A DNA stretch of 58,906 bases from a virus. Taxonomy: Duplodnaviria; Caudoviricetes. Position numbers and translations under genes: made by a program. The notes beneath the pieces were generated by a model, which was not told the DNA's origin, did not search any database, and saw nothing but the letters and a program-made list of their open reading frames with translations. The DNA lies in IMG/VR virus record IMGVR_UViG_3300027779_003675, positions 1 to 58,906 of that record. One strand, given 5' to 3'. Below are positions 1 through 58,906 of the stretch, one piece after another. Positions within the stretch are counted from its first letter, which is position 1. Each line of letters starts with the position of its first letter.

Positions 1-255
1 AAAGGCCAAAAGGGATTGGCCTCAAGTGTCGCTGGTCCCAAGGGCCAAAAGGGGTTGGCTTCAAGTGTCGCTGGTCCCAAGGGCCAAAAGGGGTTGGCCT
101 CAAGTGTCGCTGGTCCCAAGGGTCAAAAGGGACTTGCTTCGAGCACCGCTGGTCCCGCTGGATCCGCTGGACCTAAGGGTCAAAAGGGACTTGCTTCGAG
201 TACCGCTGGTCCCGCTGGTCCCGCTGGATCCGCTGGATCTAAGGGTCAAAAAGGA
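1..255 (+). repeat. 39-bp coding tandem repeat (13 aa) plus 9-bp GCTGGWYCY units
   Basis: Units at 1-39, 40-78, 79-117, 118-156 and 175-213, with mostly synonymous differences. Confidence 0.92.
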
Positions 256-588
256 GAGGAAGGAAGCGGTGGTTCAGTTACCGCGGGACCCGGAATTAAT
301 GTATCTTTAGGTCAAGTTTCGTTGGATTATACTGGTGAGAGTAGCAACTTTATAAATTCTGCGGCCACAGGAACAACAGTAAGTGCGACAGCTGATTATG
401 TTTTATTCGAAGACGTAACTAGTACCGATACCGTCAAGAAGTGTTTACTTAAATATTTGCCATTTCCTCGAAGTCTATCTATAAGCTCACCTAGCAGCTG
501 TCAAGTTAGGCTGAGTTGGACAATAGGCACTAGTAACTTTACTAGTACAACAACTGTTATTGGGTGTAGCGGAGGAGGAGGATCGTAA
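1..588 (+). CDS. Collagen-like fibre/tail-fibre protein, 5'-truncated (interrupted Gly-X-Y repeats rich in GPK-GQK, then a globular C-terminal domain)
   Basis: Frame is open from base 1; repeated GPKGQKGLASSVA units; VTAGPGINV spacer typical of phage fibres; the TTG start at 16 is an edge artefact. Confidence 0.8.
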   Translation, partial: KGQKGLASSVAGPKGQKGLASSVAGPKGQKGLASSVAGPKGQKGLASSTAGPAGSAGPKGQKGLASSTAGPAGPAGSAGSKGQKGEEGSGGSVTAGPGINVSLGQVSLDYTGESSNFINSAATGTTVSATADYVLFEDVTSTDTVKKCLLKYLPFPRSLSISSPSSCQVRLSWTIGTSNFTSTTTVIGCSGGGGS

Positions 589-956
589 TGACTATATTAG
601 AATTAACAAATAAAAAAGAAGAATTGCTAACGCAAATAACAAGCAACGCTGATTGGAGTAGTTTACATGCCATAAGCGCATTGAGCGCAGAGTTGGAGTA
701 CGATCCACAGTACGAACAAGCTGAGGGAGGAATAGAGAACGACGGAGACGATCGCAGGGTATCTGTCGGCGTCAAAGGTTCTCAAAATAAGCTGGCGAGC
801 AGTAATCGCGAAATGGCGGCCGACCATCTTGTAGAAGAAAACGGACAATCCGATGCAGAAATTTACGAGTGGGCTTTCAGCAAAGACGACTGGCTGGCTG
901 GGGCGAAACTGTTAATGGAAATTGAATGGCTAGAGGGAATTAAAAGTAAATTATGA
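588..956 (+). CDS. Hypothetical acidic protein
   Basis: ATG overlaps the upstream stop (TAATG); 122 aa. Confidence 0.7.
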   Translation: MTILELTNKKEELLTQITSNADWSSLHAISALSAELEYDPQYEQAEGGIENDGDDRRVSVGVKGSQNKLASSNREMAADHLVEENGQSDAEIYEWAFSKDDWLAGAKLLMEIEWLEGIKSKL

Positions 957-1264
957 GTATTGAATTTACATGGGTACAACGGCGGCCAGCTATTAATGCT
1001 GGGGATGATAATGTGTGCCAATGGTTACTTCATTTGAGAGCGGTAGATGGTGAGGCAGCTTCTTACATTAGCGAGACAGTCGACATAACTAAAGATCAAA
1101 AACCTATAGGCGATTGGCTTCCGGCAGATATAGAGGCAATGAGTGAAGCGTATCGTCGTATAAACAAATGGGATACAACACTAACTTCTGACATAGAAGA
1201 ACAATTGAGTGCACCAAGGACGGTAGATGGCTGGAACGAGGAAACTTTAAGTGTCGATACCTAA
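953..1264 (+). CDS. Hypothetical protein, possibly tail-fibre associated
   Basis: MSIEFTW start resembles small proteins commonly found after phage fibre genes; overlaps its neighbours. Confidence 0.55.
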   Translation: MSIEFTWVQRRPAINAGDDNVCQWLLHLRAVDGEAASYISETVDITKDQKPIGDWLPADIEAMSEAYRRINKWDTTLTSDIEEQLSAPRTVDGWNEETLSVDT

Positions 1265-1889
1265 AGTTATTCATCAAGTTTGGGGCGGGCCGATGCCGTT
1301 GGGGATACAGGAGTGTCTGGATTCCGTGAAACGGGTCATGCCCGATTATGATGTGGTGGTTCACAAGAAAGAAGATATGGACGAGCTAGTGCCGGAACAG
1401 TTCAGTTTAGTGGAAAGGACTAATCTTTATCGCAACCGACTGTTATATTCCCAAGGAGGATGGTGGGTGGATGCTGATTGTTACGTCTTGCGGCCATTTA
1501 ATTCAGACCAATCTTGCTCATTTGGGACACAAGAGAGGTCGACTAATTATACCCCTCCGTTGGTGGTGGATTGGGCCTTCGGCTCTGAAGCGGGAAACCC
1601 AGACCTAGTTGGGGTTCTAAGGCGTCTAGCTCCATCAGTATTAAACCGAAGATCTAGTTCAGGGCAAACTACCGAAATGTTACCGTTGGGTGAGCATATG
1701 GCTAAGGAGTTAGGGGGTAAAAAGCTCGAGCCATGCCATGTTTACGGTAGTAGAAGATTTTCCCATAGGAAACCTAGTAAAATGATACAGCGAGACGCTA
1801 CATTAGTTCATTTATTTTTAGGCTCGTGGTACGCTAAAGACTGGAGAAACGGCGTTATAGACAAAGTAAAAGAAGTGGAGAAGTGGTAA
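1251..1889 (+). CDS. DxD glycosyltransferase (GT32/OCH1-like)
   Basis: IPKVIHQVW, LLYSQGGWWVDAD, HLFLGSW motifs. Confidence 0.85.
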   Translation: MSIPKVIHQVWGGPMPLGIQECLDSVKRVMPDYDVVVHKKEDMDELVPEQFSLVERTNLYRNRLLYSQGGWWVDADCYVLRPFNSDQSCSFGTQERSTNYTPPLVVDWAFGSEAGNPDLVGVLRRLAPSVLNRRSSSGQTTEMLPLGEHMAKELGGKKLEPCHVYGSRRFSHRKPSKMIQRDATLVHLFLGSWYAKDWRNGVIDKVKEVEKW

Positions 1890-1891
1890 AT

Positions 1892-4075
1892 TCAATATCT
1901 CCAGTTTATAATTCCATAGTCATGCCTGTTGTCGGCGTGAAATAAAACTCTCTTGTATCCTAGGTTTTTGACAAAAGATATATCTGCGTCCCCTTTTTCA
2001 TTATAGGGGTTCGGGTTATCTTCTATAATTTTTCTTTTTATAAGATAGCACGCTCCGACAAAAGGTACAGTCCAGCATTTTTTATCTTTCCTTTCTAGGA
2101 TGTCGAAATAATTATCGGACTGTTTGTAATATCCGCTTTCGGAGAAAGCTCCCCAAAAATTAGACTGATTAGAAACTTTTCCGTTTATTGTCTCTCTTAA
2201 GACCGGAGCTACTACGTTTTTGTTTGTTTTTATTAGCTCGTTGAGGGTTTCTGGATTTCTCAACAAGCAAAGGTTCTCTATATAAAAGTGGTAATCGTAA
2301 TTGTAGTTAAGGGACTCTTTAAATATTCGATTTCTTTTTGGCCCTTCGCGCTCATTTGTTGGGCTGTATAACACCTCTTTGTAATCGTTAACGTCTATAG
2401 CTTCTTTTATGGTTTTTAGTTTATCTTGAGAGTCTTCTATATGGAGTATTATATTGGATTTAGGAAAGTTGAGATCTCTAACGTAGTTGAAGAACTTCCC
2501 CCAATTAGCGCTATCTAAGTTAGAGACGCAGTAAAGAGAAATATAAACAATAGGATTGTCTATAAGTTTACCAGTTGGTGAAAATGAAAAATCAGAGCTC
2601 CAACCTTTAGTTAGGTAATTGGATAAAGCCCAAAACTTTTCCTTACTAGAGTTTCCGTGCGCCACCAACGGTCTCGTGTTAGTGACCGTGTTATGCAGTC
2701 TTCCTCCTTCGATTGTTACGTCGTCGTAGGACCACCCCAAGCATTGAAAAATTTCACATTTGTAATCTAAAGAAATCAACCTCTTGTGTCTTCCGTTTAG
2801 GAATTCGAGGGTATAGTATAGTTGGTCGTCCGATATGTTAGGTAAGCTGTCATCCTTGGCTCGTTGAGTTATTTTACTTAAGTCTTTAGCGTAACCTATG
2901 AAGGATCCTGAGTTTAAGTATCTATAGTGATAAGGAGACTCTGGGTATCTGTTAGCTAAGGACCTGTCGGGCCAACAAGACTGTTCCGCCGCAAACAAGG
3001 TGGGAATGTTTTTCGATAGAAATAACTCTACGATACGTTTCAAGCTATCTAAGAATAAAATATCATAGCCATCCACAAATAGAACTATGGCGTTAGGGTC
3101 TTTTTTTAGCTTTTCTAGCTCTGGGATTAGTAGGTTGATTTTTTGTCCTCCCCCGGGGTCGCTCACCATATCTCCTCCTCCCCAAGGGGAATCTAGCCCT
3201 AATATTTTCAAGGGGATTTCGTTTGCTACCGATGTCCTTATATGTTTTTCCAGACCTTCGTTTAACGCGTTGTCAGCTACCGTGTAGCAGTATATGTTTT
3301 TTTTATATAAGCTTACGCATGAAGTATCTTTCTCTATGTCTGAGTTGTACCCTTGAGGTAAGGCTTGTTGCCAAATTTCGAACTTGCCGAGGTTAGAAGA
3401 TAAAGCTTTTATAACCGGGGTAAAAACTTCAGAAAAATCCTTTCTCCTATGCTTAGTCCAACAGGCGGCTAAGAATTCATCTGGCGTTACTAAGTTTTCT
3501 AATATCTTGGTTGACAGGAGCTTTGAGGCTCCCTCTTTTCCTATAATGTAAGCGTGGGTGTTGTACGAGAAAGCGGGCTTAACAAAAAGTTCTTCTCCGT
3601 CTACTGGCTCTTCTTTATTTTTCGAGACTTTGTTTCTCCCTAAGTAGAGAACATCTGTATCGGGGCATTTGGGTAATGACTTTGTTATAAACTTTTTAAG
3701 TTCGCCGGAATGCCAAAAAGCGTCGTCTTCTAATATAAGGGCTGTTTCGTTTTTCGATACTATCTCTTTCCATAAGTGTAAATGACTCAGAGTGCAGCCT
3801 ATTTCTGGGCTTCTAACTTCTCTGTTGTCCCAGCCGGAAAAATTAAATCCTTGAAAACTGCTAGTTTCAGACGTTTTCCATTTAGGGTAAACTTTACATT
3901 TTTGTTCGAGTAACCAGTGTTGAAGCAGGTTGACATCGATATTCCTAAAATCAAAAGCCTCTACGAACTTTATAGGAACGCAGAGGCCTTCTTCGAGGAG
4001 TAATTTAGATATTCTGTCTTTTTTTTCTCTTCTAGCTTTGAGGTTTAAGACGTATATCCTGTTTATGGAAAGCAT
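1892..4075 (-). CDS. Fusion of a COLGALT-like GT25 domain with PLOD/LH3-like glycosyltransferase and accessory domains (no hydroxylase domain)
   Basis: N-term: IYVLNL, EIGCTLSH, LILEDD, SYNTHAY, TPDEFL, GYNSDIE. Middle: WGGGD, GGGQKI, FVDGYD, AEQSCWP, YLNSGSFIG, DDQLYY, HGN. C-term: SNFWGA, GYYKQSDNY, WTVPFV, DADISF. Confidence 0.88.
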   Translation of the reverse strand: MLSINRIYVLNLKARREKKDRISKLLLEEGLCVPIKFVEAFDFRNIDVNLLQHWLLEQKCKVYPKWKTSETSSFQGFNFSGWDNREVRSPEIGCTLSHLHLWKEIVSKNETALILEDDAFWHSGELKKFITKSLPKCPDTDVLYLGRNKVSKNKEEPVDGEELFVKPAFSYNTHAYIIGKEGASKLLSTKILENLVTPDEFLAACWTKHRRKDFSEVFTPVIKALSSNLGKFEIWQQALPQGYNSDIEKDTSCVSLYKKNIYCYTVADNALNEGLEKHIRTSVANEIPLKILGLDSPWGGGDMVSDPGGGQKINLLIPELEKLKKDPNAIVLFVDGYDILFLDSLKRIVELFLSKNIPTLFAAEQSCWPDRSLANRYPESPYHYRYLNSGSFIGYAKDLSKITQRAKDDSLPNISDDQLYYTLEFLNGRHKRLISLDYKCEIFQCLGWSYDDVTIEGGRLHNTVTNTRPLVAHGNSSKEKFWALSNYLTKGWSSDFSFSPTGKLIDNPIVYISLYCVSNLDSANWGKFFNYVRDLNFPKSNIILHIEDSQDKLKTIKEAIDVNDYKEVLYSPTNEREGPKRNRIFKESLNYNYDYHFYIENLCLLRNPETLNELIKTNKNVVAPVLRETINGKVSNQSNFWGAFSESGYYKQSDNYFDILERKDKKCWTVPFVGACYLIKRKIIEDNPNPYNEKGDADISFVKNLGYKRVLFHADNRHDYGIINWRY

Positions 4076-4084
4076 CTATCTATA

Positions 4085-4852
4085 TTAGCCCAATTTATTG
4101 ATTCTTTCTATCAATTTGAACGTCAGGCTTTTGGGGATGTCCTCTAGCTCCGTGATTCCCTCTGGGTCTTGAACCATCTCCTCTTTAGCTATCTTGCTTA
4201 TGACATCTTCGAAGCTTACTCCTTTTTCTTTCATTTTTTTAGCTAAAAGAAAACTTGGATTAGCCAAAGCGTTCCGCTTTGATTTAACTGAGGCTGGGGC
4301 CGAGGAGCTTCCTGACGATGATGAAGATCCTGACGATGGTGAAGATCCTGACATTTCGTCCCAAGAGACGATGTTAATCTTTAAGAAGTTCCTTACGCAT
4401 CGGCAAAAGGATCTGTTTTCCGCCATTTCAACTAGGTATAGCTTTCCGAATCCATTGGTATTATCTACCGTAGCGGAGCTCATGGACTGAAACGTTACCT
4501 CCCTGTTTTCTGTTTCGTAATTCGGTGTCCATTTTATAGTGCAGGAGGCCGCTGCGTATTCGAGAGATGCAAATTTTATATCGTACCCAACGTCTACGAA
4601 CCCTCTTATTTGGGCGAGATCTTTTATTCCCCCTAAAAGGATTATTAAGTCTCTGTCTTGCAGTTGGCTCACGTCCGTCTCTTGGGTCCTCTGCCTATTC
4701 GGCACTAAAAATTCAGACTTAACCATTTTCCTCCAATCTACTAGTCCGTTTTCTTGGTAAACGTAGTCTAGCCCCTCCGTTAGTCCGTACTCGTTGCGTT
4801 TGATTACCTTGGGAGGAGTGGATTTGCTTGTGGTTTTGGTCTTAGCAGCCAT
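4085..4852 (-). CDS. Putative Rad52/Sak-superfamily single-strand annealing protein
   Basis: EMAENRSFCRCVRNFLKI..DE resembles the Rad52-fold core helix; Ser-rich linker; recombination context. Confidence 0.5.
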   Translation of the reverse strand: MAAKTKTTSKSTPPKVIKRNEYGLTEGLDYVYQENGLVDWRKMVKSEFLVPNRQRTQETDVSQLQDRDLIILLGGIKDLAQIRGFVDVGYDIKFASLEYAAASCTIKWTPNYETENREVTFQSMSSATVDNTNGFGKLYLVEMAENRSFCRCVRNFLKINIVSWDEMSGSSPSSGSSSSSGSSSAPASVKSKRNALANPSFLLAKKMKEKGVSFEDVISKIAKEEMVQDPEGITELEDIPKSLTFKLIERINKLG

Positions 4853-4858
4853 GAGGGT

Positions 4859-4887
4859 ATCCTACTGTGTCTTTGCTGAAGAGTCAA
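4859..4887 (-). promoter_or_regulatory. sigma70-like promoter, leaderless
   Basis: TTGACT-N17-TAGGAT-N6-ATG(4852). Confidence 0.7.
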
Positions 4888-6079
4888 GCTTTTTCTCTAC
4901 CAGAAAGCAGAGGAAGTCGGCCTCCTCCCAAAAGAGGTCTTCGTTTTCTGGGTTTAGCTCTACTTTTGTGATTTTTTTGGTTAATTTCTCTATAGGTTTA
5001 TCTGTTTTCCACCCATATTCTGAGTCATAAATTTTTCCTCTAGATAATATAAACTTATTGGGCAAATAAAATAATTTATTAATATCAACGCCCTCTAGTT
5101 GTTTTATATTTTCCTTTTTCGTTATACTCTCACTGTTTACTATTGTTAAGCTATCTAAAAACTCAAACTTTAGATCGTTTAACTCTTCGCCTTCGAGCTG
5201 ACTCATGACTTCAAGGGGTACGGGTATTTGAGTTAAGGTTTCTACAAACTCTATCATAGAGTTATCTTTCACTCTGCATATGACTTTTATTATTTTGTCT
5301 TTATTTGCCTTTACCAAGGCGATGCTGATTGGCTTGTCAGTTACTATAACGCATTTGTTTTTGTCAAAAACAGGAAGAAGGTTCTCTTCGCTAAAGTGCA
5401 AGTCCATTCTAACCACCAAAGGGTTTACTTCTGGGAGGCTAGTTACCGCGTCAGGTATATACTCTATGATAGTTTGCTTGTATTGTTTACCTAGGTAGAT
5501 TATCTCGTAGTCATAGTCGAAATCTATTTCCAACAGCTTGCAAACAGATGAGGTTATTACGTCGGGAAATATCGTATTTATAGTCTTGGGGAACTCCTCC
5601 TTTGCGTATGTCGGCTTGTCTCCCCCTTTGTCCGAATCTAAAAGTATAAAGTCTGAATCTTCCGACCAGTATGGAGCAGAGTTTTGAGGTGGAGCGTTAG
5701 AGTATAAACCCACTATCTTTCTTCCGTAATGTGACGCTATATGAATAGGAAAGCTATCAATACCAACATGACATAAGGAATTTTTTATAATATATGCCGT
5801 TTGAGAGATAGAGGTTTGGCCATTTAGGCAAATAATGTTTTGGAGAGCTTTATCTTCCTTAGTGCCTACTTGCACGATAGTTATACCGTGTGGGGAGAGG
5901 AACTTGTTTAAAAAGTCTACCGTGTCTTGCCAATAGTCGTAGGTTCTAGAGTCGAACTTGCCGTCTCCTGTATGCAAAGTTATGTATTTACTAGCAGGGA
6001 CAGCAAAAAATCTCTCTAAAATAAAAGGCTTGTCTATTTTTAGTCCGGAACTTGTAGAGTAAGCTTCTAGTATATGCAT
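4862..6079 (-). CDS. GT9 (heptosyltransferase-like) C-terminal Rossmann domain plus an unknown domain
   Basis: YITLHTG, IVQVG, LNGQTSISQTAYII, HVGIDSFPIHIAS..IVGLY. Confidence 0.75.
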   Translation of the reverse strand: MHILEAYSTSSGLKIDKPFILERFFAVPASKYITLHTGDGKFDSRTYDYWQDTVDFLNKFLSPHGITIVQVGTKEDKALQNIICLNGQTSISQTAYIIKNSLCHVGIDSFPIHIASHYGRKIVGLYSNAPPQNSAPYWSEDSDFILLDSDKGGDKPTYAKEEFPKTINTIFPDVITSSVCKLLEIDFDYDYEIIYLGKQYKQTIIEYIPDAVTSLPEVNPLVVRMDLHFSEENLLPVFDKNKCVIVTDKPISIALVKANKDKIIKVICRVKDNSMIEFVETLTQIPVPLEVMSQLEGEELNDLKFEFLDSLTIVNSESITKKENIKQLEGVDINKLFYLPNKFILSRGKIYDSEYGWKTDKPIEKLTKKITKVELNPENEDLFWEEADFLCFLVEKKLDSSAKTQ

Positions 6080-7986
6080 CAGTTCTTTAGGTCAAAGTTT
6101 ATTTTGTCTACACCGTTGTGTTGGTAGTTGAAAAGCTTCTGCGTTCCTATAAAAGGCAAAAAAGCTATTTCAAAATAACCTTTATGATTCCCGCACCCCT
6201 CCAGCCATAACAACTTATCCATTTGAGGGAAGTAAGGGATAGCCTTGTATACGTAAGGGTTGCCGTCTAGAAGCGGAAAGTTCCCCCTGTTGGTCGCTAC
6301 ATATAGATTGTAATCTGGGTAAGTGCTATTAAGGGCTTTAAACAAAGCCGTAGACATAAACACGTCCCCCATGCTTTCCGGTATAACGTATAGAATTCTT
6401 TTTCCCTCGTCGTCGTCTAGGAATTCATTTAGGTCAAATTTCTTAAGCTTAGCGTTCGCCTCCGCGGCTGTCCTTCTGAAAAATTCTTCTACTTTTTTTG
6501 GCTCAACTCCCTTCTGCATTTGGTTTATCCAGTATTGATACCCTTCGTCTTCTATGGTTATGCGGCGTCTTCTAAGGACGTTCTTATACATTGAAAGAAG
6601 CCATTCGCTTGTGTTGCTTGGGTCGACTTCAACCTTAGCTTCTGGGTCGTTCTTTTCTGCCTCTATTTTTATCTCAGAGTAGTCCGCTTTTGGCGCGCCG
6701 TCTATAAATCGCTCTATACGCTTGGCGGTTTTTTCTACCGAGAAGTTGTCAATAGCCCACTGTCTGGATAGCTTTTCTTTTTCTCTTTTTTCTTTTTCGC
6801 CCATTTTGTAGACGCTAGTTAACCCTTCGCAAATAGAACTTGGGTAAGTGCTAGCTTTTCTAAAAAGAGTTTGAATTTCTCTATACTCGCCCCATTCCAG
6901 AGGGATAGATTGAGACCCTTCTTCGCAGCTTTTTTCCCCGCAGCTATAATTAGTCACTAGAGTAATGAGCTCTGCCATCTTAGCTTCTTGTATGGGTATT
7001 TCTTGCCCTCCGCTGGTAAACGGGTGGCAGTAAACGTCCATTAAGTTGTAGATTTCATTGAGTTCGTTTTCCGTGACTCCGTTAAGTATATTAGATGTAA
7101 CTTGACTTTTTTTATTTCCGCAAGATAGGCAGTCTAACCCCTGTCCTTGAAAAGCCTTTACTTCGTACTCGTGGCACTGGGAGCATTTATACGTAGTTAA
7201 AATGTCCGAGTGTTGGACGTTGTATTCGTCGGCAAGTCTTAATATGTTCCAACCCTCATCCCAGTGAGTGTGAAGCAGTAGCTTTCCTGAGCTTCCTGTT
7301 TGAGCTTTCCACATGGAGAAGCCCTCTATCAGGTTTGGCACTAGCTTCCTTAGCTGGTTTCTAAAGACGAAACCTATTACGAACTCGTCATGGCGTATTT
7401 TAAATTTTTTTCTGAGGGCTTTTCTTTTTTCTTCTTCGAGCCTCCTGAAGCTTGAATGATCTATGCAGCCATGCAGGGTTTCAACTTGGCCAAAGCCTAG
7501 CCTCTTAAGCTCTTTCTCTGCGAAGTTACTCCATACCCAGAAGTTTTTAGCTTCTTTTGCGCATTTTATAGCAGTGGGGATAATCGGCAGGGAGTCTAGG
7601 GTCGTCCATATTGCCGAGGTGATCTCATTGAACCATGCTTTCTCCAAGGCGAAGTCAACGCCCCAGATATCCTGACACCCTATGTATACATCGGGTTTTT
7701 CGTCTTTTATAACTTTATCTATGAGGTCGGCCCCGTAAGAAGTCCTTCTGGCTTGCTCCGGGTCAGGGCTTGTTGGCTGGTTGGGGGGTATAGTTCCTAT
7801 GCTTTTCCAAGGCGTGGCCCGAAGCTTAGGGTCGTTAGCTACTGTCCCGCAGCAGTAATGGACTATGTCGTATTTCTTTGTTTTATATAAATACGATAAA
7901 AGGGCCTTGGCGTTTCGGCCAAAGCCCGTTTTCATTAAAGCGAAATCGCTTTGAAATATTAGCTTCTTTTTACCATTCTTGGTCAT
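6079..7986 (-). CDS. GT4 glycosyltransferase with Zn-ribbon insertion and a C-terminal GT9 N-domain
   Basis: TGFG, RNQLRK, YNLMDVYCHPFTSGGQEIPIQEA; CSQC..CLSC insert; RILYVIPESMGDVFMSTAL..YPD..LLDGNPYV. Confidence 0.8.
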   Translation of the reverse strand: MTKNGKKKLIFQSDFALMKTGFGRNAKALLSYLYKTKKYDIVHYCCGTVANDPKLRATPWKSIGTIPPNQPTSPDPEQARRTSYGADLIDKVIKDEKPDVYIGCQDIWGVDFALEKAWFNEITSAIWTTLDSLPIIPTAIKCAKEAKNFWVWSNFAEKELKRLGFGQVETLHGCIDHSSFRRLEEEKRKALRKKFKIRHDEFVIGFVFRNQLRKLVPNLIEGFSMWKAQTGSSGKLLLHTHWDEGWNILRLADEYNVQHSDILTTYKCSQCHEYEVKAFQGQGLDCLSCGNKKSQVTSNILNGVTENELNEIYNLMDVYCHPFTSGGQEIPIQEAKMAELITLVTNYSCGEKSCEEGSQSIPLEWGEYREIQTLFRKASTYPSSICEGLTSVYKMGEKEKREKEKLSRQWAIDNFSVEKTAKRIERFIDGAPKADYSEIKIEAEKNDPEAKVEVDPSNTSEWLLSMYKNVLRRRRITIEDEGYQYWINQMQKGVEPKKVEEFFRRTAAEANAKLKKFDLNEFLDDDEGKRILYVIPESMGDVFMSTALFKALNSTYPDYNLYVATNRGNFPLLDGNPYVYKAIPYFPQMDKLLWLEGCGNHKGYFEIAFLPFIGTQKLFNYQHNGVDKINFDLKN

Positions 7987-8539
7987 CTAGTGGGTCTGCT
8001 TTTTGTGGCTCGGGTTTCGGTTCAGATTTCTGTGGTTCTTTAGGTTCGGCTTCTGCTTTATTATTTTTACCGGTATAGGCTGTTTTTTCAAAGATTCTTT
8101 CTAAAGAGTAGATTAAGAACTGCTTTAGCATTCTAGCCTCTGGGTAATATAAGCCTATGACAAAGCTGATTTTATTGGTTGAATCCTCTTTGTCTTCTTT
8201 ATTTACGGAGAAGGAGTACCCTACTTGTTTATTGTCTTTCTTGCTGACGTACGGCGCAAATTTAAATTTTACTATTTGGTTTTTACTTCCGTGGTAGCCG
8301 CCGTATTCGGCGTTTCTTTCAATTGCGTCTACTATACCTGAAGCTTCAACCATGCTGAATTTAACCATGACTTTAGCTCTTGGGTTGTCTTTATTCTTTA
8401 CGAAGCTTCCGATTCTCCTGTCGGCATTCCAAGAATCCTGCTTGATGAACGAAGAAAAAAAGGCTTTCTCTTCCGTGGAACTCCAAAAGGAGCAGGCGCT
8501 CCCAGTGACTTTAGGGTTAGGTTTATAGAACTGAATCAT
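7970..8539 (-). CDS. Putative Whirly-fold single-stranded DNA-binding protein
   Basis: Residue pattern (FYK..; KFSMVEASGIV; YH; FKFAP; GYSFSV; IGLYYPEARML) parallels Whirly; acidic-aromatic tail DPLDDQEW; next to dnaE. Confidence 0.45.
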   Translation of the reverse strand: MIQFYKPNPKVTGSACSFWSSTEEKAFFSSFIKQDSWNADRRIGSFVKNKDNPRAKVMVKFSMVEASGIVDAIERNAEYGGYHGSKNQIVKFKFAPYVSKKDNKQVGYSFSVNKEDKEDSTNKISFVIGLYYPEARMLKQFLIYSLERIFEKTAYTGKNNKAEAEPKEPQKSEPKPEPQKADPLDDQEW

Positions 8540-8551
8540 AACAAAGGAGGC

Positions 8552-8580
8552 ACTTTAAGTCTTTTCTGTTTCTAAGTCAA
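8552..8580 (-). promoter_or_regulatory. sigma70-like promoter
   Basis: TTGACT-N17-TAAAGT, 12 nt before ATG 8539. Confidence 0.65.
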
Positions 8581-11148
8581 GACTTTTTCTGCTTTAAGAT
8601 CAGAAAGTTTTGTAAAGATCTTATTGCTTTGGACGACTATTACGTCTGCGAATACAGCTTCGTCTACTTTGGTTCCCCTGATTATAACGATATTCTTTTC
8701 TCGGGGTAGGCCGTCATTCGCTACTTTGCATTGTTCTAATTTCTCTTTGAAGATTAAAACTTTCGTAAATCCTGTTTCGTCGGAGATTGCTAGTCGGCAA
8801 TATTTGTTACCCTTCTTAGAGCTTCCTGAGTAGGGTTTTTCGTCCACCGTACCTATGAAGGCTACTTTAGTCTGTAGGTCCGCCTCTTCGATTTCCCTTA
8901 TGCTCATCAGCCCTTCGCGCTTACTTTTAAATATATCCTTCAGCATTCTTCCGTGCGTATACCCTAGTAAGTGTTTTTCGTAGTACCAGTTAGCGAAACT
9001 TTCTGATTTTTTGTTTTGGGCATATATGTCTCTGTATGGGGCGCATTTTTTTCTTATAGTTCCCATTCTGGACTCTCTAATTAGCGGTTTTCCTTTATCG
9101 TCTTTTTTTGAATCTAGAAGTTTTAAGAGGGCGACTAAGTCGTAGCTTCCTCCCTCGGAGTATTTCATGCATAACTGCTTTTCCTTTTGGGTTAGTATGT
9201 TCCAGAGCTGAGCTTCGTATACGACCTTGGTTCTGGATTGTTTGAAGCCTTCTAACGCTCCCGCCTGTATGAGGGCGCAAAGCGTTCCTATGTTAAGGAT
9301 AGCCTCACTTGCCGCTTGGAAGATTTCGAACTTATTTGCGTACTCGTTTTTAAAATCATTAAGTCGGTCTATGGATTTATCCGATATGCCTTTTATAGAA
9401 AGTAAGCCAAACCTTATGTCGTCTCCTTCGATTGAGAAGTCTAACTTAGACTTAACTATATGCGGGGCGAGAAGTTTAATATTGAAAAGGCTTAGTTCTC
9501 TTTCTATTTTTGATATTTCTTTAATTGGGTCTGGTTCATGGCGAGTCATCTTAAGGAGGGATAGGAAGAACTCCTTTGGGTGTTTGAATTTTAGGTAGGC
9601 AGTCGCTGCCGATAAGGAAGCGTAAGCTATAGAATGAGACTTGTTGAAGGAGTAGTTCGCTGAGTCCTCCAAGACTCCCCACAATACGTCTCCTACGTCG
9701 ACTTCACCTTTATTGCCCGTCCATTCGGAGGAGAGCCTGTTCTCTTTTACTTTCTCTCGGATTTTCTTTTTCCACTGCTTGACTTCTTTGATTTTCTTCT
9801 TACCTACTATCCTTCTTAGTATCTCCGCCTCGTCCAATGTGAAGCCGACTTTGTTTGCCATTTGCATCATTTGCTCTTGGTACAAGCAAACACCACCGGT
9901 TGTGGATAAAATGTCGTCAAATAAGGGGTGTATCGCTTCGTAGCTGTCGTTGTTGGTGTAGTTGGCGTATTGATCTACAAAGGCGAGTGCTCCCGGTCTC
10001 CCTAGCGCAAGTACCGCGCTTAGCTCTTCAAGGTTGCGGGGTTTAACTTTTTGGCAAACCCTGAAGTTGGTGTCGGCCTCTATCTGGAATAGCCCATGTG
10101 GGGCACGTAGGTCTTGTAGCTGCTGGTAAATGAAAGGATCGTTTAAATCTATATCCTTTACGTCTATGCCTATCTCTTTGCATGCGTTATCAACGACAGA
10201 TACGCTTCTTAGCCCTAAGATGTCTAATTTGACATTGAACAACGAGACCCAGTTCATGTCGTAAGAAGACACGATGTCTTTATCTGATGTGAGCTCGGTG
10301 GGGCAGCCCTCTTCTATATTGTCGTAAGACAACAATACTCCGGATGGGTGGGAGCCTTTATTCTTTATCAGGTTCCTTAGTCTGAGCGCCGTCTTGTATA
10401 CCTTTTCGTTTTCTCCGCACCAGCTATCGAAGTCTTCGGCCTCTTCTCTCGCCTCCTCTATGTCTTTAACCTTGCCGAATACCTTAGGGATAAAAGAGGA
10501 GACAGTGTTCATTTCGGACTCCTCTTTTCCTGCTACTATTTTTCCACACTCCTTCATTAGCAGTTTACCGCTAAGGGTGTTTAAGGTTAAAATTTTAGAG
10601 GTTTTGCCTTTGAATTTAGTATCCAAATACTCCAAGACCTTACTTCTGTTATAGTAGCAAACGTCGATGTCTACATCACACATTAGTGATCCGTCCAAAT
10701 AGGTAATATCGTCAATAATTTGCTTTTTAGCTCTTGTCTTAGAAATAAACCTCTCAAAGAATAGGTTGTATTTTATTGGGTCTATCTTGGTTACCCCTAT
10801 CCAGTAAAGCACAAGGCTTCCTGCTGCTGAGCCTCTTCCTAGGCCAACTGGTATTTCGTTTTTATTACAAAAATTAATAACGTCCCAAACTAAAAGTATA
10901 TAATCAACGAAACCCAAGTCTTCAAGCGTATCTAATTCGTACTTTGTTCTGTTCGTGTACTCTTCGGCTTTAGTCGGCTCGATCTCCTTGCTTAAAAGTT
11001 TTTTTTCGTAGCCCTCGAAACATAAAGACTTAAGGAAGCTTAAGTTGTCTACGTTTGTTTTATTTTCTTCTACTTTGAATTCAGGCAACCTAACCCCATG
11101 CATATCTATTTTTATGGGTCTAAATTGTTTTGTAAATTTTTCACTCAT
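8572..11148 (-). CDS. dnaE: DNA polymerase III alpha subunit lacking the PHP domain
   Basis: GLGRGSAAGSL, CDVDIDV, HPSGV, KLDILGL, LFQIE, YQEQ, YSFNKSH, IRFGL..IKGI, OB fold. Confidence 0.95.
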   Translation of the reverse strand: MSEKFTKQFRPIKIDMHGVRLPEFKVEENKTNVDNLSFLKSLCFEGYEKKLLSKEIEPTKAEEYTNRTKYELDTLEDLGFVDYILLVWDVINFCNKNEIPVGLGRGSAAGSLVLYWIGVTKIDPIKYNLFFERFISKTRAKKQIIDDITYLDGSLMCDVDIDVCYYNRSKVLEYLDTKFKGKTSKILTLNTLSGKLLMKECGKIVAGKEESEMNTVSSFIPKVFGKVKDIEEAREEAEDFDSWCGENEKVYKTALRLRNLIKNKGSHPSGVLLSYDNIEEGCPTELTSDKDIVSSYDMNWVSLFNVKLDILGLRSVSVVDNACKEIGIDVKDIDLNDPFIYQQLQDLRAPHGLFQIEADTNFRVCQKVKPRNLEELSAVLALGRPGALAFVDQYANYTNNDSYEAIHPLFDDILSTTGGVCLYQEQMMQMANKVGFTLDEAEILRRIVGKKKIKEVKQWKKKIREKVKENRLSSEWTGNKGEVDVGDVLWGVLEDSANYSFNKSHSIAYASLSAATAYLKFKHPKEFFLSLLKMTRHEPDPIKEISKIERELSLFNIKLLAPHIVKSKLDFSIEGDDIRFGLLSIKGISDKSIDRLNDFKNEYANKFEIFQAASEAILNIGTLCALIQAGALEGFKQSRTKVVYEAQLWNILTQKEKQLCMKYSEGGSYDLVALLKLLDSKKDDKGKPLIRESRMGTIRKKCAPYRDIYAQNKKSESFANWYYEKHLLGYTHGRMLKDIFKSKREGLMSIREIEEADLQTKVAFIGTVDEKPYSGSSKKGNKYCRLAISDETGFTKVLIFKEKLEQCKVANDGLPREKNIVIIRGTKVDEAVFADVIVVQSNKIFTKLSDLKAEKVLT

Positions 11149-11344
11149 TTCTTTTGCCTTCTTTTATTCCTATTCTTTTTAATATTTGCTTCAGGGACTT
11201 GACGGCTTCTTCGTCCGACAACCTATAAAACACGTTTGACCTGTCGGCGTTTTCTTCTCCCGATCTTTTAATTGTTACTATAAAATAATCGTACTCTTGG
11301 TCTTCGAGTTTATCTTTGAGGTCGTATACGAAATCTAAAGACAT
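11141..11344 (-). CDS. Hypothetical protein
   Basis: 67 aa, fills the gap in the replication operon. Confidence 0.7.
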   Translation of the reverse strand: MSLDFVYDLKDKLEDQEYDYFIVTIKRSGEENADRSNVFYRLSDEEAVKSLKQILKRIGIKEGKRNE

Positions 11345-11345
11345 G

Positions 11346-11987
11346 TTAAACTTCGACGCTCCATTTTATCTTATTCCAGACTTTTAGGTTGAGTTTCAAA
11401 TCTACTAGTGCGTCGTGCAGGTTATCGTAGTCGTGTTCTATATTGTACTCTTTCCCTAGGGCCTTAAGGTTCGACCTCACTCCTTTTTGCCTTTTGTGTA
11501 GTATTTTGTATTGATAGGCGGTAAGGGAATCTACTTTTCTGTTGTAGGGTATTCCGTATTTTATACCCCTAGCTAGGTAGTTGGTGTCTATAATCTTGTC
11601 AACTAGGTGGCTATAGCTCCTACCCATTGATCTGTAGAGGCTTTTTATTAAAAAGATATCGAACCCTAATAAATTGTGCCCGGCGATGTAGTCGCAGTTA
11701 TCGAGCTGTTCTGATATTATGCTGAAGGCTTGAATCTTGTCTATCGCCTTTGACTCATGTAGCTTGCGGTTGAATCTGGTTATCTGTGCGGCCTCTTTGC
11801 TTATTTTGAGGTCGGTGTCCCACTTTATATGTATGTCCCATGAGTTGACAGCTTTGTCGCCTTTACATCTTATCATTGCTATCTGCCAAGGCAGGTTGTG
11901 AACCTCGTTAAGGCAAAGGTTGAAGGTCTCGCAGTCTATGAAGACTATTTCCTTCTCTTTATCGTATCTAAGAAGATCTTCGTCCAT
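11346..11987 (-). CDS. dnaQ: DEDDh 3'-5' exonuclease (DnaQ/epsilon-like)
   Basis: FIDCET, AGHNLLGFD, IIDT, LHDALVD. Confidence 0.88.
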   Translation of the reverse strand: MDEDLLRYDKEKEIVFIDCETFNLCLNEVHNLPWQIAMIRCKGDKAVNSWDIHIKWDTDLKISKEAAQITRFNRKLHESKAIDKIQAFSIISEQLDNCDYIAGHNLLGFDIFLIKSLYRSMGRSYSHLVDKIIDTNYLARGIKYGIPYNRKVDSLTAYQYKILHKRQKGVRSNLKALGKEYNIEHDYDNLHDALVDLKLNLKVWNKIKWSVEV

Positions 11988-11991
11988 TACT

Positions 11992-12618
11992 TTACCTTGC
12001 TTCTAATTGCTCTTGGAAATTTGCATCATACTTTCCTGAGTCTAATTTATTAAGAAACGCCTTAAGCATAATTGCAGATTCTGATTCCACTTCTAAAAAA
12101 CGTCCTTTTTTATCTCTGCCTTGGGGTTCAACAAGGAACTTGCTTAGGAGTCTTGTTTCCTGACATTCCGAACCTGTGAAATCGGGAATTCCCCAACACA
12201 AATCAAACCACTCTGTTTTTCCTTCCAGCGTAGGCCAATTCTCGAAGCCCCCCTCGTATCCATTTTCGTGCCTAATATTGCAGTAGTCATACTCTTTATG
12301 AAGGGACTCTTCCGATAGCTTGGTCGATTCTCTTTTGGCAGCTATAATTCTAAAACTACCCTTCCAGTCTGTTACATTTTCGTATTTCCGGCTTAGCTTT
12401 GAGAGTCTAGCTTCAGGGCGATGAGATCTGCCTATCTTATAAATAGCCTTACAACCCCAAGGATATTCATCTAGAAACGTCCATTTCATTACGTAGACAT
12501 ACTTATTGAGGTAATCTTCTTGATGGGCCTGTATCCAAGTTAAGCCTTCCAAATCGCCCTTGTCAACAAGGAGATTCCTAAGGGTTTGGTATCTTTTGAG
12601 GTTTCTTTTGTAATCCAT
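11992..12618 (-). CDS. T5orf172/GIY-YIG family nuclease
   Basis: YVYVM, YKIGRS, E..LH, TEWF. Confidence 0.75.
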   Translation of the reverse strand: MDYKRNLKRYQTLRNLLVDKGDLEGLTWIQAHQEDYLNKYVYVMKWTFLDEYPWGCKAIYKIGRSHRPEARLSKLSRKYENVTDWKGSFRIIAAKRESTKLSEESLHKEYDYCNIRHENGYEGGFENWPTLEGKTEWFDLCWGIPDFTGSECQETRLLSKFLVEPQGRDKKGRFLEVESESAIMLKAFLNKLDSGKYDANFQEQLEAR

Positions 12619-13085
12619 TATACTGACAGTTTATGAATTGGAATATTATAGCAATCGGCCTTAAAGATGAAGTTATTGTCGGGGTCGACTTCTCCTTTTT
12701 TATGAAAGATGGCGGTTTCATAAAATTCCTTTTTGCTTATTTTGCCTAAATACCAAGCTTCTTTTAGGTCGTCCAATACGCTTACGAAAGCGTACTCGTC
12801 GCAGTCTTGTCTGGTGTTGAAGTCAGCAACCGAACATTCGTAGTAATTTCTTGGGGGTACGGTTCTTTCTTTTGTTTTAACGTCCACCTTGGTTTCTCCG
12901 TAGACGATATCGTAGTCGTAGGTATCTTCTATCTCGCCTCCGAGGACATGCTTGGCTACCTCTTCGCCTATATAAGCTACCATTTTGCCTTCCCCTTTTC
13001 TTATAGAGTTGTTGAGTAGCGGCAGCTTCTCAGCTCTTACCTTTGCTCTATCTAGCGCCGTTTTAGTTATTTTGAATTTTCTCAT
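12618..13085 (-). CDS. Putative PD-(D/E)xK nuclease-fold phage protein
   Basis: GEE..YDYDI..KVDVKTK. Confidence 0.6.
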   Translation of the reverse strand: MRKFKITKTALDRAKVRAEKLPLLNNSIRKGEGKMVAYIGEEVAKHVLGGEIEDTYDYDIVYGETKVDVKTKERTVPPRNYYECSVADFNTRQDCDEYAFVSVLDDLKEAWYLGKISKKEFYETAIFHKKGEVDPDNNFIFKADCYNIPIHKLSV

Positions 13086-13827
13086 TATAGCTCTCGAAGC
13101 AAAATTCGTCAGAACACATATGATCCATGTTTGGTTTATCTAACGTCGTCCTCTTTCCTATGCACTTAAATGTTAGATAATCTTTGAAGTCCTTTTTGTT
13201 TTTATAGAAGATACTTTTGGTATTAACGATTTCATGCTTGTCTCCGGCGTACTGTTTTACCTTGGCTTTCACTAGGTGGTCGAATGGAACGTCGTTGTCT
13301 TCAATGAAAAAGGTTAAGGGGATCGAATTCGTGTCCGGTATACATACCGAGGTCGTTAGGAGATTCTTAAATAAGAAGGAGTCGTAGAATGGCACGCAGA
13401 GGGAAAGGTGTTTGTTGTCCCAGTTCGATTTGATTGCGCTGTAATCCAGTCTGGGTTCGTAATAGAAGCCTTCTTTTGCCGCTATGCTGTAGAGCTTGAT
13501 TAGTTTTTTATATCCTTGAGAGTCTTTAGCAAATATTATAAACTTACATGAGTTCTCTACTGATTCTGCGTTTTTTGTTTCTATGTTTCCGCATACAGTA
13601 ACCCTTATCCCAAAGTGAAGCCCTATCTTAGCTTCCTTAAGGTTGCTATAGGCTTCTAAGAGTCCACTCATTGTGTCCTCGACTACAAAAACTTTTTTGA
13701 TTTCGGCTGAGTGAGCTATGTCGACGATTGAATCCGGCTCGTTCTCCTTGGAAGAGCCTAGCCCCCTGAAGGTGAGAACTGACCTGCCGATGCTATAATG
13801 TGACTTGAATAATGGAACGAGATCCAT
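13063..13827 (-). CDS. Stand-alone PHP domain of Pol III alpha
   Basis: LFKSHYSIGRS, IIFAKDSQGYKKLIKL, EGFYYEPRLD match the DnaE N-terminus. Confidence 0.85.
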   Translation of the reverse strand: MDLVPLFKSHYSIGRSVLTFRGLGSSKENEPDSIVDIAHSAEIKKVFVVEDTMSGLLEAYSNLKEAKIGLHFGIRVTVCGNIETKNAESVENSCKFIIFAKDSQGYKKLIKLYSIAAKEGFYYEPRLDYSAIKSNWDNKHLSLCVPFYDSFLFKNLLTTSVCIPDTNSIPLTFFIEDNDVPFDHLVKAKVKQYAGDKHEIVNTKSIFYKNKKDFKDYLTFKCIGKRTTLDKPNMDHMCSDEFCFESYNEKIQNN

Positions 13828-13833
13828 GGGTAT

Positions 13834-13862
13834 ACCTTATGCGGTTTCTGGGGTTAAGTCAA
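13834..13862 (-). promoter_or_regulatory. sigma70-like promoter, leaderless
   Basis: TTGACT-N17-TAAGGT-N6-ATG(13827). Confidence 0.72.
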
Positions 13863-13866
13863 GCTT

Positions 13867-14829
13867 TTAAAAGTCCAAAGGGTCTTCCCCTTTACTGGCC
13901 CAAGCTGGGCAGCCTTCGTACTTGGCTTTTTCGACAGTCTCGTTTTCGTTTGCTTCAAGGTCGTCTTTAAAGGAGGATCTAAGAACCTTCCCTTCTCCAT
14001 CTACGACCCTATAGTAGTCGAAGGGGTCTATGTAGGGGCATCTCCAAGTTCTTCCGGCCTTGCATAGCCACTGCACTTTTCTCTTGTCTTTCGCGTAGCT
14101 AGTTTTGCCGAGCTCTTCGTCAAAGTTATTTATAATTTCGTAAACATGACCTAGGTAAGACTCTAGCCCTTTGAGTTCTTCGTCTGTGAATTCAAGTTCC
14201 TGTGTGGGTGCCTTAGGGAATCTGAGGAATAAAAACTCGACTTTGGGTTTTAGCTCTGGCCAAGCCTTCTTGGCGGCTAATGAGTATATCATCGCCTGCA
14301 TGTTCCCGCAAAGTTCGTCTTTTGAGAATTTCTTTTTGCTTGATTTGTAGTCTACAATTTTTACCTCTTTGGACCCTTCGTACCTTATAGGCTTGTCTAT
14401 AAAGCCTCTGGCTTTGTACTTTGGGTTTTCATTCTCAAGGAGGAACTCGTACTCTGGCTCGATTACTTCTCCTCCTTTTCCGAAAAAGTCATGCTTAAGC
14501 CCTACTACTATCATTTTATCTAATAGGTCGTAATTTTCGGGGCTGGTCATGGGTAGGTCGTGTTTCTTTTCGAACTTGCGGCAATACTTTTCGACCATCC
14601 TTCTTACTGCTGGGCTGGCAGATAGGGAGAAGTTTTTATATATTGCGTTGAAGTGACTAATGTGCCTTGGGTTTAGCAATAGCTCAAACACCAAATGCAC
14701 TATAGTACCCCTCAGAGCCCCTTCGTTTTGTTTTTGGGGCAACTTTAGGTGGTAGTTGCACCAATATATCCAAGTGCAATTCTCGAGGGTTTTCGTTCTC
14801 GAGGCTGATATTATTCTTTCGTCTGCCAT
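13867..14829 (-). CDS. PD-(D/E)xK RecB/Cas4-like exonuclease
   Basis: ISASR..C, GTIVH, RGFID, IVDYKS, QAMIY, C-terminal cysteines. Confidence 0.85.
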   Translation of the reverse strand: MADERIISASRTKTLENCTWIYWCNYHLKLPQKQNEGALRGTIVHLVFELLLNPRHISHFNAIYKNFSLSASPAVRRMVEKYCRKFEKKHDLPMTSPENYDLLDKMIVVGLKHDFFGKGGEVIEPEYEFLLENENPKYKARGFIDKPIRYEGSKEVKIVDYKSSKKKFSKDELCGNMQAMIYSLAAKKAWPELKPKVEFLFLRFPKAPTQELEFTDEELKGLESYLGHVYEIINNFDEELGKTSYAKDKRKVQWLCKAGRTWRCPYIDPFDYYRVVDGEGKVLRSSFKDDLEANENETVEKAKYEGCPAWASKGEDPLDF

Positions 14830-15719
14830 TTTAGTATCTCCTCAGTATTCATTTCTCCGAAGTCGTTCTTTGTCGGTAGCTTTATTTCCAGTTGGCGTTT
14901 ATCAAAGTATTTAGAAAGCTTCTTGTACGTTTTGTCTGCCGCAATGTTTCCGGCGCTGCTCTTTGATTCGTCATTATTAAGGGCTATCGTTATTTTGTTT
15001 GGGTCTTCCCTAAGCAGGAAGTTAACTAAGCTGTTGCTGACTTCTAATCCGAAGGCGACCATGGTGTTTTTTATTCCTGCCGTCCATAAGGAGAGCATGT
15101 CCCCTATGCTTTCGACTATTATAGCTTTTTTTGTGTCATTTATAATAGAGTAGTTGACTTGTAGTGGGTATCTCCAGCTAGATTTATCCCCTATGTGTTT
15201 CCACTTTGGTCTTGAGCTTGAGGAGGAGGATTGGATGTCTCTGCCTGTGAATCCTATTATTTCTTCTTTACCATTTAGTATAGGAAAGACGTATCTGTTT
15301 TTCATTTTTCCTTCGGAGACCACTCCCCCTTTAAACAGTTTCATTACTTCTATCGGTACTCCTCTCTTTATCCAGTATTCGTGATTTGGTTCTAATTTCT
15401 GTAGCGTCATATTGGAGTATTTTTTTGTAGCTTTTATTAGCGGTTTGTTTTCCGTAAGGATCGCGTCGGGCGCTATTTGCTTTTCGCTTAGCCAAGTTCT
15501 TGCTTCGCTTAGATTCTTGAGTCCCATGGTTATTTTAACCAAGTCAGCAAACGAGCCTTTCGCGTTCTGCCCGTAATCCACAAAGAATCCTGTTTCTTTA
15601 TCTACCTTCAGGGAACTGCTATTTCCAGAGTCCCTATATATAGGGCGCATTCTATACTCTCTTGTATTTTCGCAAATATTGCTATACCCCATGTCCGCTA
15701 AGGCTTCTCGGTAATTCAT
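14811..15719 (-). CDS. dnaG: DNA primase (TOPRIM)
   Basis: RYVFPI..GFTGR, PKWKH, IIVESIGD, ALNND, KNDFGE. Confidence 0.88.
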   Translation of the reverse strand: MNYREALADMGYSNICENTREYRMRPIYRDSGNSSSLKVDKETGFFVDYGQNAKGSFADLVKITMGLKNLSEARTWLSEKQIAPDAILTENKPLIKATKKYSNMTLQKLEPNHEYWIKRGVPIEVMKLFKGGVVSEGKMKNRYVFPILNGKEEIIGFTGRDIQSSSSSSRPKWKHIGDKSSWRYPLQVNYSIINDTKKAIIVESIGDMLSLWTAGIKNTMVAFGLEVSNSLVNFLLREDPNKITIALNNDESKSSAGNIAADKTYKKLSKYFDKRQLEIKLPTKNDFGEMNTEEILKWQTKE

Positions 15720-17203
15720 ATCAACTCCCCATCGTTACTTCTTTCGTCGTTGAGTTCGTGTTGTTCGGATTGAGCCTCCATTATATCGTTTAGCGAGCCG
15801 TGTTCGGTTACTCCAAAGTTTTCGACGCCGAAGTTTAGGTAGTTGTTTACGTACTTTTCTGATCCGTCTTCAAACGTTCTCCTTATTAAGTCGTGATGCC
15901 CTGCGGCGTCCTTACCTTGAAACCTTGTCTTGAGAGGGATCAGCTTATGTGACCCGAACCTTTCCTGACCTCCGTCTAGGGCTATTTCGTCTATCGTTTT
16001 TCTTCTGAAGATAGCTACAAAGGCGGCGAACCACTGGAGCCTGTCGGATAGCGCTATAGCGGAGCTATCATCAAGTATGTCTGACGACTTTCTGTTGTGG
16101 GTTTCTCCCGAACGGTTCATTTGCATTGCTGTGATTATGGGGGCGTTGATTTCTTCCGACAACTTCTTTAGCTTATCGATCTTTTCCCCTATTGCTTGAT
16201 GCTCTGCCCAATTTCTTTCTACTTTTTCCCCTGTAAGTTTAACGTAGTCGTATGCGACTATACATTTATTGCCCCTTCCTACTTGTGAGTAGTACCATCT
16301 TCTGACTATCGAGCAAACTTGATCTATGTTTCTGTTACCGACGTGGTAGTGCATATATTTGAATTTCTTCATTTTTTGTATGCCCTCCCTGACCTTCTCG
16401 ACCATTTTTTTATCTTTTCTCCAGTTGCCGGTTTCTATATACCACATGGGTACGTTAGATATCGAGGCTGCCATTCTGAACTGCATCTCCTCTCTGCTCA
16501 TTTCTGTGTCAAGAATTAACGCCGGGACATTATGCTTAACGGAAGTCTTGAAGCACATGTCGTTTATCCAAGTGGTTTTTCCTTGGGCTGGCCTAGACAC
16601 TATAGCGTAGATATTTCCCTGACGTAGGCCTCCGTACATTCTGTTGAATTCTGGGTAGGGTGTTGATAGGCCGCTTTCTGTTTCTGGCTCGTTGCCTCTT
16701 GTTTCTATAAGGTCGCCGATACCCTCAAAGAGATCTTCTGGCTTATCGTTAAGCTCGTAAGAGGACATCTTCTCTCCGTATATGGCGTCGGCTCCAGATA
16801 TGATAGCGTCTATAGATTCGTTAGTGCTGGACGCTGCGAATCTTTTTAGTTTGTCGGATGTCCCGCTAACCTCTCTTAGTATCCTGTATTTAACTAGCTC
16901 TTTAGCCGCGTCTATAGTTCCTCTCTCCGTTATCTGAGTGAAAGAGATATTTTCTATGTAGTCAAATACGTTTATGTCGTCCTTGAAAGATACCCCTAGG
17001 TTTTTTATTTTTTGAGAGAGAAGGACTTTATCTGGCTTTTCTTTACTGACGATAGCGTCCCTTAAGACGCAGTATATGGTCTGGTGTATCGAATTGAAGA
17101 AGTCGCTCTCGCTTACGAATTGATCTACGTCTGGGAAAACCTTAGGGTTTTTAATTATACCGCCCAGCAAGTGCTTTTCTACCTGTAGTGAATATATTGA
17201 CAT
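15716..17203 (-). CDS. dnaB: Replicative DNA helicase
   Basis: SRPAQGKT, DTEMS, YDYVK, AMQMNR, LKTRF and the N-terminal DnaB domain. Confidence 0.93.
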   Translation of the reverse strand: MSIYSLQVEKHLLGGIIKNPKVFPDVDQFVSESDFFNSIHQTIYCVLRDAIVSKEKPDKVLLSQKIKNLGVSFKDDINVFDYIENISFTQITERGTIDAAKELVKYRILREVSGTSDKLKRFAASSTNESIDAIISGADAIYGEKMSSYELNDKPEDLFEGIGDLIETRGNEPETESGLSTPYPEFNRMYGGLRQGNIYAIVSRPAQGKTTWINDMCFKTSVKHNVPALILDTEMSREEMQFRMAASISNVPMWYIETGNWRKDKKMVEKVREGIQKMKKFKYMHYHVGNRNIDQVCSIVRRWYYSQVGRGNKCIVAYDYVKLTGEKVERNWAEHQAIGEKIDKLKKLSEEINAPIITAMQMNRSGETHNRKSSDILDDSSAIALSDRLQWFAAFVAIFRRKTIDEIALDGGQERFGSHKLIPLKTRFQGKDAAGHHDLIRRTFEDGSEKYVNNYLNFGVENFGVTEHGSLNDIMEAQSEQHELNDERSNDGELI

Positions 17204-17221
17204 TTGAAATTTAGAAGTTGA

Positions 17222-17482
17222 TTAAAAGGGGAGGTTGTCGTCGTCTGTTGAGTCGTCAAGGTTTTCATTGATACCTTTCATTAGGTTCTCTATCGTTACT
17301 TGGTCTACGGCTTCAGCCCAGCTTTTCACGTAAGCGGTTAAAGCCATCGCAAAAAGGTTATTATCAAAGTGGGAGTCTACGGAGACTTCTCCTGTATTAT
17401 CGCATGTAAAAAGAATAAATCCTCCGCCTGTGCATTCGTTGATTTGAGATAAAATTGAGTTTGGTATCTTGCTCTTGGGCAT
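17222..17482 (-). CDS. Hypothetical protein with an SSB-like C-terminal tail
   Basis: Ends DDSTDDDNLPF. Confidence 0.7.
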   Translation of the reverse strand: MPKSKIPNSILSQINECTGGGFILFTCDNTGEVSVDSHFDNNLFAMALTAYVKSWAEAVDQVTIENLMKGINENLDDSTDDDNLPF

Positions 17483-17491
17483 AGTCTGTAA

Positions 17492-17911
17492 TTATACTAG
17501 TGTGATGTTGTACTTGTCTTTGAAAAAGCTCTCACTTATAGTTGGCGCTTCATCTTGCATTACTTCAACTAGTAGGAAGCCGTTTTTTTCTAGCCATTGG
17601 CTTTTCTTTACGTCTCTCTTTATAGATTGCAGGTATTTAAATCTGGAGTTTGAGTGAAAGTGTTTATTGAATTCCTGATGTTGCCTGCCTTGAACTTCTA
17701 TAGCTATCTTTGTGGTTGCGTCTAGCAGGTCCACCTTCAGCCGTGTGCCGTATACTGGAAACTCTTCGTACACTATGTGGTTTTCCCAATACTTTTTCAT
17801 AAAAGCCTTCACTTGGAATTGTATTTTTGATCGGCATTTCGCGTTCCACTTTACTCTAAATCTTTCTACGTTCTTGTATTGGAGTCTTCCGAAGACGTTG
17901 TAAAGCCTCAT
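17492..17911 (-). CDS. DUF559/Vsr-like endonuclease
   Basis: EEFP..LKVD..IAIEVQGRQH..RD..K..W. Confidence 0.75.
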   Translation of the reverse strand: MRLYNVFGRLQYKNVERFRVKWNAKCRSKIQFQVKAFMKKYWENHIVYEEFPVYGTRLKVDLLDATTKIAIEVQGRQHQEFNKHFHSNSRFKYLQSIKRDVKKSQWLEKNGFLLVEVMQDEAPTISESFFKDKYNITLV

Positions 17912-18981
17912 ATTAGCTTCCGGAATTTTTCCTCAAAGTACTCGACCAGCTCAGGGTTCTCTTCTAAATAAGACATAAGTTTTCTTTCTCCTTGTATTTT
18001 TTGAGGTATTTCGAAGCCGGACTCCTTAGCTTCGCTCACTGCTTCCTCCGAGAAACCCATCCAGCCCGCGCCTTTAATTTTAAGCATATCAAAAGCTATT
18101 ACAAGGTCAAAAATTTCTCTTTCTTTCCATATGTGCGCGCCGTTTACTTTGTCGTATTTTATAGGGACCGAAACCTCTTCTCCTGTTTTTTCGTTTCTGG
18201 TTTTGGTGAACCTCATAACGCAGTAATGGCCTAGCTTTTTGCCTTTCTCCTTGATTGAGCTCGCCGAGGGGTTCTCCCAAATAAATAAGTCCGTCCAAAG
18301 GGGCCTTATTTCCACTATGGTGGAACTATAAAACCCTAAAGCCTTTCCTCCTGACTGGATGGTGCCGACCTTCCCTGTCTGCGTGTTCATTTTTGTCCTA
18401 ATTTGGGAGAGGATAATTAAACTATGCCCAAATCTGGAGATCGGGAGGCTCAGTGCCTTCCCTGCTACTGAGAAAACCGAAGCTCCTCCGGCTATTTTTT
18501 GAGGACCGTTGAACCCTTTTTTAGAAAGGTTATCTTCGTCGTCTTTGCGAATTAGTGCGTCGCTAGAGTCCATGATAAACATGTAGACCCTTTCTTTATC
18601 GTTGTTTAGGGCAAGTTCCCTAATCATTCCTAAAGCTCCTTCTAGGTAGTTGCTCTCAAAGCAAAACCATTTGTCTTCGCTCGTGTCTATCCCTATCCTG
18701 TCAATTAGCTCCGGAGTAAGTCTGCCTTCTGCGTTTATATAGACTACGAATGAGTTTTCGATCTCTTTTTGGAACCTCTTAGCTAGGTTTAAGGCGAAGC
18801 TTGTTTTTCCGGACTCGAATTCTCCGGAGATTCTGAAGATTCCGGGCTTTACCCCTCCGTCCAAGTGGATATCTAAGGAAATGCTTCCCGTGTCGCAGCT
18901 CCAGTCTTTGGCTTCCCCTTTATTATAATGTAAGTCTTTTAGTTTTCCTTTTTCTAGGAGTGTTTGTATTTGTTTATCCAT
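17908..18981 (-). CDS. recA: RecA/UvsX-like recombinase
   Basis: TGSISLD..GG, GEFESGKT, FIMDS, SQIR, SGGKALGFY. Confidence 0.9.
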   Translation of the reverse strand: MDKQIQTLLEKGKLKDLHYNKGEAKDWSCDTGSISLDIHLDGGVKPGIFRISGEFESGKTSFALNLAKRFQKEIENSFVVYINAEGRLTPELIDRIGIDTSEDKWFCFESNYLEGALGMIRELALNNDKERVYMFIMDSSDALIRKDDEDNLSKKGFNGPQKIAGGASVFSVAGKALSLPISRFGHSLIILSQIRTKMNTQTGKVGTIQSGGKALGFYSSTIVEIRPLWTDLFIWENPSASSIKEKGKKLGHYCVMRFTKTRNEKTGEEVSVPIKYDKVNGAHIWKEREIFDLVIAFDMLKIKGAGWMGFSEEAVSEAKESGFEIPQKIQGERKLMSYLEENPELVEYFEEKFRKLI

Positions 18982-19327
18982 TTTTTAAAAAGTCGATTAT
19001 GTTTTGTGGTTTTAGTTTTACTTGTTTATCTTCCCCTATTTTCTCTTCCCCTATCTCAAAAGTCTCATTCTTTTTTAAATCAAACTCTTTGATTGATTTA
19101 ATTTCTTTTAAATATTTGAACTTCTCTGGCTGCAAATACTTAACTAGCGTATATACTTTGTAGTCGTCCCTGTTTCTGACTATCCACTTCCAGTACATGG
19201 GATCCGGGAAGAATGCATAAAGTTTTTTAGCCTGCTTGAGTTGGTGGAAAAAGTTTACTTTTTCTGGGTTTACGCAGAAATTCGCTATAATGAATTTGCA
19301 GGTGTCGTGTTCCTTATTGGCACTCAA
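18974..19327 (-). CDS. Hypothetical protein
   Basis: 117 aa; TTG start 6 nt after a -10 box. Confidence 0.65.
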   Translation of the reverse strand: MSANKEHDTCKFIIANFCVNPEKVNFFHQLKQAKKLYAFFPDPMYWKWIVRNRDDYKVYTLVKYLQPEKFKYLKEIKSIKEFDLKKNETFEIGEEKIGEDKQVKLKPQNIIDFLKNG

Positions 19328-19333
19328 GAAGGC

Positions 19334-19362
19334 ACCTTAACACGGTTTTGACGCTTAGTCAA
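19334..19362 (-). promoter_or_regulatory. sigma70-like promoter, leaderless
   Basis: TTGACT-N17-TAAGGT-N6-TTG(19327). Confidence 0.7.
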
Positions 19363-19364
19363 GG

Positions 19365-20354
19365 TCAATCGTATTTTAGATCGTACTCCCGCTTCCAGTA
19401 ATCAACCATATCTTTAACGAGTGACTTAAAATTGAACTCTGGCTCCCAGTTTAACGCTTTTCTGGCTTTCGCGGAGTCTCCTTTTAACTCTTTGAGTTCC
19501 TCCGGCCTCATAAACTTAGGGTTTTGGACAACGTATTCCTTATAGTCAAGACCTAAACAAGAGAAAGCTTCCTCGCAGAAGTCTCTTACCGTGTGGCTTT
19601 CTTGTGATGAAATTATAAACTCATCAGGCTCGTGGTGCTGTAGTATCTTGTGCATTGCTACTACGTAGTCTTTTGAGTGGCCCCAATCTCTGCTGGCATC
19701 TATGTTTCCTAGCTCGAGTTTAGTTGATAGTTTTTTAGCTATCGAGACTGCGCCTCTGGCTATTTTAGCTGTTACGAAGTTCTCTCCTCTTCTTGGAGAC
19801 TCGTGGTTGAATAGAATCCCGTTAGAGGCAAAAAGGTTGTAAGAGTTTCTATAGTTCCTTACGATGCAGTATGCGGCAAGCTTTGAGCATCCATACGGAC
19901 TCACGGGCTTCATCGCGGTGCTCTCTCTTTGAAATCCATCCTCATCTATCTCGTTTCCAAACATTTCGGAAGAGCTTGCTTGGTAAAATCGAGCTTTTGG
20001 GCATACGCTTCTATAAGCCTCAAGGAGGTTTAGCGTTCCTATCATGTTTGTTTGGAGAGTAAACTGAGGAACGTCAAAACTGATCCTGACGTGGCTTTGG
20101 GCTCCAAGGTTATAAATTTCGTCGGGCTGTATTGTCGCTAGAAGTTTGTATAGCGACGAACTGTCCAAAAGGTCTCCGTAGTCGGTCCTTACTAGGTTTT
20201 TAGAGGTTAAGTGGTCTATTCTCGCTTCTTGGCTTGACGCAAGAGAGTGTCTCCTGATTAACCCGTACACTTCGTAATCTTGCTCTACAAGGCGTTCCGC
20301 TAGGTAGCTTCCGTCTTGACCTGATATTCCTGTAATGAAGGCTTTCTTTTTCAC
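19365..20354 (-). CDS. gmd: GDP-mannose 4,6-dehydratase
   Basis: ITGISGQDGSYL, YNLGAQSHV, FYQASSSE, SPYGCSK, GILFNHESPRRG, RDWGH. Confidence 0.96.
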   Translation of the reverse strand: MKKKAFITGISGQDGSYLAERLVEQDYEVYGLIRRHSLASSQEARIDHLTSKNLVRTDYGDLLDSSSLYKLLATIQPDEIYNLGAQSHVRISFDVPQFTLQTNMIGTLNLLEAYRSVCPKARFYQASSSEMFGNEIDEDGFQRESTAMKPVSPYGCSKLAAYCIVRNYRNSYNLFASNGILFNHESPRRGENFVTAKIARGAVSIAKKLSTKLELGNIDASRDWGHSKDYVVAMHKILQHHEPDEFIISSQESHTVRDFCEEAFSCLGLDYKEYVVQNPKFMRPEELKELKGDSAKARKALNWEPEFNFKSLVKDMVDYWKREYDLKYD

Positions 20355-20389
20355 ATCTTATAATAGTTCTTAGTTCTTGTTTTTTCTGA

Positions 20390-20977
20390 TTATTTTGAGA
20401 AAACAGACATTTCTCTTAGGTCTGGCCAGTCTGAGATTACCCATTTTCTTGGCTCTTCGTTTATGGCTGTTTCTAGTTTCGCTAGCCCAAGTTTAGCTGT
20501 TTCTGGAGTCATGTAATAATGGTAGCCTATAGTTTGTATGTCCTGCTCTCTCCAAGGAACATCTGGGTGCCTTCCGTCGTAGGACATTTTCTTTAAGGTT
20601 TCTGCCGCTTTCTCATTATCCGTTAATATCATTCCTCCTCTGCCAAGGCTTAGGTGTTTTTGGAACTGGAAACTTACGCTCATAAAGGTGTTTGGGACAT
20701 AGCTGTCCTTTTTCCATAGCACTGCGGCGTCTATCACGTTGTAGGTTAGGTAATAATAATCCTCCCAGTCTTCTTCTTTCCAAGTGAGTTCGATGTTTAG
20801 CTTTTTCGCAAGAAACGGGATTGATATGTATGTCCTCGCTGGGACCCCTATGCTGTCTACATTAAATTGTCTTAAGCATAGTTCTATTCCGTGTGTGCAG
20901 CAGTCTACGGCTACTGCGTAAGGGGAACCAAAGAAGTCCGCTATTCTTTCTTCGAACTCCGTTACTATATTAAACAT
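20390..20977 (-). CDS. Short DegT/DnrJ-family PLP sugar aminotransferase
   Basis: FE..IA.F.G..YAVAV, IDAA, SFQFQKHL..GRGGMI. Confidence 0.85.
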   Translation of the reverse strand: MFNIVTEFEERIADFFGSPYAVAVDCCTHGIELCLRQFNVDSIGVPARTYISIPFLAKKLNIELTWKEEDWEDYYYLTYNVIDAAVLWKKDSYVPNTFMSVSFQFQKHLSLGRGGMILTDNEKAAETLKKMSYDGRHPDVPWREQDIQTIGYHYYMTPETAKLGLAKLETAINEEPRKWVISDWPDLREMSVFSK

Positions 20978-21512
20978 TTTTTTTACATTCTACGTTTAGA
21001 CTTATGAGGGTGCCGTTTTCTTTATCCATGTGGGGTAGGTAGGCTTGTGAATGGTCGTCCACGTGGGAGTGCTCCGTGTCTTTCCAGTCGTATAGATTGA
21101 TGTTTCTAAAACCATTTTCAAATAATAAAACCTTTAAGCTATGTTCGTCGTATACTGTTTTGTGGTATATTTTTTCGTCGCCCATGTCCATCCTTCCATA
21201 TAAAGGCCCTAAGAATTTATCTAAGCTTGTAGATGTTTCTACATACATCCTAGCCATGGCTTCGAAGTCGGGCACAGCTAGCCTTAGGGTTCCCTTGGGC
21301 GTCAGGGTTCTTTTCCATTCTTCTAAGATCTCTGAGGCTTCTTCTCTGTCAAAATATTCCAAGACATGGGATGCGTATATTAAGTCTACTGAATTATCGT
21401 CGAAAGGAAGGTCTGTTATCTTACTGGAGTGAAGATGCTTGTGGTTGCCGCCGTCTATATGGGTCCAGCTTTTGCCAAAGTTTCTTTTTCCGCAGCCTAG
21501 GTGAAGTTTCAT
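20970..21512 (-). CDS. SAM-dependent methyltransferase (type 11)
   Basis: LHLGCG, LPFDDNSVD.IYASHVLE, LAVPD. Confidence 0.88.
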   Translation of the reverse strand: MKLHLGCGKRNFGKSWTHIDGGNHKHLHSSKITDLPFDDNSVDLIYASHVLEYFDREEASEILEEWKRTLTPKGTLRLAVPDFEAMARMYVETSTSLDKFLGPLYGRMDMGDEKIYHKTVYDEHSLKVLLFENGFRNINLYDWKDTEHSHVDDHSQAYLPHMDKENGTLISLNVECKKNV

Positions 21513-21946
21513 TCTATAAAGGTTTTGTCTAGCTCTTGGCCTAAATAAGGTCCTGTTTTAAACTCGTAGACGAAGGTGTTGGGTGAGGCGGCTAGGTAGT
21601 TGTGTCCTCCCCTGAAGGTCATAGAGAGGTCTCCCGCATTTAGGGTCTCTTCAGATATAATTGAATCATCTAGGTCATAAAGGGTAGCTATAACGCTGCC
21701 GCTTAAAACAACCCAAGATTCCTGAGCTATGTTTGTTGTCTTTTCGTGGGTTATGTGCTTGTGAGCCTTGAAGGTCTTGCCTGCGTTCATTTGCAGTACG
21801 GCTGCTTGTAGGAATTCTCCTTTTGGAGCTATGTCTATTCTCCCCCCTTCCGCTTTAGCTTGAAGTGCTACCATTTCGGGGTCGTCAATTCTGTTTACTA
21901 TATGCAGTAGAGTTCCGGGTTCTATTTTTGAGAATATTTTTTTCAT
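21509..21946 (-). CDS. Cupin-fold protein (WbuC-like)
   Basis: HKH..QESWVVLSG, GGH, EFKTGPY. Confidence 0.75.
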   Translation of the reverse strand: MKKIFSKIEPGTLLHIVNRIDDPEMVALQAKAEGGRIDIAPKGEFLQAAVLQMNAGKTFKAHKHITHEKTTNIAQESWVVLSGSVIATLYDLDDSIISEETLNAGDLSMTFRGGHNYLAASPNTFVYEFKTGPYLGQELDKTFIE

Positions 21947-21957
21947 TTTTTTTTATT

Positions 21958-22884
21958 CTACGACAAAGGTAAGACTGATTCGTCTGGGTAGAGATATCCG
22001 TTCAGCCACTCTATGACGTCCCCGCTTGGCTCCCATCCTAGCAGCCTTTTTGCCTTTGAGTTGTCGGCTAGGGTAACCTTGGGTTCTATTCTTGACTCTA
22101 AATAATCCACAGCTTTCGTTGCTGGGTGCTTTTTAAAAACTTCGGATATTTGATTAATGCTTCTGTTGTCTCCGTTTCCAATATTAAAAGATTCGCCAGA
22201 TACTCCTTCCGTGGTTGCTGCTAGTATGTTTGCCTGCACAACGTCTCGTACGTATGTGAAGTCTCTTCTTTGTTCTCCGTCTCCAAATATAGTAAGGTTT
22301 TTGCCTTCTCTAATTTGTTGAATGAATTTACCTATAACCAAACAGTAAGCCCCTTCTGTCGGAGCGTTTTCTCCGTAAACGTTAAAATATCTTAGGCTTA
22401 CGGTTTCTATATCGTGAATTTCTGAATATAGTTCGCAATACTGTTCCCCTATGAGTTTCTGTAGTCCGTAAGGGCTTAGGGGTTTCTTGGGCGCTGTCTC
22501 TGGGGTAGGAAAGGTTTCTGTATCTCCGTATATAGAAGAAGAGGAACTGAATACAAATCTTTTTACCCCTTGGTGCCTGCACATTTCCAGCAAGGACAAG
22601 GTCCCTTCTACGTTTGCTTTGTTAAACTCTACTGGATGCTCTATAGAGGGCTGAACTCTGGCTTTAGCTGCTAGATGAAAGACTGCGTCTACTCCGTCCA
22701 GAGCTTCCATTATTTTATTATTGTAGTTGCCGCCAGATATATCTGCGTAGACAAAGTGATACTCATCTCTAAGGGGGAAGTCTCCCGCTAGATCTACAAC
22801 CGTTACCTCGTGCCCATCTTTAACTAGCCTGTTAACGAGGTGTGTTCCTATGAATCCGTGTCCGCCTGTTACTAAGTATTTCAT
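21958..22884 (-). CDS. NAD-dependent nucleotide-sugar epimerase
   Basis: VTGGHGFIG, FHLAA, SSSS, SPYGLQK, LRYFNVYG, RDFTYV. Confidence 0.93.
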   Translation of the reverse strand: MKYLVTGGHGFIGTHLVNRLVKDGHEVTVVDLAGDFPLRDEYHFVYADISGGNYNNKIMEALDGVDAVFHLAAKARVQPSIEHPVEFNKANVEGTLSLLEMCRHQGVKRFVFSSSSSIYGDTETFPTPETAPKKPLSPYGLQKLIGEQYCELYSEIHDIETVSLRYFNVYGENAPTEGAYCLVIGKFIQQIREGKNLTIFGDGEQRRDFTYVRDVVQANILAATTEGVSGESFNIGNGDNRSINQISEVFKKHPATKAVDYLESRIEPKVTLADNSKAKRLLGWEPSGDVIEWLNGYLYPDESVLPLS

Positions 22885-23675
22885 GATTTTCTCAAAGTTT
22901 TATTTCTTTCCCAAGCGGCCTGCATGACCATAGGGTTTATGTCGTTTCTTTTAAATAGTTCGATTAAGGCGTTTAAATCCTTAGGGAAACATTTTCCTCC
23001 GAAGCCCGGTTGTCCGTCTGGTCCGGGAACGTCTATGTGCGAATCGCCTATTCTTGAGTCACTAGTGAACCCTTCTATCAATTTTCCCCAGTCGCCCCCG
23101 ACTTTGTCTGATAGCATTTTTAATTCGTTCATGAAGGAAACTTTTGTGGCAAAAAAGCAATTCAATGCATACTTTATCAGCTCTGAAGTTACGGTGTCTG
23201 TTATAGTATACTTCATGGAGTTGAATCTTTTTTCGTATAGGCTTTTGATTTTGTTGGCGCTGTCTGGGTTGTCGGAACCTATCAATATTTGAGCGGCGTT
23301 TATGAAGTCCCACTTAGCCCTTCTTTCGGTAAGAAATTCTGGGTTAGACGAGATCTTTAGTCCGTATTTTTCTGTCATTTTGCGACAGGTGCCGGGAAGT
23401 ACTGTTGACTTTACGATTATCTCTTGGTTTCTTGGGGGTTTCTCGCTTAAGTGTTTGAATATACTTTCGACTATAGAAAGGTCGCAGGTCCAGTCTTCAT
23501 TGGGGGGAGTTGGAACGCATACAAACAAAAAGTCTGTATCTATGGTTTCTGAAAAAGAATGAGTTGAGGCTTTAGGGTCTGTGTCGTAGACCTTTACGTC
23601 GTGGACCGGGCGAAGCCCCCATGCCGTTGCCGATCCTACAAACCCTCCTCCTATAATTCCTATTGAATGGTTCAT
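22881..23675 (-). CDS. ugd: UDP-glucose/GDP-mannose 6-dehydrogenase family, lacking the C-terminal domain
   Basis: IGGGFVG, CVPTP, KSTVLPG, NPEFL, GFGGKCFPKD. Confidence 0.88.
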   Translation of the reverse strand: MNHSIGIIGGGFVGSATAWGLRPVHDVKVYDTDPKASTHSFSETIDTDFLFVCVPTPPNEDWTCDLSIVESIFKHLSEKPPRNQEIIVKSTVLPGTCRKMTEKYGLKISSNPEFLTERRAKWDFINAAQILIGSDNPDSANKIKSLYEKRFNSMKYTITDTVTSELIKYALNCFFATKVSFMNELKMLSDKVGGDWGKLIEGFTSDSRIGDSHIDVPGPDGQPGFGGKCFPKDLNALIELFKRNDINPMVMQAAWERNKTLRKS

Positions 23676-24646
23676 AAAACTTTTTCCAAGAATTGCTTAA
23701 CCCTGTGAGAAGTAGTGTGCCTCTCTTTCACTAAATTATAGCAATTTTGGGCTAGTTTTTCTTGGTCGAATTCATCTATGGAGTTAAATATATAGCTAGG
23801 ATCGACGCCCCTTTTGAAAAGAACGCAGTTCTTACCGTCAACAAAACCGTTAATTTCCATTTCTTTGCCTAGGTCTGGCGAGATATTTATTGATTTAGCT
23901 AGGCCTGACTCAAAGTATCTTGGCACCATCCTTCCGTTGGTCCCCCCGTCATGGGGGCCGAACTTAGAAGACAAGAGGTTGTTGGCGTAATCTTCGTTAG
24001 TTATCGTCCCTTCTGTCCATCCTTCCCCGAAGGTGTTTACAACCTTGTGGGTTGAGCAGTCGTTTTGGAGTATCTGGTTAAATACGTACCTATATTGATA
24101 CTCGGGCACTACGGCACCGCTAAGAAAAAAGTCTATGTTCTTTTTTTTGTTATGCTTGTGTGAGTCAAATTCCTCAGAAGACCAACAGGGCCAATGAAAA
24201 AACGGGACACTGGGGAATAGGCTTTTCATAAAATCTAAATTAAATAAATAATTATGAAATACGCCAGAAAAGTTTACCTTATGGGATCTATCGCTAAACT
24301 CCATTAGCCTAGCGTCCTCTCTACTTGTCGCCGAGTCGGTTAAAACAAAATATACCTTAGACTTAAGCTTCGTTAGGTCTGAAGATTTAAATCTCGCGTC
24401 CCATATAAAGATAATATCAGGTTCATCAAGGGTAGTTTCCTTTATTATTTCGTAAATATCCTTTTCGTCTAAAGCGCTAGATTCTCTTCTGTTGGTGTGC
24501 TCGTGTCTTCCTGACTTAGAAAGATAGTCCGTATGAGAAAAATAAACTTCCTTGTGTATGGAGGGGAAGACCGTCTCAAAGTCCCAGTAAGATCTAAGCC
24601 GGTAGTTTAAGCAGGATTTTTTTATTACTAGTATTTTTTTAGACAT
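23672..24646 (-). CDS. Glycosyltransferase (CgeB-like GT-B)
   Basis: FLSG..Y.YR, Y..L..SK, PRYFE, GFVDG.N, HT..HR. Confidence 0.65.
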   Translation of the reverse strand: MSKKILVIKKSCLNYRLRSYWDFETVFPSIHKEVYFSHTDYLSKSGRHEHTNRRESSALDEKDIYEIIKETTLDEPDIIFIWDARFKSSDLTKLKSKVYFVLTDSATSREDARLMEFSDRSHKVNFSGVFHNYLFNLDFMKSLFPSVPFFHWPCWSSEEFDSHKHNKKKNIDFFLSGAVVPEYQYRYVFNQILQNDCSTHKVVNTFGEGWTEGTITNEDYANNLLSSKFGPHDGGTNGRMVPRYFESGLAKSINISPDLGKEMEINGFVDGKNCVLFKRGVDPSYIFNSIDEFDQEKLAQNCYNLVKERHTTSHRVKQFLEKVL

Positions 24647-25338
24647 TGCGCGACGACTTCTCTTAGGTCGCAGTTTCTTAAGTTTGGATTTGGGTGATTA
24701 AATCCATACCCTTCAGAGAGGCGGTGAATTCTTATGTTGTTTTCTTTTAGGGTTTTGTTGAACTCCGGAACTTTATCCTTAAGTTCTCCTATTTTTGCAA
24801 CATCGTCTAGGGGCCCTACTGCGTCATCTACGGTTCCAAAAAAAAGATCAAAGTGTTTTACTATATCGTTTTCTACCATATCGTTTATAAGATGCCACTC
24901 GGCTCCTTCGATATTTATTTTTATCATGTTTATATTTTCTTTGAAGTCGGGAACATTCTCTTTTAGCCAATCGGAAAATTTTACCCCCTGAACCTCTTCG
25001 AATTCTTTGCTTTGTTTTATGTTATCTTTAGTGTCAAAGATAGAGTATCCCATTTCGTGCTCAGCGTAGTAAAGCTTTATAGGGGTGTTTACGTTGGATA
25101 TGGCTAAGTGATGTATGTTGACGTCACGGTTTTTGCGTACCCCTTTTTGGGCGACAGGGGGTGTTGCTTTTGGGTGGCTCTTGTATTTTTCTTTACAATA
25201 AAGGTAATACTCCTCACAAGCTTCGAACCCATGTATGCTGTAGTTTTCTATTCGTTGTTCAGGAAACACCCCGTCTACAAACCAGTCAAGTTCTTGTCCG
25301 TGATGTAGCCCTAGGTCAAAGTAGTTAATTCTTTTCAT
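24628..25338 (-). CDS. FkbM-family methyltransferase
   Basis: FDLG.HHG, IHGFEA, KINIEGAEW. Confidence 0.8.
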   Translation of the reverse strand: MKRINYFDLGLHHGQELDWFVDGVFPEQRIENYSIHGFEACEEYYLYCKEKYKSHPKATPPVAQKGVRKNRDVNIHHLAISNVNTPIKLYYAEHEMGYSIFDTKDNIKQSKEFEEVQGVKFSDWLKENVPDFKENINMIKINIEGAEWHLINDMVENDIVKHFDLFFGTVDDAVGPLDDVAKIGELKDKVPEFNKTLKENNIRIHRLSEGYGFNHPNPNLRNCDLREVVAQCLKKY

Positions 25339-25342
25339 TGTT

Positions 25343-25777
25343 TTATAGTATATAATCAGTGCATACCGCTGCGCAGTTGTAGTTTTTTTCTTTCCAGTCT
25401 GAACCTTTGTGAACTATAACAGAGTTCTTAGTGACTTCCTCTTCCGGAAAGGTCCAAATATAGCCTTTCGAAGTTATTGTGAATTTGTCCGTTTCGTGCC
25501 AGAAGCAGTGAATTCCATAATAAAGCATACTTTCTAGAGCGGGTAGGTTTTTTGCGTGGCACCAAATTTTTTCATTTTCCAAAAAAGTTTTATCAATCGG
25601 GTAGGTGGGTTTGTCGTGTCCAAGTGAAAAATGGCCGTTTACATACCAAACATCTGCTTCGCAGTGATAACTTTTTGACAGTGCTTTTTTTATTTGAGCT
25701 GGGTGGTTTTCTGATTCAAGTTTTGGTCCGTCTAGGTTGCCTCTGTGGGAAATTTTAATCATTTTGATTTTCCCCAT
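25343..25777 (-). CDS. Short glycerophosphodiester phosphodiesterase-like protein (start probably at the second Met)
   Basis: ISHRGN..EN, CEADVW, GHD, WCHAKN, VCTD. Confidence 0.75.
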   Translation of the reverse strand: MGKIKMIKISHRGNLDGPKLESENHPAQIKKALSKSYHCEADVWYVNGHFSLGHDKPTYPIDKTFLENEKIWCHAKNLPALESMLYYGIHCFWHETDKFTITSKGYIWTFPEEEVTKNSVIVHKGSDWKEKNYNCAAVCTDYIL

Positions 25778-26949
25778 TTTTCTATTGCTTCGTAGTATTC
25801 TTTACCAAGGGTGTTATCTATTGCTTGCCTCATTGCTTTTGACCCGCCTAAGGTTCCCGACGGGTGTCCGTGAAGAGCTCCCCCCACGTTCGCCATATAA
25901 TTTATTCCAAATTTTTCTGTAACTTTATTAACTAATCCGGGATGCATTCCGCAGGAAAGAGCAGGCATAACATTGTGCTTGTGAAGAACGTCTATAACCT
26001 CTTGTAGGTCTTTTTCGTCATCGCTTGCATAACCTCCCCACATGCCCGAATGAATAAAGTCTACCCCCATTAGCCCCGCTAATCCACAAATCACAGACCA
26101 ATCTATTCCAAAGCGATGCTGGGTATCGGTTATTACTTTGTCTCCGCTTTTTTGAAAATGAATAAAAAGAGGAAGATCAAGTTTTCTTAGCGAATTGTAT
26201 ACCCCTAACCCTGACCAGATGTTGACATGGACAGCGTTCCCTCCTAGTTGGTGGACTAGCTCTGCCCTTTTAAGTACAGAATGATGATCGCCGTTAATGC
26301 AAAAAGCGTATACAACATTTGGGTTTTCAGCTCTTAGATATTGAGAAATTATCCTCACTCTATCTTCTAGGGGGCAGAAAGATGGGTTGGATAATATCTC
26401 GTCTTCTTTGATAAAGTTTACCCCTCCTTCTGCGAGCTGTTTTACCATCTCGAGCAAAATTTCTGGAGATATTCCTGTTTTGGGTTTTATTATTCCTCCT
26501 AAAATAGGTTTATTATGTACTTTTGTGAAATTTCTGATTCCCTCAATTCCGTATTTTGGCTTCAGAAAGAACTCCTCTTTTATTTTTCGGGGGACTTTGA
26601 GCTCTGTTAGCCTGCATTTAGTTATACTGTCGATGTCCATCTGCCCTCCCATTAATTGGCAGAGCAAGTGGGAGATGCCGTCACCTTCCCAGTCGGTGTT
26701 GATTGTGGGGAAGCCTATCTCTACCGTTCCAGACCTTACGGAAGAGAGGGTGTTCTCGTTACCTTTTATTATGCATGAGTGTTTTTCGAAAAGCTCGTCA
26801 GATTCCCAAGAATTTCTTACGTTTGGGTTGCCGACGCTTTGTCCTATGGCTAAATTCCAACTTGCGTCTTTTAGTGATACGGAACTCTCTAGCTTGTAAG
26901 TAGCTATAGTGTACCTATCTTCGTCTATGTTTTCTTTAAATAGTTTCAT
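25759..26949 (-). CDS. RuBisCO-like protein (form IV RLP)
   Basis: PKYGIEG.R, IIKPKTG, GGVNFIKEDE, GVDFIH, SCGMHPG, GGALHGHP; lacks E60/H294/K334 equivalents. Confidence 0.9.
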   Translation of the reverse strand: MKLFKENIDEDRYTIATYKLESSVSLKDASWNLAIGQSVGNPNVRNSWESDELFEKHSCIIKGNENTLSSVRSGTVEIGFPTINTDWEGDGISHLLCQLMGGQMDIDSITKCRLTELKVPRKIKEEFFLKPKYGIEGIRNFTKVHNKPILGGIIKPKTGISPEILLEMVKQLAEGGVNFIKEDEILSNPSFCPLEDRVRIISQYLRAENPNVVYAFCINGDHHSVLKRAELVHQLGGNAVHVNIWSGLGVYNSLRKLDLPLFIHFQKSGDKVITDTQHRFGIDWSVICGLAGLMGVDFIHSGMWGGYASDDEKDLQEVIDVLHKHNVMPALSCGMHPGLVNKVTEKFGINYMANVGGALHGHPSGTLGGSKAMRQAIDNTLGKEYYEAIEKWGKSK

Positions 26950-27259
26950 ATTTATCTTTAGGCAAGGACGGAACCCTTACGACTAAGACCCTGCAGTCTT
27001 TCTCGAAAACGGGGTCTGCTATTTCTTTTTTTTCTATAATAAAGATGTCTCCGGCTTTTATTTTGGTTTTTTGTATAGTCATCTCGCCGTCCAAAAGTAG
27101 GTTGTACTCGGTCGACCTCTTGTGGAGGTGAGCCTTCCACTCTTCCCCTTTTTTGTGTTTTACGACTCCCACTTCAAAGTCTTCGGTCCTTAATACGGAT
27201 GGCTCAAAGTCGCCAATAAACCATCCTCGATACATCGTTGAGTGCTTAATTATTTTCAC
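26936..27259 (-). CDS. Cupin-fold protein
   Basis: GWFIGDF, HLH..TEYN, GDIFII. Confidence 0.75.
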   Translation of the reverse strand: MKIIKHSTMYRGWFIGDFEPSVLRTEDFEVGVVKHKKGEEWKAHLHKRSTEYNLLLDGEMTIQKTKIKAGDIFIIEKKEIADPVFEKDCRVLVVRVPSLPKDKYETI

Positions 27260-27983
27260 GTCTGAGATATTCCCTTAGGTCGTCTGGAGTTCCTACGGGG
27301 TTGTGTTGTGCGTTTGGTATGTGGTAAATGCCTATTTGCATTTTTTGCATTATCATCTCGTTATAGGTAGGGCCAATATAAAACTCTCCGTTTATGGATC
27401 TTTTGCCTTCTGAAATCATTGTTTTGGCGCTGTCCATATAGTATTTTCCTTTTTTCCAATAATGGATACCGTTTAAAGAAATATTGCTAATAATTTCTTT
27501 TTCTTTTATTTCTATAATTAGACCTTTTTTGTTTAACCTTGCGTAGCTGTTTTTGGTTGTGTTTGCATAGTATGTCACAGGTATTCCGTGGTAACTGTTG
27601 GCGGCACAAAAGTTTTCAAACGCTTTTCCGTCCCAGTGCATTATTTGGTCACAGTTGGCGATAACTAACGGCTCGTTTGGTTTAATCGATTTCTTGGCTA
27701 GCAAGGCCGTGCAGGCTGGGCCTTCAGTGGTGTAGTCTATTTCTATAAGCTCTACTTCTTTTATGTTTGACGTTTTATTTTTTAGGTTTAGCAAAATCCT
27801 TCTTAACTGGTCGAGGCTTTTTCCTTTTTTTAATATAAAAATATATTTCCCGGAGATTCCTAGCGACAAAACAGCTTTTGAAATCATGCTTTCGGAGCCT
27901 ACTTTAATTAGGGGCTTTAAGTCTTTGAATCCTTCATTTTTGAACCGTTTACCTTCTCCGGCCATAGGTATCAAAACATTCAT
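27246..27983 (-). CDS. Sugar-phosphate nucleotidyltransferase
   Basis: IPMAGEGKRF..KPLI, TEGPACT, NCDQ, NGEFY, GTPDDL. Confidence 0.9.
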   Translation of the reverse strand: MNVLIPMAGEGKRFKNEGFKDLKPLIKVGSESMISKAVLSLGISGKYIFILKKGKSLDQLRRILLNLKNKTSNIKEVELIEIDYTTEGPACTALLAKKSIKPNEPLVIANCDQIMHWDGKAFENFCAANSYHGIPVTYYANTTKNSYARLNKKGLIIEIKEKEIISNISLNGIHYWKKGKYYMDSAKTMISEGKRSINGEFYIGPTYNEMIMQKMQIGIYHIPNAQHNPVGTPDDLREYLRRENN

Positions 27984-28822
27984 TTTAATAGGTATTCTAA
28001 ATTTCCCTCTGGTTTGTTAAAATCTTTTGATCTTTTTTCGTACCTTGCGTTTGACTCACTTGCGTCTACGCCGTGAACTTCTCTGGCGAGGCAAATTATC
28101 GAATCTTTACTTCCTCCGTGTCTAGCTGGGTAAAGTTTTTTAACTTTTAAGCCTTTTGCTTCTATGATTTTTCTAAGCTGTCCGTGGTTGCAGTCGTAAT
28201 CTGAGGCAAAGTGGTTTCCTTTCTTGCTGCAGATTAGACTAAAGAGCCCTTCTTTGTTTCCGAAAAGTTTCTTAGCGTTTTCTGAGCTAGACAATGTGTA
28301 CAAATCGGAAAACCCCATGTCTCTCTCAACTGGAGGAGAGGAAGTTAAATAAACGTATTGAGGGCTGAAGTTGTCGAACGTGAACTTTTTATTATAATGA
28401 AGATCAAACCTTACCAGCATACATAAGTCGTAATTGAAGTTGTTCGCTTTTTCGTGTTCTTCCATTAGCCCTATAGCTTTTTCTGCCGAATACCATTTGC
28501 TGTACATGTTATGGAACCTAAGGCCTCTGTGTATAGATTTGTTATTTATGGGCCTTGCTCCCGCAAACTCTTCGTGGCCTACGGTGTATCGGTTTTTGAA
28601 TATTATTTGTTTTTCAAAAATCTTTGAGATTGGTTGGTATAGTGAAGTTATTTCTTCTTCTTTATCGCATGACCAAGAATGCATAAATACGCCTACCTCT
28701 TTGTTTGGTTCTAGTATATTTTCTTTGAAGTTGGCGTGCATTTTGCCCTGTTCAAGCTGTTCGCCAAAGCCATACCTTTCCATTGATCCGGAGAGTCCGT
28801 GAAATACTATTGCTGTTTTCAT
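27980..28822 (-). CDS. Putative glycosyltransferase-like protein
   Basis: VFMHSW, YDLCMLVRFD, FSD motifs; located in the glycan island. Confidence 0.55.
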   Translation of the reverse strand: MKTAIVFHGLSGSMERYGFGEQLEQGKMHANFKENILEPNKEVGVFMHSWSCDKEEEITSLYQPISKIFEKQIIFKNRYTVGHEEFAGARPINNKSIHRGLRFHNMYSKWYSAEKAIGLMEEHEKANNFNYDLCMLVRFDLHYNKKFTFDNFSPQYVYLTSSPPVERDMGFSDLYTLSSSENAKKLFGNKEGLFSLICSKKGNHFASDYDCNHGQLRKIIEAKGLKVKKLYPARHGGSKDSIICLAREVHGVDASESNARYEKRSKDFNKPEGNLEYLLK

Positions 28823-29466
28823 TCTCCTAAAAAGTTTTGCGCTTCGTCCCCTTCGTCTCCTTGTATGCTGTGGACCCCGTACTGGCCTATATGATCCGCG
28901 TAACTGTCTTTAGTACAAAGCATTTTAAGGTTTTGTTCTTTTGCTATTTTGGTAAAGGTCCAGTCCCAAGAAGGTTGATTAGAGGGTATTTGATTAAAAA
29001 GGTCTCTGCTGATGGCAAGCGCAAAGCCTCCCAAAGATTCTTTCTCTACTAAGTGTTCGTTGTAGTCTCCTATCTCTGGGTGACTGGGGGTGTTAAAGGT
29101 TGATACTCCGGCTAACTTTTCTTTAATTTCTAGAGTTCTTTTCTTGAGGTTGTTATACCATTCGGGGTTGTAAATGGCGTCGCTATCAGTGGTTATAACA
29201 TAGTCGTCGTCTGTGTTGTCGAACGCTGTCTTGATAGACAAAAGCATGTTGGGGTCGCAGCCTATATTTTTTTTGTTATAGTTTATATTTACATTAAGGT
29301 TCTCCTTATGTCCTAGGGACTCCAAAAGCTTCTTTATCCTGATGTCTTCACTAGCGTCATCAAAAATAAATAAATTAGTGGGTTCATTAAAGTTTGTATT
29401 AAAAAGCGACTTTATAGACCTAAGCAGATACGAGTACCTGTTGTAACATGTCATTCCAATATTCAT
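28819..29466 (-). CDS. GT2 glycosyltransferase
   Basis: CYNR..L, IFDDAS, TDSD, WD, HIG. Confidence 0.85.
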   Translation of the reverse strand: MNIGMTCYNRYSYLLRSIKSLFNTNFNEPTNLFIFDDASEDIRIKKLLESLGHKENLNVNINYNKKNIGCDPNMLLSIKTAFDNTDDDYVITTDSDAIYNPEWYNNLKKRTLEIKEKLAGVSTFNTPSHPEIGDYNEHLVEKESLGGFALAISRDLFNQIPSNQPSWDWTFTKIAKEQNLKMLCTKDSYADHIGQYGVHSIQGDEGDEAQNFLGE

Positions 29467-30002
29467 TAGCTTGGGAGAACCTTGATTAACTGGTCGTTTA
29501 CTCTGGCTATACCCTCAGGGGGGGCTGACCCTTTAAATTTTAGTTTTATATTGGCTTTGTTTTTATGGTGGTTTTCCGAGCCTATTCTAGCGCTTACTTT
29601 CTCTCCGTTAGCTTCGTCGTTTGAGAACTCTCCTATATCAACGTCAAACTCCATCTCCAGTTCTGATATTGACAAATGCTGACTGGGGGCAAGGGTTAAT
29701 AGGGGAATGTCAGTTTCAGCTTCTCCTCCCTCGTTGGTTGGAAGTTTAATTCTATAGCATTTTGGAGTTCCGTCTTCGTCGAAGTACGTCCTCATAACGT
29801 GAGCCATATGCTCCGTTTCGACTCTTCTTTGAGCGAATGAAACAGAGTTGTATAAAGCCCTTATCAGCTCATCGAAAGACTTGTTCGGAGCGGGGTTGTC
29901 CGTCGGCCCTTCCTTTACTTTTACCTCTGCCGCTGGGGCTGCCGCTGGAGCTTTATCCTCTGGGGGAGGGTCTTTCGGAATATAGTAGTTAGTGAGTCCC
30001 AT
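29466..30002 (-). CDS. DUF2589 family protein (second of pair; ATG at 30002 preferred)
   Basis: AQ..YFD, DIPLLTL, LSISELEMEF, PPEGIARV. Confidence 0.75.
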   Translation of the reverse strand: MGLTNYYIPKDPPPEDKAPAAAPAAEVKVKEGPTDNPAPNKSFDELIRALYNSVSFAQRRVETEHMAHVMRTYFDEDGTPKCYRIKLPTNEGGEAETDIPLLTLAPSQHLSISELEMEFDVDIGEFSNDEANGEKVSARIGSENHHKNKANIKLKFKGSAPPEGIARVNDQLIKVLPS

Positions 30003-30038
30003 AAAAAAAGAAAACCTCACTAAATAATAGAGAGGTTT
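30003..30038 (-). terminator. Intrinsic terminator between the DUF2589 genes
   Basis: AAACCTC-CTA/TAG-GAGGTTT hairpin followed by a T-run on the - strand. Confidence 0.6.
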
Positions 30039-30064
30039 ACTTGATTTTTAAAATGTTTTTAAGG

Positions 30065-30718
30065 CTACTTGGTCGGCTGTGGTGCTATGGCGTTGCCAAG
30101 AATATCCAAAACCTTCATTAATCCTTCGGGTGCTCCGTCGTCCCTCGCTTCAACGTGTACCGTGTATCTGGCTGAGTTGTCCGTCTTTCTTGTGTTTGAG
30201 CTCTTGCTGGCAACTGAAGCTGATAGGTTGGCTTTTACTGGGGACCACCAAGCGCTGTAGCTTACTCCCAGCTTCGTGCTGGTGTCTAGCGAGCTTGAGG
30301 AGGCAGTACTCGTCTTGACTGTCATGTCGAAGTCGATAGTGACGTTCTTGACGCCTAGGGATGGAGTGTTAACTATAGAAAGAAGGGGCACCTTTAGGTT
30401 TCTTTTTTCTATGTCATGGACGATATAGGTCCCTGTAGTGGGTGGGCTTCCTGCTCCTGCGTAAACTGCGTTTGCACCGGTTGCCGGTATACCGGCAATG
30501 GTTGGGTCCAGTGTGGCTTCTTTCTCTACAGGAACGTCGTAGTTAAAGTCAACGGTTCTGGCTACTAACTTTGTGCCGACCTTTTGAAGGCCAATGTCTT
30601 CAATGAACTTTGTTGTAGTGTTCGCGAGTTGACCCTGCGCCTTCGCTGCCGCCATAAGAGGCTCGCCTATAAGCGAGTCCATGGGGAGCCCTTTGAATTG
30701 ATCTGCTATTCTAGCCAT
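30065..30718 (-). CDS. DUF2589 family protein
   Basis: QFKGLPMDSLIGEPL.AAAKAQ..LA, KVPLLSIV.P.L, DNSARY.V, PEGL.KVLDIL. Confidence 0.82.
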   Translation of the reverse strand: MARIADQFKGLPMDSLIGEPLMAAAKAQGQLANTTTKFIEDIGLQKVGTKLVARTVDFNYDVPVEKEATLDPTIAGIPATGANAVYAGAGSPPTTGTYIVHDIEKRNLKVPLLSIVNTPSLGVKNVTIDFDMTVKTSTASSSSLDTSTKLGVSYSAWWSPVKANLSASVASKSSNTRKTDNSARYTVHVEARDDGAPEGLMKVLDILGNAIAPQPTK

Positions 30719-30731
30719 GATACTTTTCTTT

Positions 30732-31505
30732 CTAAATCATATGTAGTTTCTGCTTAGCTTGCGCTATCATCCATCTATCTTTCTTATCTAGGTGTGACCG
30801 CATGTGGTCGTCGATCTGCTTCAACATCTCTGGTTTTTCCCCCATATGTTGGTCTCTAACCTTTTGTATTCCTTGTACAACCTTGAGTAAAGTGGAGCTA
30901 GCGCCTTTGGATGGTATAGCAAAGGGTGCAACGGCGGTAAGCACCTTAAGAGCGATCCCTAAAACTACTAAAAATATAACTACGCCAACTATCCAGTAAA
31001 CCTTGCCCATTAGGCTGGCGTATTTAGTGGCTTGAATAGCGTTGTCTTCATTGACCGCTTTTAGTTTTTGGTTGGCGGTTCCTAGCTGATCGTTGAGCAT
31101 TCTATTTTGGTTTTGGAAGGCTATAAGCTTCTTATCCATTGTCATTAGCTCAGCTTGCCCTTCCTCTACTACCTTAGGGTCGTGAGACAAAAGCTTATTT
31201 ATCATTTGGTCAGATTTTACAGCGTTTTCCATTTGGGGTGGGCCTAGGGCTGTCAGGCTTCTGGTGGTCATTTGTTTGGCCACCTGAGAGTGTTGGGAGG
31301 GTTTCGGGTCTTTTTGCAGTGACTGGTCAGCTGCATATACAAATGTCCTGCCGGATTCTATTTGCTTATCTTTGTTTACGTCGACTTCTGACCTTATATT
31401 GTCGACTACCTTTTGCTGTTTGTTGAATTTACCAAGAGGGGTTGAGCACCCCACTATAATGAGCATCATAATTGCAGATACATAGCAAACATCTTTGATA
31501 TTCAT
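30732..31505 (-). CDS. Lipoprotein with coiled coil and C-terminal TM helix
   Basis: IIVG-C lipobox-like site; coiled coil; VYWIVGVVIFLVVLGIAL TM segment. Confidence 0.65.
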   Translation of the reverse strand: MNIKDVCYVSAIMMLIIVGCSTPLGKFNKQQKVVDNIRSEVDVNKDKQIESGRTFVYAADQSLQKDPKPSQHSQVAKQMTTRSLTALGPPQMENAVKSDQMINKLLSHDPKVVEEGQAELMTMDKKLIAFQNQNRMLNDQLGTANQKLKAVNEDNAIQATKYASLMGKVYWIVGVVIFLVVLGIALKVLTAVAPFAIPSKGASSTLLKVVQGIQKVRDQHMGEKPEMLKQIDDHMRSHLDKKDRWMIAQAKQKLHMI

Positions 31506-31541
31506 TTTATCATTATACTAACCAGCCGTTAGAATTTACAG

Positions 31542-31865
31542 TTAAATTACGTAATAATTAATAGTTACGTAGGAGTTAGCGCTGGCGGAGACCTGAAGCC
31601 AAAACCCTTCTGTTAAATGTATAGGTTGAGAAAAGTGAGCCTGTTCTGATCTATCGCTAGCTGTAGCCATCACCCAGCGAATATTTTCTGACGAGCCGTT
31701 ATACTCTTTAAATTGCTGAAGAGCCGACCCTTGGTTCGAGCCTACTAAGACGTCGGTTATAACCATGACTTCCCCAGCAGCAACGGTTTCCGTTACGTTT
31801 GTCCAAGCGTTAGACGAAAGGGGTGTGTATTTTGAGTCTTGTCTTCGTATGGCTGCGCTGTTCAT
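31542..31865 (-). CDS. Hypothetical beta-rich protein
   Basis: 107 aa; preceded by a GTGTAAT motif. Confidence 0.65.
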   Translation of the reverse strand: MNSAAIRRQDSKYTPLSSNAWTNVTETVAAGEVMVITDVLVGSNQGSALQQFKEYNGSSENIRWVMATASDRSEQAHFSQPIHLTEGFWLQVSASANSYVTINYYVI

Positions 31866-31876
31866 TACAGCATGAA

Positions 31877-32623
31877 TTACACGTAAAAGCTCTCGTATTG
31901 CTGCTTTAGATTGCCAGAAAAATTAATATACCCCCTGTGATTTAGGGTTATATCTGGAATAGCGTGTATTTTACCGCCTAAAGATCTCCATAATTGGCAG
32001 AACCCGTAGTCTTCGCTCTCGTATTTTTTTGTTTTTGGGTTTATTCTGCACTGAAAGAAATCGTAGAAGTTGTCGCCTGCTCCCATGTAGCCATCTATGT
32101 CGTTTTGATATTTTAAATCAGGGCGCTCTTTTATTATCTTTTCGAAGCACTCTCTTTTTATAAGCATGAACCCTGTTGCGGCGTACTCGACCTCTACGGA
32201 TTCGTCCTTCATCTTGCTGAGATCTAATTCTGAAGAAAAGTCTGTTGCTAGATTTCTCCAAATAGGAGGAAGTTCGCTGTACTTTTTAAATATAGTCTTG
32301 AGTTTGTTGTCGCTTATATATTTTTTGGGATACAGTCCGACAGCTACGTCTTTATCTAGATCTAGTAGTCTGAAGAAATCCTTAGGGTCAAAGGATACGT
32401 CGGTATCCACGAACATTAAATGAGTGTAGTCTCCCCCTAAGGTATATGCAGCGGATGCGTTTCTTCCCCTGCTAATTAGGCTCTCAAACCCTATAACTAT
32501 AGATGACGCTAAGGTTTTCTTTTGCCCCATCGCTAGAAAGAGGGAAGACATGCTCATCATGAAGTCAGCATGAACAACTCCACCGTAGGCAATTATAGGA
32601 AAGAATACTTTTGGGGTTTTCAC
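31877..32623 (-). CDS. GT-A fold glycosyltransferase-like phage protein
   Basis: ESLISRGRN, THLMFVDTD, ATGFMLIKR, SEDYGFC..WR..GG. Confidence 0.8.
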   Translation of the reverse strand: MKTPKVFFPIIAYGGVVHADFMMSMSSLFLAMGQKKTLASSIVIGFESLISRGRNASAAYTLGGDYTHLMFVDTDVSFDPKDFFRLLDLDKDVAVGLYPKKYISDNKLKTIFKKYSELPPIWRNLATDFSSELDLSKMKDESVEVEYAATGFMLIKRECFEKIIKERPDLKYQNDIDGYMGAGDNFYDFFQCRINPKTKKYESEDYGFCQLWRSLGGKIHAIPDITLNHRGYINFSGNLKQQYESFYV

Positions 32624-34560
32624 TTAATTGGACAAGCTCCACCTTCGCACTCCAAGCCTTCCAAGGTCATGCCGTTTCCTACTTCGACCGAGGAAACTTT
32701 CTTTATTCCTGTCGTTAGTTTTTTATATGTCGCCTCGTCTATTTCCTCATACGGCGCTTGAGCGAAGCCGTGTTCTTGGTGAAGTAGAAATGAAACGCTT
32801 TTAATGCTGTTCTTGTAATTTTTTCGAAGCCATTCTTTTATTTCTACTAGCTCTTCTTTTTTATAGTAGACCGTGCAGGATACGGCATTGTCTGACCATT
32901 CGCTTTGAATTCGCTTCACTAGCTCAAGTTGGTCAACAGCAGTCATGTCTTTTGCTAGTTTGGCGTTTTCTCCAGACTCGCAAGGAAACTCCACTACAAC
33001 TGTATCTCTGTTTAGGGTTCCGTCAAAGTTCTTCACGAATTCAACATGGTATCCTTTACTTTTACAGGTTTCGACTAAAGCGTCCTGACTCGACATTCTG
33101 ACACGACGAATATAATACTGGGAGTAGGCTGGGTGAACTCCCGGCGTCGCTCCTGCGAGTAGGCTTAATGTTCCGCTGGGTTTAACCGTAGTAAGTTTGA
33201 TGCTTTCTGGCCAACCCCTCTTCTTGCTCCACTCTTTGTCGAACTCTTTAAGAGCCTTATAACATCCGTCTAGCCATGCTAGCTTCTTGTTATGCAGTCC
33301 TTGGCAAATGCCAGTTACCCCTTGACCTATTCTAAAGTTCTTATGAACAATTTTATTGGTATCTTCGTGAAGGAAAGGGAGTGCACATATAGCTTTTTGA
33401 GTTTTGTATAAAAGCTTAGAACATTCTATAAGTTCTTGCTTTGATTCTATATTGTTTAAGTATAGCTCTGAAAGGTTGCAGCATTCCTTGTCTGCTAGTG
33501 AAATTTCTCCGCAGGGATTTGTTCCTTCGCAGTTTTCTCTAGCCTTCTCTCCTGTCCTTCCGAATTTAGAACTCAGGTTAAGATTGAAAAATCCATAGGG
33601 TTCACCGTTGCCAGCGTATCCGTCCCAAACACCTTCCGCTATGTGGTCGTAGCTATCACAATAGATAGTATTATTGCTCATGGCTCTCCAGTTCGGGATG
33701 TTGCCCAAGTCCCATCTTTTAGCTTTTATATATAGGTAGTCGTCTGGATCACCTAGGGCAATTTCTGCAGATCGTCTAACGTTCCCAGCGACAACAACAG
33801 AACCAATGATGTTGGCAATATCTAAAACATCAATGCTCCGAAGCTTCTTGCCTTCACGTTCCTTAACGACTCCCACGATTTTCTCTATTCCGTCTACTAA
33901 GATTTCTGGCCCACTCGCTGTTCCCCCAAAACCCCCAATAGGTTTGCCCGCGCTTCTAACAAGAACGGTTGAATAATTGAAGGATTTTCCGGTTATAAAA
34001 AGGGCGTCTAGAACCTTGCTTAATAGCCTAACCCACCCTTCTCTACTATCCGAAACAATAAAGTCTGCATCATTGGTGTTTTTAACCGTGATTTCTACGT
34101 CTCTTTTGACCCTAGGTAGTTCGTGGATGTCTTCTCGCCTGATAGAGTAGCCTACGCCGCCACCCAACATCAGGTTCTCAAAAATAAAGCAGAAGTCGTC
34201 GGGTTTTTTAATAGCCGTAAACCAGCAGTTAAGTAGACTGTTGCCTCCGAACCTGTCTACGGTAGACGTTCCCAGTTGCCAGAGTCCTCGTCCTGCAAAA
34301 TTACATTTAAGGTTGAAGACTAAGTCGAAAAGCTTTTCGGCTTCCCTCTTTGTGTATTCCGCTCCTATTTTTTGAGCACCTTTAATACATCTAGCTATAG
34401 TATCGGGCCACTCCTCAAGAAGGCCGTCTTCCTTTACCCTAGAATAGGTTCTTTTATAAACTATGTACCCAAGCCCATTAAATCCCCATTTGGGCTGCTT
34501 GTTTTTGTATTTTTTGAGGAAGTCTGCAGATAGTATTTCCGCGTCAACTTTCTTAGTCAT
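32620..34560 (-). CDS. nrdJ: Class II (adenosylcobalamin) ribonucleotide reductase
   Basis: YKRTYSR, LNC, GNVRRSA, TNPCGEI, CNL, TVKPSGT, C-terminal CEGGACPIK. Confidence 0.93.
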   Translation of the reverse strand: MTKKVDAEILSADFLKKYKNKQPKWGFNGLGYIVYKRTYSRVKEDGLLEEWPDTIARCIKGAQKIGAEYTKREAEKLFDLVFNLKCNFAGRGLWQLGTSTVDRFGGNSLLNCWFTAIKKPDDFCFIFENLMLGGGVGYSIRREDIHELPRVKRDVEITVKNTNDADFIVSDSREGWVRLLSKVLDALFITGKSFNYSTVLVRSAGKPIGGFGGTASGPEILVDGIEKIVGVVKEREGKKLRSIDVLDIANIIGSVVVAGNVRRSAEIALGDPDDYLYIKAKRWDLGNIPNWRAMSNNTIYCDSYDHIAEGVWDGYAGNGEPYGFFNLNLSSKFGRTGEKARENCEGTNPCGEISLADKECCNLSELYLNNIESKQELIECSKLLYKTQKAICALPFLHEDTNKIVHKNFRIGQGVTGICQGLHNKKLAWLDGCYKALKEFDKEWSKKRGWPESIKLTTVKPSGTLSLLAGATPGVHPAYSQYYIRRVRMSSQDALVETCKSKGYHVEFVKNFDGTLNRDTVVVEFPCESGENAKLAKDMTAVDQLELVKRIQSEWSDNAVSCTVYYKKEELVEIKEWLRKNYKNSIKSVSFLLHQEHGFAQAPYEEIDEATYKKLTTGIKKVSSVEVGNGMTLEGLECEGGACPIK

Positions 34561-34575
34561 TTTTTTCGTTTGATT

Positions 34576-34920
34576 TTATAGTTTTTCGGTTGGGTGAGGT
34601 AATCCTTTTCTCTCGTCGGAATATTTTTTTAAATACTTTTCTTTCACTTCGTCTTTTCCAAAAATTTCTTTACGTTTGGCGCTCGCCTCTCTGGAAGCGT
34701 TCCATAGGTCTCCCATGGTGCCTTTTTTATTTTTAGTTTTATCGATGAAGTCTTTTTGGCAGGTGGCGTCTATTCTGGTGTCGACGGACGCGTTTGGGAT
34801 AGTGAAGACTCTATTGAATCTTTTCCCTTTTTCTTCGTACTCGTGGTCGTCGTTAACTTTTTGAAAAATGCTTTTAACCTCTCCCGTGTCTGGGTCTTCG
34901 TATAGATATTCTGGTGGCAT
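34576..34920 (-). CDS. FmdB-like small phage protein (Cys-less)
   Basis: MP.Y.Y...TGE N-terminus. Confidence 0.55.
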   Translation of the reverse strand: MPPEYLYEDPDTGEVKSIFQKVNDDHEYEEKGKRFNRVFTIPNASVDTRIDATCQKDFIDKTKNKKGTMGDLWNASREASAKRKEIFGKDEVKEKYLKKYSDERKGLPHPTEKL

Positions 34921-34968
34921 ACGTTTATATTACAGTAAAAATCATTCTTTTCATAAATAAAAAAACAT

Positions 34969-36051
34969 TTACACCAAGTTTAACAGCTTGTCCACCGTGT
35001 TTGCGTATGTAAATTCCTTTTGAAGGGCGAGGCCTTCGACGTTTACGGTATTCTTCCTTACTCTTTTAACCGCTTCTTCGCATCCTTCTATGAACTCTCC
35101 TTCGCTAAAAGTATAGATATTCCCTTGGTTGAACGCTGCCCCCTTTTGAAAGAACGTTCCGTCTTCTGCGGGCCACTTTCCGCATGGGTGAACCTGTACT
35201 GAATTTTTTTCATTAGCCCAACCCTTATAAGCGGAGGCATTTAAGATTACGGAGTGTTTACCTAAGGCAACGGAGTGGAATTCTGGCAGTCCCCATCCTT
35301 CCCCTCCTGACATGCCTATAATTACATTTGCTGAATTTAAGAAGTCGTTGTATTGAACGTTTGTATCAAAGAAATCGAAGAACTGTATATTATAGTACTC
35401 TTTACCCTCTAAGACGTTTCTGCGGACTTTGAGATTGTCCTCCTCACTAAAAAATGGGTTATGTATAGCGCATTGAAGAAAGTAGTCAGAGTTGTTTCCG
35501 TATTTTTCAGCCCAAGCTTTTATTATCCTAGCGTGATGTTTTCTTTTCTCAAATTTACCCACGACGTTAAAAGTTATTCTGTCTGGGAAATACTCTCTGT
35601 CTGTTTTGCCAAAGTTCCACTTGTCGAAACCTAAGGGGACGTACTCGCTTTCTACTCCAGCTTCCGCGAATACCTCTTTGCTATACTCGGACGTAAAGAC
35701 GGTTTTGTTGTTTCTGGCTATGTTAACTTCGTAAGGTGTGGGGGAGTCTAATTCATAAAAGGTGACAAGAATTTGTTTTTCGCTGCAGGACTCTAAAGAC
35801 CCCGTGAGGTGCCAAAGTTTAATTATCGGGGTTTTTCTGTCGTGACTAGTATGAGCTTTACTTCTAAGTTCCTTTACCCACAAGGCGAAGTCTTTTGTGA
35901 CTTGAGCTTGAGTAGATATCTCAACCTTTTCCCCTATAGTAAAAAGGCAAGGTGACAGCTTCCTCTCGTATAGTTCCCTTAGTATACAAAAAGATACCTG
36001 TCCGAAACTAACGGAATTTAGTGGTAGGTGTAGTGCGAAATCGTTTGGCAT
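34969..36051 (-). CDS. GT4 glycosyltransferase
   Basis: VPLGFD, VGKFEKRK, SGGEGWGLP. Confidence 0.82.
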   Translation of the reverse strand: MPNDFALHLPLNSVSFGQVSFCILRELYERKLSPCLFTIGEKVEISTQAQVTKDFALWVKELRSKAHTSHDRKTPIIKLWHLTGSLESCSEKQILVTFYELDSPTPYEVNIARNNKTVFTSEYSKEVFAEAGVESEYVPLGFDKWNFGKTDREYFPDRITFNVVGKFEKRKHHARIIKAWAEKYGNNSDYFLQCAIHNPFFSEEDNLKVRRNVLEGKEYYNIQFFDFFDTNVQYNDFLNSANVIIGMSGGEGWGLPEFHSVALGKHSVILNASAYKGWANEKNSVQVHPCGKWPAEDGTFFQKGAAFNQGNIYTFSEGEFIEGCEEAVKRVRKNTVNVEGLALQKEFTYANTVDKLLNLV

Positions 36052-36054
36052 GAC

Positions 36055-36090
36055 AAAAATGGGACGCTAGGTTTTTGGCCTAACGCCCCA
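36055..36090 (-). terminator. Intrinsic terminator
   Basis: TGGGGCGTTAGG-loop-CCTAGCGTCCCA-TTTTT on the - strand. Confidence 0.7.
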
Positions 36091-36113
36091 GTGTTGAAGC
36101 AATCTAATCCAAA

Positions 36114-36413
36114 TCAGATAAGCTCTTCTGCAAGCTCCGGTTCAGCAGTTCTTGGAGCCGCCTGCTGCGAAGTAGCCCCTTCCTCGTCCTTGTCCTTGGA
36201 GAGGTAGACGTGGAAATCGGGAGCCTTCTCGTTCTCTTCCTTAAACTTGTTAGGGAAGACGACCAGCTTGACTCTTCGCTTCGCTCCTGTCTCTTCATCT
36301 TCCATGGTAATATGGCCAGAAAGATATGTTTGTCCTGTGGTGCGCCCCTTATTTTTCCAGAAAGCTCCAACTTCCCTAGACGACCATTCGGTGTTCGTTT
36401 TTGTATTACTCAT
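36114..36413 (-). CDS. DUF736-like small nucleic-acid-binding protein
   Basis: VGAFW..YLSG.I, F.N.FK...APDF.VY; acidic tail. Confidence 0.65.
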   Translation of the reverse strand: MSNTKTNTEWSSREVGAFWKNKGRTTGQTYLSGHITMEDEETGAKRRVKLVVFPNKFKEENEKAPDFHVYLSKDKDEEGATSQQAAPRTAEPELAEELI

Positions 36414-36483
36414 GTAACTATCCCTAAAGGAGACTCAACTATAGCACGTTTTGTTTTCAATGCAAGCTTTTTTTTCATGTTTT

Positions 36484-37095
36484 TTATATTAAGTCCGAAG
36501 ATTCTTGGTTTTCCAGCTTGTTCTTTAATATTTTGCGCCCTTTTTCATGTAAATTAATTGCGGTTTGAGTACTGATATTTAGTTTTTTTGCTACTTTTTG
36601 CCAAGTTAACTTCTTTTCTCCTGAAAAATATCTTAGGTCAAACACCTTGCTTATTCTTTTATCTTTTAGTTTATTTAGTATATTGAACACGTATTCTCCA
36701 GTATCTTTAAGTTCTCTTGGGTCCCCTTGGCCTCTTTCCTCCGATTCTTTATCTATGAAATGCCTCAGCTTGTCGTCGTCTAAAAGAACGACGTTTTTTC
36801 TTTTATTTATAGCGTTTAAGCACTGATATTTGGTAAAGTTGCCTAGCCAAGTAGAGAATTTAACATTCCTGTCTGGATCAAACGAGGTAGCCGCTCTATA
36901 TACAAAATAATCTTTTTGATCTATCAAATCTTGTAGCTCGGCCCCAAGGTTCGACAAAACGTGAGAGTACTTGTTGCACATATCATAACAGACAGCCGAG
37001 TACATTCTCGAAAGCTCAATAAGTGATTCGTTACAGTTTTTTCCTTTAATTCGGTTAATTAAAGCAATGTCTTCTTTTGTTTTGACTGTTCTCAT
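36484..37095 (-). CDS. Phage RNA polymerase sigma-70 family factor
   Basis: Region 2 AATSFDPDRNVKFSTW; region 4 HTH LRY..LTWQKVAKKLNIS. Confidence 0.85.
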   Translation of the reverse strand: MRTVKTKEDIALINRIKGKNCNESLIELSRMYSAVCYDMCNKYSHVLSNLGAELQDLIDQKDYFVYRAATSFDPDRNVKFSTWLGNFTKYQCLNAINKRKNVVLLDDDKLRHFIDKESEERGQGDPRELKDTGEYVFNILNKLKDKRISKVFDLRYFSGEKKLTWQKVAKKLNISTQTAINLHEKGRKILKNKLENQESSDLI

Positions 37096-37106
37096 GTCAG
37101 GGGGGT

Positions 37107-37135
37107 ATTCTATACTTTTTGAGGATATTAGTCAA
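37107..37135 (-). promoter_or_regulatory. sigma70-like promoter of the sigma factor gene
   Basis: TTGACT-N17-TAGAAT. Confidence 0.75.
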
Positions 37136-37558
37136 GCACGTGGGGGCTTAGCTGCTTAGGCTTCGAGGGAGTAGACTATCAGCTTTGAATTTCCATGAGC
37201 TAAATAGGAAATAGCCTGTCCTCTCCGAAAACGACCCCGTTTTAGAGAAAAACTACCCAAATACCTGCTTCAGTCCTGCGCATTGGCCTGTGTCAGCCTA
37301 GCTCGCAACCATTTGGTGCTATGTATATGTCCTTGGTAGAGGCGGTAGGACTTTTCTTTTTGACTATCAGCTTTCCCTTGAGAAAATGAGGGTTCTAGCC
37401 TTTTAAACCAATCTATGAAGCCGCGCTTCCCCGAAATAACTCTAGGCTGTTAACCTATTTGATTGGCGTCTTTTTACGGGCCTGAGGTCTCTAACGTGTT
37501 TTGTGCCGGATTTCCGACGCGCTGTTATACCGCTTAACAAAGAACAAAAAGGAACTTA

Positions 37559-37999
37559 TCACTCTTCTGGATCCCCGTCAAGCAAATTGTTTTCGCCAAC
37601 GGTGTCCAGCAACTTCCTGCAGATAAAGATAAGATTATTAATGTCTCGCGGGATAATAGAAATAGGGTTGCAGTATTCTTCGATACTATCGGTAACCTCG
37701 CAGGCCTTATTGACTATTTTAGCGATCTCCAAGGATGCCGACCCATCGAGCTTTACCGTTTGTTCATAAGCTCCTAGGTCTTTTTTCAGAATCCAAACTC
37801 TCCTGTTTTTTATTTCGGCTTGGGCCGTTATGTCGCCGCTTGTTAATTCCTTCAGGGCCTCCACTAGCGAAGCCTTGGTTATGGCCTCGTCGGCTGTTAT
37901 TATAACAAGAGACTTGAAGTCCCTATCTAAATCGAATGATTCGTTTTCGCAAAACCAAGAGATGAGGCGGTTACATGATTCAATTACAGTCACATACAT
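37559..37999 (-). CDS. Hypothetical protein (start reassigned to ATG 37999)
   Basis: The longer call overlaps the divergent promoter and dCMP deaminase gene. Confidence 0.65.
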   Translation of the reverse strand: MYVTVIESCNRLISWFCENESFDLDRDFKSLVIITADEAITKASLVEALKELTSGDITAQAEIKNRRVWILKKDLGAYEQTVKLDGSASLEIAKIVNKACEVTDSIEEYCNPISIIPRDINNLIFICRKLLDTVGENNLLDGDPEE

Positions 38000-38006
38000 T
38001 ATTAGC

Positions 38007-38034
38007 TTGACTTTCAAAAAAAACAAAGTAAAAT
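38007..38034 (+). promoter_or_regulatory. sigma70-like promoter, leaderless
   Basis: TTGACT-N16-TAAAAT-N6-ATG(38041). Confidence 0.65.
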
Positions 38035-38040
38035 AGGCAG

Positions 38041-38478
38041 ATGAGGATTTCTTGGGATGAGTACGCTCTGGAACTAGCCTATAGCGCATCGAAAAGAAGC
38101 GAAGACCCGTACCGGCAAGTGGGGGCTTGCGCCCTCGGCGTTAACAACATGGTTCTTGGACTGGGATACAACGGGCTAACCTCTGGGAAAGCAGTAAGTG
38201 ATGAGTTCTGGAAAGACAGAGACAATAGGCGAAAGTATATGATTCACGCCGAAACAAACTGCCTAAGCCTATTCAAGAACGGGGAGAGTCGCCTGATAGC
38301 AGTAACACTTTTGCCCTGCTCTTCCTGTGCTACAGCTATAGCAGCCTACGGAATCAAAAAAGTTATTTACTCAGAAATGTATGAGAACGACAAAAAAGCA
38401 TTGGAAATTTTTGATTTCTACAATGTAGAATTAGAAAGAGTGGTTCTTCTAGATAAGACTCTTGACAGACATGGATGA
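38041..38478 (+). CDS. dCMP deaminase
   Basis: RS.DP..QVGA, GYNG, HAE, PCSSC. Confidence 0.92.
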   Translation: MRISWDEYALELAYSASKRSEDPYRQVGACALGVNNMVLGLGYNGLTSGKAVSDEFWKDRDNRRKYMIHAETNCLSLFKNGESRLIAVTLLPCSSCATAIAAYGIKKVIYSEMYENDKKALEIFDFYNVELERVVLLDKTLDRHG

Positions 38479-38490
38479 ATGCGTTATATT
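38462..38490 (+). promoter_or_regulatory. sigma70-like promoter
   Basis: TTGACA-N17-TATATT upstream of dut. Confidence 0.6.
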
Positions 38491-38583
38491 AATTGTTGTA
38501 GGTTGGTTTTGCTGGGGGAGCACAATCTTAGTGAGCGAAAAAAAAGACAGACGAAAACGTAAGAGCCGAGACCGTAAATCATT

Positions 38584-39006
38584 GTGAAAATAAGAATAAA
38601 AAGACTTAAACCTGACGGAAGAGTACCGACAAGAGCGAAAAGCTCAGACGCTGGATACGACCTGTATTCAACCGCAGACATGTTAATTACTCCGACAGCC
38701 AGAGAACTTGTCCCCACGGGCATCGCTATAGAAATACCCGAAGGGTACTACGGAAGAATAGCTCCTAGAAGCGGGTTAGCCGTCAAAGCAGGCGTTGACA
38801 TCTTGGCCGGAGTTGTGGACTCAGGCTACAGAAACGAAGTAAAAGTAGTTATGATAAACCTAGGGCAAGGATTAGTTTCCATAACTAAAGGAGACAGGGT
38901 AGCTCAATTAATTATAGAGAAGTGTCATGACGCAGAGTGGGAAGAAGTCAAAGAGTTGTCTGACTCCGACAGAGGAGAGAGCGGCTTTGGCAGTTCTGGC
39001 AATTAA
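38584..39006 (+). CDS. dut: dUTPase
   Basis: AGYDL, APRSG, GVVDSGYR, RVAQL, RGESGFGSSG. Confidence 0.96.
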   Translation: MKIRIKRLKPDGRVPTRAKSSDAGYDLYSTADMLITPTARELVPTGIAIEIPEGYYGRIAPRSGLAVKAGVDILAGVVDSGYRNEVKVVMINLGQGLVSITKGDRVAQLIIEKCHDAEWEEVKELSDSDRGESGFGSSGN

Positions 39007-39012
39007 AAACGA

Positions 39013-39711
39013 ATGACAACCCTTAAGGATAAGTGGATAGAGACGGGCTTATCCGCCCCTTCGGAAGAAGACCTCGACGGATATACAATATTCTCAGAAG
39101 AGAACGTTTCCGACGCTAACTGGAGAGCGAAGTACCTTTCCCCCAATATAGTCAGCAACACTTGGGACCTAACCTTAGACGAAATTGGCCACCAAGGACA
39201 CACTCATATATTCAACACAGGCAAGGTCTTCTCTCCTTCTTACTGCGGGGAAATAATTAAAGAAGCGGAAAAAAACGGAGGCTGGTCAAGTAAACGTCAC
39301 GACAACTACCCAACTACCGATATGCTTTTAGACAAATTAGGAGCCAATACAGCTTACGAGAACGTCTTAAGAAGGTATATTTACCCGACTATTGTGGAGA
39401 AATGGAGACTGGAGGGGGAAAAATGGAACAAGCTAAAGGGGGAAAACTTTATAATAAGGTATAACCCCGGAGAACAAGCAGGACTAGCCCTTCACCACGA
39501 CTTTAGCGAATTCACATGCCTCACCACCCTAAACGAAGACTACGAAGGAGGCGGAACTTGGTTCTACAACCAAAAGACCTTACTTAAAAATGAAACCGGA
39601 GAAATGGCCTTTCACCCGGGGACGATAACCCATCTTCACGGAGGCAGACCAGTAACCGCGGGTGTAAGGTATATTATAGTTTCATTTTGCAGGTGTGATG
39701 GAGACGACTGA
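39013..39711 (+). CDS. PLOD-type lysyl hydroxylase catalytic domain (2OG-Fe(II) dioxygenase), stand-alone
   Basis: W..KY, C.E.I..E..GGWS..RH..YPT.D, NFIIRY.P.EQ..L..HHD.S.FT, DYEGGG, HPG.ITH.H.G.P.T.G.RYIIVSF. Confidence 0.88.
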   Translation: MTTLKDKWIETGLSAPSEEDLDGYTIFSEENVSDANWRAKYLSPNIVSNTWDLTLDEIGHQGHTHIFNTGKVFSPSYCGEIIKEAEKNGGWSSKRHDNYPTTDMLLDKLGANTAYENVLRRYIYPTIVEKWRLEGEKWNKLKGENFIIRYNPGEQAGLALHHDFSEFTCLTTLNEDYEGGGTWFYNQKTLLKNETGEMAFHPGTITHLHGGRPVTAGVRYIIVSFCRCDGDD

Positions 39712-40078
39712 CATAGCTTTAATTAACTTGGGAATAATCTCGTCCTCTGCTTATTTTTTATTTATATGGTTCGAGACGAACGTCGTAATAGAATACGCAA
39801 AACTGCTTCACCTTGATTCCCTTTTCTATACAAAAGAGTACGAAGAAAGCCTTGAGCTGGTACCGGACTTACCCTACTCGCTTTTTATCGTAACCCATAA
39901 AGACACTTTTGTTAACAGGCTTTTTAGTTGCCCCTTCTGTCTGTGTACATGGATGATGATTTACTTTGGGATTATATTCTCTTTTGTAATGGGGTTCAAA
40001 GTGCTTGGTTTTATTTTCTTGGATTGGTTCGCGGCTCTTTTCTTATACAAAGCTTTATCTAACTATTTTTCAAAATGA
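39695..40078 (+). CDS. DUF1360-like membrane protein
   Basis: LFSCPFCLCTW between TM helices. Confidence 0.6.
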   Translation: MMETTDIALINLGIISSSAYFLFIWFETNVVIEYAKLLHLDSLFYTKEYEESLELVPDLPYSLFIVTHKDTFVNRLFSCPFCLCTWMMIYFGIIFSFVMGFKVLGFIFLDWFAALFLYKALSNYFSK

Positions 40079-40371
40079 CCGTAAACAACAGTCGAGACTT
40101 CGCCTTGCTGCTAAGCGACAGACCCAACTTAATCTCAAGAGTAGTGCATTTTAAAATATTCATGGGGTTAGTTAATACCCTAAACAGAGGATGCAAGTGT
40201 AATAGAAATAAGCTAGCAGAACAGATTGAGCTATCATATAAGACAGTACTATTAAAGAAGAAAGACAGCGAGATCTTTCAAGAAGAAGTGAAAGAGCTAC
40301 TTTTAGGAAATAACGAAAAGTCAATAACTTTTTACCACAAAAAAGAAAAAATATTTTCATTCGAAATATGA
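40075..40371 (+). CDS. Hypothetical protein (GCKC)
   Basis: Overlaps its neighbours. Confidence 0.65.
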   Translation: MTVNNSRDFALLLSDRPNLISRVVHFKIFMGLVNTLNRGCKCNRNKLAEQIELSYKTVLLKKKDSEIFQEEVKELLLGNNEKSITFYHKKEKIFSFEI

Positions 40372-40589
40372 ATAAAAACCCACGAGGGCCTAAAGAACAC
40401 GCCCCTAACCCCGTTAGCAAAACAGATTATCTCAAGCAGATGATAGGAGACACCGTCTTAGTAACCTCTATCGAAGAAGCAGACTGGCATGGCGAAGTCT
40501 CTTCAGTAATAGACGAGGAGACCGTAGTAGTGACGAGCGCACAAGGAGACCCTAGGATAGTGGATATTTTTAAGCTTAGGTCTATATGA
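40368..40589 (+). CDS. Hypothetical small beta protein
   Basis: ATGA overlap with the upstream gene. Confidence 0.65.
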   Translation: MNKNPRGPKEHAPNPVSKTDYLKQMIGDTVLVTSIEEADWHGEVSSVIDEETVVVTSAQGDPRIVDIFKLRSI

Positions 40590-40630
40590 AACAAAAACAA
40601 AAAAAGCCGCTGAGATAAACCCAGCGGCTT
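40590..40630 (-). terminator. Intrinsic terminator between convergent genes
   Basis: AAGCCGCTG/CAGCGGCTT stem with a long T-run on the - strand. Confidence 0.8.
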
Positions 40631-40648
40631 CTGAATTTCTACGACTGC

Positions 40649-41017
40649 TTACTTCTTAGCTTTTTTGCTCTTACCCTTTTTGGCTGGAGCGGACTCCTTA
40701 ACGCCTGAAGTGGTAACCGAAAGCTTCGAGCCCTTAACCCCTACGGTCAAAGAAGGAGACTTAACTCCGACCTTACACCAAGGCAAAGACAAGCTTGCCC
40801 CACCAGAAGAGACCTTTGCGTCGACTGATGTGCCAGCAGCGGGCCCCAAAACAATGCTTGGAACAGGAACCGCCAAGGTCTGTCCGAACAGAGTTACACT
40901 AGGAGAGGAACCCAAAGAGGCACCAAACCATCCAGCCCTAGGGCTCTCGCTGCATACAAACAAAGCAGCAGCAGCCGTCAATATAATAATAGTTTTCTTC
41001 ATAACCGTAATTTTCAT
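40649..41017 (-). CDS. Secreted/exported hypothetical protein with a Lys-rich tail
   Basis: MKKTIIILTAAAALF signal peptide (second Met is the likely start). Confidence 0.65.
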   Translation of the reverse strand: MKITVMKKTIIILTAAAALFVCSESPRAGWFGASLGSSPSVTLFGQTLAVPVPSIVLGPAAGTSVDAKVSSGGASLSLPWCKVGVKSPSLTVGVKGSKLSVTTSGVKESAPAKKGKSKKAKK

Positions 41018-41086
41018 TACACAACCATTTTACGGCCCAGAGATAAAAAAGTCGAAAAAATTTTAAGTTTTTTCTATTATGGTTAG

Positions 41087-41299
41087 ATGGCTAAAGAGAA
41101 AGAGACGACGGACGCCACCGTAGAAATCGTATCTGTTCACGAAAACGATGACGGATCAGCGAAAATAACCTTTAGCGTTAACGACGACTTTATAGCTTTA
41201 TATAAAAAAGACACAGGAAAAAAAAGAGCCACAAAGAAGGGGCTTTCTAATTTTCTATACGATATAGTAATGAAAGCTATGGATGAACGATATAAATAA
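41087..41299 (+). CDS. Hypothetical protein
   Basis: 70 aa ATG ORF. Confidence 0.65.
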   Translation: MAKEKETTDATVEIVSVHENDDGSAKITFSVNDDFIALYKKDTGKKRATKKGLSNFLYDIVMKAMDERYK

Positions 41300-41320
41300 A
41301 TTAAAATATATAAATTAAAA

Positions 41321-41327
41321 GTGTAAT
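41321..41327 (+). promoter_or_regulatory. GTGTAAT motif (candidate phage-sigma promoter)
   Basis: 8 nt before ATG 41336; the motif recurs before other genes. Confidence 0.55.
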
Positions 41328-41335
41328 ATTATACA

Positions 41336-41503
41336 ATGGCACCATTCAGAAAAAAAGATAAATATTATGTTGTCCTATCCGAAAAGAGAAATTATACTCA
41401 AGGGGCTTTTGAGCACTCCCCAAACGGATACGAGAAAGCCATAGCGTACGTTAGAAGAATAGAAAGAAAGACTTCAGAAAAATATTACATTCTTGAGAAG
41501 TAA
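41336..41503 (+). CDS. Small hypothetical protein (55 aa, not in ORF track)
   Basis: MAPFRKKDKYYVV...; TAATG coupling to the next gene. Confidence 0.65.
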   Translation: MAPFRKKDKYYVVLSEKRNYTQGAFEHSPNGYEKAIAYVRRIERKTSEKYYILEK

Positions 41504-42747
41504 TGAACAAAACGAAACGCGCGAAAAGCAAAGCCAAAAAAGTCAAACATTCCCCGAAAAACGATCCGAAGACAGTGGACTATATACTGTGTCTCACTAT
41601 GATCGTAAAGAATGAATCCAAGATCATAAAGAGATGCCTTGATTCTGTTAAAGACCATATAGACTATTGGGTTATAGTCGACACGGGTTCAACCGACGGA
41701 ACACAAGATATAATTAAAAAACACCTTGACGGTATCCCCGGGGAACTGCATGAAAGCGAGTTCGTAAATTTTGGGTATAACCGAACTGAGTCACTAAAAC
41801 TATCTAAAGGTAAAGCGGAATATACACTTTTAATGGACGCTGACTTAGAGCTTAAAGTAATGAACCTTGACTTTAAGGAAGAGTTGATAAAACAAAATAA
41901 AGACGGGTACCTCCTAATTGAATGCTCGGGCTTAAACAAAGACGGATCATATAAGGGCTTCAGCTATAGGAACAGAATAGTCTTAAGAAACAGCCTAGAC
42001 TGGGTTTTCAAAGGGTCAACCCACGAGGTAGTAGACCTAAAAGAAGGCGAACCTAACTGTTTAATATATGACGGAATCTGGATCCACAACAGATACGATG
42101 GAGGGAGCAAGTCCGAAAAATATACCAGAGATATTAGACTTTTAAAAAAAGACCTAGAAGACGACCCAAACAACGACAGGGCAATGTTTTACCTAGGTGA
42201 AAGCTATATACATCTAGCCGAACAAGAGGGAATAAACAGAGAAGACCTAAGGTGCGTTGAATTACTGCGAAACGCAACCAAATGGTACAAAAAAAGGTCA
42301 GAGATGAAAGGCACTTGGCCTCAGGAAATTTATTACTCTCTATTCAAAATGGCTCAAGCCAAGACGTATCTAAGCGGGCAAATAGATATCTTGGGATACC
42401 TTAAGGCTTACAACTTCAAACCTTCTCGCCTAGAACCTATTGAAAAAGTGCTCCGACACTGTAGGGAAAACGAATTATACAACATAGGATATATGTTGGG
42501 TAAGGCCGCTATAGACAACGAAGAAAAACTAGAAGACGACGCGCTATTCGTTGACGGGGACGTCTACCTATACGAAATGCTTGACGAGTTTTCCATTTGC
42601 GCGAGTTGGTCAGGGAACAATAGAGAAGCCGTAAAGGTAATGGAGAGCATTATCCCTAAAATAGAAGGAGAGGTAGAAAAAGAGACCGAAGATAGGATAA
42701 AAGAAAATTTAAAAATTTGTAGAGAACTGCTATCCAAGAACGTATAA
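41503..42747 (+). CDS. GT2 glycosyltransferase with TPR repeats
   Basis: LTMIVKNE, VDTGSTDGT, LMDAD, THE, RAMFYLGESY. Confidence 0.88.
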   Translation: MNKTKRAKSKAKKVKHSPKNDPKTVDYILCLTMIVKNESKIIKRCLDSVKDHIDYWVIVDTGSTDGTQDIIKKHLDGIPGELHESEFVNFGYNRTESLKLSKGKAEYTLLMDADLELKVMNLDFKEELIKQNKDGYLLIECSGLNKDGSYKGFSYRNRIVLRNSLDWVFKGSTHEVVDLKEGEPNCLIYDGIWIHNRYDGGSKSEKYTRDIRLLKKDLEDDPNNDRAMFYLGESYIHLAEQEGINREDLRCVELLRNATKWYKKRSEMKGTWPQEIYYSLFKMAQAKTYLSGQIDILGYLKAYNFKPSRLEPIEKVLRHCRENELYNIGYMLGKAAIDNEEKLEDDALFVDGDVYLYEMLDEFSICASWSGNNREAVKVMESIIPKIEGEVEKETEDRIKENLKICRELLSKNV

Positions 42748-42866
42748 ACAAGTGGGAACACGCTGGCGGAAGCGTGCTGCCACACGAGAGCCCCTTCGAA
42801 CAGGTTTCTATGTTTACCTAAGTAGACGGGGCTTGACTTTTAGTGTATTAAAATAAAGGAAAACCA

Positions 42867-43016
42867 ATGACGACATTTATAATATTATTGATATCAGCGA
42901 CGCTTAACGCAGCGCTAGGATACTGGGTATATACCCTAAAGAAACCGGCCTTCAAAAAAGCCGCAGCCGAAATAAAAGAAGCGGCCGCAGCAGTTAAAGA
43001 TATAGGCGACAAGTAA
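42867..43016 (+). CDS. Small membrane-anchored protein (49 aa, not in ORF track)
   Basis: AAGGA upstream; MTTFIILLISATLNAALGYWVY TM segment followed by a Lys/Ala helix. Confidence 0.6.
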   Translation: MTTFIILLISATLNAALGYWVYTLKKPAFKKAAAEIKEAAAAVKDIGDK

Positions 43017-43117
43017 AACCGGGAACTATCACCCAACCGGATAGGGGAGTATACCCCAACGACAAGAGAGACGAGACCTATACACTTTTCTTTCCTAAGG
43101 AAAACCTCATTTAACTT

Positions 43118-43133
43118 TGGCACAATTCCTGCA
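43118..43133 (+). promoter_or_regulatory. sigma54 (-24/-12) promoter
   Basis: TGGCAC-AATTC-CTGCA, 14 nt before ATG 43148. Confidence 0.65.
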
Positions 43134-43147
43134 GTACAGTATTTGTT

Positions 43148-43678
43148 ATGTTTATTAAACGTATACTCAAGATCGGGTTGGTAGCTATTGTGGCGTCAGC
43201 GTTAACAACTATACAGGCTCAGCCTGCTCCTAAGCCAGATAAGCCTACAAAGGAGAAGCCTGAACGCGGTGGCAAGAAGTGGGATTCCGAAAAGGTTAAA
43301 GAGCGACTTAAGTCTGCTTTTGATAAGCGTAAGAAACGTCGCGGAGACGCCAAGAAAAGGGGCCACAAGATTCATGACCACAAGAAAGGCGGAAGTTTTG
43401 GTAAGCTTGTAAGAGACGACGCCAAGATTAAGGAACTGAAAGAGGCTTTTGCTGCTGCCGCCAAGAAAGGTTGGAAGGGTTTAGACAGGAAAGCGTGGAA
43501 AGGTGCCACGGACGACGAGAAGAAAGCTCTTAGAGAGAAAATGGCCGCTGGGAGAAAAGAGTGGTACGAGAAGATGAAATCTCATCGCGAGGAGGTCGGC
43601 AAACGCATTAAGGAAATCCGCAAAGAGTTTAAAAATAATCGTGATAAGGTGATCGACGGAAACGATCCGGGCGAATGA
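43148..43678 (+). CDS. Secreted, highly basic helical protein
   Basis: Signal peptide ending IQA-Q; K/R/E-rich helices. Confidence 0.75.
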   Translation: MFIKRILKIGLVAIVASALTTIQAQPAPKPDKPTKEKPERGGKKWDSEKVKERLKSAFDKRKKRRGDAKKRGHKIHDHKKGGSFGKLVRDDAKIKELKEAFAAAAKKGWKGLDRKAWKGATDDEKKALREKMAAGRKEWYEKMKSHREEVGKRIKEIRKEFKNNRDKVIDGNDPGE

Positions 43679-43690
43679 AAGGGTGAGGAT

Positions 43691-43723
43691 CTTGTTATAC
43701 AATACCACAAATTGTATAACAAG
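43691..43723. repeat. Perfect 13-bp inverted repeat
   Basis: CTTGTTATACAAT-ACCACAA-ATTGTATAACAAG. Confidence 0.85.
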
Positions 43724-43901
43724 AACCCTATTATACCCCCTCTAGCATAGCGGAGAGGAATCTCAAGTCTACCGCAGAAGTGAACTGGGAGTTAAGGATA
43801 CCAAGAAGCAAAGTAGGAATTGTTATAATAAGAAGACCCGCACACCAAGGTGGAGACATCATAATAAGATAATTAGTTCAGAGTTAGTGGATACAGAGAC
43901 T

Positions 43902-43938
43902 AAGAAGGGGGGAGCTTCGGCTCCCTCTTTTTTATTTT
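43902..43938 (+). terminator. Intrinsic terminator
   Basis: GGGAGC-TTCG-GCTCCC followed by a T-run. Confidence 0.85.
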
Positions 43939-44258
43939 ATAACACTTAATATTGCTATATGTTTTAGCAAATCTATTTGAGTTTCTATAGTAATGCGCCT
44001 AGCTACGATAGTCCTAGGGTAATTAAATTCATAGTCTAGCCTCACGCCTTCTTCTCTTTCCCTTGGTGTTATTATATCTTCTATGTAGTCTAGCATGCCA
44101 ACTCTTTTCATAAAGCACCAATATAGATCTTTCATTTTTTGGGGAGACTCAACTAAAACGTCTAGTTTGTAGTCGCATCTTGAAACAGCAGTAACATACC
44201 TAAAAGGCAGCGTTTCTGTAGGTGGTTCAGTTAGTCCTGCAACTATTATTAAGTTCAC
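43932..44258 (-). CDS. Hypothetical protein
   Basis: 108 aa; GTGTAAC upstream. Confidence 0.65.
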   Translation of the reverse strand: MNLIIVAGLTEPPTETLPFRYVTAVSRCDYKLDVLVESPQKMKDLYWCFMKRVGMLDYIEDIITPREREEGVRLDYEFNYPRTIVARRITIETQIDLLKHIAILSVIK

Positions 44259-44326
44259 ACCTCAAGTAGTTACACTTGTCGATTTAGCGTGTATATACCT
44301 AGCACCTGACGATCAGGGCGCGAGTT

Positions 44327-44641
44327 ATGAAAAAAAACGAAAGTATGAAAACATTAACAATAACTAAAGTTGGAACATGGTCACTAGCGAATTTCGCTGG
44401 CCTACTCGGAGTCATTACAGGAGCAATAAAAGCTATTATTCTGCCTGTTTTGGCCTCAATTGGGTCGGGAGGACTCGCGGATGTTGACGCCGCAGTAAGG
44501 AGCGTCAGCACCGCTGTTTCTGCCGATATCGCAAGCGTTGCCGCTTTTGGTATAGCAGGGTGGGTAGCTGGCTGGGTTTACGCATGGATAACAAACTGGG
44601 TATTAAAACTCACTAAAGGCGTAAACTTCGAGACGAAGTAA
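44327..44641 (+). CDS. Membrane protein (DUF3566-like)
   Basis: TKVGTWSL, two TM helices, NW..K.T.GV. Confidence 0.6.
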   Translation: MKKNESMKTLTITKVGTWSLANFAGLLGVITGAIKAIILPVLASIGSGGLADVDAAVRSVSTAVSADIASVAAFGIAGWVAGWVYAWITNWVLKLTKGVNFETK

Positions 44642-44655
44642 AACCAATCAAGAGT

Positions 44656-44685
44656 AGAGCCCCCCGTTTAACTATGGGGGGCTTT
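44656..44685 (+). terminator. Intrinsic terminator
   Basis: AGCCCCCC/GGGGGGCT stem followed by TTT. Confidence 0.65.
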
Positions 44686-44807
44686 GCTGTACAGGACCAC
44701 GTACATACGGGACTAAAAGTCCCATTTCTTTGATTCTCTACTTCCTAGATATAGGGGTATTCTGTCACACCTACTTAAAAAAACCTTTATTTTAACTGTT
44801 TTTGGGC

Positions 44808-44823
44808 TGGCACGGAGCTTGCT
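44808..44823 (+). promoter_or_regulatory. sigma54 (-24/-12) promoter
   Basis: TGGCACG-GAGC-TTGCT exact consensus, 12 nt before the Hsp20 ATG. Confidence 0.8.
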
Positions 44824-44835
44824 ATAGGTAAGGCC

Positions 44836-45225
44836 ATGAGTGCTACAATTAACACTACTAGATTATTCGAGCCTTTCATTAACACCTTGGTCGGCGTTAT
44901 AGATTCAGAGTTTCAGCCTTTTACCTTCCCTGAAGGAGGGAGATGGGAAAATTCAGGCTTTGAACAAAAAGAAAACAGCTACCTTCTGGAACTCGAAGTT
45001 CCGGGTTTTTCCAAGAAAACCTTAGCTATAACCGTGAACCAAGACAATTTAAGGGTAAAAGGCAAAGTCAAAAGAAACGAAAAGGATCACACTATAGATA
45101 GAATCTTCTCTATCCCTATAGACGTTGATACCAAAGCAGTTAGCGCAAAGCTAGAGAACGGCCTGTTAGCGATTACCCTTTCTAAACTTACCCCACCCAA
45201 GGAGTCAGTTATTAAAATAAACTAA
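44836..45225 (+). CDS. Small heat shock protein (Hsp20)
   Basis: EVPGFSK, F.IP..VD..VSAKLENGLLAITL.K. Confidence 0.92.
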   Translation: MSATINTTRLFEPFINTLVGVIDSEFQPFTFPEGGRWENSGFEQKENSYLLELEVPGFSKKTLAITVNQDNLRVKGKVKRNEKDHTIDRIFSIPIDVDTKAVSAKLENGLLAITLSKLTPPKESVIKIN

Positions 45226-45238
45226 AGGTAAAAAAACC

Positions 45239-45267
45239 TTGACTAAAGAGCAGAAACGCGGTATACC
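45239..45267 (+). promoter_or_regulatory. sigma70-like promoter, leaderless
   Basis: TTGACT-N17-TATACC-N6-ATG(45274). Confidence 0.5.
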
Positions 45268-45273
45268 CTTCAT

Positions 45274-45927
45274 ATGGGTTGCCGCGTTTCTTTTGTCGGC
45301 CTAACGGGCTTGGCGGGTTCAGGAAAGGATTTATTCTTTTCTTTAAGTAGAGATATCTTAAAGAAGAAGCGTAAGCCTGCATGCCGAGTATCTTTGGCGG
45401 ACGCACTAAAAGAGCAAACAAAATCCACAATCAAGTCTATGTTTGGGATAGACCCAACCAACTGTTCTAGAGAAGAAAAAGAAAAAATAAGGGAACTTTT
45501 AGTCTTTTATGGAGCAGTAAAAAGAAGAGAAACAAGGGGTAGGTTTTGGATAAAGAAGGCTGAAAAATCGATATCAGTTATAAAGCAGCACCTTCTGGTG
45601 GAGCATGTGAAGCATGCTGTCATTTTCATAACAGATATAAGGTATGACCATTACGCCAATGACGAAAGGCATTGGATACAAGAAGAATTAGGGGGGCAAC
45701 TGATTCATATATCAAAATACAAAAGGGAACTTACGTTAGACGAGTCCTTAAATCTTAAGGAAGCTAAGACTCAGGATCTCCCCCCTAACCCGCAAGAAGC
45801 TCGGTTTGACCCTCTCCTTTCTGAGGCAGCGGATGTAAATCTTATATGGGGAGAAGAGGATTCCCCCGACAATCCGGAATTAATTAAGGTAGTTAATTCG
45901 ACTTTGAAAAAGATAGGTGTAATTTAA
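45274..45927 (+). CDS. dNMP kinase-like P-loop kinase
   Basis: GLAGSGKD, LADALK, R.LL..YG, FWI, ITDIRY..NDE. Confidence 0.8.
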   Translation: MGCRVSFVGLTGLAGSGKDLFFSLSRDILKKKRKPACRVSLADALKEQTKSTIKSMFGIDPTNCSREEKEKIRELLVFYGAVKRRETRGRFWIKKAEKSISVIKQHLLVEHVKHAVIFITDIRYDHYANDERHWIQEELGGQLIHISKYKRELTLDESLNLKEAKTQDLPPNPQEARFDPLLSEAADVNLIWGEEDSPDNPELIKVVNSTLKKIGVI

Positions 45928-45938
45928 AGAGTACAACC

Positions 45939-46139
45939 GTGAACCGACAGTTTGTTTTCGACTCCGAAGCTACTAGACTGAAACAGGTAATCTGTGATTT
46001 ACACTGCCTCGTAAGCTCCTTGATAAACAATAAGGGTGAAAAACTAAACGGAGAGCTGAAAGCGATGGAGGACATAGCAAATAAAACTATCGAAATCAAA
46101 AAGCAACTAGAAAACTCAAACAGTAAACTTCTCCAATGA
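45939..46139 (+). CDS. Hypothetical protein
   Basis: Downstream of GTGTAAT; coupled to the next ORF. Confidence 0.55.
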   Translation: MNRQFVFDSEATRLKQVICDLHCLVSSLINNKGEKLNGELKAMEDIANKTIEIKKQLENSNSKLLQ

Positions 46140-46333
46140 CCACAAGCATATCAGAGTTCGAAAGAGAAAAACCGATACAGGCTTACGAATGCCTTAATAG
46201 GTTAATCAAAAAATACTCAACTCAATGCTTCGGAGAGGAAATGGACGACAAGGACGCCGCAATAAAAGAAGTTTCGAAAGAGGTTAAAGACGACTTGCTA
46301 AGATTTAAAATCATCTTTCTGTCCGGAAAATAA
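46136..46333 (+). CDS. Hypothetical protein
   Basis: ATGA overlap. Confidence 0.6.
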   Translation: MTTSISEFEREKPIQAYECLNRLIKKYSTQCFGEEMDDKDAAIKEVSKEVKDDLLRFKIIFLSGK

Positions 46334-46334
46334 A

Positions 46335-46859
46335 ATGCCCAAGGACGTATTAGAAATAACAAAAAAAGACCTCGAGTACTACCTGCAAGGCTTAAATGCA
46401 GAAAATAAATTATTCTCTGACTCAGCGTACGCAATCCTAGAAGAACAGTGGCTGATCGGGGAAGGGTACAAAGCTTATAGAAAATGGCTAAACCTAGGAG
46501 GTTTAGGTGAATGGAGAAATAATTGGGACTGCGACAATCTGGCGGTCTCCTTTAAGCTCTACCTACAAATGCTTCACGCTAAACATAACCCATATACATT
46601 TACCGACAGGTGGAAAGATAAAGTGGAGAACATGACAAACGTAGAATCTGTCGCCGTAGGAGTCATTTACTATAAGATGGAGAGAGAAGGCAGTTCGTCA
46701 ATGCACGCCATAAACATGGCTTTTTGTCCGGAAGGTTACGAGTTTTCGCCCAACGGCAACTTTCATACCCTAAAGAGACTATACATAGAGCCTGAAGACG
46801 GAACTATAAAGAAACTTACAGAAAAAGAGGAAGCATCGATATGGTACGTAAATTTTTAA
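46335..46859 (+). CDS. Papain/transglutaminase-like cysteine protease domain (agglutinin C-terminal-like)
   Basis: WDCDNLA...HAIN...YIEP gives a Cys-His-Glu arrangement. Confidence 0.65.
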   Translation: MPKDVLEITKKDLEYYLQGLNAENKLFSDSAYAILEEQWLIGEGYKAYRKWLNLGGLGEWRNNWDCDNLAVSFKLYLQMLHAKHNPYTFTDRWKDKVENMTNVESVAVGVIYYKMEREGSSSMHAINMAFCPEGYEFSPNGNFHTLKRLYIEPEDGTIKKLTEKEEASIWYVNF

Positions 46860-47013
46860 TAAAAGCCTTTGGCCTAAAGGACTACATGAAGAAAAAGCAG
46901 GAAAAGGAAATTTTCCCTAAGCCTCATTATGTCGGCTGCTGCTCCGGGGAAGAGCATAGACAAGTGGAAGAAAGCAAGAGAGAACTAGACAACAGAGGCA
47001 ATTAAATAATACT

Positions 47014-47601
47014 ATGGGAATGTTCGACGAAATATTAGTTCCAAAATCCTACCTAAGAGGGCTTCTTAAAAAAAGAGACGAAAGATTCTTTAGCAAGGAT
47101 CATCTTTTCCAAACTAAAGATCTAGACAACGTTATGGATTTATATAAAATCCATAGACAAAGACTATACAAACTTGATCGGTCGACGAAGGACGCAGAAG
47201 AAGAGAAAAAATGGAACATCGTCAAAGACAACATAGAGATTAACTTCCACGACATAGTCAAGAGTAAAAACGGCGACGAACATTCAGTAGAGTTTGAGTT
47301 TAGCTTTAAAAACGGCAGGGTGGACCAAAAGAAGCTCGTTTCCCTTGCTCTTTCCAAGACGAAAAAAGAAATAGACTCCTCGGCGGAGATGTGGGACACT
47401 GAGCAAGAGATACTTAATGCGTACAGGGAAAGCTCCTTTAAATATAAAATATTTTTATTCTTGGAGGAACGTTTCCGAACAATGACTAACTGGGCGAGAA
47501 AAAAACATAGTATACCTATAGAAGTAAGAAGAGATGCTTACGAAAAATCCGGAAGACTTGAGTTTGATCCAGACTGCTTAAAACTTTATATCGACCAATA
47601 A
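47014..47601 (+). CDS. Conserved phage hypothetical protein
   Basis: MGMFD..FQTKDL motif. Confidence 0.7.
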   Translation: MGMFDEILVPKSYLRGLLKKRDERFFSKDHLFQTKDLDNVMDLYKIHRQRLYKLDRSTKDAEEEKKWNIVKDNIEINFHDIVKSKNGDEHSVEFEFSFKNGRVDQKKLVSLALSKTKKEIDSSAEMWDTEQEILNAYRESSFKYKIFLFLEERFRTMTNWARKKHSIPIEVRRDAYEKSGRLEFDPDCLKLYIDQ

Positions 47602-48371
47602 TGACCCAACCCCAAAACGAAAACAGAGCCTACGAAGCTTTTATAGCCTTACCGTACGTCGCCACCCCTCCCCAATCGCGAGGGGAAAATAAAGCAAGGA
47701 ACATGGTGGAGCTTAGGTTGATAAATAATGATTTTTATTGGCTAAGGAGAATCGATGCTTCGAGCAGGATAGAAGCAGCTAAAAAAGCGAGAACTTGGTT
47801 CTTCGTAACTAAAAGAAAAGAAGAAGTCACTCGAAAATTAAGGATAGAGGACAGCCTTACGGTAACCGATCCTTACGAAGAGGTAGTTTACGAAGAGAAG
47901 CTTAAATGCTGCGGGTGGAACTATAGGTTCCTTGAGGGGGACGTTGTGGACCGTTTGATTTTCGACTCCAAAGGAAGATTAAGAAAAACGACCAGAGAGA
48001 AAGGCCCCGGACACATATGCCCATCTATAGAATGGAACACTAACGCGAAGGTAGGCAGATGGGTCGATCGGAAAGCTACGTTAAGCACGGGCAAGAAGTA
48101 TATCTACTACAACAGCTTAACGGAAAAATTTATCGCTAGAATAAGAATAAAAAACCAAAGAACAGTAGGTCATAAAGTCAAAATAATCCACGACGCAAGG
48201 ACGACCAGAGCAAACGGAAAACGGGTCTGGAACAGGTTTACGGCAATAGCCCACACCAAAGGCCGAAGGGTACAAGACAGAAAGTATAAAGAATTTAGGC
48301 TTGAGGCCCAAAACATGTACGAAGCAGAGAAAGAGACTAAAGAGCTGATAAAGCAGTTTTGTGAGTCATGA
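47601..48371 (+). CDS. Basic hypothetical protein, possibly AP2-like DNA-binding
   Basis: KYIYY....KFIARIRI; very K/R-rich. Confidence 0.55.
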   Translation: MTQPQNENRAYEAFIALPYVATPPQSRGENKARNMVELRLINNDFYWLRRIDASSRIEAAKKARTWFFVTKRKEEVTRKLRIEDSLTVTDPYEEVVYEEKLKCCGWNYRFLEGDVVDRLIFDSKGRLRKTTREKGPGHICPSIEWNTNAKVGRWVDRKATLSTGKKYIYYNSLTEKFIARIRIKNQRTVGHKVKIIHDARTTRANGKRVWNRFTAIAHTKGRRVQDRKYKEFRLEAQNMYEAEKETKELIKQFCES

Positions 48372-48586
48372 TCGAAATAAAAAAAGAGCTGCTTATTCAA
48401 TTCATAAACTTCGCCAACGAATGTTGCGGCGTAATGGATGACGACTATGTGGCCGAATGGCTTCTGACAAAAAACTCCAGCCTCAACATGGAAACACCTA
48501 TAGAGCTGTTCTCGGAAGAAGCCGGCAGAGAAAAACTCTTTAGGCTTTTATATTTTATAGAGATAGGGGAAGCTGACCTAATTTAA
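48368..48586 (+). CDS. Xre/MbcA/ParS antitoxin C-terminal domain protein
   Basis: VAEWL...N.SL..ETPIEL....GRE.L..LL. Confidence 0.75.
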   Translation: MIEIKKELLIQFINFANECCGVMDDDYVAEWLLTKNSSLNMETPIELFSEEAGREKLFRLLYFIEIGEADLI

Positions 48587-48676
48587 CGAGCATGGATGTA
48601 TGCGTTGAATGTGAGAAAGGCTCAGTAGAAATTTACTTGACATTTGTACACAAAGAAGGAAAGTTAGTTCTCGTTT

Positions 48677-49117
48677 GTGATGACTGTAGAAAAGAAAAAA
48701 TTGCCAGCACCTCTAGAAGGCCTTAATAAAACTTGGTTTATAGACATTGACGGGACGGTGGTAAAACACCTCGGGAACGACTACCTAGATGAAGCTATAG
48801 AAAAAAATGGAGACTCCAGCTACCTTTGCGAAGAACCCATACAAGACAGCGTCAGCTTCCTTAGTTCTATTTCGCCTTCAGATATCGTAGTTCTTACCAC
48901 CGCAAGAGATAGCAGGCACGCGCCCCATACTATAAAAATGCTTAAGTACTACAATATAAGATACGACAAAATAATGTTCGACTTAAAATCTGGCCCTCGG
49001 TATCTAATTAATGATATTAAACCTGCGGGGACAGCGGGAAATAAAGAACCCATCGAAACAGCTTTTGCGATAAACCTAGAAAGAGACAAAGGTATTGATC
49101 AGTCACAAATTTTATAG
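48677..49117 (+). CDS. HAD-superfamily phosphatase-like protein
   Basis: FIDIDGT, LTTAR, INDIKP. Confidence 0.8.
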   Translation: MMTVEKKKLPAPLEGLNKTWFIDIDGTVVKHLGNDYLDEAIEKNGDSSYLCEEPIQDSVSFLSSISPSDIVVLTTARDSRHAPHTIKMLKYYNIRYDKIMFDLKSGPRYLINDIKPAGTAGNKEPIETAFAINLERDKGIDQSQIL

Positions 49118-49155
49118 AGCCACGCTCTGTGAATAAAACAAAATAAATAAACATC

Positions 49156-49386
49156 ATGAAAGAGTTCTTAAGTTATAAGACTATGGTAACTCCGGGAATC
49201 GTAAAGGTTCTTAGTTATATTGGAATGGTAGTAGCCCTTATCGCTGGCTTACTTGCCATGGCGGTGGATCCACTTACCGGTATTGCAACCGCTATCTTGG
49301 GGCCAATAGCTGTTCGCATATACGCGGAAGTGATGCTAATTATGTTCGAGATACACGGCGAACTTAAAAAGCTAAACGACAAGTAG
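49156..49386 (+). CDS. DUF4282-like membrane protein
   Basis: FLSYKTMVTP, RI.AE...F.I. Confidence 0.75.
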   Translation: MKEFLSYKTMVTPGIVKVLSYIGMVVALIAGLLAMAVDPLTGIATAILGPIAVRIYAEVMLIMFEIHGELKKLNDK

Positions 49387-49395
49387 ATATAAACC

Positions 49396-49468
49396 GGGCC
49401 TTTAGCTCAGCGGTTAGAGCAGTCGACTCATAATCGATTGGCCGCAGGTTCAAATCCTGCAAGGCCCA
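49396..49468 (+). tRNA. tRNA with CAT anticodon, most likely tRNA-Ile2 (lysidine type); CCA not encoded
   Basis: GGGCCTT/AAGGCCC acceptor, GTCGA-CTCATAA-TCGAT arm, GGTTCAAATCC; closely resembles ileX-type tRNAs. Confidence 0.88.
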
Positions 49469-49477
49469 GTTTTTTTT

Positions 49478-49553
49478 GCCCCGATGGCCGAATGGATAAG
49501 GCAACAACCTTCTAAGTTGTAGATTGAAGGTTCGAATCCTTCTCGGGGTACCA
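49478..49553 (+). tRNA. tRNA-Arg(TCT)
   Basis: ACAAC-CTTCTAA-GTTGT arm, GGTTCGAATCC, 3' ACCA. Confidence 0.93.
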
Positions 49554-49563
49554 TTTATCATAT

Positions 49564-49914
49564 ATGAAAAAACCAAAAAAAGTTAAAAAAACATGGGGCC
49601 ACGAACTCTGGCTCGCTAATAATAAAGAGGAAGACTACTGTGGTAAAATTCTACACATTAAGAAAGGATGCTCTACCTCGATGCACTTTCACTCGAACAA
49701 GCATGAGACATTTTACGTCTTATCTGGAAACCTAAGGGTCGAAATGATTAACACACTTATAGGAAAAAACACCGACTACCTTATAAAACAAGGAGGAACG
49801 TTCGAAATAAACAGGAACGAACCCCATAAGCTGATAGCCGAAAAAGGGGCTGTCGAATTTATAGAAATAAGTACATTCCATGAAGATGGTGACAGCTACA
49901 GAATCTCGCGCTAA
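49564..49914 (+). CDS. Cupin (mannose-6-phosphate isomerase-like)
   Basis: KTWGHE, SMHFH..KHETFYV, PH, EIST. Confidence 0.82.
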   Translation: MKKPKKVKKTWGHELWLANNKEEDYCGKILHIKKGCSTSMHFHSNKHETFYVLSGNLRVEMINTLIGKNTDYLIKQGGTFEINRNEPHKLIAEKGAVEFIEISTFHEDGDSYRISR

Positions 49915-50179
49915 AGTTAATTACGGTTCATCAGAATATTGGATCGCTTACGCGGAAGATATTCTTAGCAGAACTAAAATCAATCAGCCTTGGCTTTCTG
50001 AAATAAAATGCGCCGAAATCGGCCTCGGTCAAGCGGTAAAAGAAGGTAACCCCAAAGCGTTAGAGCTAAAGCATCTATTATGGATGAAGAAACAAAAAAA
50101 TGATTACAAAATCGCCGAAGACAACGTAAACCAAATCGGCAGAAAAAGTCGTAAATCTAGTAAAAGCTACCATAAATAA
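49880..50179 (+). CDS. Hypothetical protein
   Basis: 99 aa. Confidence 0.55.
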   Translation: MKMVTATESRAKVNYGSSEYWIAYAEDILSRTKINQPWLSEIKCAEIGLGQAVKEGNPKALELKHLLWMKKQKNDYKIAEDNVNQIGRKSRKSSKSYHK

Positions 50180-50203
50180 CAAAAAACCCCCGAAAAATAA
50201 AAA

Positions 50204-50497
50204 ATGAAACAAACACTACTATCCCTTCTAACTGTTATTATCCTTTGCGGATGCTCGTACACATGGGGGCCTCCCTTGCAAAACGACCCGTACCGAAACA
50301 TAGCGCACAAATACTACGTAATCGATATCAACTCGGATACGCCTGACGCTTTCTTTGAGACGTACAAGGAGGCTTCGATTTATCAAAAAGATTTCGCTGA
50401 AAATCACGAATACGTTATAGTAAAGACCAGAGGCAAGTATAATATTTACAACATGGAGCCAAGCATTAGCTTAAGTGAAAAAAAGTATAAAAAATAA
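50204..50497 (+). CDS. Putative lipoprotein
   Basis: LCG-C lipobox. Confidence 0.65.
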   Translation: MKQTLLSLLTVIILCGCSYTWGPPLQNDPYRNIAHKYYVIDINSDTPDAFFETYKEASIYQKDFAENHEYVIVKTRGKYNIYNMEPSISLSEKKYKK

Positions 50498-50663
50498 AAT
50501 AGACCTAGAGTTCGAGGAGGTTTTCTTAAAGGTAGAAGACTGGAAAAGAGAATCAGCTACCAATTCAAGCAAAGAGGCGAGAACCCTTTACCTTGAAAAC
50601 CTAGGCAGAATCAAAAATGTTCTTGGCTCGTTTAACGAAGAGCCGTTGAGAGTTATAACTTAA
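50475..50663 (+). CDS. Hypothetical protein
   Basis: TAATG coupling to the next gene. Confidence 0.55.
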   Translation: MKKSIKNKIDLEFEEVFLKVEDWKRESATNSSKEARTLYLENLGRIKNVLGSFNEEPLRVIT

Positions 50664-51412
50664 TGAATAGAGTATTAGTAATAGGAGACAGTTGCGAAGA
50701 CAGATTTACCTACGGTACTTCCTATAGGCTTTGCCCTGACATACCAGCACCCGTCTTTATGCCCAAAACAGACGTCATTAATTCCGGCATGGCTGGGAAC
50801 GTTTACGAAAACCTGAGAGGCTTTGGGTTAAAATGCGACCTCATAACAAATACAGAGAAAGTAATAAAACAAAGATACATAGACGAAAAAACCAACCATA
50901 CCTTTTTGAGGGTCGACACGAACGACAAAGTGAGAAGAGCCGTCTTCGACCCCACGGAAATAGCAAAGAAAAATTACCAAGCTATAGTTATAGCTGATTA
51001 CGGAAAAGGATTCCTGCACGAACAAGATATAAATCTTTTATGCAATATCAACGACAACGTATTCCTAGACACCAAAAAAGTCCTAGGAAACTTTTGCCGC
51101 AGAGCCAAGTTCATAAAAATAAACTCCCCTGAATTTGAAGAGATAAAGAGCATAATAGATCTGAAAGACTGGGAAGATAAACTTATAGTAACGCTAGGAG
51201 ACCGAGGATGCATGTATTACAGACCCAATGGGTTTAATTATTTTACAACCGAGAGCGTTGATGTTTTCGACCTTACCGGAGCAGGGGACACATTCCAAGC
51301 GGCGCTGGTGTCCTGCTACATAGAAACAGGAAGCATCGATGAGTCTATAAAATTCGCAAACGATTGCGCCGCCAAGGCTGTTCAAAAGAAGGGGGTCGTT
51401 TCAAGCTTGTAG
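50663..51412 (+). CDS. PfkB-family sugar kinase, HldE/RfaE domain I-like
   Basis: VLVIGD..D, RL.P..P.PV, GMAGNV, DYGKG, KIN, VFDLTGAGDTF. Confidence 0.85.
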   Translation: MNRVLVIGDSCEDRFTYGTSYRLCPDIPAPVFMPKTDVINSGMAGNVYENLRGFGLKCDLITNTEKVIKQRYIDEKTNHTFLRVDTNDKVRRAVFDPTEIAKKNYQAIVIADYGKGFLHEQDINLLCNINDNVFLDTKKVLGNFCRRAKFIKINSPEFEEIKSIIDLKDWEDKLIVTLGDRGCMYYRPNGFNYFTTESVDVFDLTGAGDTFQAALVSCYIETGSIDESIKFANDCAAKAVQKKGVVSSL

Positions 51413-51464
51413 CGAAAAAAAGCGAACATTCCCCGAAAAACAATCGAGCAATAGTGGACTATAG

Positions 51465-51641
51465 ATGAAAGACGAAAACCAAAAAGAGTACTCCAAAACA
51501 AAGAAAGGGAAAGAGGCTATCCGTCGCGCGCAACAAAAATACGACGAAGAAAACATTGAAAAACGACGCCTACAGAAAAAGAATTATATGAGGCGCAAAA
51601 GGTCGAAGGATCCCAGCTATTGCAAATGGAAGGAGAAATAA
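51465..51641 (+). CDS. Small basic protein (58 aa, not in ORF track)
   Basis: MKDENQKEYSKTKKGKEA...; ATG to TAA open. Confidence 0.55.
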   Translation: MKDENQKEYSKTKKGKEAIRRAQQKYDEENIEKRRLQKKNYMRRKRSKDPSYCKWKEK

Positions 51642-52000
51642 AATGCCCGCTTTGCGAATTAAAGGTTAAAATTCGCGTATACGAAGACTCTGATCCGAGA
51701 TGGATCATTGTGGACTGCATGAATTGCCTCTTGCCGATGAGCGTCTGGAGAGGAGACCCCTTACATACTATGGAGGTAAGCCCTTCGGATCGCCTAAAAA
51801 TGGAGGAAGCCCTTGTAAAGATAGCTAGGGAGACGTTTGGGAACGAAGACTTTTACATAGATAAAAAACAGAACGAGATTCCCGACCACCTACACTGGCA
51901 CGCTAGACCAAACGGCTGGAAGCCTAGAAAATTAACGTGGAGAATTAAAAACAAAATAAGAGACTTTTATAGAAAATGTACCAATACAAAGCTAAACTAA
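51620..52000 (+). CDS. HIT-like Zn-binding protein
   Basis: CPLC, CMNC, IPDHLHWH. Confidence 0.65.
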   Translation: MQMEGEIKCPLCELKVKIRVYEDSDPRWIIVDCMNCLLPMSVWRGDPLHTMEVSPSDRLKMEEALVKIARETFGNEDFYIDKKQNEIPDHLHWHARPNGWKPRKLTWRIKNKIRDFYRKCTNTKLN

Positions 52001-52335
52001 TAAGAGTAGTGGACGGAGACACGGTAGACGCGTTAATAGACTGCGGCTTCAGCATATTTAGAAAGGAGCGAATAAGACTATACGGTATAAATGCTCCAGA
52101 AAGCCGCACAAGAGACAAGAAGGAGAAGAAAAGAGGCTTAGCAGCCAAAGCTCGGCTCAAGGAACTCATTAAAGAAGGGAAAAACAAATTTATGGTAGAA
52201 ACTAAAATAGATAAAAAAGGGAAATATGGCAGGCTTTTAGGTACGCTATATAATAACTCGATAGAGTTAACGAATTATAATCAAACGCTAGTTAAGGAAG
52301 GCCACGCGACAGAATACCTCGGAGGGTCAAGATGA
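51976..52335 (+). CDS. Thermonuclease (SNase-like)
   Basis: VVDGDT, RIRLYGINAPE, KYGRLL, L.KEGHA..Y.G. Confidence 0.9.
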   Translation: MYQYKAKLIRVVDGDTVDALIDCGFSIFRKERIRLYGINAPESRTRDKKEKKRGLAAKARLKELIKEGKNKFMVETKIDKKGKYGRLLGTLYNNSIELTNYNQTLVKEGHATEYLGGSR

Positions 52336-52937
52336 AGCATTTTGTAGAAATAGGATCGGCCGATTTTAACACCCTCTTGCCCTTATGCGAACTAGGGTGG
52401 AAAGGAGTTTGCGTTGAACCAGTAGAGACCTTGGCTCAAAACCTTAAAGAAGAGGTGAAGTCGAAAGGGTACCCTGTGGAGATTCTCAATTGCGCCATTT
52501 CTGATTTCGACGGAGATGCCGAACTTGTCGAAGTCACCCAATTCGACTGGGATGACGATAATAAATGGGCCATAGGCGTTAGCCATCTTTCCTCGAAACA
52601 CGACAACGGCGAACGGTGCGGACGCCTTCTGGAAAACGTTAATCAAATAATACCCAGAGAATATAAGGATGTTCCATGCCAGACATTAAACTCTCTTATT
52701 AACTATTTACGAAATGAGTCCGTTGTATTTCGAGGCTTCGAAGACGTAATAGATTTTATGAGAATTGACACGGAAGGCCACGAGGTTAATATCCTGAAAG
52801 CTTACGATTGGGAAATAAAGCCAAACGTAATAAAAGTCGAACACGTTCACTGCGATAAGGGGTCTTTAACGACGGTGCTTGAAAATCAAAAATACTTTAT
52901 ACAGGAAGAACAGTATGACCTTTACGGACTACTGTAG
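52332..52937 (+). CDS. FkbM-family methyltransferase
   Basis: FVEIGS, GVCVEP, RIDTEGHE. Confidence 0.82.
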   Translation: MKHFVEIGSADFNTLLPLCELGWKGVCVEPVETLAQNLKEEVKSKGYPVEILNCAISDFDGDAELVEVTQFDWDDDNKWAIGVSHLSSKHDNGERCGRLLENVNQIIPREYKDVPCQTLNSLINYLRNESVVFRGFEDVIDFMRIDTEGHEVNILKAYDWEIKPNVIKVEHVHCDKGSLTTVLENQKYFIQEEQYDLYGLL

Positions 52938-52990
52938 CGACATCGTGCCGGAAGATTTCGAAGATGAGTATATTGTTTGGTTTTGGTAAT

Positions 52991-53067
52991 GCCACCTTAG
53001 CTCAGTCCGGTAGAGCACTCGATTTGTAATCGAACGGTCCTTGGTTCAAATCCAAGAGGTGGCTCCA
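52991..53067 (+). tRNA. tRNA-Thr(TGT)
   Basis: GCCACCT/AGGTGGC acceptor, TCGA-TTTGTAA-TCGA arm, GGTTCAAATCC, 3' TCCA. Confidence 0.92.
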
Positions 53068-53085
53068 TTTTTTTTGAAGTACTTT

Positions 53086-53265
53086 ATGAAAAGTTTAGAG
53101 AAAAGGGTTTTTATTTGTTTTGTTATAGTTGTTATTGCTATATTTTTTACTGGCTGCAGTACCACTAAGTGGGAATGGATACCAAAGGAACAGCCTAACC
53201 CAAAAACCAAGCACGAAAAAGAGACCGGCGTAATTAAGGTCAACGTTTTAAAAGTTTCGTTTTGA
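53086..53265 (+). CDS. Small putative lipoprotein (start reassigned to after the tRNA)
   Basis: Hydrophobic stretch then FTG-C. Confidence 0.55.
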   Translation: MKSLEKRVFICFVIVVIAIFFTGCSTTKWEWIPKEQPNPKTKHEKETGVIKVNVLKVSF

Positions 53266-54080
53266 TAGATAAGGTATTTATAATAAGCCTAGAGAAAGAT
53301 AAGCCTAGGAGGGACAGGCTGCTTTCCTTAATTAAGTCTGAATCTGACAAAAGCCTAATAGAAAAAACGTCACTTATAAAGGGAGTACATCACGCCCAAA
53401 TAAACGAAAAGTTTCTATCGGATAATAATTTCGACTACTATAAGGACTGGGTTCTAACAGAGGCTCAATGCGACGAAATCGCAAGCCAATACCCCAACGA
53501 AGAAGGGCACAGCATAGGACGTTCTCCTTGTGAAAGATTTTACAGAACCCCTCTCAAGAATGGGCAGATTTGTTGCCTTATCGGCCATATTCAGTGTTGG
53601 AGGCAAATAGTGCATAAAGGGTATGATAGCGCCCTTATACTTGAAGATGACTCTTGGTGGACCGGATGCTTAAGTAGCGAGCTTGAATATTTGAAAAATC
53701 TAAAACTTCAAGAAAACAATATCGACTTTTGCTTTTTGGGTAGAGAGCCTCACCTAGATAGACTGGAGTCGGATTGGGCGGTAGACCCAAAATACGTGAT
53801 CCCTAATTATAGCTACAATAGCCACAGCTATATCTTGACTTACCAAGGAGCAATCAAACTGCTTTCTCAAGAGCCACATAAAAAACTAATGAGTGCTGAC
53901 GAATTCCTTGGAGCTTCTTACTGTTATCACCCTAGGTCCGACTTGAGAGACTTAATAAAAACAAACCTCAACGCTATAGCAGTAAATTATCCTAGCGACG
54001 AACGTAGCGGAAATCAGCTAATTTATCAAGCTACCGGCTACGAAACGGGCCACGAAGGAATAAGTCACACTAATATATAG
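53262..54080 (+). CDS. COLGALT-like GT25 glycosyltransferase
   Basis: VFIISL, Y..PL..G.I.C..GH..W, LILEDD, YSYNSHSYILTYQGA.KLL..EP..KLM..DEFL...HP. Confidence 0.85.
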   Translation: MIDKVFIISLEKDKPRRDRLLSLIKSESDKSLIEKTSLIKGVHHAQINEKFLSDNNFDYYKDWVLTEAQCDEIASQYPNEEGHSIGRSPCERFYRTPLKNGQICCLIGHIQCWRQIVHKGYDSALILEDDSWWTGCLSSELEYLKNLKLQENNIDFCFLGREPHLDRLESDWAVDPKYVIPNYSYNSHSYILTYQGAIKLLSQEPHKKLMSADEFLGASYCYHPRSDLRDLIKTNLNAIAVNYPSDERSGNQLIYQATGYETGHEGISHTNI

Positions 54081-54098
54081 CGTAAAACTAAGCGTCCA

Positions 54099-55016
54099 AT
54101 GAAACCCAAAATACTTTTAATTGCAGACGTAAGGGATTGGATATTCCAAAGGCACTGTTATTATATCTCTGAAATACTTGGGGATGACTTTATTTTTAAC
54201 GTCTCTTACCATAGAGAAAATTACGGATACCACTTTGACGAAGACGCCTACGACTTAATATACCCTTTAGAGTTCAATCTGCTCCACCCGCAAAAGGAAG
54301 TAAACTATAAAAAATACATAACAGGTATAAGGTCTCACTCTTCGTGGTCGGGCTGGGAAGACAAAGAGCAACTAAAAAAATACTTAGAATCTAGGTTCTC
54401 ATTAACTCACGTCGTCTCTAACGAACTTGGTAGGATTTTTTCAAAACTCCTGCATCCCCACTGTTACGCGGGGGTCGTGCAGCACGGAGTAGACTCCAGC
54501 CTTTTTAAGCCCCGTTCTAACCCTAGGATAAGCGAAGGCGTATTAGATATAGGATGGGCAGGAAACAGGCAAGCCGCTTCAAACAAAGGGTTCGATAGTA
54601 TAATAAAACCCTTGGAAAACCTAAAGAACGTTAGGTTGAATTTTTGTGGATACTCGGATAATAATTTAAGCAAAGAAGGGATGTCGGATTTCTATAGATC
54701 TATAGACACTTATATTTGCGCCTCAATCGAAGAAGGGCACAACAACTCTTTAATTGAAGCGGCTTTCACCGCCAACTCTATCGTAACCACTGTTAACGGA
54801 ACCGTTCCTGAATATTTAAAGCATGAAGAAAGTGCCCTTATAGTTAACAGAGATCCGTCTTCTTTCGTTTCAGCTGTGAAAACCTTAAGGGACGACCCAA
54901 ACTACAGAGCGGTTATCGGCGAAAACGCTAGAGTTTCGGCTGTCAGCAAATTTGATTGGAACGCAAAAGCTATCGACTATAAAAACATGTTCGAAATGGC
55001 CCTGAATGAACTTTAA
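54099..55016 (+). CDS. GT4 glycosyltransferase
   Basis: HGVD..F, IGWAG, KG, S.EEG..SLIEA, FDW. Confidence 0.85.
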   Translation: MKPKILLIADVRDWIFQRHCYYISEILGDDFIFNVSYHRENYGYHFDEDAYDLIYPLEFNLLHPQKEVNYKKYITGIRSHSSWSGWEDKEQLKKYLESRFSLTHVVSNELGRIFSKLLHPHCYAGVVQHGVDSSLFKPRSNPRISEGVLDIGWAGNRQAASNKGFDSIIKPLENLKNVRLNFCGYSDNNLSKEGMSDFYRSIDTYICASIEEGHNNSLIEAAFTANSIVTTVNGTVPEYLKHEESALIVNRDPSSFVSAVKTLRDDPNYRAVIGENARVSAVSKFDWNAKAIDYKNMFEMALNEL

Positions 55017-55719
55017 AGATATAACCAATTTAGCCGAAGAGGTGGTATGCATCTCCCTAAGAGACAGAAAAGACAAAAGGGACAAATTTGAAGAAAGGTG
55101 GAAAGGTGTTTTAGACTTCAGGTGGTTTATCGCCAACAGGCCCACGGAGGAAACCCTTAAGCAGTTTTTAAGGAATTTTAATGGAGGCAACCCAGAGAGC
55201 CTTAGCGAAATGGCTATTGGCAGGTGGGGGTGTTACCTTTCTCACTACGAGGTAATATCTTCAGCCCTAGTGAGAGGCGTAGAGTCTATACTTATACTCG
55301 AAGACGATAGTCACCCCGATAAAAACCTCATGAACCTACAAGTCAATAGCGTACCTCCGGATTGGGACGTTATCTACCTAGGCTGCAACGACTACGACAC
55401 CATAAGCTCCCATCCCAGCACAAACCATACAACTGACCTTACTTGGACGGATTCGAATTCCTTAATGAACTTTAACGGATGGAAGAGGGTTAAGGCTTGG
55501 GGGACTTACGCAATGCTGATTAATAAAACGGCTTTTAAACCGTTCCTTAGAGAAATTAACGACTACACCTCCCTAGGGTACCAGTACAATCACAACATTA
55601 ACGGTATAAGGGCTGACGGCATATATTATTTTTACCTTTGGAAGAAAATGAGTTTTTACTTTTGTGAAAACTTTGTTTCTCACGACTATTCTTTTGAATC
55701 TGACATCCAAGAGGTGTAA
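55006..55719 (+). CDS. GT25 glycosyltransferase
   Basis: CISL..R.D, GCYLSH, LILEDD, P.DWD.IYLG, GTYA. Confidence 0.85.
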   Translation: MNFKDITNLAEEVVCISLRDRKDKRDKFEERWKGVLDFRWFIANRPTEETLKQFLRNFNGGNPESLSEMAIGRWGCYLSHYEVISSALVRGVESILILEDDSHPDKNLMNLQVNSVPPDWDVIYLGCNDYDTISSHPSTNHTTDLTWTDSNSLMNFNGWKRVKAWGTYAMLINKTAFKPFLREINDYTSLGYQYNHNINGIRADGIYYFYLWKKMSFYFCENFVSHDYSFESDIQEV

Positions 55720-55720
55720 T
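55714..55720 (+). promoter_or_regulatory. GTGTAAT motif (candidate phage-sigma promoter)
   Basis: GTGTAATATAAACATATG; nearly identical to CTGTAATATAAACGTATG at 34918-34935 (-). Confidence 0.55.
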
Positions 55721-55728
55721 ATAAACAT

Positions 55729-56037
55729 ATGGAAGAAGCAGCACAAAGCTTTATAGGTAAACAGGGTTGGCTTTTCGCGGTTGGCGTTTTAGCTATCGTT
55801 TTTAATAGCTTAATCTCCAGCAGTGCGCAAGGAGTACTACTTTGGTGGAGTAAGCAGTACCAACCAGACGACATTGTCTTTGTCGGAGGCAGGAAGGCTA
55901 GAATCGTTAGGATCGGAATGAGGGAAACCGTCTTTTATTTCGAAGACACCTCCACTAAAGTTACGATCCCTAATGAAAACATAAGAGGAATGGGTATAGA
56001 AAAAGAAATAAGACCCATGAATTTCAGTAAAAAATAA
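55729..56037 (+). CDS. Mini MscS-like protein (TM plus beta domain)
   Basis: D.V.V.G..A.I..IG.R.T...V.IPN. Confidence 0.7.
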   Translation: MEEAAQSFIGKQGWLFAVGVLAIVFNSLISSSAQGVLLWWSKQYQPDDIVFVGGRKARIVRIGMRETVFYFEDTSTKVTIPNENIRGMGIEKEIRPMNFSKK

Positions 56038-56367
56038 ATGGATTCTTGGGAGACAGGGTCGTATTCCGCATCTTATGGGTCTGATTCTACCTATTTCCTG
56101 AACTATAATGGACGAGTAGAAGCTTACCAAACCGAAGATAAAGAGACCGTATCCCGACTTAATCCGATGATTCCCCCAGAGACAACCTCAGTTCGTAGTA
56201 ATATCCCTAAGGCTATAGGCCTTTTAGATCAAATTATAGACCAAGCTAAAGAAGACGATGAACTCCAAAAAGCTTACGCAATTAAAGTCGGAAAAGGGTC
56301 CCAAGCTATAGGGGAGAGCTGGATGGTATTCCACCTTAAAGCGCTAAAGGGGTTATTGAGCGCATAA
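56038..56367 (+). CDS. Hypothetical protein
   Basis: 109 aa. Confidence 0.6.
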   Translation: MDSWETGSYSASYGSDSTYFLNYNGRVEAYQTEDKETVSRLNPMIPPETTSVRSNIPKAIGLLDQIIDQAKEDDELQKAYAIKVGKGSQAIGESWMVFHLKALKGLLSA

Positions 56368-56413
56368 AATGTAGACAAACGCGGGTCCGGGGCTTATTAT
56401 TTTTATAAGGAGT

Positions 56414-56836
56414 ATGTTTAGAGCGTTTAGAAAGCTGTTTAGCAGGGAAAGAGAGTGTCCCAAATGCGGGTACCAAGGTCTATCTAGAGATTTCAAAAGA
56501 GTAACTTCACAAAAAAACACCATGAATAAACAAGAAGCAGAACATATATTGAAACTTAGTCAAAACGAAGGTGCAGGCAGCAGGCCTAGCCCTAGCGCTA
56601 TAGAAGGAGCTAAAAGATTTTTAGCCGCCCAATCCGGAAACGTAGGAGACGGTGGTACCGGACCGTCAGGAAACGTAGGTGACGGGGCCACAGGAGCCAC
56701 GGGAACCATTGATAACACAGGAGCCACAGGAGCCACAGGAGCCACGGGAACCATTGATAACACAGGAGCCACGGGAACCATTAACGACGCAGGTGCCACA
56801 GGTGCCACAGGTGCCACAGGTGCCACAGGCGCTTAA
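56414..56836 (+). CDS. Small protein with CPKC knuckle and C-terminal Thr-rich collagen-like tail
   Basis: GATGATGT(IDNT) repeats run to the stop; own TAGACA-N17-TATTAT promoter and AAGGAG RBS. Confidence 0.75.
56630..56832 (+). repeat. 9-bp coding repeats (ACAGGAGCC / ACAGGTGCC) with duplicated GGAACCATTGATAAC blocks
   Basis: Directly visible. Confidence 0.88.
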
Positions 56837-56859
56837 GCAACCCTCTCCATTAGGAAACA

Positions 56860-56892
56860 GCGCTCCTTTAACTAGGGGCGTTTTCTTTATTT
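56860..56892 (+). terminator. Intrinsic terminator
   Basis: GCGCTCCT/AGGGGCGT stem plus a T-rich tail. Confidence 0.65.
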
Positions 56893-56894
56893 AA

Positions 56895-57920
56895 ATGGCT
56901 TCTAAAGAATGCAAATTAATTACCTTATCTTATTTAGATTACATAACCGACAGATTCAAGGAGGAGGGTATTGATTATTGGCTGGAGTACGGCTCCCTCT
57001 TGGGAGCAATAAGAGAAGGCGGAATAATACCTCATGATTACGACATAGATATAGGGGTATGGAGTAAGGATCAAAAATTAATAAAAAAAATAATACTGGA
57101 AAACAGTAGAGGTTTTAGGTTTGAATGGCAACATTCCAAGTGGAGCGGCAATTATAATATGTGGACCATCTGTCCGGTGAAACCTGACGGTCAAACAAGT
57201 GGAGTTACATTAGATATCTATTATTTCGAAAAGTATAAAAAAGGCACCATGACTGGCCCATTAGTCTATACTGAGTCGGAAGCGCCGTATTGGAAAGACA
57301 GGAAAAGAGGGTGCTTCCTCTCTAAAAGTTATTATTATGAAAATTTAATAACCTCGGATTTCGAAAATAGAAAGCTTCCAATCACTAAATATTATAAAAA
57401 ATACCTCGATTACCTATACGGGAAGGATTGCGTAGAAATAAAAAAAATAAAACACAAAGACTACAACGACACAGAGATTCCTTCCTCGAAAAAAGCGGAC
57501 CCTATAGTCGGCCACACTGAAGGAGTTTTCGATTGCCTACATTACGGACACATAAGGCTTTTTAAAAAAATGAAAGAGGTTTTTGACAAAGTCGTTGTCA
57601 GCTGCACAAAAGACGATATTGTTAGAACATACAAGAGTCCTAGTATAGATGATTACGACACCAGAATGAAAAAAGTTTTAGAATGCGAGCATGTTGACCA
57701 AGTGCTCGAACCTCCAAACGGAAGTATAGTATCCGTAGATTACATGAATGAAAACGGACTTGACTACATAGTTCACGGAAAAACAGAAGAAAAGTTTTTA
57801 AAAAGATGGTACGATGAGCCTATAAAAGAAAAGAGAATGATTCTTTTTGAAGAAACCCCCGGAATCAGAACTACAAATATAAAAAATGAGAAACTACACC
57901 CTAAAAGAACAATGACATAG
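56895..57920 (+). CDS. LicD-family phosphotransferase fused to a cytidylyltransferase (TagD/RfaE2-like)
   Basis: YWLEYGSLLGAIR.GG.IPHDYDIDIG, LDIY, YL..LYG; GVFDCLHYGH, TPGIRTT. Confidence 0.88.
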   Translation: MASKECKLITLSYLDYITDRFKEEGIDYWLEYGSLLGAIREGGIIPHDYDIDIGVWSKDQKLIKKIILENSRGFRFEWQHSKWSGNYNMWTICPVKPDGQTSGVTLDIYYFEKYKKGTMTGPLVYTESEAPYWKDRKRGCFLSKSYYYENLITSDFENRKLPITKYYKKYLDYLYGKDCVEIKKIKHKDYNDTEIPSSKKADPIVGHTEGVFDCLHYGHIRLFKKMKEVFDKVVVSCTKDDIVRTYKSPSIDDYDTRMKKVLECEHVDQVLEPPNGSIVSVDYMNENGLDYIVHGKTEEKFLKRWYDEPIKEKRMILFEETPGIRTTNIKNEKLHPKRTMT

Positions 57921-57954
57921 ACGATTTGAAAACGCGACGCCAATACAAAATTAA

Positions 57955-58137
57955 ATGAAACAAAAAAACGCATTAGACGAAAACGGAAACGAAATGACAG
58001 CACATCTTCTTTCCCAAATAACAAAATGGAAGATAGAAGCAAACAGCGGCTACAACGACGGCTGGACTCGGAAGCACTACCAAAATAAATTAGACACTTT
58101 TAAATTCGCTATTGACAAGGCTTACGGTCAAGGATGA
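57955..58137 (+). CDS. Hypothetical protein
   Basis: SGYNDGWT motif common in small phage proteins. Confidence 0.55.
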   Translation: MKQKNALDENGNEMTAHLLSQITKWKIEANSGYNDGWTRKHYQNKLDTFKFAIDKAYGQG

Positions 58138-58227
58138 CAAAAAAACAAAAGATTGCTTGGTGGGTAATTATTGTTATCGTATCGATATCGGTAGGTATAT
58201 TTACCGGAACTTATTTGTCGAGCTGAG

Positions 58228-58422
58228 GTGATAGATAAAATTTGGCTGGAAAAACGAAAAAAATTGGGCTACTGGATATCCCCAACATTTATCGTTGCTC
58301 CGATTACCGCGGAAAAACTTTTGGAAAGAGGGTTTTGCTGCGGGCTAAAATGTAAAAACTGCCCCTATTTCCCTAGGTATAAAAAAGGCAACAAGACGAA
58401 AACAAATTTAAAAAAAAGTTAA
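58228..58422 (+). CDS. DUF5522-like Cys-rich protein
   Basis: LLERGFCCGLKCKNCPY. Confidence 0.7.
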   Translation: MIDKIWLEKRKKLGYWISPTFIVAPITAEKLLERGFCCGLKCKNCPYFPRYKKGNKTKTNLKKS

Positions 58423-58482
58423 CGCCGGAAAACTTCCAAGAGATGATGCTCGAAGCCATAAAAAGCATGCTAGAAAAATAAG

Positions 58483-58906
58483 ATGCTCTTTAAAAAGAAA
58501 AAATCCCTAGCGGAAGAATTAGAGCGGCGAATAAACGACATGGTTCCGATGGAGGATAGAGTTGTCGTAGAGGAAAAGATTGTTGACAGCTTTAGTTCTG
58601 ACTTTATGGACTTCCCGCCACCGAACTTTTTTAAGAAATGGTTTTATTATAAGCCAAGCCATCTCTGGGAAAGGACGCGAGAAAAAATAAAGGACACAAA
58701 GCAAAGACTAACTACAGGCTTTCCTCACAACGAAGCCTATGGATTCACCGACTGGTTCGCTCAAGCGGCATTGCCAAGATTAAAATTCCTTCGGGATAAT
58801 ACTCAGAGCTTTCCCGACTTGACTGACGAACTGAAGAGATACGGTGAGGCAGACGCTTCCGACGAAGGGCTTGTAAAATGGAAAGAAGAAATAGATAAAA
58901 TTATTT
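58483..58906 (+). CDS. Hypothetical protein, 3'-truncated
   Basis: Frame open from ATG 58483 to the window end (MLFKKKKSLAEE...LPRLKFLR...WKEEIDKII). Confidence 0.7.
   Translation, partial: MLFKKKKSLAEELERRINDMVPMEDRVVVEEKIVDSFSSDFMDFPPPNFFKKWFYYKPSHLWERTREKIKDTKQRLTTGFPHNEAYGFTDWFAQAALPRLKFLRDNTQSFPDLTDELKRYGEADASDEGLVKWKEEIDKII

Follow-up and report, generated by a model that had tools for sequence, protein, structure and literature searches.

Probable two-gene system for collagen-type lysine modification in an uncultured marine tailed phage

In animals, the enzymes that modify collagen lysines are divided between two proteins: a single chain that joins a glycosyltransferase (GT), an accessory (AC) and a lysyl hydroxylase (LH) domain, as in human LH3/PLOD3 (PDB 6fxk), and a second protein, COLGALT1, that carries a GT25-family domain. 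The two are described as a non-covalent complex (LH3/ColGalT1; 8zgc). Acanthamoeba polyphaga mimivirus, a giant virus of amoebae, has enzymes of its own for its collagen-like proteins, arranged as GT25-LH plus GT-AC. Experiments have been reported in which L230 (PDB 6ax6, 9nev) hydroxylates and glucosylates collagen lysine and R699 (9dyt) glucosylates galactosyl-hydroxylysine (PMC9614988, PMC9546862). According to those accounts, L230 adds glucose and not galactose, and R699 is inactive on glucosyl-hydroxylysine; R699 is also reported to produce kojibiose (PMC12279948). Mimivirus has in addition the GT25-like protein R655.

Relatives are encoded by cultured phages as well: Synechococcus phage S-CAM9 (gp218, YP_009322466.1), S-PRM1, S-8S53/55/56 and Roseobacter phage CRP-6 (gp58, QBQ72782.1) have GT25, PLOD-type GT and LH domains fused in single polypeptides of about 590-670 aa, without AC, that fall in PHROG family phrog_61 and adjoin collagen-like tail-fibre genes with lysine at the Y position of the Gly-X-Y triplet. 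The records label the fused phage proteins no more specifically than '2OG-Fe(II) oxygenase' or hypothetical. No account of collagen-type lysine hydroxylation or glycosylation in phages came up in literature searches, in line with what an initial annotation of the DNA considered here had said.

That DNA, called the window in what follows, is the 58,906-nt IMG/VR record IMGVR_UViG_3300027779_003675 in its whole length, roughly one third of the genome of a marine tailed phage that has not been cultured. It has the same four domain types as mimivirus, in a different partition, GT25-GT-AC plus LH, encoded by genes on opposite strands and 35 kb apart. Since the host of a tailed bacteriophage is not an amoeba, the reactions would occur in the bacterial cytoplasm; the animal enzymes work in an ER context that the phage proteins lack.

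The larger protein (P0001; 1892..4075, minus strand; 727 aa) has no hydroxylase domain. Its residues 6-188 (3512..4060, minus strand) are a GT25 domain of the type found in COLGALT1 and at the N-terminus of L230, matching Pfam Glyco_transf_25 (PF01755; E 2.3e-18, 67.3 bits, cut-off 24), with residues 81-218 aligned by phmmer against the PDB to COLGALT1 372-514 (E 1.4e-28). The match covers the catalytic domain of COLGALT1, not its extra N-terminal domain. Residues 258-494 (2594..3304, minus strand) are a PLOD-type GT domain of the LH3/R699 glucosyltransferase type (GT_PLOD, PF25342; E 4.9e-65, 219.6 bits, cut-off 27), and residues 495-727 (1895..2593, minus strand) the AC domain. By the same phmmer search, residues 264-722 align with LH3 chain positions 19-491 of 718 (E 6.7e-58) and residues 282-722 with R699 35-456 of 458 (E 1.9e-54), so that nearly all of R699 is covered and the protein ends where the hydroxylase domain of LH3 would begin, as the initial annotation had stated. 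Each of the PLOD/LH3 motifs it had named was located (GGGQK at 308, FVDGYD at 333, CWP at 367, LNSG at 387, DDQ at 416 and HGN at 473), and their residues are mostly invariant across 24 relatives. The invariant ones are D335, D338, W368, P369, D416, D417, Q418, H473, G474 and N475, and in the GT25 domain all three residues of E116-D117-D118 are invariant (A1 and A2). Close relatives of P0001 found in a near-length search (48-82% identity) are likewise unfused. A precomputed annotation of P0001 with PF13704 bears on its AC domain. That the N-terminal third of the protein is a GT25 (COLGALT-family) domain had been implied, not listed, in the initial annotation.

The smaller protein (P0002; 39013..39711, plus strand; 232 aa) is a stand-alone LH domain. 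It aligns over residues 72-226, the DSBH core (39226-39690, plus strand), with LH3 548-713 (E 3.2e-22), and over residues 35-226 with 34-234 of the 235 positions of the crystallised L230 hydroxylase domain (E 3e-17), that is, throughout; the first unrelated PDB match appears only at E 0.33. The W..KY motif expected at its start lies at residue 37, the HxD...H...R site is intact and the protein ends in ...VRYIIVSFCRCDGDD, as had been claimed from the sequence, and 24 stand-alone homologues all share H161, D163, H209 and R219. Its close relatives (59-78% identity, near-length search) also occur without fusion. In an AlphaFold model (mean pLDDT 80.7) the predicted fold is far nearer to LH3 and L230 than to prolyl hydroxylases: Foldseek E-values for LH3 and L230 lie between 3e-15 (LH3) and 1e-13, with TM 0.83 to the L230 LH domain, and the best prolyl hydroxylase reaches E 4e-6, with TM about 0.5-0.6 and the others weaker. 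On the sequence and fold matches, a generic prolyl or base hydroxylase is rejected in favour of the lysyl-hydroxylase type. The label "animal-type" given to the pathway is loose wording, since in the tree P0002 belongs to a large microbial and viral group, separate from the group of animal and four-domain proteins.

The E-values of these matches are far beyond chance, and the two proteins together tile LH3 without overlap, covering its positions 19-491 and 548-713 with the catalytic motifs conserved. The single phage family phrog_61 is correspondingly matched by profile in different halves, at positions 60-385 by P0001 and 447-630 by P0002. All three catalytic domains, LH, GT25 and PLOD-type GT, can be recognised from sequence with their motifs intact, as expected from the proposal that the phage encodes all three steps in a different domain partition. 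The non-covalent LH3/ColGalT1 association reported for 8zgc is mirrored in P0001 by the covalent fusion of GT25 to GT. The observations in the initial annotation are confirmed, and its interpretation is supported wherever computational analysis can test it.

The presumed substrate is the collagen-like fibre gene whose 3' end, cut by the start of the contig, occupies 1..588 (plus strand) and contains GPKGQKG repeats. The fragment matches PHROG tail-fibre families (phrog_5073, E 2.4e-12); its Pfam Collagen score, 21.5 bits, is under the cut-off of 27.2, and its visible Gly-X-Y runs are interrupted, with at most 8 triplets. Glycine follows 12 of its 15 lysines, all 12 within the first 95 residues. 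The orthologue in L171, an independent assembly, is canonical G-X-K (GQKGAKGAKGQKGTTGDKG...), and both contigs (81% DNA identity) break off within this gene full of X-Lys-Gly. The P0001 gene lies 1.3 kb away in each.

Within the clade, lysine at Y tracks the presence of the enzymes, a comparison that involves four positive records (G005, 16/41 triplets; G031, 38/101; the window, 4/11; L171, 14/22), two of which (the window and L171) are closely related, and two informative negative ones, the near-complete genomes G001 (0/10) and G002 (0/92); two further enzyme-negative near-complete genomes, G003 and G004, have no collagen Gly-X-Y runs. The association of enzyme and Gly-X-Lys collagen extends to the best 80 IMG/VR loci with a relative, a set that includes many near-duplicates: 44 have runs of at least six Gly-X-Y triplets within 10 kb, with lysine at 1237 of 6046 Y positions (20.5%) as against only 17 X positions (0.3%). 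Lysine occupies 9 of 424 Y positions (2.1%) across 80 loci from the phage clade that lack the enzymes. In cultured S-CAM9 and CRP-6 the fused enzyme directly follows tail-fibre genes with 27-28% lysine at Y.

It is likely, judging by homology, that the two genes constitute a collagen-lysine modification system, and, given intact enzyme relatives beside a lysine-rich collagen-like fibre gene, the phage probably sugar-coats its own fibres. In the infected cell, P0002, with Fe2+, 2-oxoglutarate and O2, would convert Y-position lysines of the (Gly-X-Lys)n fibre to hydroxylysine. The GT25 domain of P0001 would add a first hexose to the hydroxyl, galactose by analogy with COLGALT1 or glucose by analogy with L230, and its LH3/R699-type GT domain would add glucose to that hexose, with the AC domain as a non-catalytic scaffold. 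The glycosylated fibres would then be incorporated into virions. I infer the substrate, the identity of the sugars, the order of the steps, the association of the two proteins and any benefit to the phage.

The enzymes might instead be active on something other than the fibre, which I judge unlikely: the hydroxylase on another Lys-Gly protein of phage or host, P0001 in the remodelling of LPS or capsule or in free-disaccharide synthesis, for which the kojibiose reported for R699 (PMC12279948) offers a parallel. The LH gene follows those for dCMP deaminase and dUTPase in an early block of nucleotide-metabolism genes, and 35 kb separate it from the fibre and GT genes. G005 shares this slot (dCMP deaminase, LH, homologue of window 39695-40078), as do G015, G016 and G031, where LH may work by itself or have different targets, since no P0001 homologue was found in the available parts of these three records (35-55% complete). 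G005 does have both genes, 128 kb apart, but its GT25-GT-AC gene occupies a different locus and shares only 30% identity with P0001, so the two genes are not passed on together. GT25 is also a family of LPS transferases, and because the window holds many other sugar genes, with at least nine further glycosyltransferase-like ORFs besides sugar-nucleotide enzymes, P0001 could be part of a different glycan pathway. A putative Caps_synth-like glycosyltransferase (1251..1889, plus strand; PF05704, E 2.5e-5, 24.3 bits, cut-off 24.5) sits between the fibre gene and the P0001 gene and is kept in L171. A second, stand-alone GT25 protein (53262..54080, plus strand; PF01755, E 1.7e-11; COLGALT1, E 6.9e-17) may act as an additional transferase for collagen or glycans, and there is a third (55006..55719, plus strand; PF01755, E 7.9e-10; COLGALT1, E 1.7e-5). 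As these match COLGALT1 too, and it was the sole GT25 structure returned, that match alone is no proof of a protein acceptor. An off-fibre target nevertheless leaves unexplained why lysine in the adjoining collagen-like genes is almost confined to Y and absent from Y in enzyme-negative clade members, why 1.3 kb separates fibre and P0001 genes in both assemblies, and why fused forms in cultured phages come directly after tail-fibre genes.

Modification of the fibre could also stop short of the animal disaccharide, at hydroxylysine or monohexosyl-hydroxylysine, with one GT domain lacking catalytic activity, as is reported for those of LH1 and LH2. Should the GT25 domain of the phage transfer glucose, the second sugar step may not follow, given the specificities reported for L230 and R699 (PMC9614988, PMC9546862). 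I regard such a reduced product as improbable: the metal and donor motifs of both GT domains are invariant over 24-26 relatives, and GT25 is fused to a PLOD-type GT at 73 of the best 80 IMG/VR loci (52+9+9+2+1), a recurrence that argues for two coupled activities.

The view that the window is a fragment of a phage with a bacterial-type replisome is upheld by its relatives. Genomes of its clade are roughly 158-203 kb, with a Pol III-alpha/DnaB/DnaG/RecA replisome, and the window is syntenic with complete IMG/VR genomes of 158-162 kb bearing a phage terminase. G002, which has 158,301 bp with direct terminal repeats (CheckV 100%), encodes the terminase large subunit (phrog_2, E 1e-26), has homologues of 28 of the 93 window ORFs and is collinear over 50664-66584 with window 4085-20354; G005 (162,379 bp, 96% complete) shares 31 of the 93. 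Collinearity with L171 extends over window 96-13869, at 74-84% DNA identity, and takes in the junction that holds the P0001 gene. An artefact, whether chimera, giant-virus fragment or decaying remnants of a broken fused gene, is scarcely credible: Pfam and PHROG searches found no capsid or terminase gene in the window itself, an incomplete contig, and 7 of the best 80 IMG/VR loci are AC-domain relatives on contigs named as giant-virus MAGs, but GC is uniform (0.40-0.435), the synteny and L171 collinearity contradict a giant-virus or chimeric origin, neither an NCLDV capsid nor a B-family polymerase turned up among the window ORFs scanned with Pfam, and close relatives of both proteins are unfused too, with the P0002 catalytic residues invariant.

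The gene family is far from unique to the window, and its partition is one of many. Fused relatives are encoded at 533 IMG/VR loci, including the cultured cyanophages and one roseophage; those of the cultured phages have 27-34% identity to the window proteins, and their LH domains group with bacterial MAGs, not with the window LH. Four-domain GT25-GT-AC-LH proteins (about 830-1140 aa), with everything in one chain, occur in marine metagenomes and on giant-virus MAG contigs. Their loci have no genes in common with the window's phage clade; the proteins match P0001 along its entire length at about 30% identity and form a group apart from the window lineage in both trees.

The protein encoded at 1892-4075 on the minus strand (P0001, 727 residues) begins with a COLGALT-like GT25 domain (residues 6-188; Pfam PF01755, 67.3 bits against a cut-off of 24) and continues with a PLOD-type glycosyltransferase domain, here called GT (residues 258-494; PF25342, 219.6 bits against a cut-off of 27), after which the accessory domain (AC) follows. 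When all PDB chains were searched, residues 264-722 aligned to residues 19-491 of the 718 of human LH3 (E 6.7e-58), a stretch that comprises the GT and AC domains and stops before the hydroxylase domain. Residues 282-722 aligned to almost the whole of the mimivirus protein R699 (35-456 of 458; E 1.9e-54), and residues 81-218 to the catalytic domain of human COLGALT1 (E 1.4e-28). The last match covers COLGALT1 positions 372-514 only; the GT25 domain begins at residue 6 of P0001, and neither the PDB alignment nor Pfam finds in P0001 a counterpart of the extra N-terminal domain of COLGALT1.

The initial annotation had described this gene as carrying the glycosyltransferase motifs of PLOD/LH3 and the accessory domain and as ending before the hydroxylase. 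The match to LH3 agrees with that description, and all six motifs are in place: GGGQK at residue 308, FVDGYD at 333, CWP at 367, LNSG at 387, DDQ at 416 and HGN at 473. Two alignments, of 26 and 24 relatives, show no variation at D335, D338, W368, P369, D416-Q418 and H473-N475 of the GT domain or in the acidic DxD-type motif E116-D117-D118 of the GT25 domain. By analogy with LH3 structures, the DxxD, CWP, DDQ and HGN motifs would be those that bind metal and donor. The closest relatives (48-82% identity, 714-737 aa) have the identical three domains and no hydroxylase domain. Two other GT25 proteins of the window also match COLGALT1 (E 7e-17 and 2e-5), so that a collagen role for the GT25 domain of P0001 may be proposed, as far as sequence goes, only from its fusion to a PLOD-type GT.

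The second protein (P0002, 232 residues, 39013-39711 on the plus strand) is a lysyl hydroxylase domain (LH) standing alone. Its residues 72-226 align to LH3 548-713 (E 3.2e-22) and its residues 35-226 to positions 34-234 of the 235 in the mimivirus L230 hydroxylase domain, as crystallised (E 3e-17); the match that follows in the PDB is unrelated and has an E-value of 0.33. The HxD..H..R site previously noted in this gene is intact: H161 and D163, H209 and R219 align to the HHD, H and R motifs of LH3 and are invariant in 24 stand-alone homologues. These residues presumably constitute the iron triad and the 2-oxoglutarate arginine, the roles of their counterparts in LH3 and L230. An AlphaFold model built on the alignment of stand-alone homologues (mean pLDDT 80.7) found LH3 and L230 in a Foldseek search at E-values of 3e-15 to 1e-13, with a TM score of 0.83 to the L230 domain. 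Among prolyl hydroxylases the same search placed the PBCV-1 enzyme highest, at E 4e-6 and TM about 0.5-0.6. That P0002 is a generic prolyl or base hydroxylase is therefore ruled out by sequence and by fold alike, a result that favors the original assignment. The homologues nearest to it (59-78% identity, 211-243 aa) likewise stand alone, and a scan of NCBIfam gave no family for either P0001 or P0002.

The contig was taken in whole as the window (58,906 bp). Pfam and PHROG scans found a replisome of bacterial type (a Pol III alpha core, a separate PHP-domain ORF, a DnaQ-like exonuclease, DnaB, DnaG and RecA), together with a class II ribonucleotide reductase, a sigma factor, dCMP deaminase, dUTPase and many glycosyltransferases and sugar-nucleotide enzymes. 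The same scans found no capsid or terminase/packaging gene among the ORFs, because the window is a fragment, and Pfam found no NCLDV capsid or PolB. The Pol III alpha protein has 257 relatives in IMG/VR, at 56-95% identity. Among the genomes related to the window, G002 (158,301 bp, with direct terminal repeats and a CheckV completeness of 100%) has homologues of 28 of the 93 window ORFs and is collinear, at 50664-66584, with window 4085-20354; its genes include those for PhoH, a collagen-like tail fiber and the large subunit of a phage terminase (phrog_2, E 1e-26). A second, G005 (162,379 bp, 96% complete), has 31 of the 93 ORFs in common with the window and a terminase 78% identical to that of G002. 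Collinearity with window 96-13869, at 74-84% DNA identity, extends through the fiber gene, P0001 and the polymerase genes in L171, a metagenome assembly made independently (14.7 kb of a 122-kb contig). The GC content of the window is uniform (0.40-0.435). The synteny, the collinear assembly and the uniform GC together rule out an NCLDV or chimeric origin. What the contig represents is thus about one third of the genome of a large tailed phage.

The polymerase region has an arrangement of its own: Pol III alpha (8572-13827, minus strand) is encoded in pieces, consisting of a PHP-domain ORF (13063-13827), two inserted ORFs, one of them T5orf172 endonuclease-like (11992-13085), the DnaQ-like exonuclease (11346-11987) and a small ORF, with the polymerase core (8572-11148) last. 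The split into PHP, exonuclease and core is common to G002 and G005, where a small cupin gene replaces the T5orf172 insert.

The two PLOD-related genes of the window lie 35 kb apart on opposite strands. Neither the window nor G005 has the single-chain GT-AC-LH arrangement of animal PLOD. The partition into GT25-GT-AC and LH, which the initial annotation had set apart from that of animals, agrees with the unfused state of the nearest relatives of each protein and recurs in G005, whose GT25-GT-AC gene (717 aa, 16741-18894) lies 128 kb from a stand-alone LH (146725-147249, 51% identical to P0002). The LH of G005 occupies the same slot as in the window, between dCMP deaminase and a homologue of window 39695-40078, and an LH gene was found in this slot in three of 39 further records of the clade that were searched (G015, G016 and G031). 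These three records contain no homologue of P0001 in the 35-55% of the genome that they cover, and neither gene was found in G001-G004. One of them, G031, carries in the slot an LH fused to an N-terminal DUF6445 domain (L241 1489-2898, minus strand; protein P0152, 469 aa).

The GT25-GT-AC protein of G005 is only 30% identical to P0001 and is encoded at another genome location. Both nevertheless fall in one supported clade of LH-less GT25-GT-AC proteins (SH-aLRT 96). The IMG/VR loci encoding other members of this clade (L004, L005, L009, L011, L061 and L067) have terminase, PhoH and other genes in common with G005, G002 or the window, and loci with other architectures have no such genes, or a single weak match. 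The GT25-GT-AC and LH genes are thus accessory in this phage clade, and the pair is not inherited as a unit.

A first tree of LH domains (105 rows), built from length-matched matches only, had three groups: bacterial MAGs with phages of the GT25-GT-LH type, stand-alone LH proteins, and animal with four-domain proteins. This tree would allow the split to be read as one ancient event, but the single stand-alone clade was broken up when 133 rows from an exhaustive search were added (238 rows in all, FastTree), and that reading is rejected. In the enlarged tree the stand-alone state, some entries of which may be fragments, requires 31 changes, and well-supported branches force 10 or more of these, so that fusion and fission of LH have evidently been frequent. 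The window LH stays in a clade of eight stand-alone proteins, itself inside a group of 13 rows (12 stand-alone proteins and one DUF6445-LH; local support 71-91), outside of which the next relatives carry GT25 or PLOD-GT domains as fusion partners. The group of about 126 rows to which all of these belong is separate from the animal and four-domain group. In the trees the label "animal" was also given to two proteins without a source name (P0092 and P0112), the former lying apart from the named animals. The term "animal-type", used in the initial annotation, therefore holds in the sense of homology to the animal enzymes and not in that of close kinship with them.

IMG/VR scans with P0001 or P0002 as single sequences gave no matches, whereas an alignment-based scan found 533 loci encoding relatives. 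Among the best 80 of these 533, GT25-GT-LH is by far the most common architecture (52 loci), followed by GT25-GT-AC-LH and GT25-GT-AC (nine each), the R699-like GT-AC (seven), GT25-GT (two) and GT25-GT-AC with a separate LH ORF (one); seven of the same 80 are on contigs named as giant-virus MAGs. The fused GT25-GT-LH gene is also present in 11 GenBank phage records, which include Synechococcus phages S-CAM9, S-PRM1 and S-8S53/55/56, Roseobacter phage CRP-6 and one marine single-cell virus. It adjoins Lys-rich fiber genes in the cultured phages S-CAM9, S-PRM1 and CRP-6. In S-CAM9 and CRP-6 it follows the tail-fiber genes, in which 27-28% of collagen Y positions are Lys, and carries the label hypothetical; the S-8S5x phages have it labelled either so or as 2OG-Fe(II) oxygenase. 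The profile of phrog_61, the PHROG family named "2OG-Fe(II) oxygenase", is matched by P0001 and P0002 in different halves.

The family extends to bacterial MAGs, many of them of sponge-associated Gammaproteobacteria, in which an LH ORF lies directly upstream of a GT25-GT gene. They include MAGs of Arenicellales, Poriferihabitaceae, Porisulfidus and other Gammaproteobacteria (L180-L192; chromosomes of 1.8-4.7 Mb, LH ORFs of 199-248 aa), and the arrangement resembles a form of the system that belongs to cells, or is carried by prophages. An exhaustive search of 1.84 billion cluster representatives with P0002 gave 2504 matches at E-values of 1e-3 or better, 844 at 1e-10 and 73 at 1e-30. In 25 matches of this search, Pfam identified as fusion partners of LH the combinations GT4-GT25, GT4, GT25, PLOD-GT (with or without AC), DUF6445, C39 peptidase and GT25 plus TPR. 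The fused LH domains of a set of metagenomic proteins (P0153-P0183) are 40-50% identical to P0002, and the fusion to a C39 peptidase hints at modification of exported peptides.

A candidate substrate lies at the edge of the window, whose start cuts an ORF (1-588, plus strand) that reads ...GPKGQKGLASSVAGPKGQKG... and matches PHROG tail-fiber families. Twelve of its 15 Lys residues precede Gly, all 12 in the repeat part. The ORF scores 21.5 bits against Pfam Collagen (PF01391), below the cut-off of 27.2, its longest unbroken run being eight triplets in a gene truncated by the contig end. The orthologue in L171, likewise interrupted by the end of the assembly, has canonical repeats (GQKGAKGAKGQKGTTGDKGTKG..., 22 triplets); evidently both assemblies break in the fiber repeat. 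Of the fiber genes of G005, one exceeds the cut-off at 50.4 bits and another reaches 26.8 bits.

Across the clade, the presence of Lys at the collagen Y position goes with that of the enzymes, in a comparison of few and related genomes. Where the enzymes are present, Lys is at Y in 16 of 41 GXY triplets in G005, 38 of 101 in G031, 4 of 11 in the window and 14 of 22 in L171; where they are absent, the counts are 0 of 10 in G001 and 0 of 92 in G002, with no GXY runs in G003 or G004. In the sequence covered by the partial LH-positive records, G015 has one GTS run only and G016 no runs. In a broader survey, runs of at least six GXY triplets lie within 10 kb of the enzymes in 44 of the best 80 of the 533 loci, and in these runs Lys takes up 1237 of 6046 Y positions (20.5%) and only 17 X positions (0.3%), with at least 10% Lys at Y in 33 of the 44, many of the loci being near-duplicates. 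Enzyme-negative loci of the window's clade, centered on the polymerase rather than on fibers, have runs in 8 of 80; Lys occupies 9 of the 424 Y positions in them, and 10% is reached at none of the loci. The co-occurrence with GxK collagens that had been proposed as a check is thus observed. It lends indirect support to P0002 as a hydroxylase of Lys in X-Lys-Gly, and the collagen-like fiber encoded by ORF 1-588 is the likely substrate, judged from sequence. That substrate, the sugars and any association of LH with GT are what I infer.

Another protein of the window has a collagen-like repeat without Lys: at 56414-56836 (plus strand, 140 aa), between GT25 and GT1 genes, it joins an N-terminus containing CxxC to a C-terminal (Gly-Ala-Thr)n repeat, and is possibly a second fiber component, glycosylated on Thr.

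Hydroxylysine-O-glycosylation of collagen is usually regarded as a metazoan trait, with mimivirus the only other bearer. The known systems differ in how they divide the domains. Animals have GT-AC-LH and a separate GT25, and mimivirus has GT25-LH and a separate GT-AC (besides the GT25-like protein R655). The cultured cyanophages have GT25-GT-LH in a single chain, the giant-virus MAGs have GT25-GT-AC-LH, and the phage clade of the window has GT25-GT-AC and a separate LH. According to the accessible text of a review, the N-terminal domain of L230 resembles GLT25D1 and adds Glc to hydroxylysine, the C-terminal part being the hydroxylase (PMC9614988). R699 glucosylates Gal-Hyl and not Glc-Hyl, and R655 was left untested, in the available portion of PMC9546862. 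Human LH3 and ColGalT1 form a complex (PDB 8zgc).

A full-text literature search, in which most subscription journals lay outside coverage, gave no description of PLOD-type hydroxylases or hydroxylysine glycosylation in phages. The accessible part of PMC2938197 describes arrays of cyanophage dioxygenases and a predicted hydroxylation of collagen-like proteins in bacteria, without describing the family of P0001 and P0002, and the parts available of PMC7029224, PMC9301287 and PMC12220804 do not link phages to PLOD-type collagen modification. What is new here is the domain partition and the class of host virus; viral PLOD-type modification of collagen was already known.

The presence of two split PLOD-related genes in a phage is confirmed, and their interpretation as a pathway has the support that sequence, predicted structure and comparative genomics can give. 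The system of the window appears to be one instance of a large marine-phage family undescribed in print. A broader reading, to which I give even chances, would be that Hyl-O-glycosylation of collagen is a widespread means of building fibers in bacterial viruses, with LH, GT25 and PLOD-GT freely shuffled among hundreds of marine phage lineages (cultured cyanophages and roseophages included) and some bacteria. The LH of the window's clade would then be an independent early-module gene that serves a bifunctional GT25-GT enzyme encoded apart from it. The human LH3/COLGALT1 complex would have a natural "Rosetta stone" in the covalent GT25-GT fusion, and the animal enzymes could be younger than the microbial radiation.

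If the proposed pathway operates, collagen Lys would be hydroxylated and glycosylated in infected bacteria of the open ocean, on virion fibers that probably mediate contact with the host, and a modification of the animal extracellular matrix would extend to phages. A large class of cyanophage auxiliary genes annotated as "2OG-Fe(II) oxygenase" would gain a concrete function, and the natural fusions and splits would bear on how LH3 and COLGALT1 cooperate. The family would also offer small enzymes compatible with the bacterial cytoplasm for making hydroxylated, glycosylated recombinant collagen, a use proposed for L230 and R699 in the accessible text of PMC9546862.

The remaining glycan-related genes of the window (19365-29466, minus strand; 41503-42747 and 53262-57920, plus strand) make up a toolkit unusually large for a phage, resembling the autonomous glycosylation machinery of giant viruses. 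They encode GDP-mannose 4,6-dehydratase, an epimerase/reductase, short UDP-glucose dehydrogenase-like and DegT-like ORFs, FkbM and other methyltransferases, a nucleotidyltransferase, GT1, GT2 and GT9-like transferases, a LicD/cytidylyltransferase fusion and a relative of SunS-like peptide glycosyltransferases (E 1.8e-18, below cut-off). Amid this block of sugar-nucleotide and glycosyltransferase genes, 25759-26949 (minus strand) encodes a 396-aa protein like the RuBisCO large subunit (Pfam RuBisCO_large, E 5.4e-39), which does not reach the cut-off of any RuBisCO or RLP model in NCBIfam (type III, MtnW, OiaX) and is without a homologue in both G002 and G005; the phage may have recruited a RuBisCO-like protein for unusual sugar chemistry. 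Elsewhere, the window has two adjacent DUF2589 paralogues of 184 and 217 aa (29466-30718, minus strand) and three tRNA genes, Met-CAT, Arg-TCT and Thr-TGT (49396-49553 and 52991-53067, plus strand).

Follow-up and report, generated by a model that had tools for sequence, protein, structure and literature searches.

To our knowledge, glycosylation of hydroxylysine (Hyl) is regarded as a defining trait of animal collagen, mimivirus being the sole outlier. The animal activities lie on separate polypeptides, as a first-pass annotation of the locus described here had held, and the published description of the human KOGG complex (PDB 8zgc; PMC11897130) has LH3 and ColGalT1 physically associated. Mimivirus supplies two characterised precedents for the phage module that we report. 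L230, as described in PMC9614988 and PMC9546862, combines a GLT25D1-like part with a lysyl hydroxylase and puts glucose, not galactose, on Hyl; R699 appears in PMC9546862 as a proven galactosyl-Hyl (Gal-Hyl) glucosyltransferase that does not act on Glc-Hyl. A 2022 review (PMC8968730) states that prokaryotic collagen-like proteins are mostly devoid of hydroxylation and glycosylation, and that phage collagens are very short. Our literature search, with supplements outside its reach, found no published account of a fusion between GT25 and PLOD-type glucosyltransferase (GT) domains in phages. Here we describe such a fusion, P0001, from a large marine phage. It is probably a protein glycosyltransferase with two activities, and would act on Hyl in the phage's own collagen-like fibre.

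A single chain with GT25, PLOD-type GT and accessory domains

The window (the whole stretch of DNA analysed, 58,906 nucleotides) is a phage-like IMG/VR virus record, approximately 36% complete. No near-identical DNA was matched among cultured phages, and the window's polymerase has no close cultured relative (best identity at most ~32%). The P0001 reading frame (Table 1) is intact from ATG to stop, and its start codon lies 9 nt past the stop of the upstream gene at 4085-4852. Pfam places Glyco_transf_25 (PF01755) at residues 6-188 (E 2.3e-18; 67.3 bits, cut-off 24) and GT_PLOD (PF25342) at residues 258-494 (E 4.9e-65; 219.6 bits, cut-off 27). In a sequence search of the PDB, residues 264-722 match the GT and accessory (AC) domains of human LH3/PLOD3 (chain positions 19-491; E 6.7e-58), and residues 282-722 match mimivirus R699 (E 1.9e-54). 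When the N-domain is searched alone, the best solved-structure match is to the C-terminal GT25 domain of human COLGALT1 (GLT25D1), across residues 81-218 (E 3.4e-16). An AlphaFold2 model of P0001 (mean pLDDT 87.0, pTM 0.82) was submitted to Foldseek, which retrieved LH3 (E 4e-44, ~485 aligned columns), R699 (TM 0.86 on the target) and, as the best fold match to the N-domain, COLGALT1 (E 5e-17, 254 columns); a solved bacterial GT25 β-1,4-galactosyltransferase (8xlz) is a weaker match (E 5e-8, rmsd 9.5). These domain scores are far above chance. The first-pass proposal that a COLGALT-type GT25 domain is fused to PLOD-type GT and AC domains is therefore borne out by Pfam, the PDB search and AlphaFold2/Foldseek, and the motifs it quoted (SYNTHAYII, GA.KLL, LV.PDEFL and GY.SD.E) are all found in the translation, aligned with COLGALT1 rows. 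The Rosetta-stone logic attached to the fusion also holds, since LH3 and ColGalT1 physically associate in humans.

The architecture nevertheless departs from each described system. The chain stops after the AC domain, unlike the GT-AC-LH order of whole PLOD/LH3, where LH is the lysyl hydroxylase domain. Unlike whole COLGALT1/2, it has no GalT-N scaffold: the GT25 domain begins at residue 1 and is joined directly to the PLOD-type GT domain. In animal COLGALT proteins an AC-like domain precedes GT25. The KOGG complex likewise unites three activities in one assembly, but with the reverse arrangement: in the window, it is the hydroxylase that is separate and the GT25 domain that is covalently attached. 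Moreover, the contacts described for the human complex run through GalT-N and an N-terminal loop, both of which are missing from P0001. R699 (PDB 9dyt) has the same two-domain body of GT and AC-like parts, but it lacks GT25 and comes from a giant virus of amoebae. L230, by its published description, is also a single viral chain with GLT25D1-like and PLOD-like parts that acts on viral collagen; it differs in carrying its hydroxylase on the same chain and in yielding Glc-Hyl.

Table 1. Features of the window that bear on the fusion gene
Feature	Position	Strand	Basis or remarks
Fusion ORF P0001, 727 aa, GT25 + PLOD-GT + AC	1892..4075	-	ORF, Pfam, PDB and fold searches
N-terminal GT25 domain, COLGALT catalytic type, aa 1-252	3320..4075	-	Pfam, PDB alignment, motifs
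PLOD-type GT (glucosyltransferase) domain, aa 258-494	2594..3304	-	Pfam, alignment to R699
Accessory (AC) domain, aa 500-724	1904..2578	-	Aligns with LH3 AC region and R699 C-terminal half
Collagen-like fibre gene, 3' part, cut by contig end	1..588	+	Tail-fibre PHROG, E 2.4e-12
Small DXD-type glycosyltransferase, fibre gene operon	1251..1889	+	Caps_synth 24.3 and Gly_transf_sug 18.5 bits, both just below cut-off
Three upstream genes, fusion operon	4085..7986	-	255-aa protein of no assigned family; GT9-like, 405 aa; GT1-like + DUF4214, 635 aa
GalE-like NDP-sugar epimerase	21958..22884	-	TIGR01179, 176.4 bits, below curated cut-off 262.3
Stand-alone PLOD-type lysyl hydroxylase, 232 aa	39013..39711	+	Own LH profile, E 2e-42
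Stand-alone GT25 paralogue, 272 aa	53262..54080	+	S-Y-N-x-H variant motif as in fusion N-domain
Third GT25-family gene, divergent, 237 aa	55006..55719	+	Profile search
Second collagen-like ORF, G-A-T repeats	56414-56836		Adjoins other transferases

The PLOD-type domains match a proven glucosyltransferase

All nine of the functional residues of R699, with roles as given in PMC12279948, are kept in the P0001 GT domain, as K312, E364, W368, N388, D416, D417, Q418, H473 and N475 (by alignment, offset 3). Together with the DxxD motif of this domain (D335-x-x-D338), they are invariant or almost so in the family. E364 is the equivalent of R699 E114, a proposed acceptor binder that is needed for glucosylation of the acceptor and not for UDP-Glc hydrolysis (PMC12279948). 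In the AC domain, I-E-N-L-C occupies the position at which LH3 has Asp-Ala-Asp, so this domain of P0001 lacks the acidic motif.

The GT25 domain has COLGALT catalytic residues and an altered acceptor cleft

The COLGALT1 residues discussed here, and their roles, are those of PMC12987934; adding 27 to the positions of chain 9evj_A yields its C412, D436, D437, K470, Y494, W495, D522 and E523. P0001 retains C412, D436, D437, Y494, D522 and E523, as C94, D117, D118, Y171, D199 and E200. Of these, D117 and D118 lie in the metal/UDP motif, E116-D117-D118, and D199-E200 aligns with the catalytic base D522 and with E523, which is proposed to anchor the Hyl amine (PMC12987934). Across 32 family members, H98, E116-D118, Y144 and D199-E200 are invariant. 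Viral and animal rows alike have the Glu equivalent to E523, but of this pair only the Asp remains in the six displayed rows from chromosomal bacterial GT25 proteins. In addition, a lid-loop-like G-Y-N-S-D-I-E in P0001 aligns with G-Y-x-S-D-T-E in rows from frog, toad, sea cucumber and tapeworm, and may correspond to S569, D570 and T571 of human COLGALT1, in a mapping that is uncalibrated.

Against a profile made from the GT25 domains of the viral fusions, animal COLGALTs score 204-228 bits, with the whole model covered, and 16 chromosomal bacterial GT25 proteins only 44-105 bits, mostly ending by about model position 190 of 232. Animal COLGALT1 proteins came within the top 150 among 1.84 billion representatives searched. 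By profile, tree, alignment and Foldseek alike, the N-domain does not group with the chromosomal bacterial GT25 enzymes (an unnamed set), which was one of the two checks that had been proposed for the fusion.

These comparisons bear on an alternative in which the targets of P0001 are glycans of the host envelope (LPS or O-chain), for instance as a way of blocking superinfection. Pfam describes GT25 as an 'LPS biosynthesis protein' family, and relatives of P0001 carry the similar JGI label 'GR25 family glycosyltransferase involved in LPS biosynthesis'. For pelagimyophages, PMC7029224 proposes that the glycosyltransferases encoded in the hypervariable tail-fibre region modify the O-chain. Given the many further glycosyltransferases and sugar-nucleotide enzymes encoded in the window, the enzyme may possibly have other glycan targets; the window's Gmd-like, GalE-like, NDP-sugar dehydrogenase, aminotransferase and methyltransferase genes make up a set typical for glycan synthesis. 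The profile, however, favours animal COLGALTs over chromosomal bacterial GT25; animals, unlike the bacterial rows displayed, share both the lid-loop-like motif and the Glu that follows the catalytic Asp; the GT domain agrees residue by residue with R699, a proven Gal-Hyl glucosyltransferase of collagen; and relatives fuse a protein-lysine hydroxylase onto the same chain and adjoin collagen-like genes (see below). We consider an envelope target very unlikely. For a role in Hyl modification, the GalE-like enzyme is a possible supplier of UDP-Gal to the fusion.

The acceptor cleft is where P0001 parts from COLGALT1. Y171 is kept (Y494), but N148 and N172 stand in place of K470 and W495, with K149 adjacent. 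Most other fused family members retain the Y-W pair; N172 is invariant within the P0001 clade. In COLGALT1, W495A is inactive and K470A strongly reduced (PMC12987934), so the acceptor cleft of the P0001 GT25 domain differs from that of COLGALT1. The positions that seem to match H560, Y561 and T562 (again by uncalibrated mapping) also differ. In a quick GT25 tree, the P0001 clade groups with stand-alone viral GT25 proteins, including the 272-aa paralogue in the window; the animal COLGALTs and most other fused forms belong to a set of 47 rows (support 95) that leaves the clade out. Within its family, the GT25 domain of P0001 is not the nearest to animal COLGALT. In the GT-domain tree, the clade falls with other GT25-GT-AC proteins; the disparity between the two trees hints that the N-domain was replaced or is evolving fast.

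Such observations might mean that just one of the two transferase domains acts on Hyl as we propose, the GT25 domain of this clade being altered in acceptor or donor, or serving as a scaffold. We distinguish several variants: transfer of Glc onto Hyl, which is the product reported for L230; action on another residue or with another sugar; or a scaffold role like that of the COLGALT1 N-terminal domain. The Asn substitutions, the divergence at the apparent H560, Y561 and T562 equivalents and the discordant trees all fit this alternative, as does the L230 precedent. Set against it, no member of the P0001 clade departs from the metal/UDP motif, the catalytic base, E200 or S245-D246 of the lid-like loop, which argues for a GT25 domain that is probably an active enzyme. 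The S-Y-N-x-H variant motif is itself conserved in the clade, and is common also to a clade of stand-alone enzymes. The GT domain, for its part, keeps the equivalent of R699 E114, and the acceptor tested with R699 was galactosyl-Hyl. We therefore regard a single Hyl-directed domain as unlikely, and continue with a bifunctional enzyme as the preferred reading.

A separate lysyl hydroxylase and a lysine-rich collagen-like gene in the window

The window also encodes a stand-alone PLOD-type lysyl hydroxylase, 35 kb from the fusion gene; the first-pass annotation had overlooked this split enzyme. It was detected only by a profile made from the LH part of fused relatives: scans of the window record with Pfam PF13640 and PF03171 detected no oxygenase, and its Pfam 2OG-FeII_Oxy_3 score (26.0 bits) is slightly below the cut-off of 27. 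It matches the LH domain of LH3 (E 3e-22) and that of mimivirus L230 (6ax6; E 3e-17). H161-x-D163, H207/H209 and R219, which make up the 2-His-1-Asp iron site and the Arg for 2-oxoglutarate, do not vary among 22 aligned sequences, and 14 stand-alone relatives were found at 59-78% identity. A complex prediction for this hydroxylase and the GT-AC part of P0001 (residues 258-727) scored 0.07 (mark 0.32), which speaks neither for nor against binding.

Beyond the fusion gene's 3' end, 1.3 kb away and convergent with it, is the Lys-rich collagen-like fibre gene. Its truncated ORF has 11 G-x-K-G sites; Lys at the Y position followed by Gly is the recognition consensus of COLGALT1 (PMC12987934). The G-X-Y runs in the ORF are short (six triplets at the longest) and are broken by six-residue spacers, and its Pfam Collagen score (21.5 bits) is below the cut-off of 27.2; the relative in L100 has longer runs.

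The fusion belongs to a large modular protein family in marine viruses

The fusion is not a singular find but a member of a large modular protein family in marine viruses, for which 405 protein clusters were found. Among 577 candidate IMG/VR stretches, 548 encode fusion relatives, with or without AC and LH; these were recovered by an alignment-based scan, a single-protein query having found no related loci. GT25, GT, AC and LH occur in many combinations among them. The fusion type is also present, under-annotated, in PHROG phrog_61, and is carried by cultured Synechococcus and Roseobacter phages, usually adjoining collagen-like fibre genes. Like P0001, S-CAM9 gp218, S-8S55 WLW37668, the S-PRM1 protein and CRP-6 gp58 have GT25 and GT_PLOD on one chain. 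They lie downstream of tail-fibre genes; the fibre gene that precedes CRP-6 gp58 has a Pfam Collagen match at E 3e-46. These homologues (589-621 aa; 27-34% identity to P0001 over 54-59% of the query) differ in that a C-terminal hydroxylase domain replaces AC. Their annotations are only hypothetical protein or 2OG-Fe(II) oxygenase. The presence of a hydroxylase on the same chain ties the transferases to a protein-lysine pathway.

Gene order points the same way. Within the P0001 clade, whose members show 49-82% identity, all four loci that have at least 850 nt downstream (the window, L100, L103 and L104) carry a convergent collagen-like ORF with 5-18 G-x-K-G sites, 3-1882 nt past the 3' end of the fusion gene, and the last three have upstream ORFs equal in size to the window's 255-aa and 405-aa genes. 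Each of these four contigs breaks off in its collagen repeats. For the unique GT25-GT-LH proteins, a collagen-like ORF is found within 2 kb in 43 of 69, and upstream in 33 of the 44 that have at least 3 kb of upstream sequence. Few of the bacterial genomes scanned carry the fusion (12 loci), and it is tied there to collagen-like genes, which was the second check proposed: nine of the 12 loci have a collagen-like ORF, and nine a separate hydroxylase-like ORF, in eight cases directly upstream of the fusion gene.

The flanks also raise the question of whether the target is a protein other than the neighbouring fibre, belonging either to the virion or to the host and carrying G-x-K-G or similar sites. 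The fibre gene is just a fragment, a second collagen-like ORF with G-A-T repeats sits beside other transferases, and the other 26 of 32 unique GT25-GT-AC proteins have no collagen-like ORF in their flanks. Against this stand the collagen-like synteny kept at the four informative loci of the P0001 clade, and the 11 sites in the fragment that have the COLGALT1 consensus. A different protein target strikes us as highly improbable, and the neighbouring fibre is the substrate that we prefer.

Discussion

Bearing in mind the hydroxylase, the two transferase domains and the Lys-rich gene nearby, we propose the following pathway for the phage's own fibre. The stand-alone hydroxylase would convert Y-position Lys in G-x-K-G repeats to 5-hydroxylysine. 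The GT25 domain, an inverting, Mn/UDP-sugar-dependent enzyme of the COLGALT catalytic type, would then attach a first hexose to the Hyl hydroxyl, with D199 as base and E200 holding the Hyl amine. The PLOD-type GT domain, presumed to be retaining like LH3 and R699, would add glucose onto that first sugar, and the AC domain would be a non-catalytic scaffold. It had originally been suggested that the one chain channels Hyl to Gal-Hyl and then to Glc-Gal-Hyl. The characterised precedent, L230, adds Glc to Hyl, and so a Gal-then-Glc order for the fusion is something that we infer, as we do the substrate, the identity of the sugars, the sequence of the reactions and any passing of product from one active site to the other.

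A broader reading is possible, and we offer it tentatively: phages, besides animals and giant viruses, would take Lys in their own fibres through the full collagen pathway inside bacterial cells (Lys to Hyl to hexosyl-Hyl to Glc-hexosyl-Hyl), using freely shuffled GT25, GT, AC and LH domains; the animal LH3/COLGALT pair would be one fixed arrangement drawn from an older pool, and the P0001 clade, with Asn in place of COLGALT1 W495, would be a transferase with a new acceptor or sugar specificity. The varied domain combinations provide a comparative set for the origin of the animal LH3/COLGALT complex. The fusions would also offer tools for recombinant collagen, in the form of single-chain enzymes native to the bacterial cytoplasm; mimivirus enzymes have already been proposed for the production of glycosylated recombinant collagen (PMC9546862). 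The whole enzyme set is found next to long genes for Lys-rich collagen-like fibres in the genomes of cultured phages and across hundreds of contigs from marine viruses. If these fibres are truly modified, glycosyltransferases in phage tail-fibre regions would acquire a new reading, and the chemistry of Hyl glycosylation would extend into the viruses of bacteria.

P0001 joins a COLGALT-type GT25 domain to PLOD-type GT and AC domains

The gene for P0001 is an intact frame of 727 codons that begins 9 nt past the stop of its upstream neighbour. The surrounding IMG/VR record (58,906 bases, classed as linear, estimated completeness about 36%) is tightly packed with genes; it carries three tRNAs and phage-family matches to a DnaE-type polymerase, a DnaB-like helicase, a primase, a UvsX-like recombinase and a ribonucleotide reductase. 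There was no DNA match of the window to any cultured phage, and its polymerase shares no more than about 32% identity with cultured-phage polymerases, so that no close cultured relative is apparent.

Features of P0001 (residues) and of the window (nucleotides)
Feature	Position	Strand	Remarks
GT25 domain of P0001	aa 6-188		Pfam, 67.3 bits
PLOD GT domain of P0001	aa 258-494		Pfam, 219.6 bits
Collagen-like gene, partial	1-588	+	convergent with fusion gene, 1.3 kb apart
Fusion gene (P0001)	1892-4075	-	727 aa
GT9-like gene	4862-6079
GT1-like gene	6079-7986
Sugar-nucleotide gene run	19365-24646	-
GalE-like epimerase	21958-22884		below its cut-off
RuBisCO large-subunit-like gene	25759-26949	-	396 aa; Pfam RuBisCO_large, 134.7 bits
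Stand-alone hydroxylase	39013-39711		own profile, E = 2e-42
GT2 gene	41503-42747	+
Stand-alone GT25 gene	53262-54080		own profile
Divergent GT25 gene	55006-55719		own profile
Second short collagen-like ORF	56414-56836	+	Thr at Y, no Lys
LicD + cytidylyltransferase fusion	56895-57920

Searches against sequences of solved structures matched residues 264-722 of P0001 to the GT and accessory domains of human LH3 (E = 6.7e-58) and to mimivirus R699 (E = 1.9e-54), and residues 81-218 to the C-terminal catalytic domain of human COLGALT1 (E = 3.4e-16 with the N-domain alone); the same N-domain query reached solved bacterial GT25 enzymes and mimivirus R655 at just E = 0.03-0.2. A confident AlphaFold2 model built from 32 relatives (pLDDT 87.0, pTM 0.82) was aligned by Foldseek with LH3 (E = 4e-44), R699 (TM 0.86 on the target), COLGALT1 (E = 5e-17, 254 columns) and a bacterial beta-1,4-galactosyltransferase, 8xlz (E = 5e-8, rmsd 9.5). 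Pfam, the solved-structure matches and the model thus all bear out what the first-pass annotation had described as a Rosetta-stone fusion, with a COLGALT-type GT25 domain and PLOD GT-AC domains on one chain; the feature is real and was rightly recognised.

Conservation of catalytic residues

COLGALT1 numbering was calibrated on chain 9evj_A, in which adding 27 to the position gives the residue numbers used in the cryo-EM study of GLT25D1 (PMC12987934). That paper assigns D436 and D437 as the UDP/Mn pair and D522 as the catalytic base, and proposes that E523 holds the hydroxylysine amine. All four are kept in P0001 (D117, D118, D199 and E200), as are C412 (C94) and Y494 (Y171); Asn replaces K470 (N148, with K149 adjacent) and W495 (N172). 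A P0001 loop, G-Y-N-S-D-I-E, which we tentatively take to be the lid on the basis of its alignment, corresponds to G-Y-x-S-D-T-E in the animal COLGALT1 rows. Across 32 family members, H98, E116-D118, Y144 and D199-E200 are invariant and the Y-W pair is kept by most; the P0001 clade is fixed for the Asn variant, which also occurs in the window's stand-alone GT25 gene.

For the GT domain, the R699 numbering of PMC12279948 is reproduced by subtracting 3 from the position in chain 9dyt_A. All nine R699 residues whose importance that paper demonstrates are present in P0001: K62, E114, W118, N138, D162, D163, Q164, H216 and N218 correspond to K312, E364, W368, N388, D416, D417, Q418, H473 and N475. 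Together with a D-x-x-D motif (D335, D338), they are invariant or nearly so across the 32 members. The AC domain has I-E-N-L-C at the position of the LH3 acidic motif, which would fit a non-catalytic role.

A collagen-like gene and further candidate pathway genes

In the partial collagen-like gene that converges on the fusion gene, 11 of the 15 encoded lysines lie in G-x-K-G sites; such a Y-position Lys with Gly after it is described in PMC12987934 as the consensus for lysyl hydroxylase and COLGALT1. The fragment matches tail-fibre PHROGs (E = 2.4e-12), its end is a non-collagen domain, and its Pfam Collagen score (21.5 bits) is below the cut-off. By our rule (10 or more G-X-Y triplets within runs of at least 3, the longest run reaching 5 or more), it is the one collagen-like ORF in the 58.9-kb window. 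Close metagenome relatives of P0001 (L100, 82% identical; L103 and L104, about 50%) share size-matched upstream ORFs and a convergent collagen-like ORF after the fusion gene, with 5-18 G-x-K-G sites. Such an ORF is therefore present in 4/4 clade loci where 850 nt or more of downstream sequence is available, a count that leaves aside L101, L102 and L105, with just 0-765 nt. In all four loci the contig ends inside the collagen-like repeats; short-read assembly evidently fails at these repeats, which is why none of the contigs spans the complete fibre gene.

A second short collagen-like ORF has G-A-T/G-x-T triplets. It adjoins the LicD + cytidylyltransferase fusion, downstream of GT25, GT1-like and GT25-like genes (53262-55719), and this region could represent another cluster for fibre modification, one of different chemistry.

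Profiles of the four domains, built from the alignment of relatives and run over all frames of the window, returned three genes beyond the fusion that the first-pass annotation had missed: two GT25 genes and a hydroxylase. The hydroxylase matches the LH domains of LH3 (E = 3e-22) and mimivirus L230 (E = 3e-17), has 14 stand-alone relatives (59-78% identical), and shows no variation in its iron and 2-oxoglutarate residues across 22 aligned relatives. Direct Pfam scans of the record found no oxygenase; the protein scores 26.0 bits with a cut-off of 27.

About a dozen glycosyltransferase-like genes lie across the window. The run of sugar-nucleotide genes comprises a Gmd-like dehydratase (384.5 bits, cut-off 415), a DegT-type aminotransferase, a methyltransferase, an NDP-sugar dehydrogenase, a GT1-like gene and the GalE-like epimerase, which could supply UDP-Gal. 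Within a sugar-nucleotide and methyltransferase cluster sits the RuBisCO-like gene, whose best NCBIfam matches (type III RuBisCO and methionine-salvage enolase) are both well below their cut-offs. The GT2 protein has SunS peptide S-glycosyltransferases as its best NCBIfam match (66.6 bits, cut-off 350) and is a candidate further protein or peptide glycosyltransferase. P0167 (947 aa; JGI label, autotransporter O-heptosyltransferase) is the best match to the P0001 N-domain (40% identity) and carries GT1, GT25 and GT9 on a single chain; the same three families are separate neighbours in the window, as the fusion, the GT9-like gene and the GT1-like gene.

Distribution and architectures of the family

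In a word-indexed protein search, 405 clusters reached E <= 1e-5 among 7,999 candidates scored. Scans that each used two short peptide patterns, and whose counts are lower bounds, gave 548 relatives from 577 candidate stretches in IMG/VR (alignment-based), 196 from 392 in metagenomes (with the clade alignment), and just 13 from 64, at 12 loci, in prokaryotes (one genome for each of 185,579 species). Several prokaryote carriers are MAGs titled Arenicellales, Poriferihabitaceae or Porisulfidus. The first-pass annotation had allowed that the architecture might be common in bacteria with no link to collagen; in the prokaryote genomes scanned it is rare (12 loci in 185,579 species genomes), and 9/12 loci have a collagen-like ORF. 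A separate hydroxylase-like ORF is likewise present at 9/12, eight of these nine directly upstream of the fusion gene. Eight of the MAG loci (L089, L091-L095, L097, L098; titled Arenicellales, Porisulfidus, Gammaproteobacteria or Alphaproteobacteria; chromosomes of 1.8-4.7 Mb) are apparent operons of collagen-like gene(s), stand-alone LH and GT25-GT.

We classified 176 loci with our own profiles (the window, 3 cultured phages and 172 fetched loci), which gave 140 unique proteins once identical host proteins were collapsed. Pfam agrees with these assignments for the 3 cultured-phage proteins and 10 others.

Architectures of the unique proteins; ORFs cut by contig ends fall into shorter classes (L101 and L102, for example, are counted as GT-AC)
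Architecture	Unique proteins	With collagen-like ORF within 2 kb
GT25-GT-LH	69	43
GT25-GT-AC	32	6
GT-AC	14	0
GT25-GT	12	8
GT25-GT-AC-LH	8	2
GT25-GT25-GT-AC-LH	3	3
Other	2	0

Where at least 3 kb of upstream sequence is available, GT25-GT-LH genes have a collagen-like ORF upstream in 33/44 cases. The six collagen-flanked GT25-GT-AC loci are the window, L100, L103, L104, L029 and L031. The five-domain proteins (L012, L016 and L026, from IMG/VR; 1137-1140 aa) are encoded directly downstream of collagen-like ORFs, that of L012 being cut by the contig end and those of L016 and L026 exceeding 1000 aa and containing 40-74 triplets, in which Lys takes the Y position 12-23 times. At twelve other loci (L008, L019, L022, L028, L106, L113-L116, L123-L125), the GT25-GT-AC gene comes immediately after a tandem pair of stand-alone GT25 genes, which places three GT25 domains in a row; the flanks of these loci contain no collagen-like ORF.

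Cultured carriers are Synechococcus phages S-CAM9, S-8S53/55/56 and S-PRM1 and Roseobacter phage CRP-6. Their fusion genes, annotated as hypothetical or as 2OG-Fe(II) oxygenase, lie downstream of tail-fibre genes and, in the cyanophages, also after two small 2OG oxygenases. P0001 belongs to a large viral family that is under-annotated, and our literature search found no published description of a GT25 + PLOD-GT fusion in phages.

Relationship of the N-domain to COLGALT and to bacterial GT25 enzymes

Searched against 1.84 billion representatives, the P0001 N-domain gave 1,660 matches at E <= 1e-3. Among the best 150 of these, 148 were classified (P0001 itself and P0019 being left out): 89 are stand-alone GT25, 25 are GT25-LH, 18 have the COLGALT layout (an AC-like domain ahead of GT25) and 16 combine domains in other ways, a PLOD-GT domain being present in 11. 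Named members with the COLGALT layout are animal COLGALT1/GT25 proteins from frogs, sea cucumber, tapeworm and ostracod.

The first-pass annotation had also considered that the N-domain might group with ordinary bacterial GT25 enzymes. Our contrast set was 16 genes picked as chromosomal GT25, their role in LPS being presumed at most, from a 301-genome sample (30/301 with a match) of the class of one Arenicellales MAG, which we take to be Gammaproteobacteria. The viral GT25-domain profile gives animal proteins 204-228 bits over its full length and the 16 bacterial proteins 44-105 bits, with most of the bacterial matches ending before the lid region. These scores argue against such a grouping. 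A quick maximum-likelihood tree (115 rows) sets the 16 bacterial sequences to one side of the rest, by a branch that is short and has poor support (31). Animal and AC-GT25 rows form a clade (support 99) nested, along with most fused forms, in a 47-row set (95), and the P0001 clade lies outside this set, among stand-alone viral GT25. In the GT-domain tree (68 rows), the P0001 clade groups with other GT25-GT-AC proteins, and animal PLODs (97) lie beside four-domain viral forms and R699-like proteins. We give the finer placements little weight, since each tree comes from a quick search, contains long branches and is supported by SH-aLRT values only.

Proposed modification of the phage fibre

The sequences show catalytic residues intact in both transferase domains, a hydroxylase gene to match, a Lys-rich collagen-like gene in conserved synteny, and relatives with all three enzymes on one chain. 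We hypothesize that the separate hydroxylase would convert Lys to Hyl at G-x-K-G, that the GT25 domain would attach a first hexose to Hyl, and that the GT domain would add glucose to that hexose; we infer the events to occur in this order. That the sugars would be Gal and then Glc is suggested by R699, which glucosylates Gal-Hyl and is inactive on Glc-Hyl (as reported in PMC9546862), and in which E114 is required for acceptor glucosylation (PMC12279948). Two observations speak against this order: the product of L230 is described as Glc-Hyl (PMC9614988, PMC9546862), and the acceptor cleft is altered in P0001. The functional reading of P0001 is plausible and now has a firmer basis in conserved residues and synteny, together with the hydroxylase and a candidate substrate gene.

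The P0001 family has characterised giant-virus precedents that are already known, and the GLT25D1 crystal-structure paper mentions giant-virus and bacterial BLAST matches and suggests ancestral gene fusions (PMC12003778). The human LH3-ColGalT1 complex is described as being held by a non-catalytic GalT-N domain and an N-terminal loop (PMC11897130); the phage protein, in contrast, has neither, and its catalytic domains are covalently joined. Furthermore, the hydroxylase, which is on the LH3 chain in humans, is a separate gene in the phage. Tail-fibre-region glycosyltransferases were read as LPS modifiers in a study of pelagimyophages (PMC7029224); unlike that reading, the sequence evidence for the P0001 family points to the fibre itself as the probable target.
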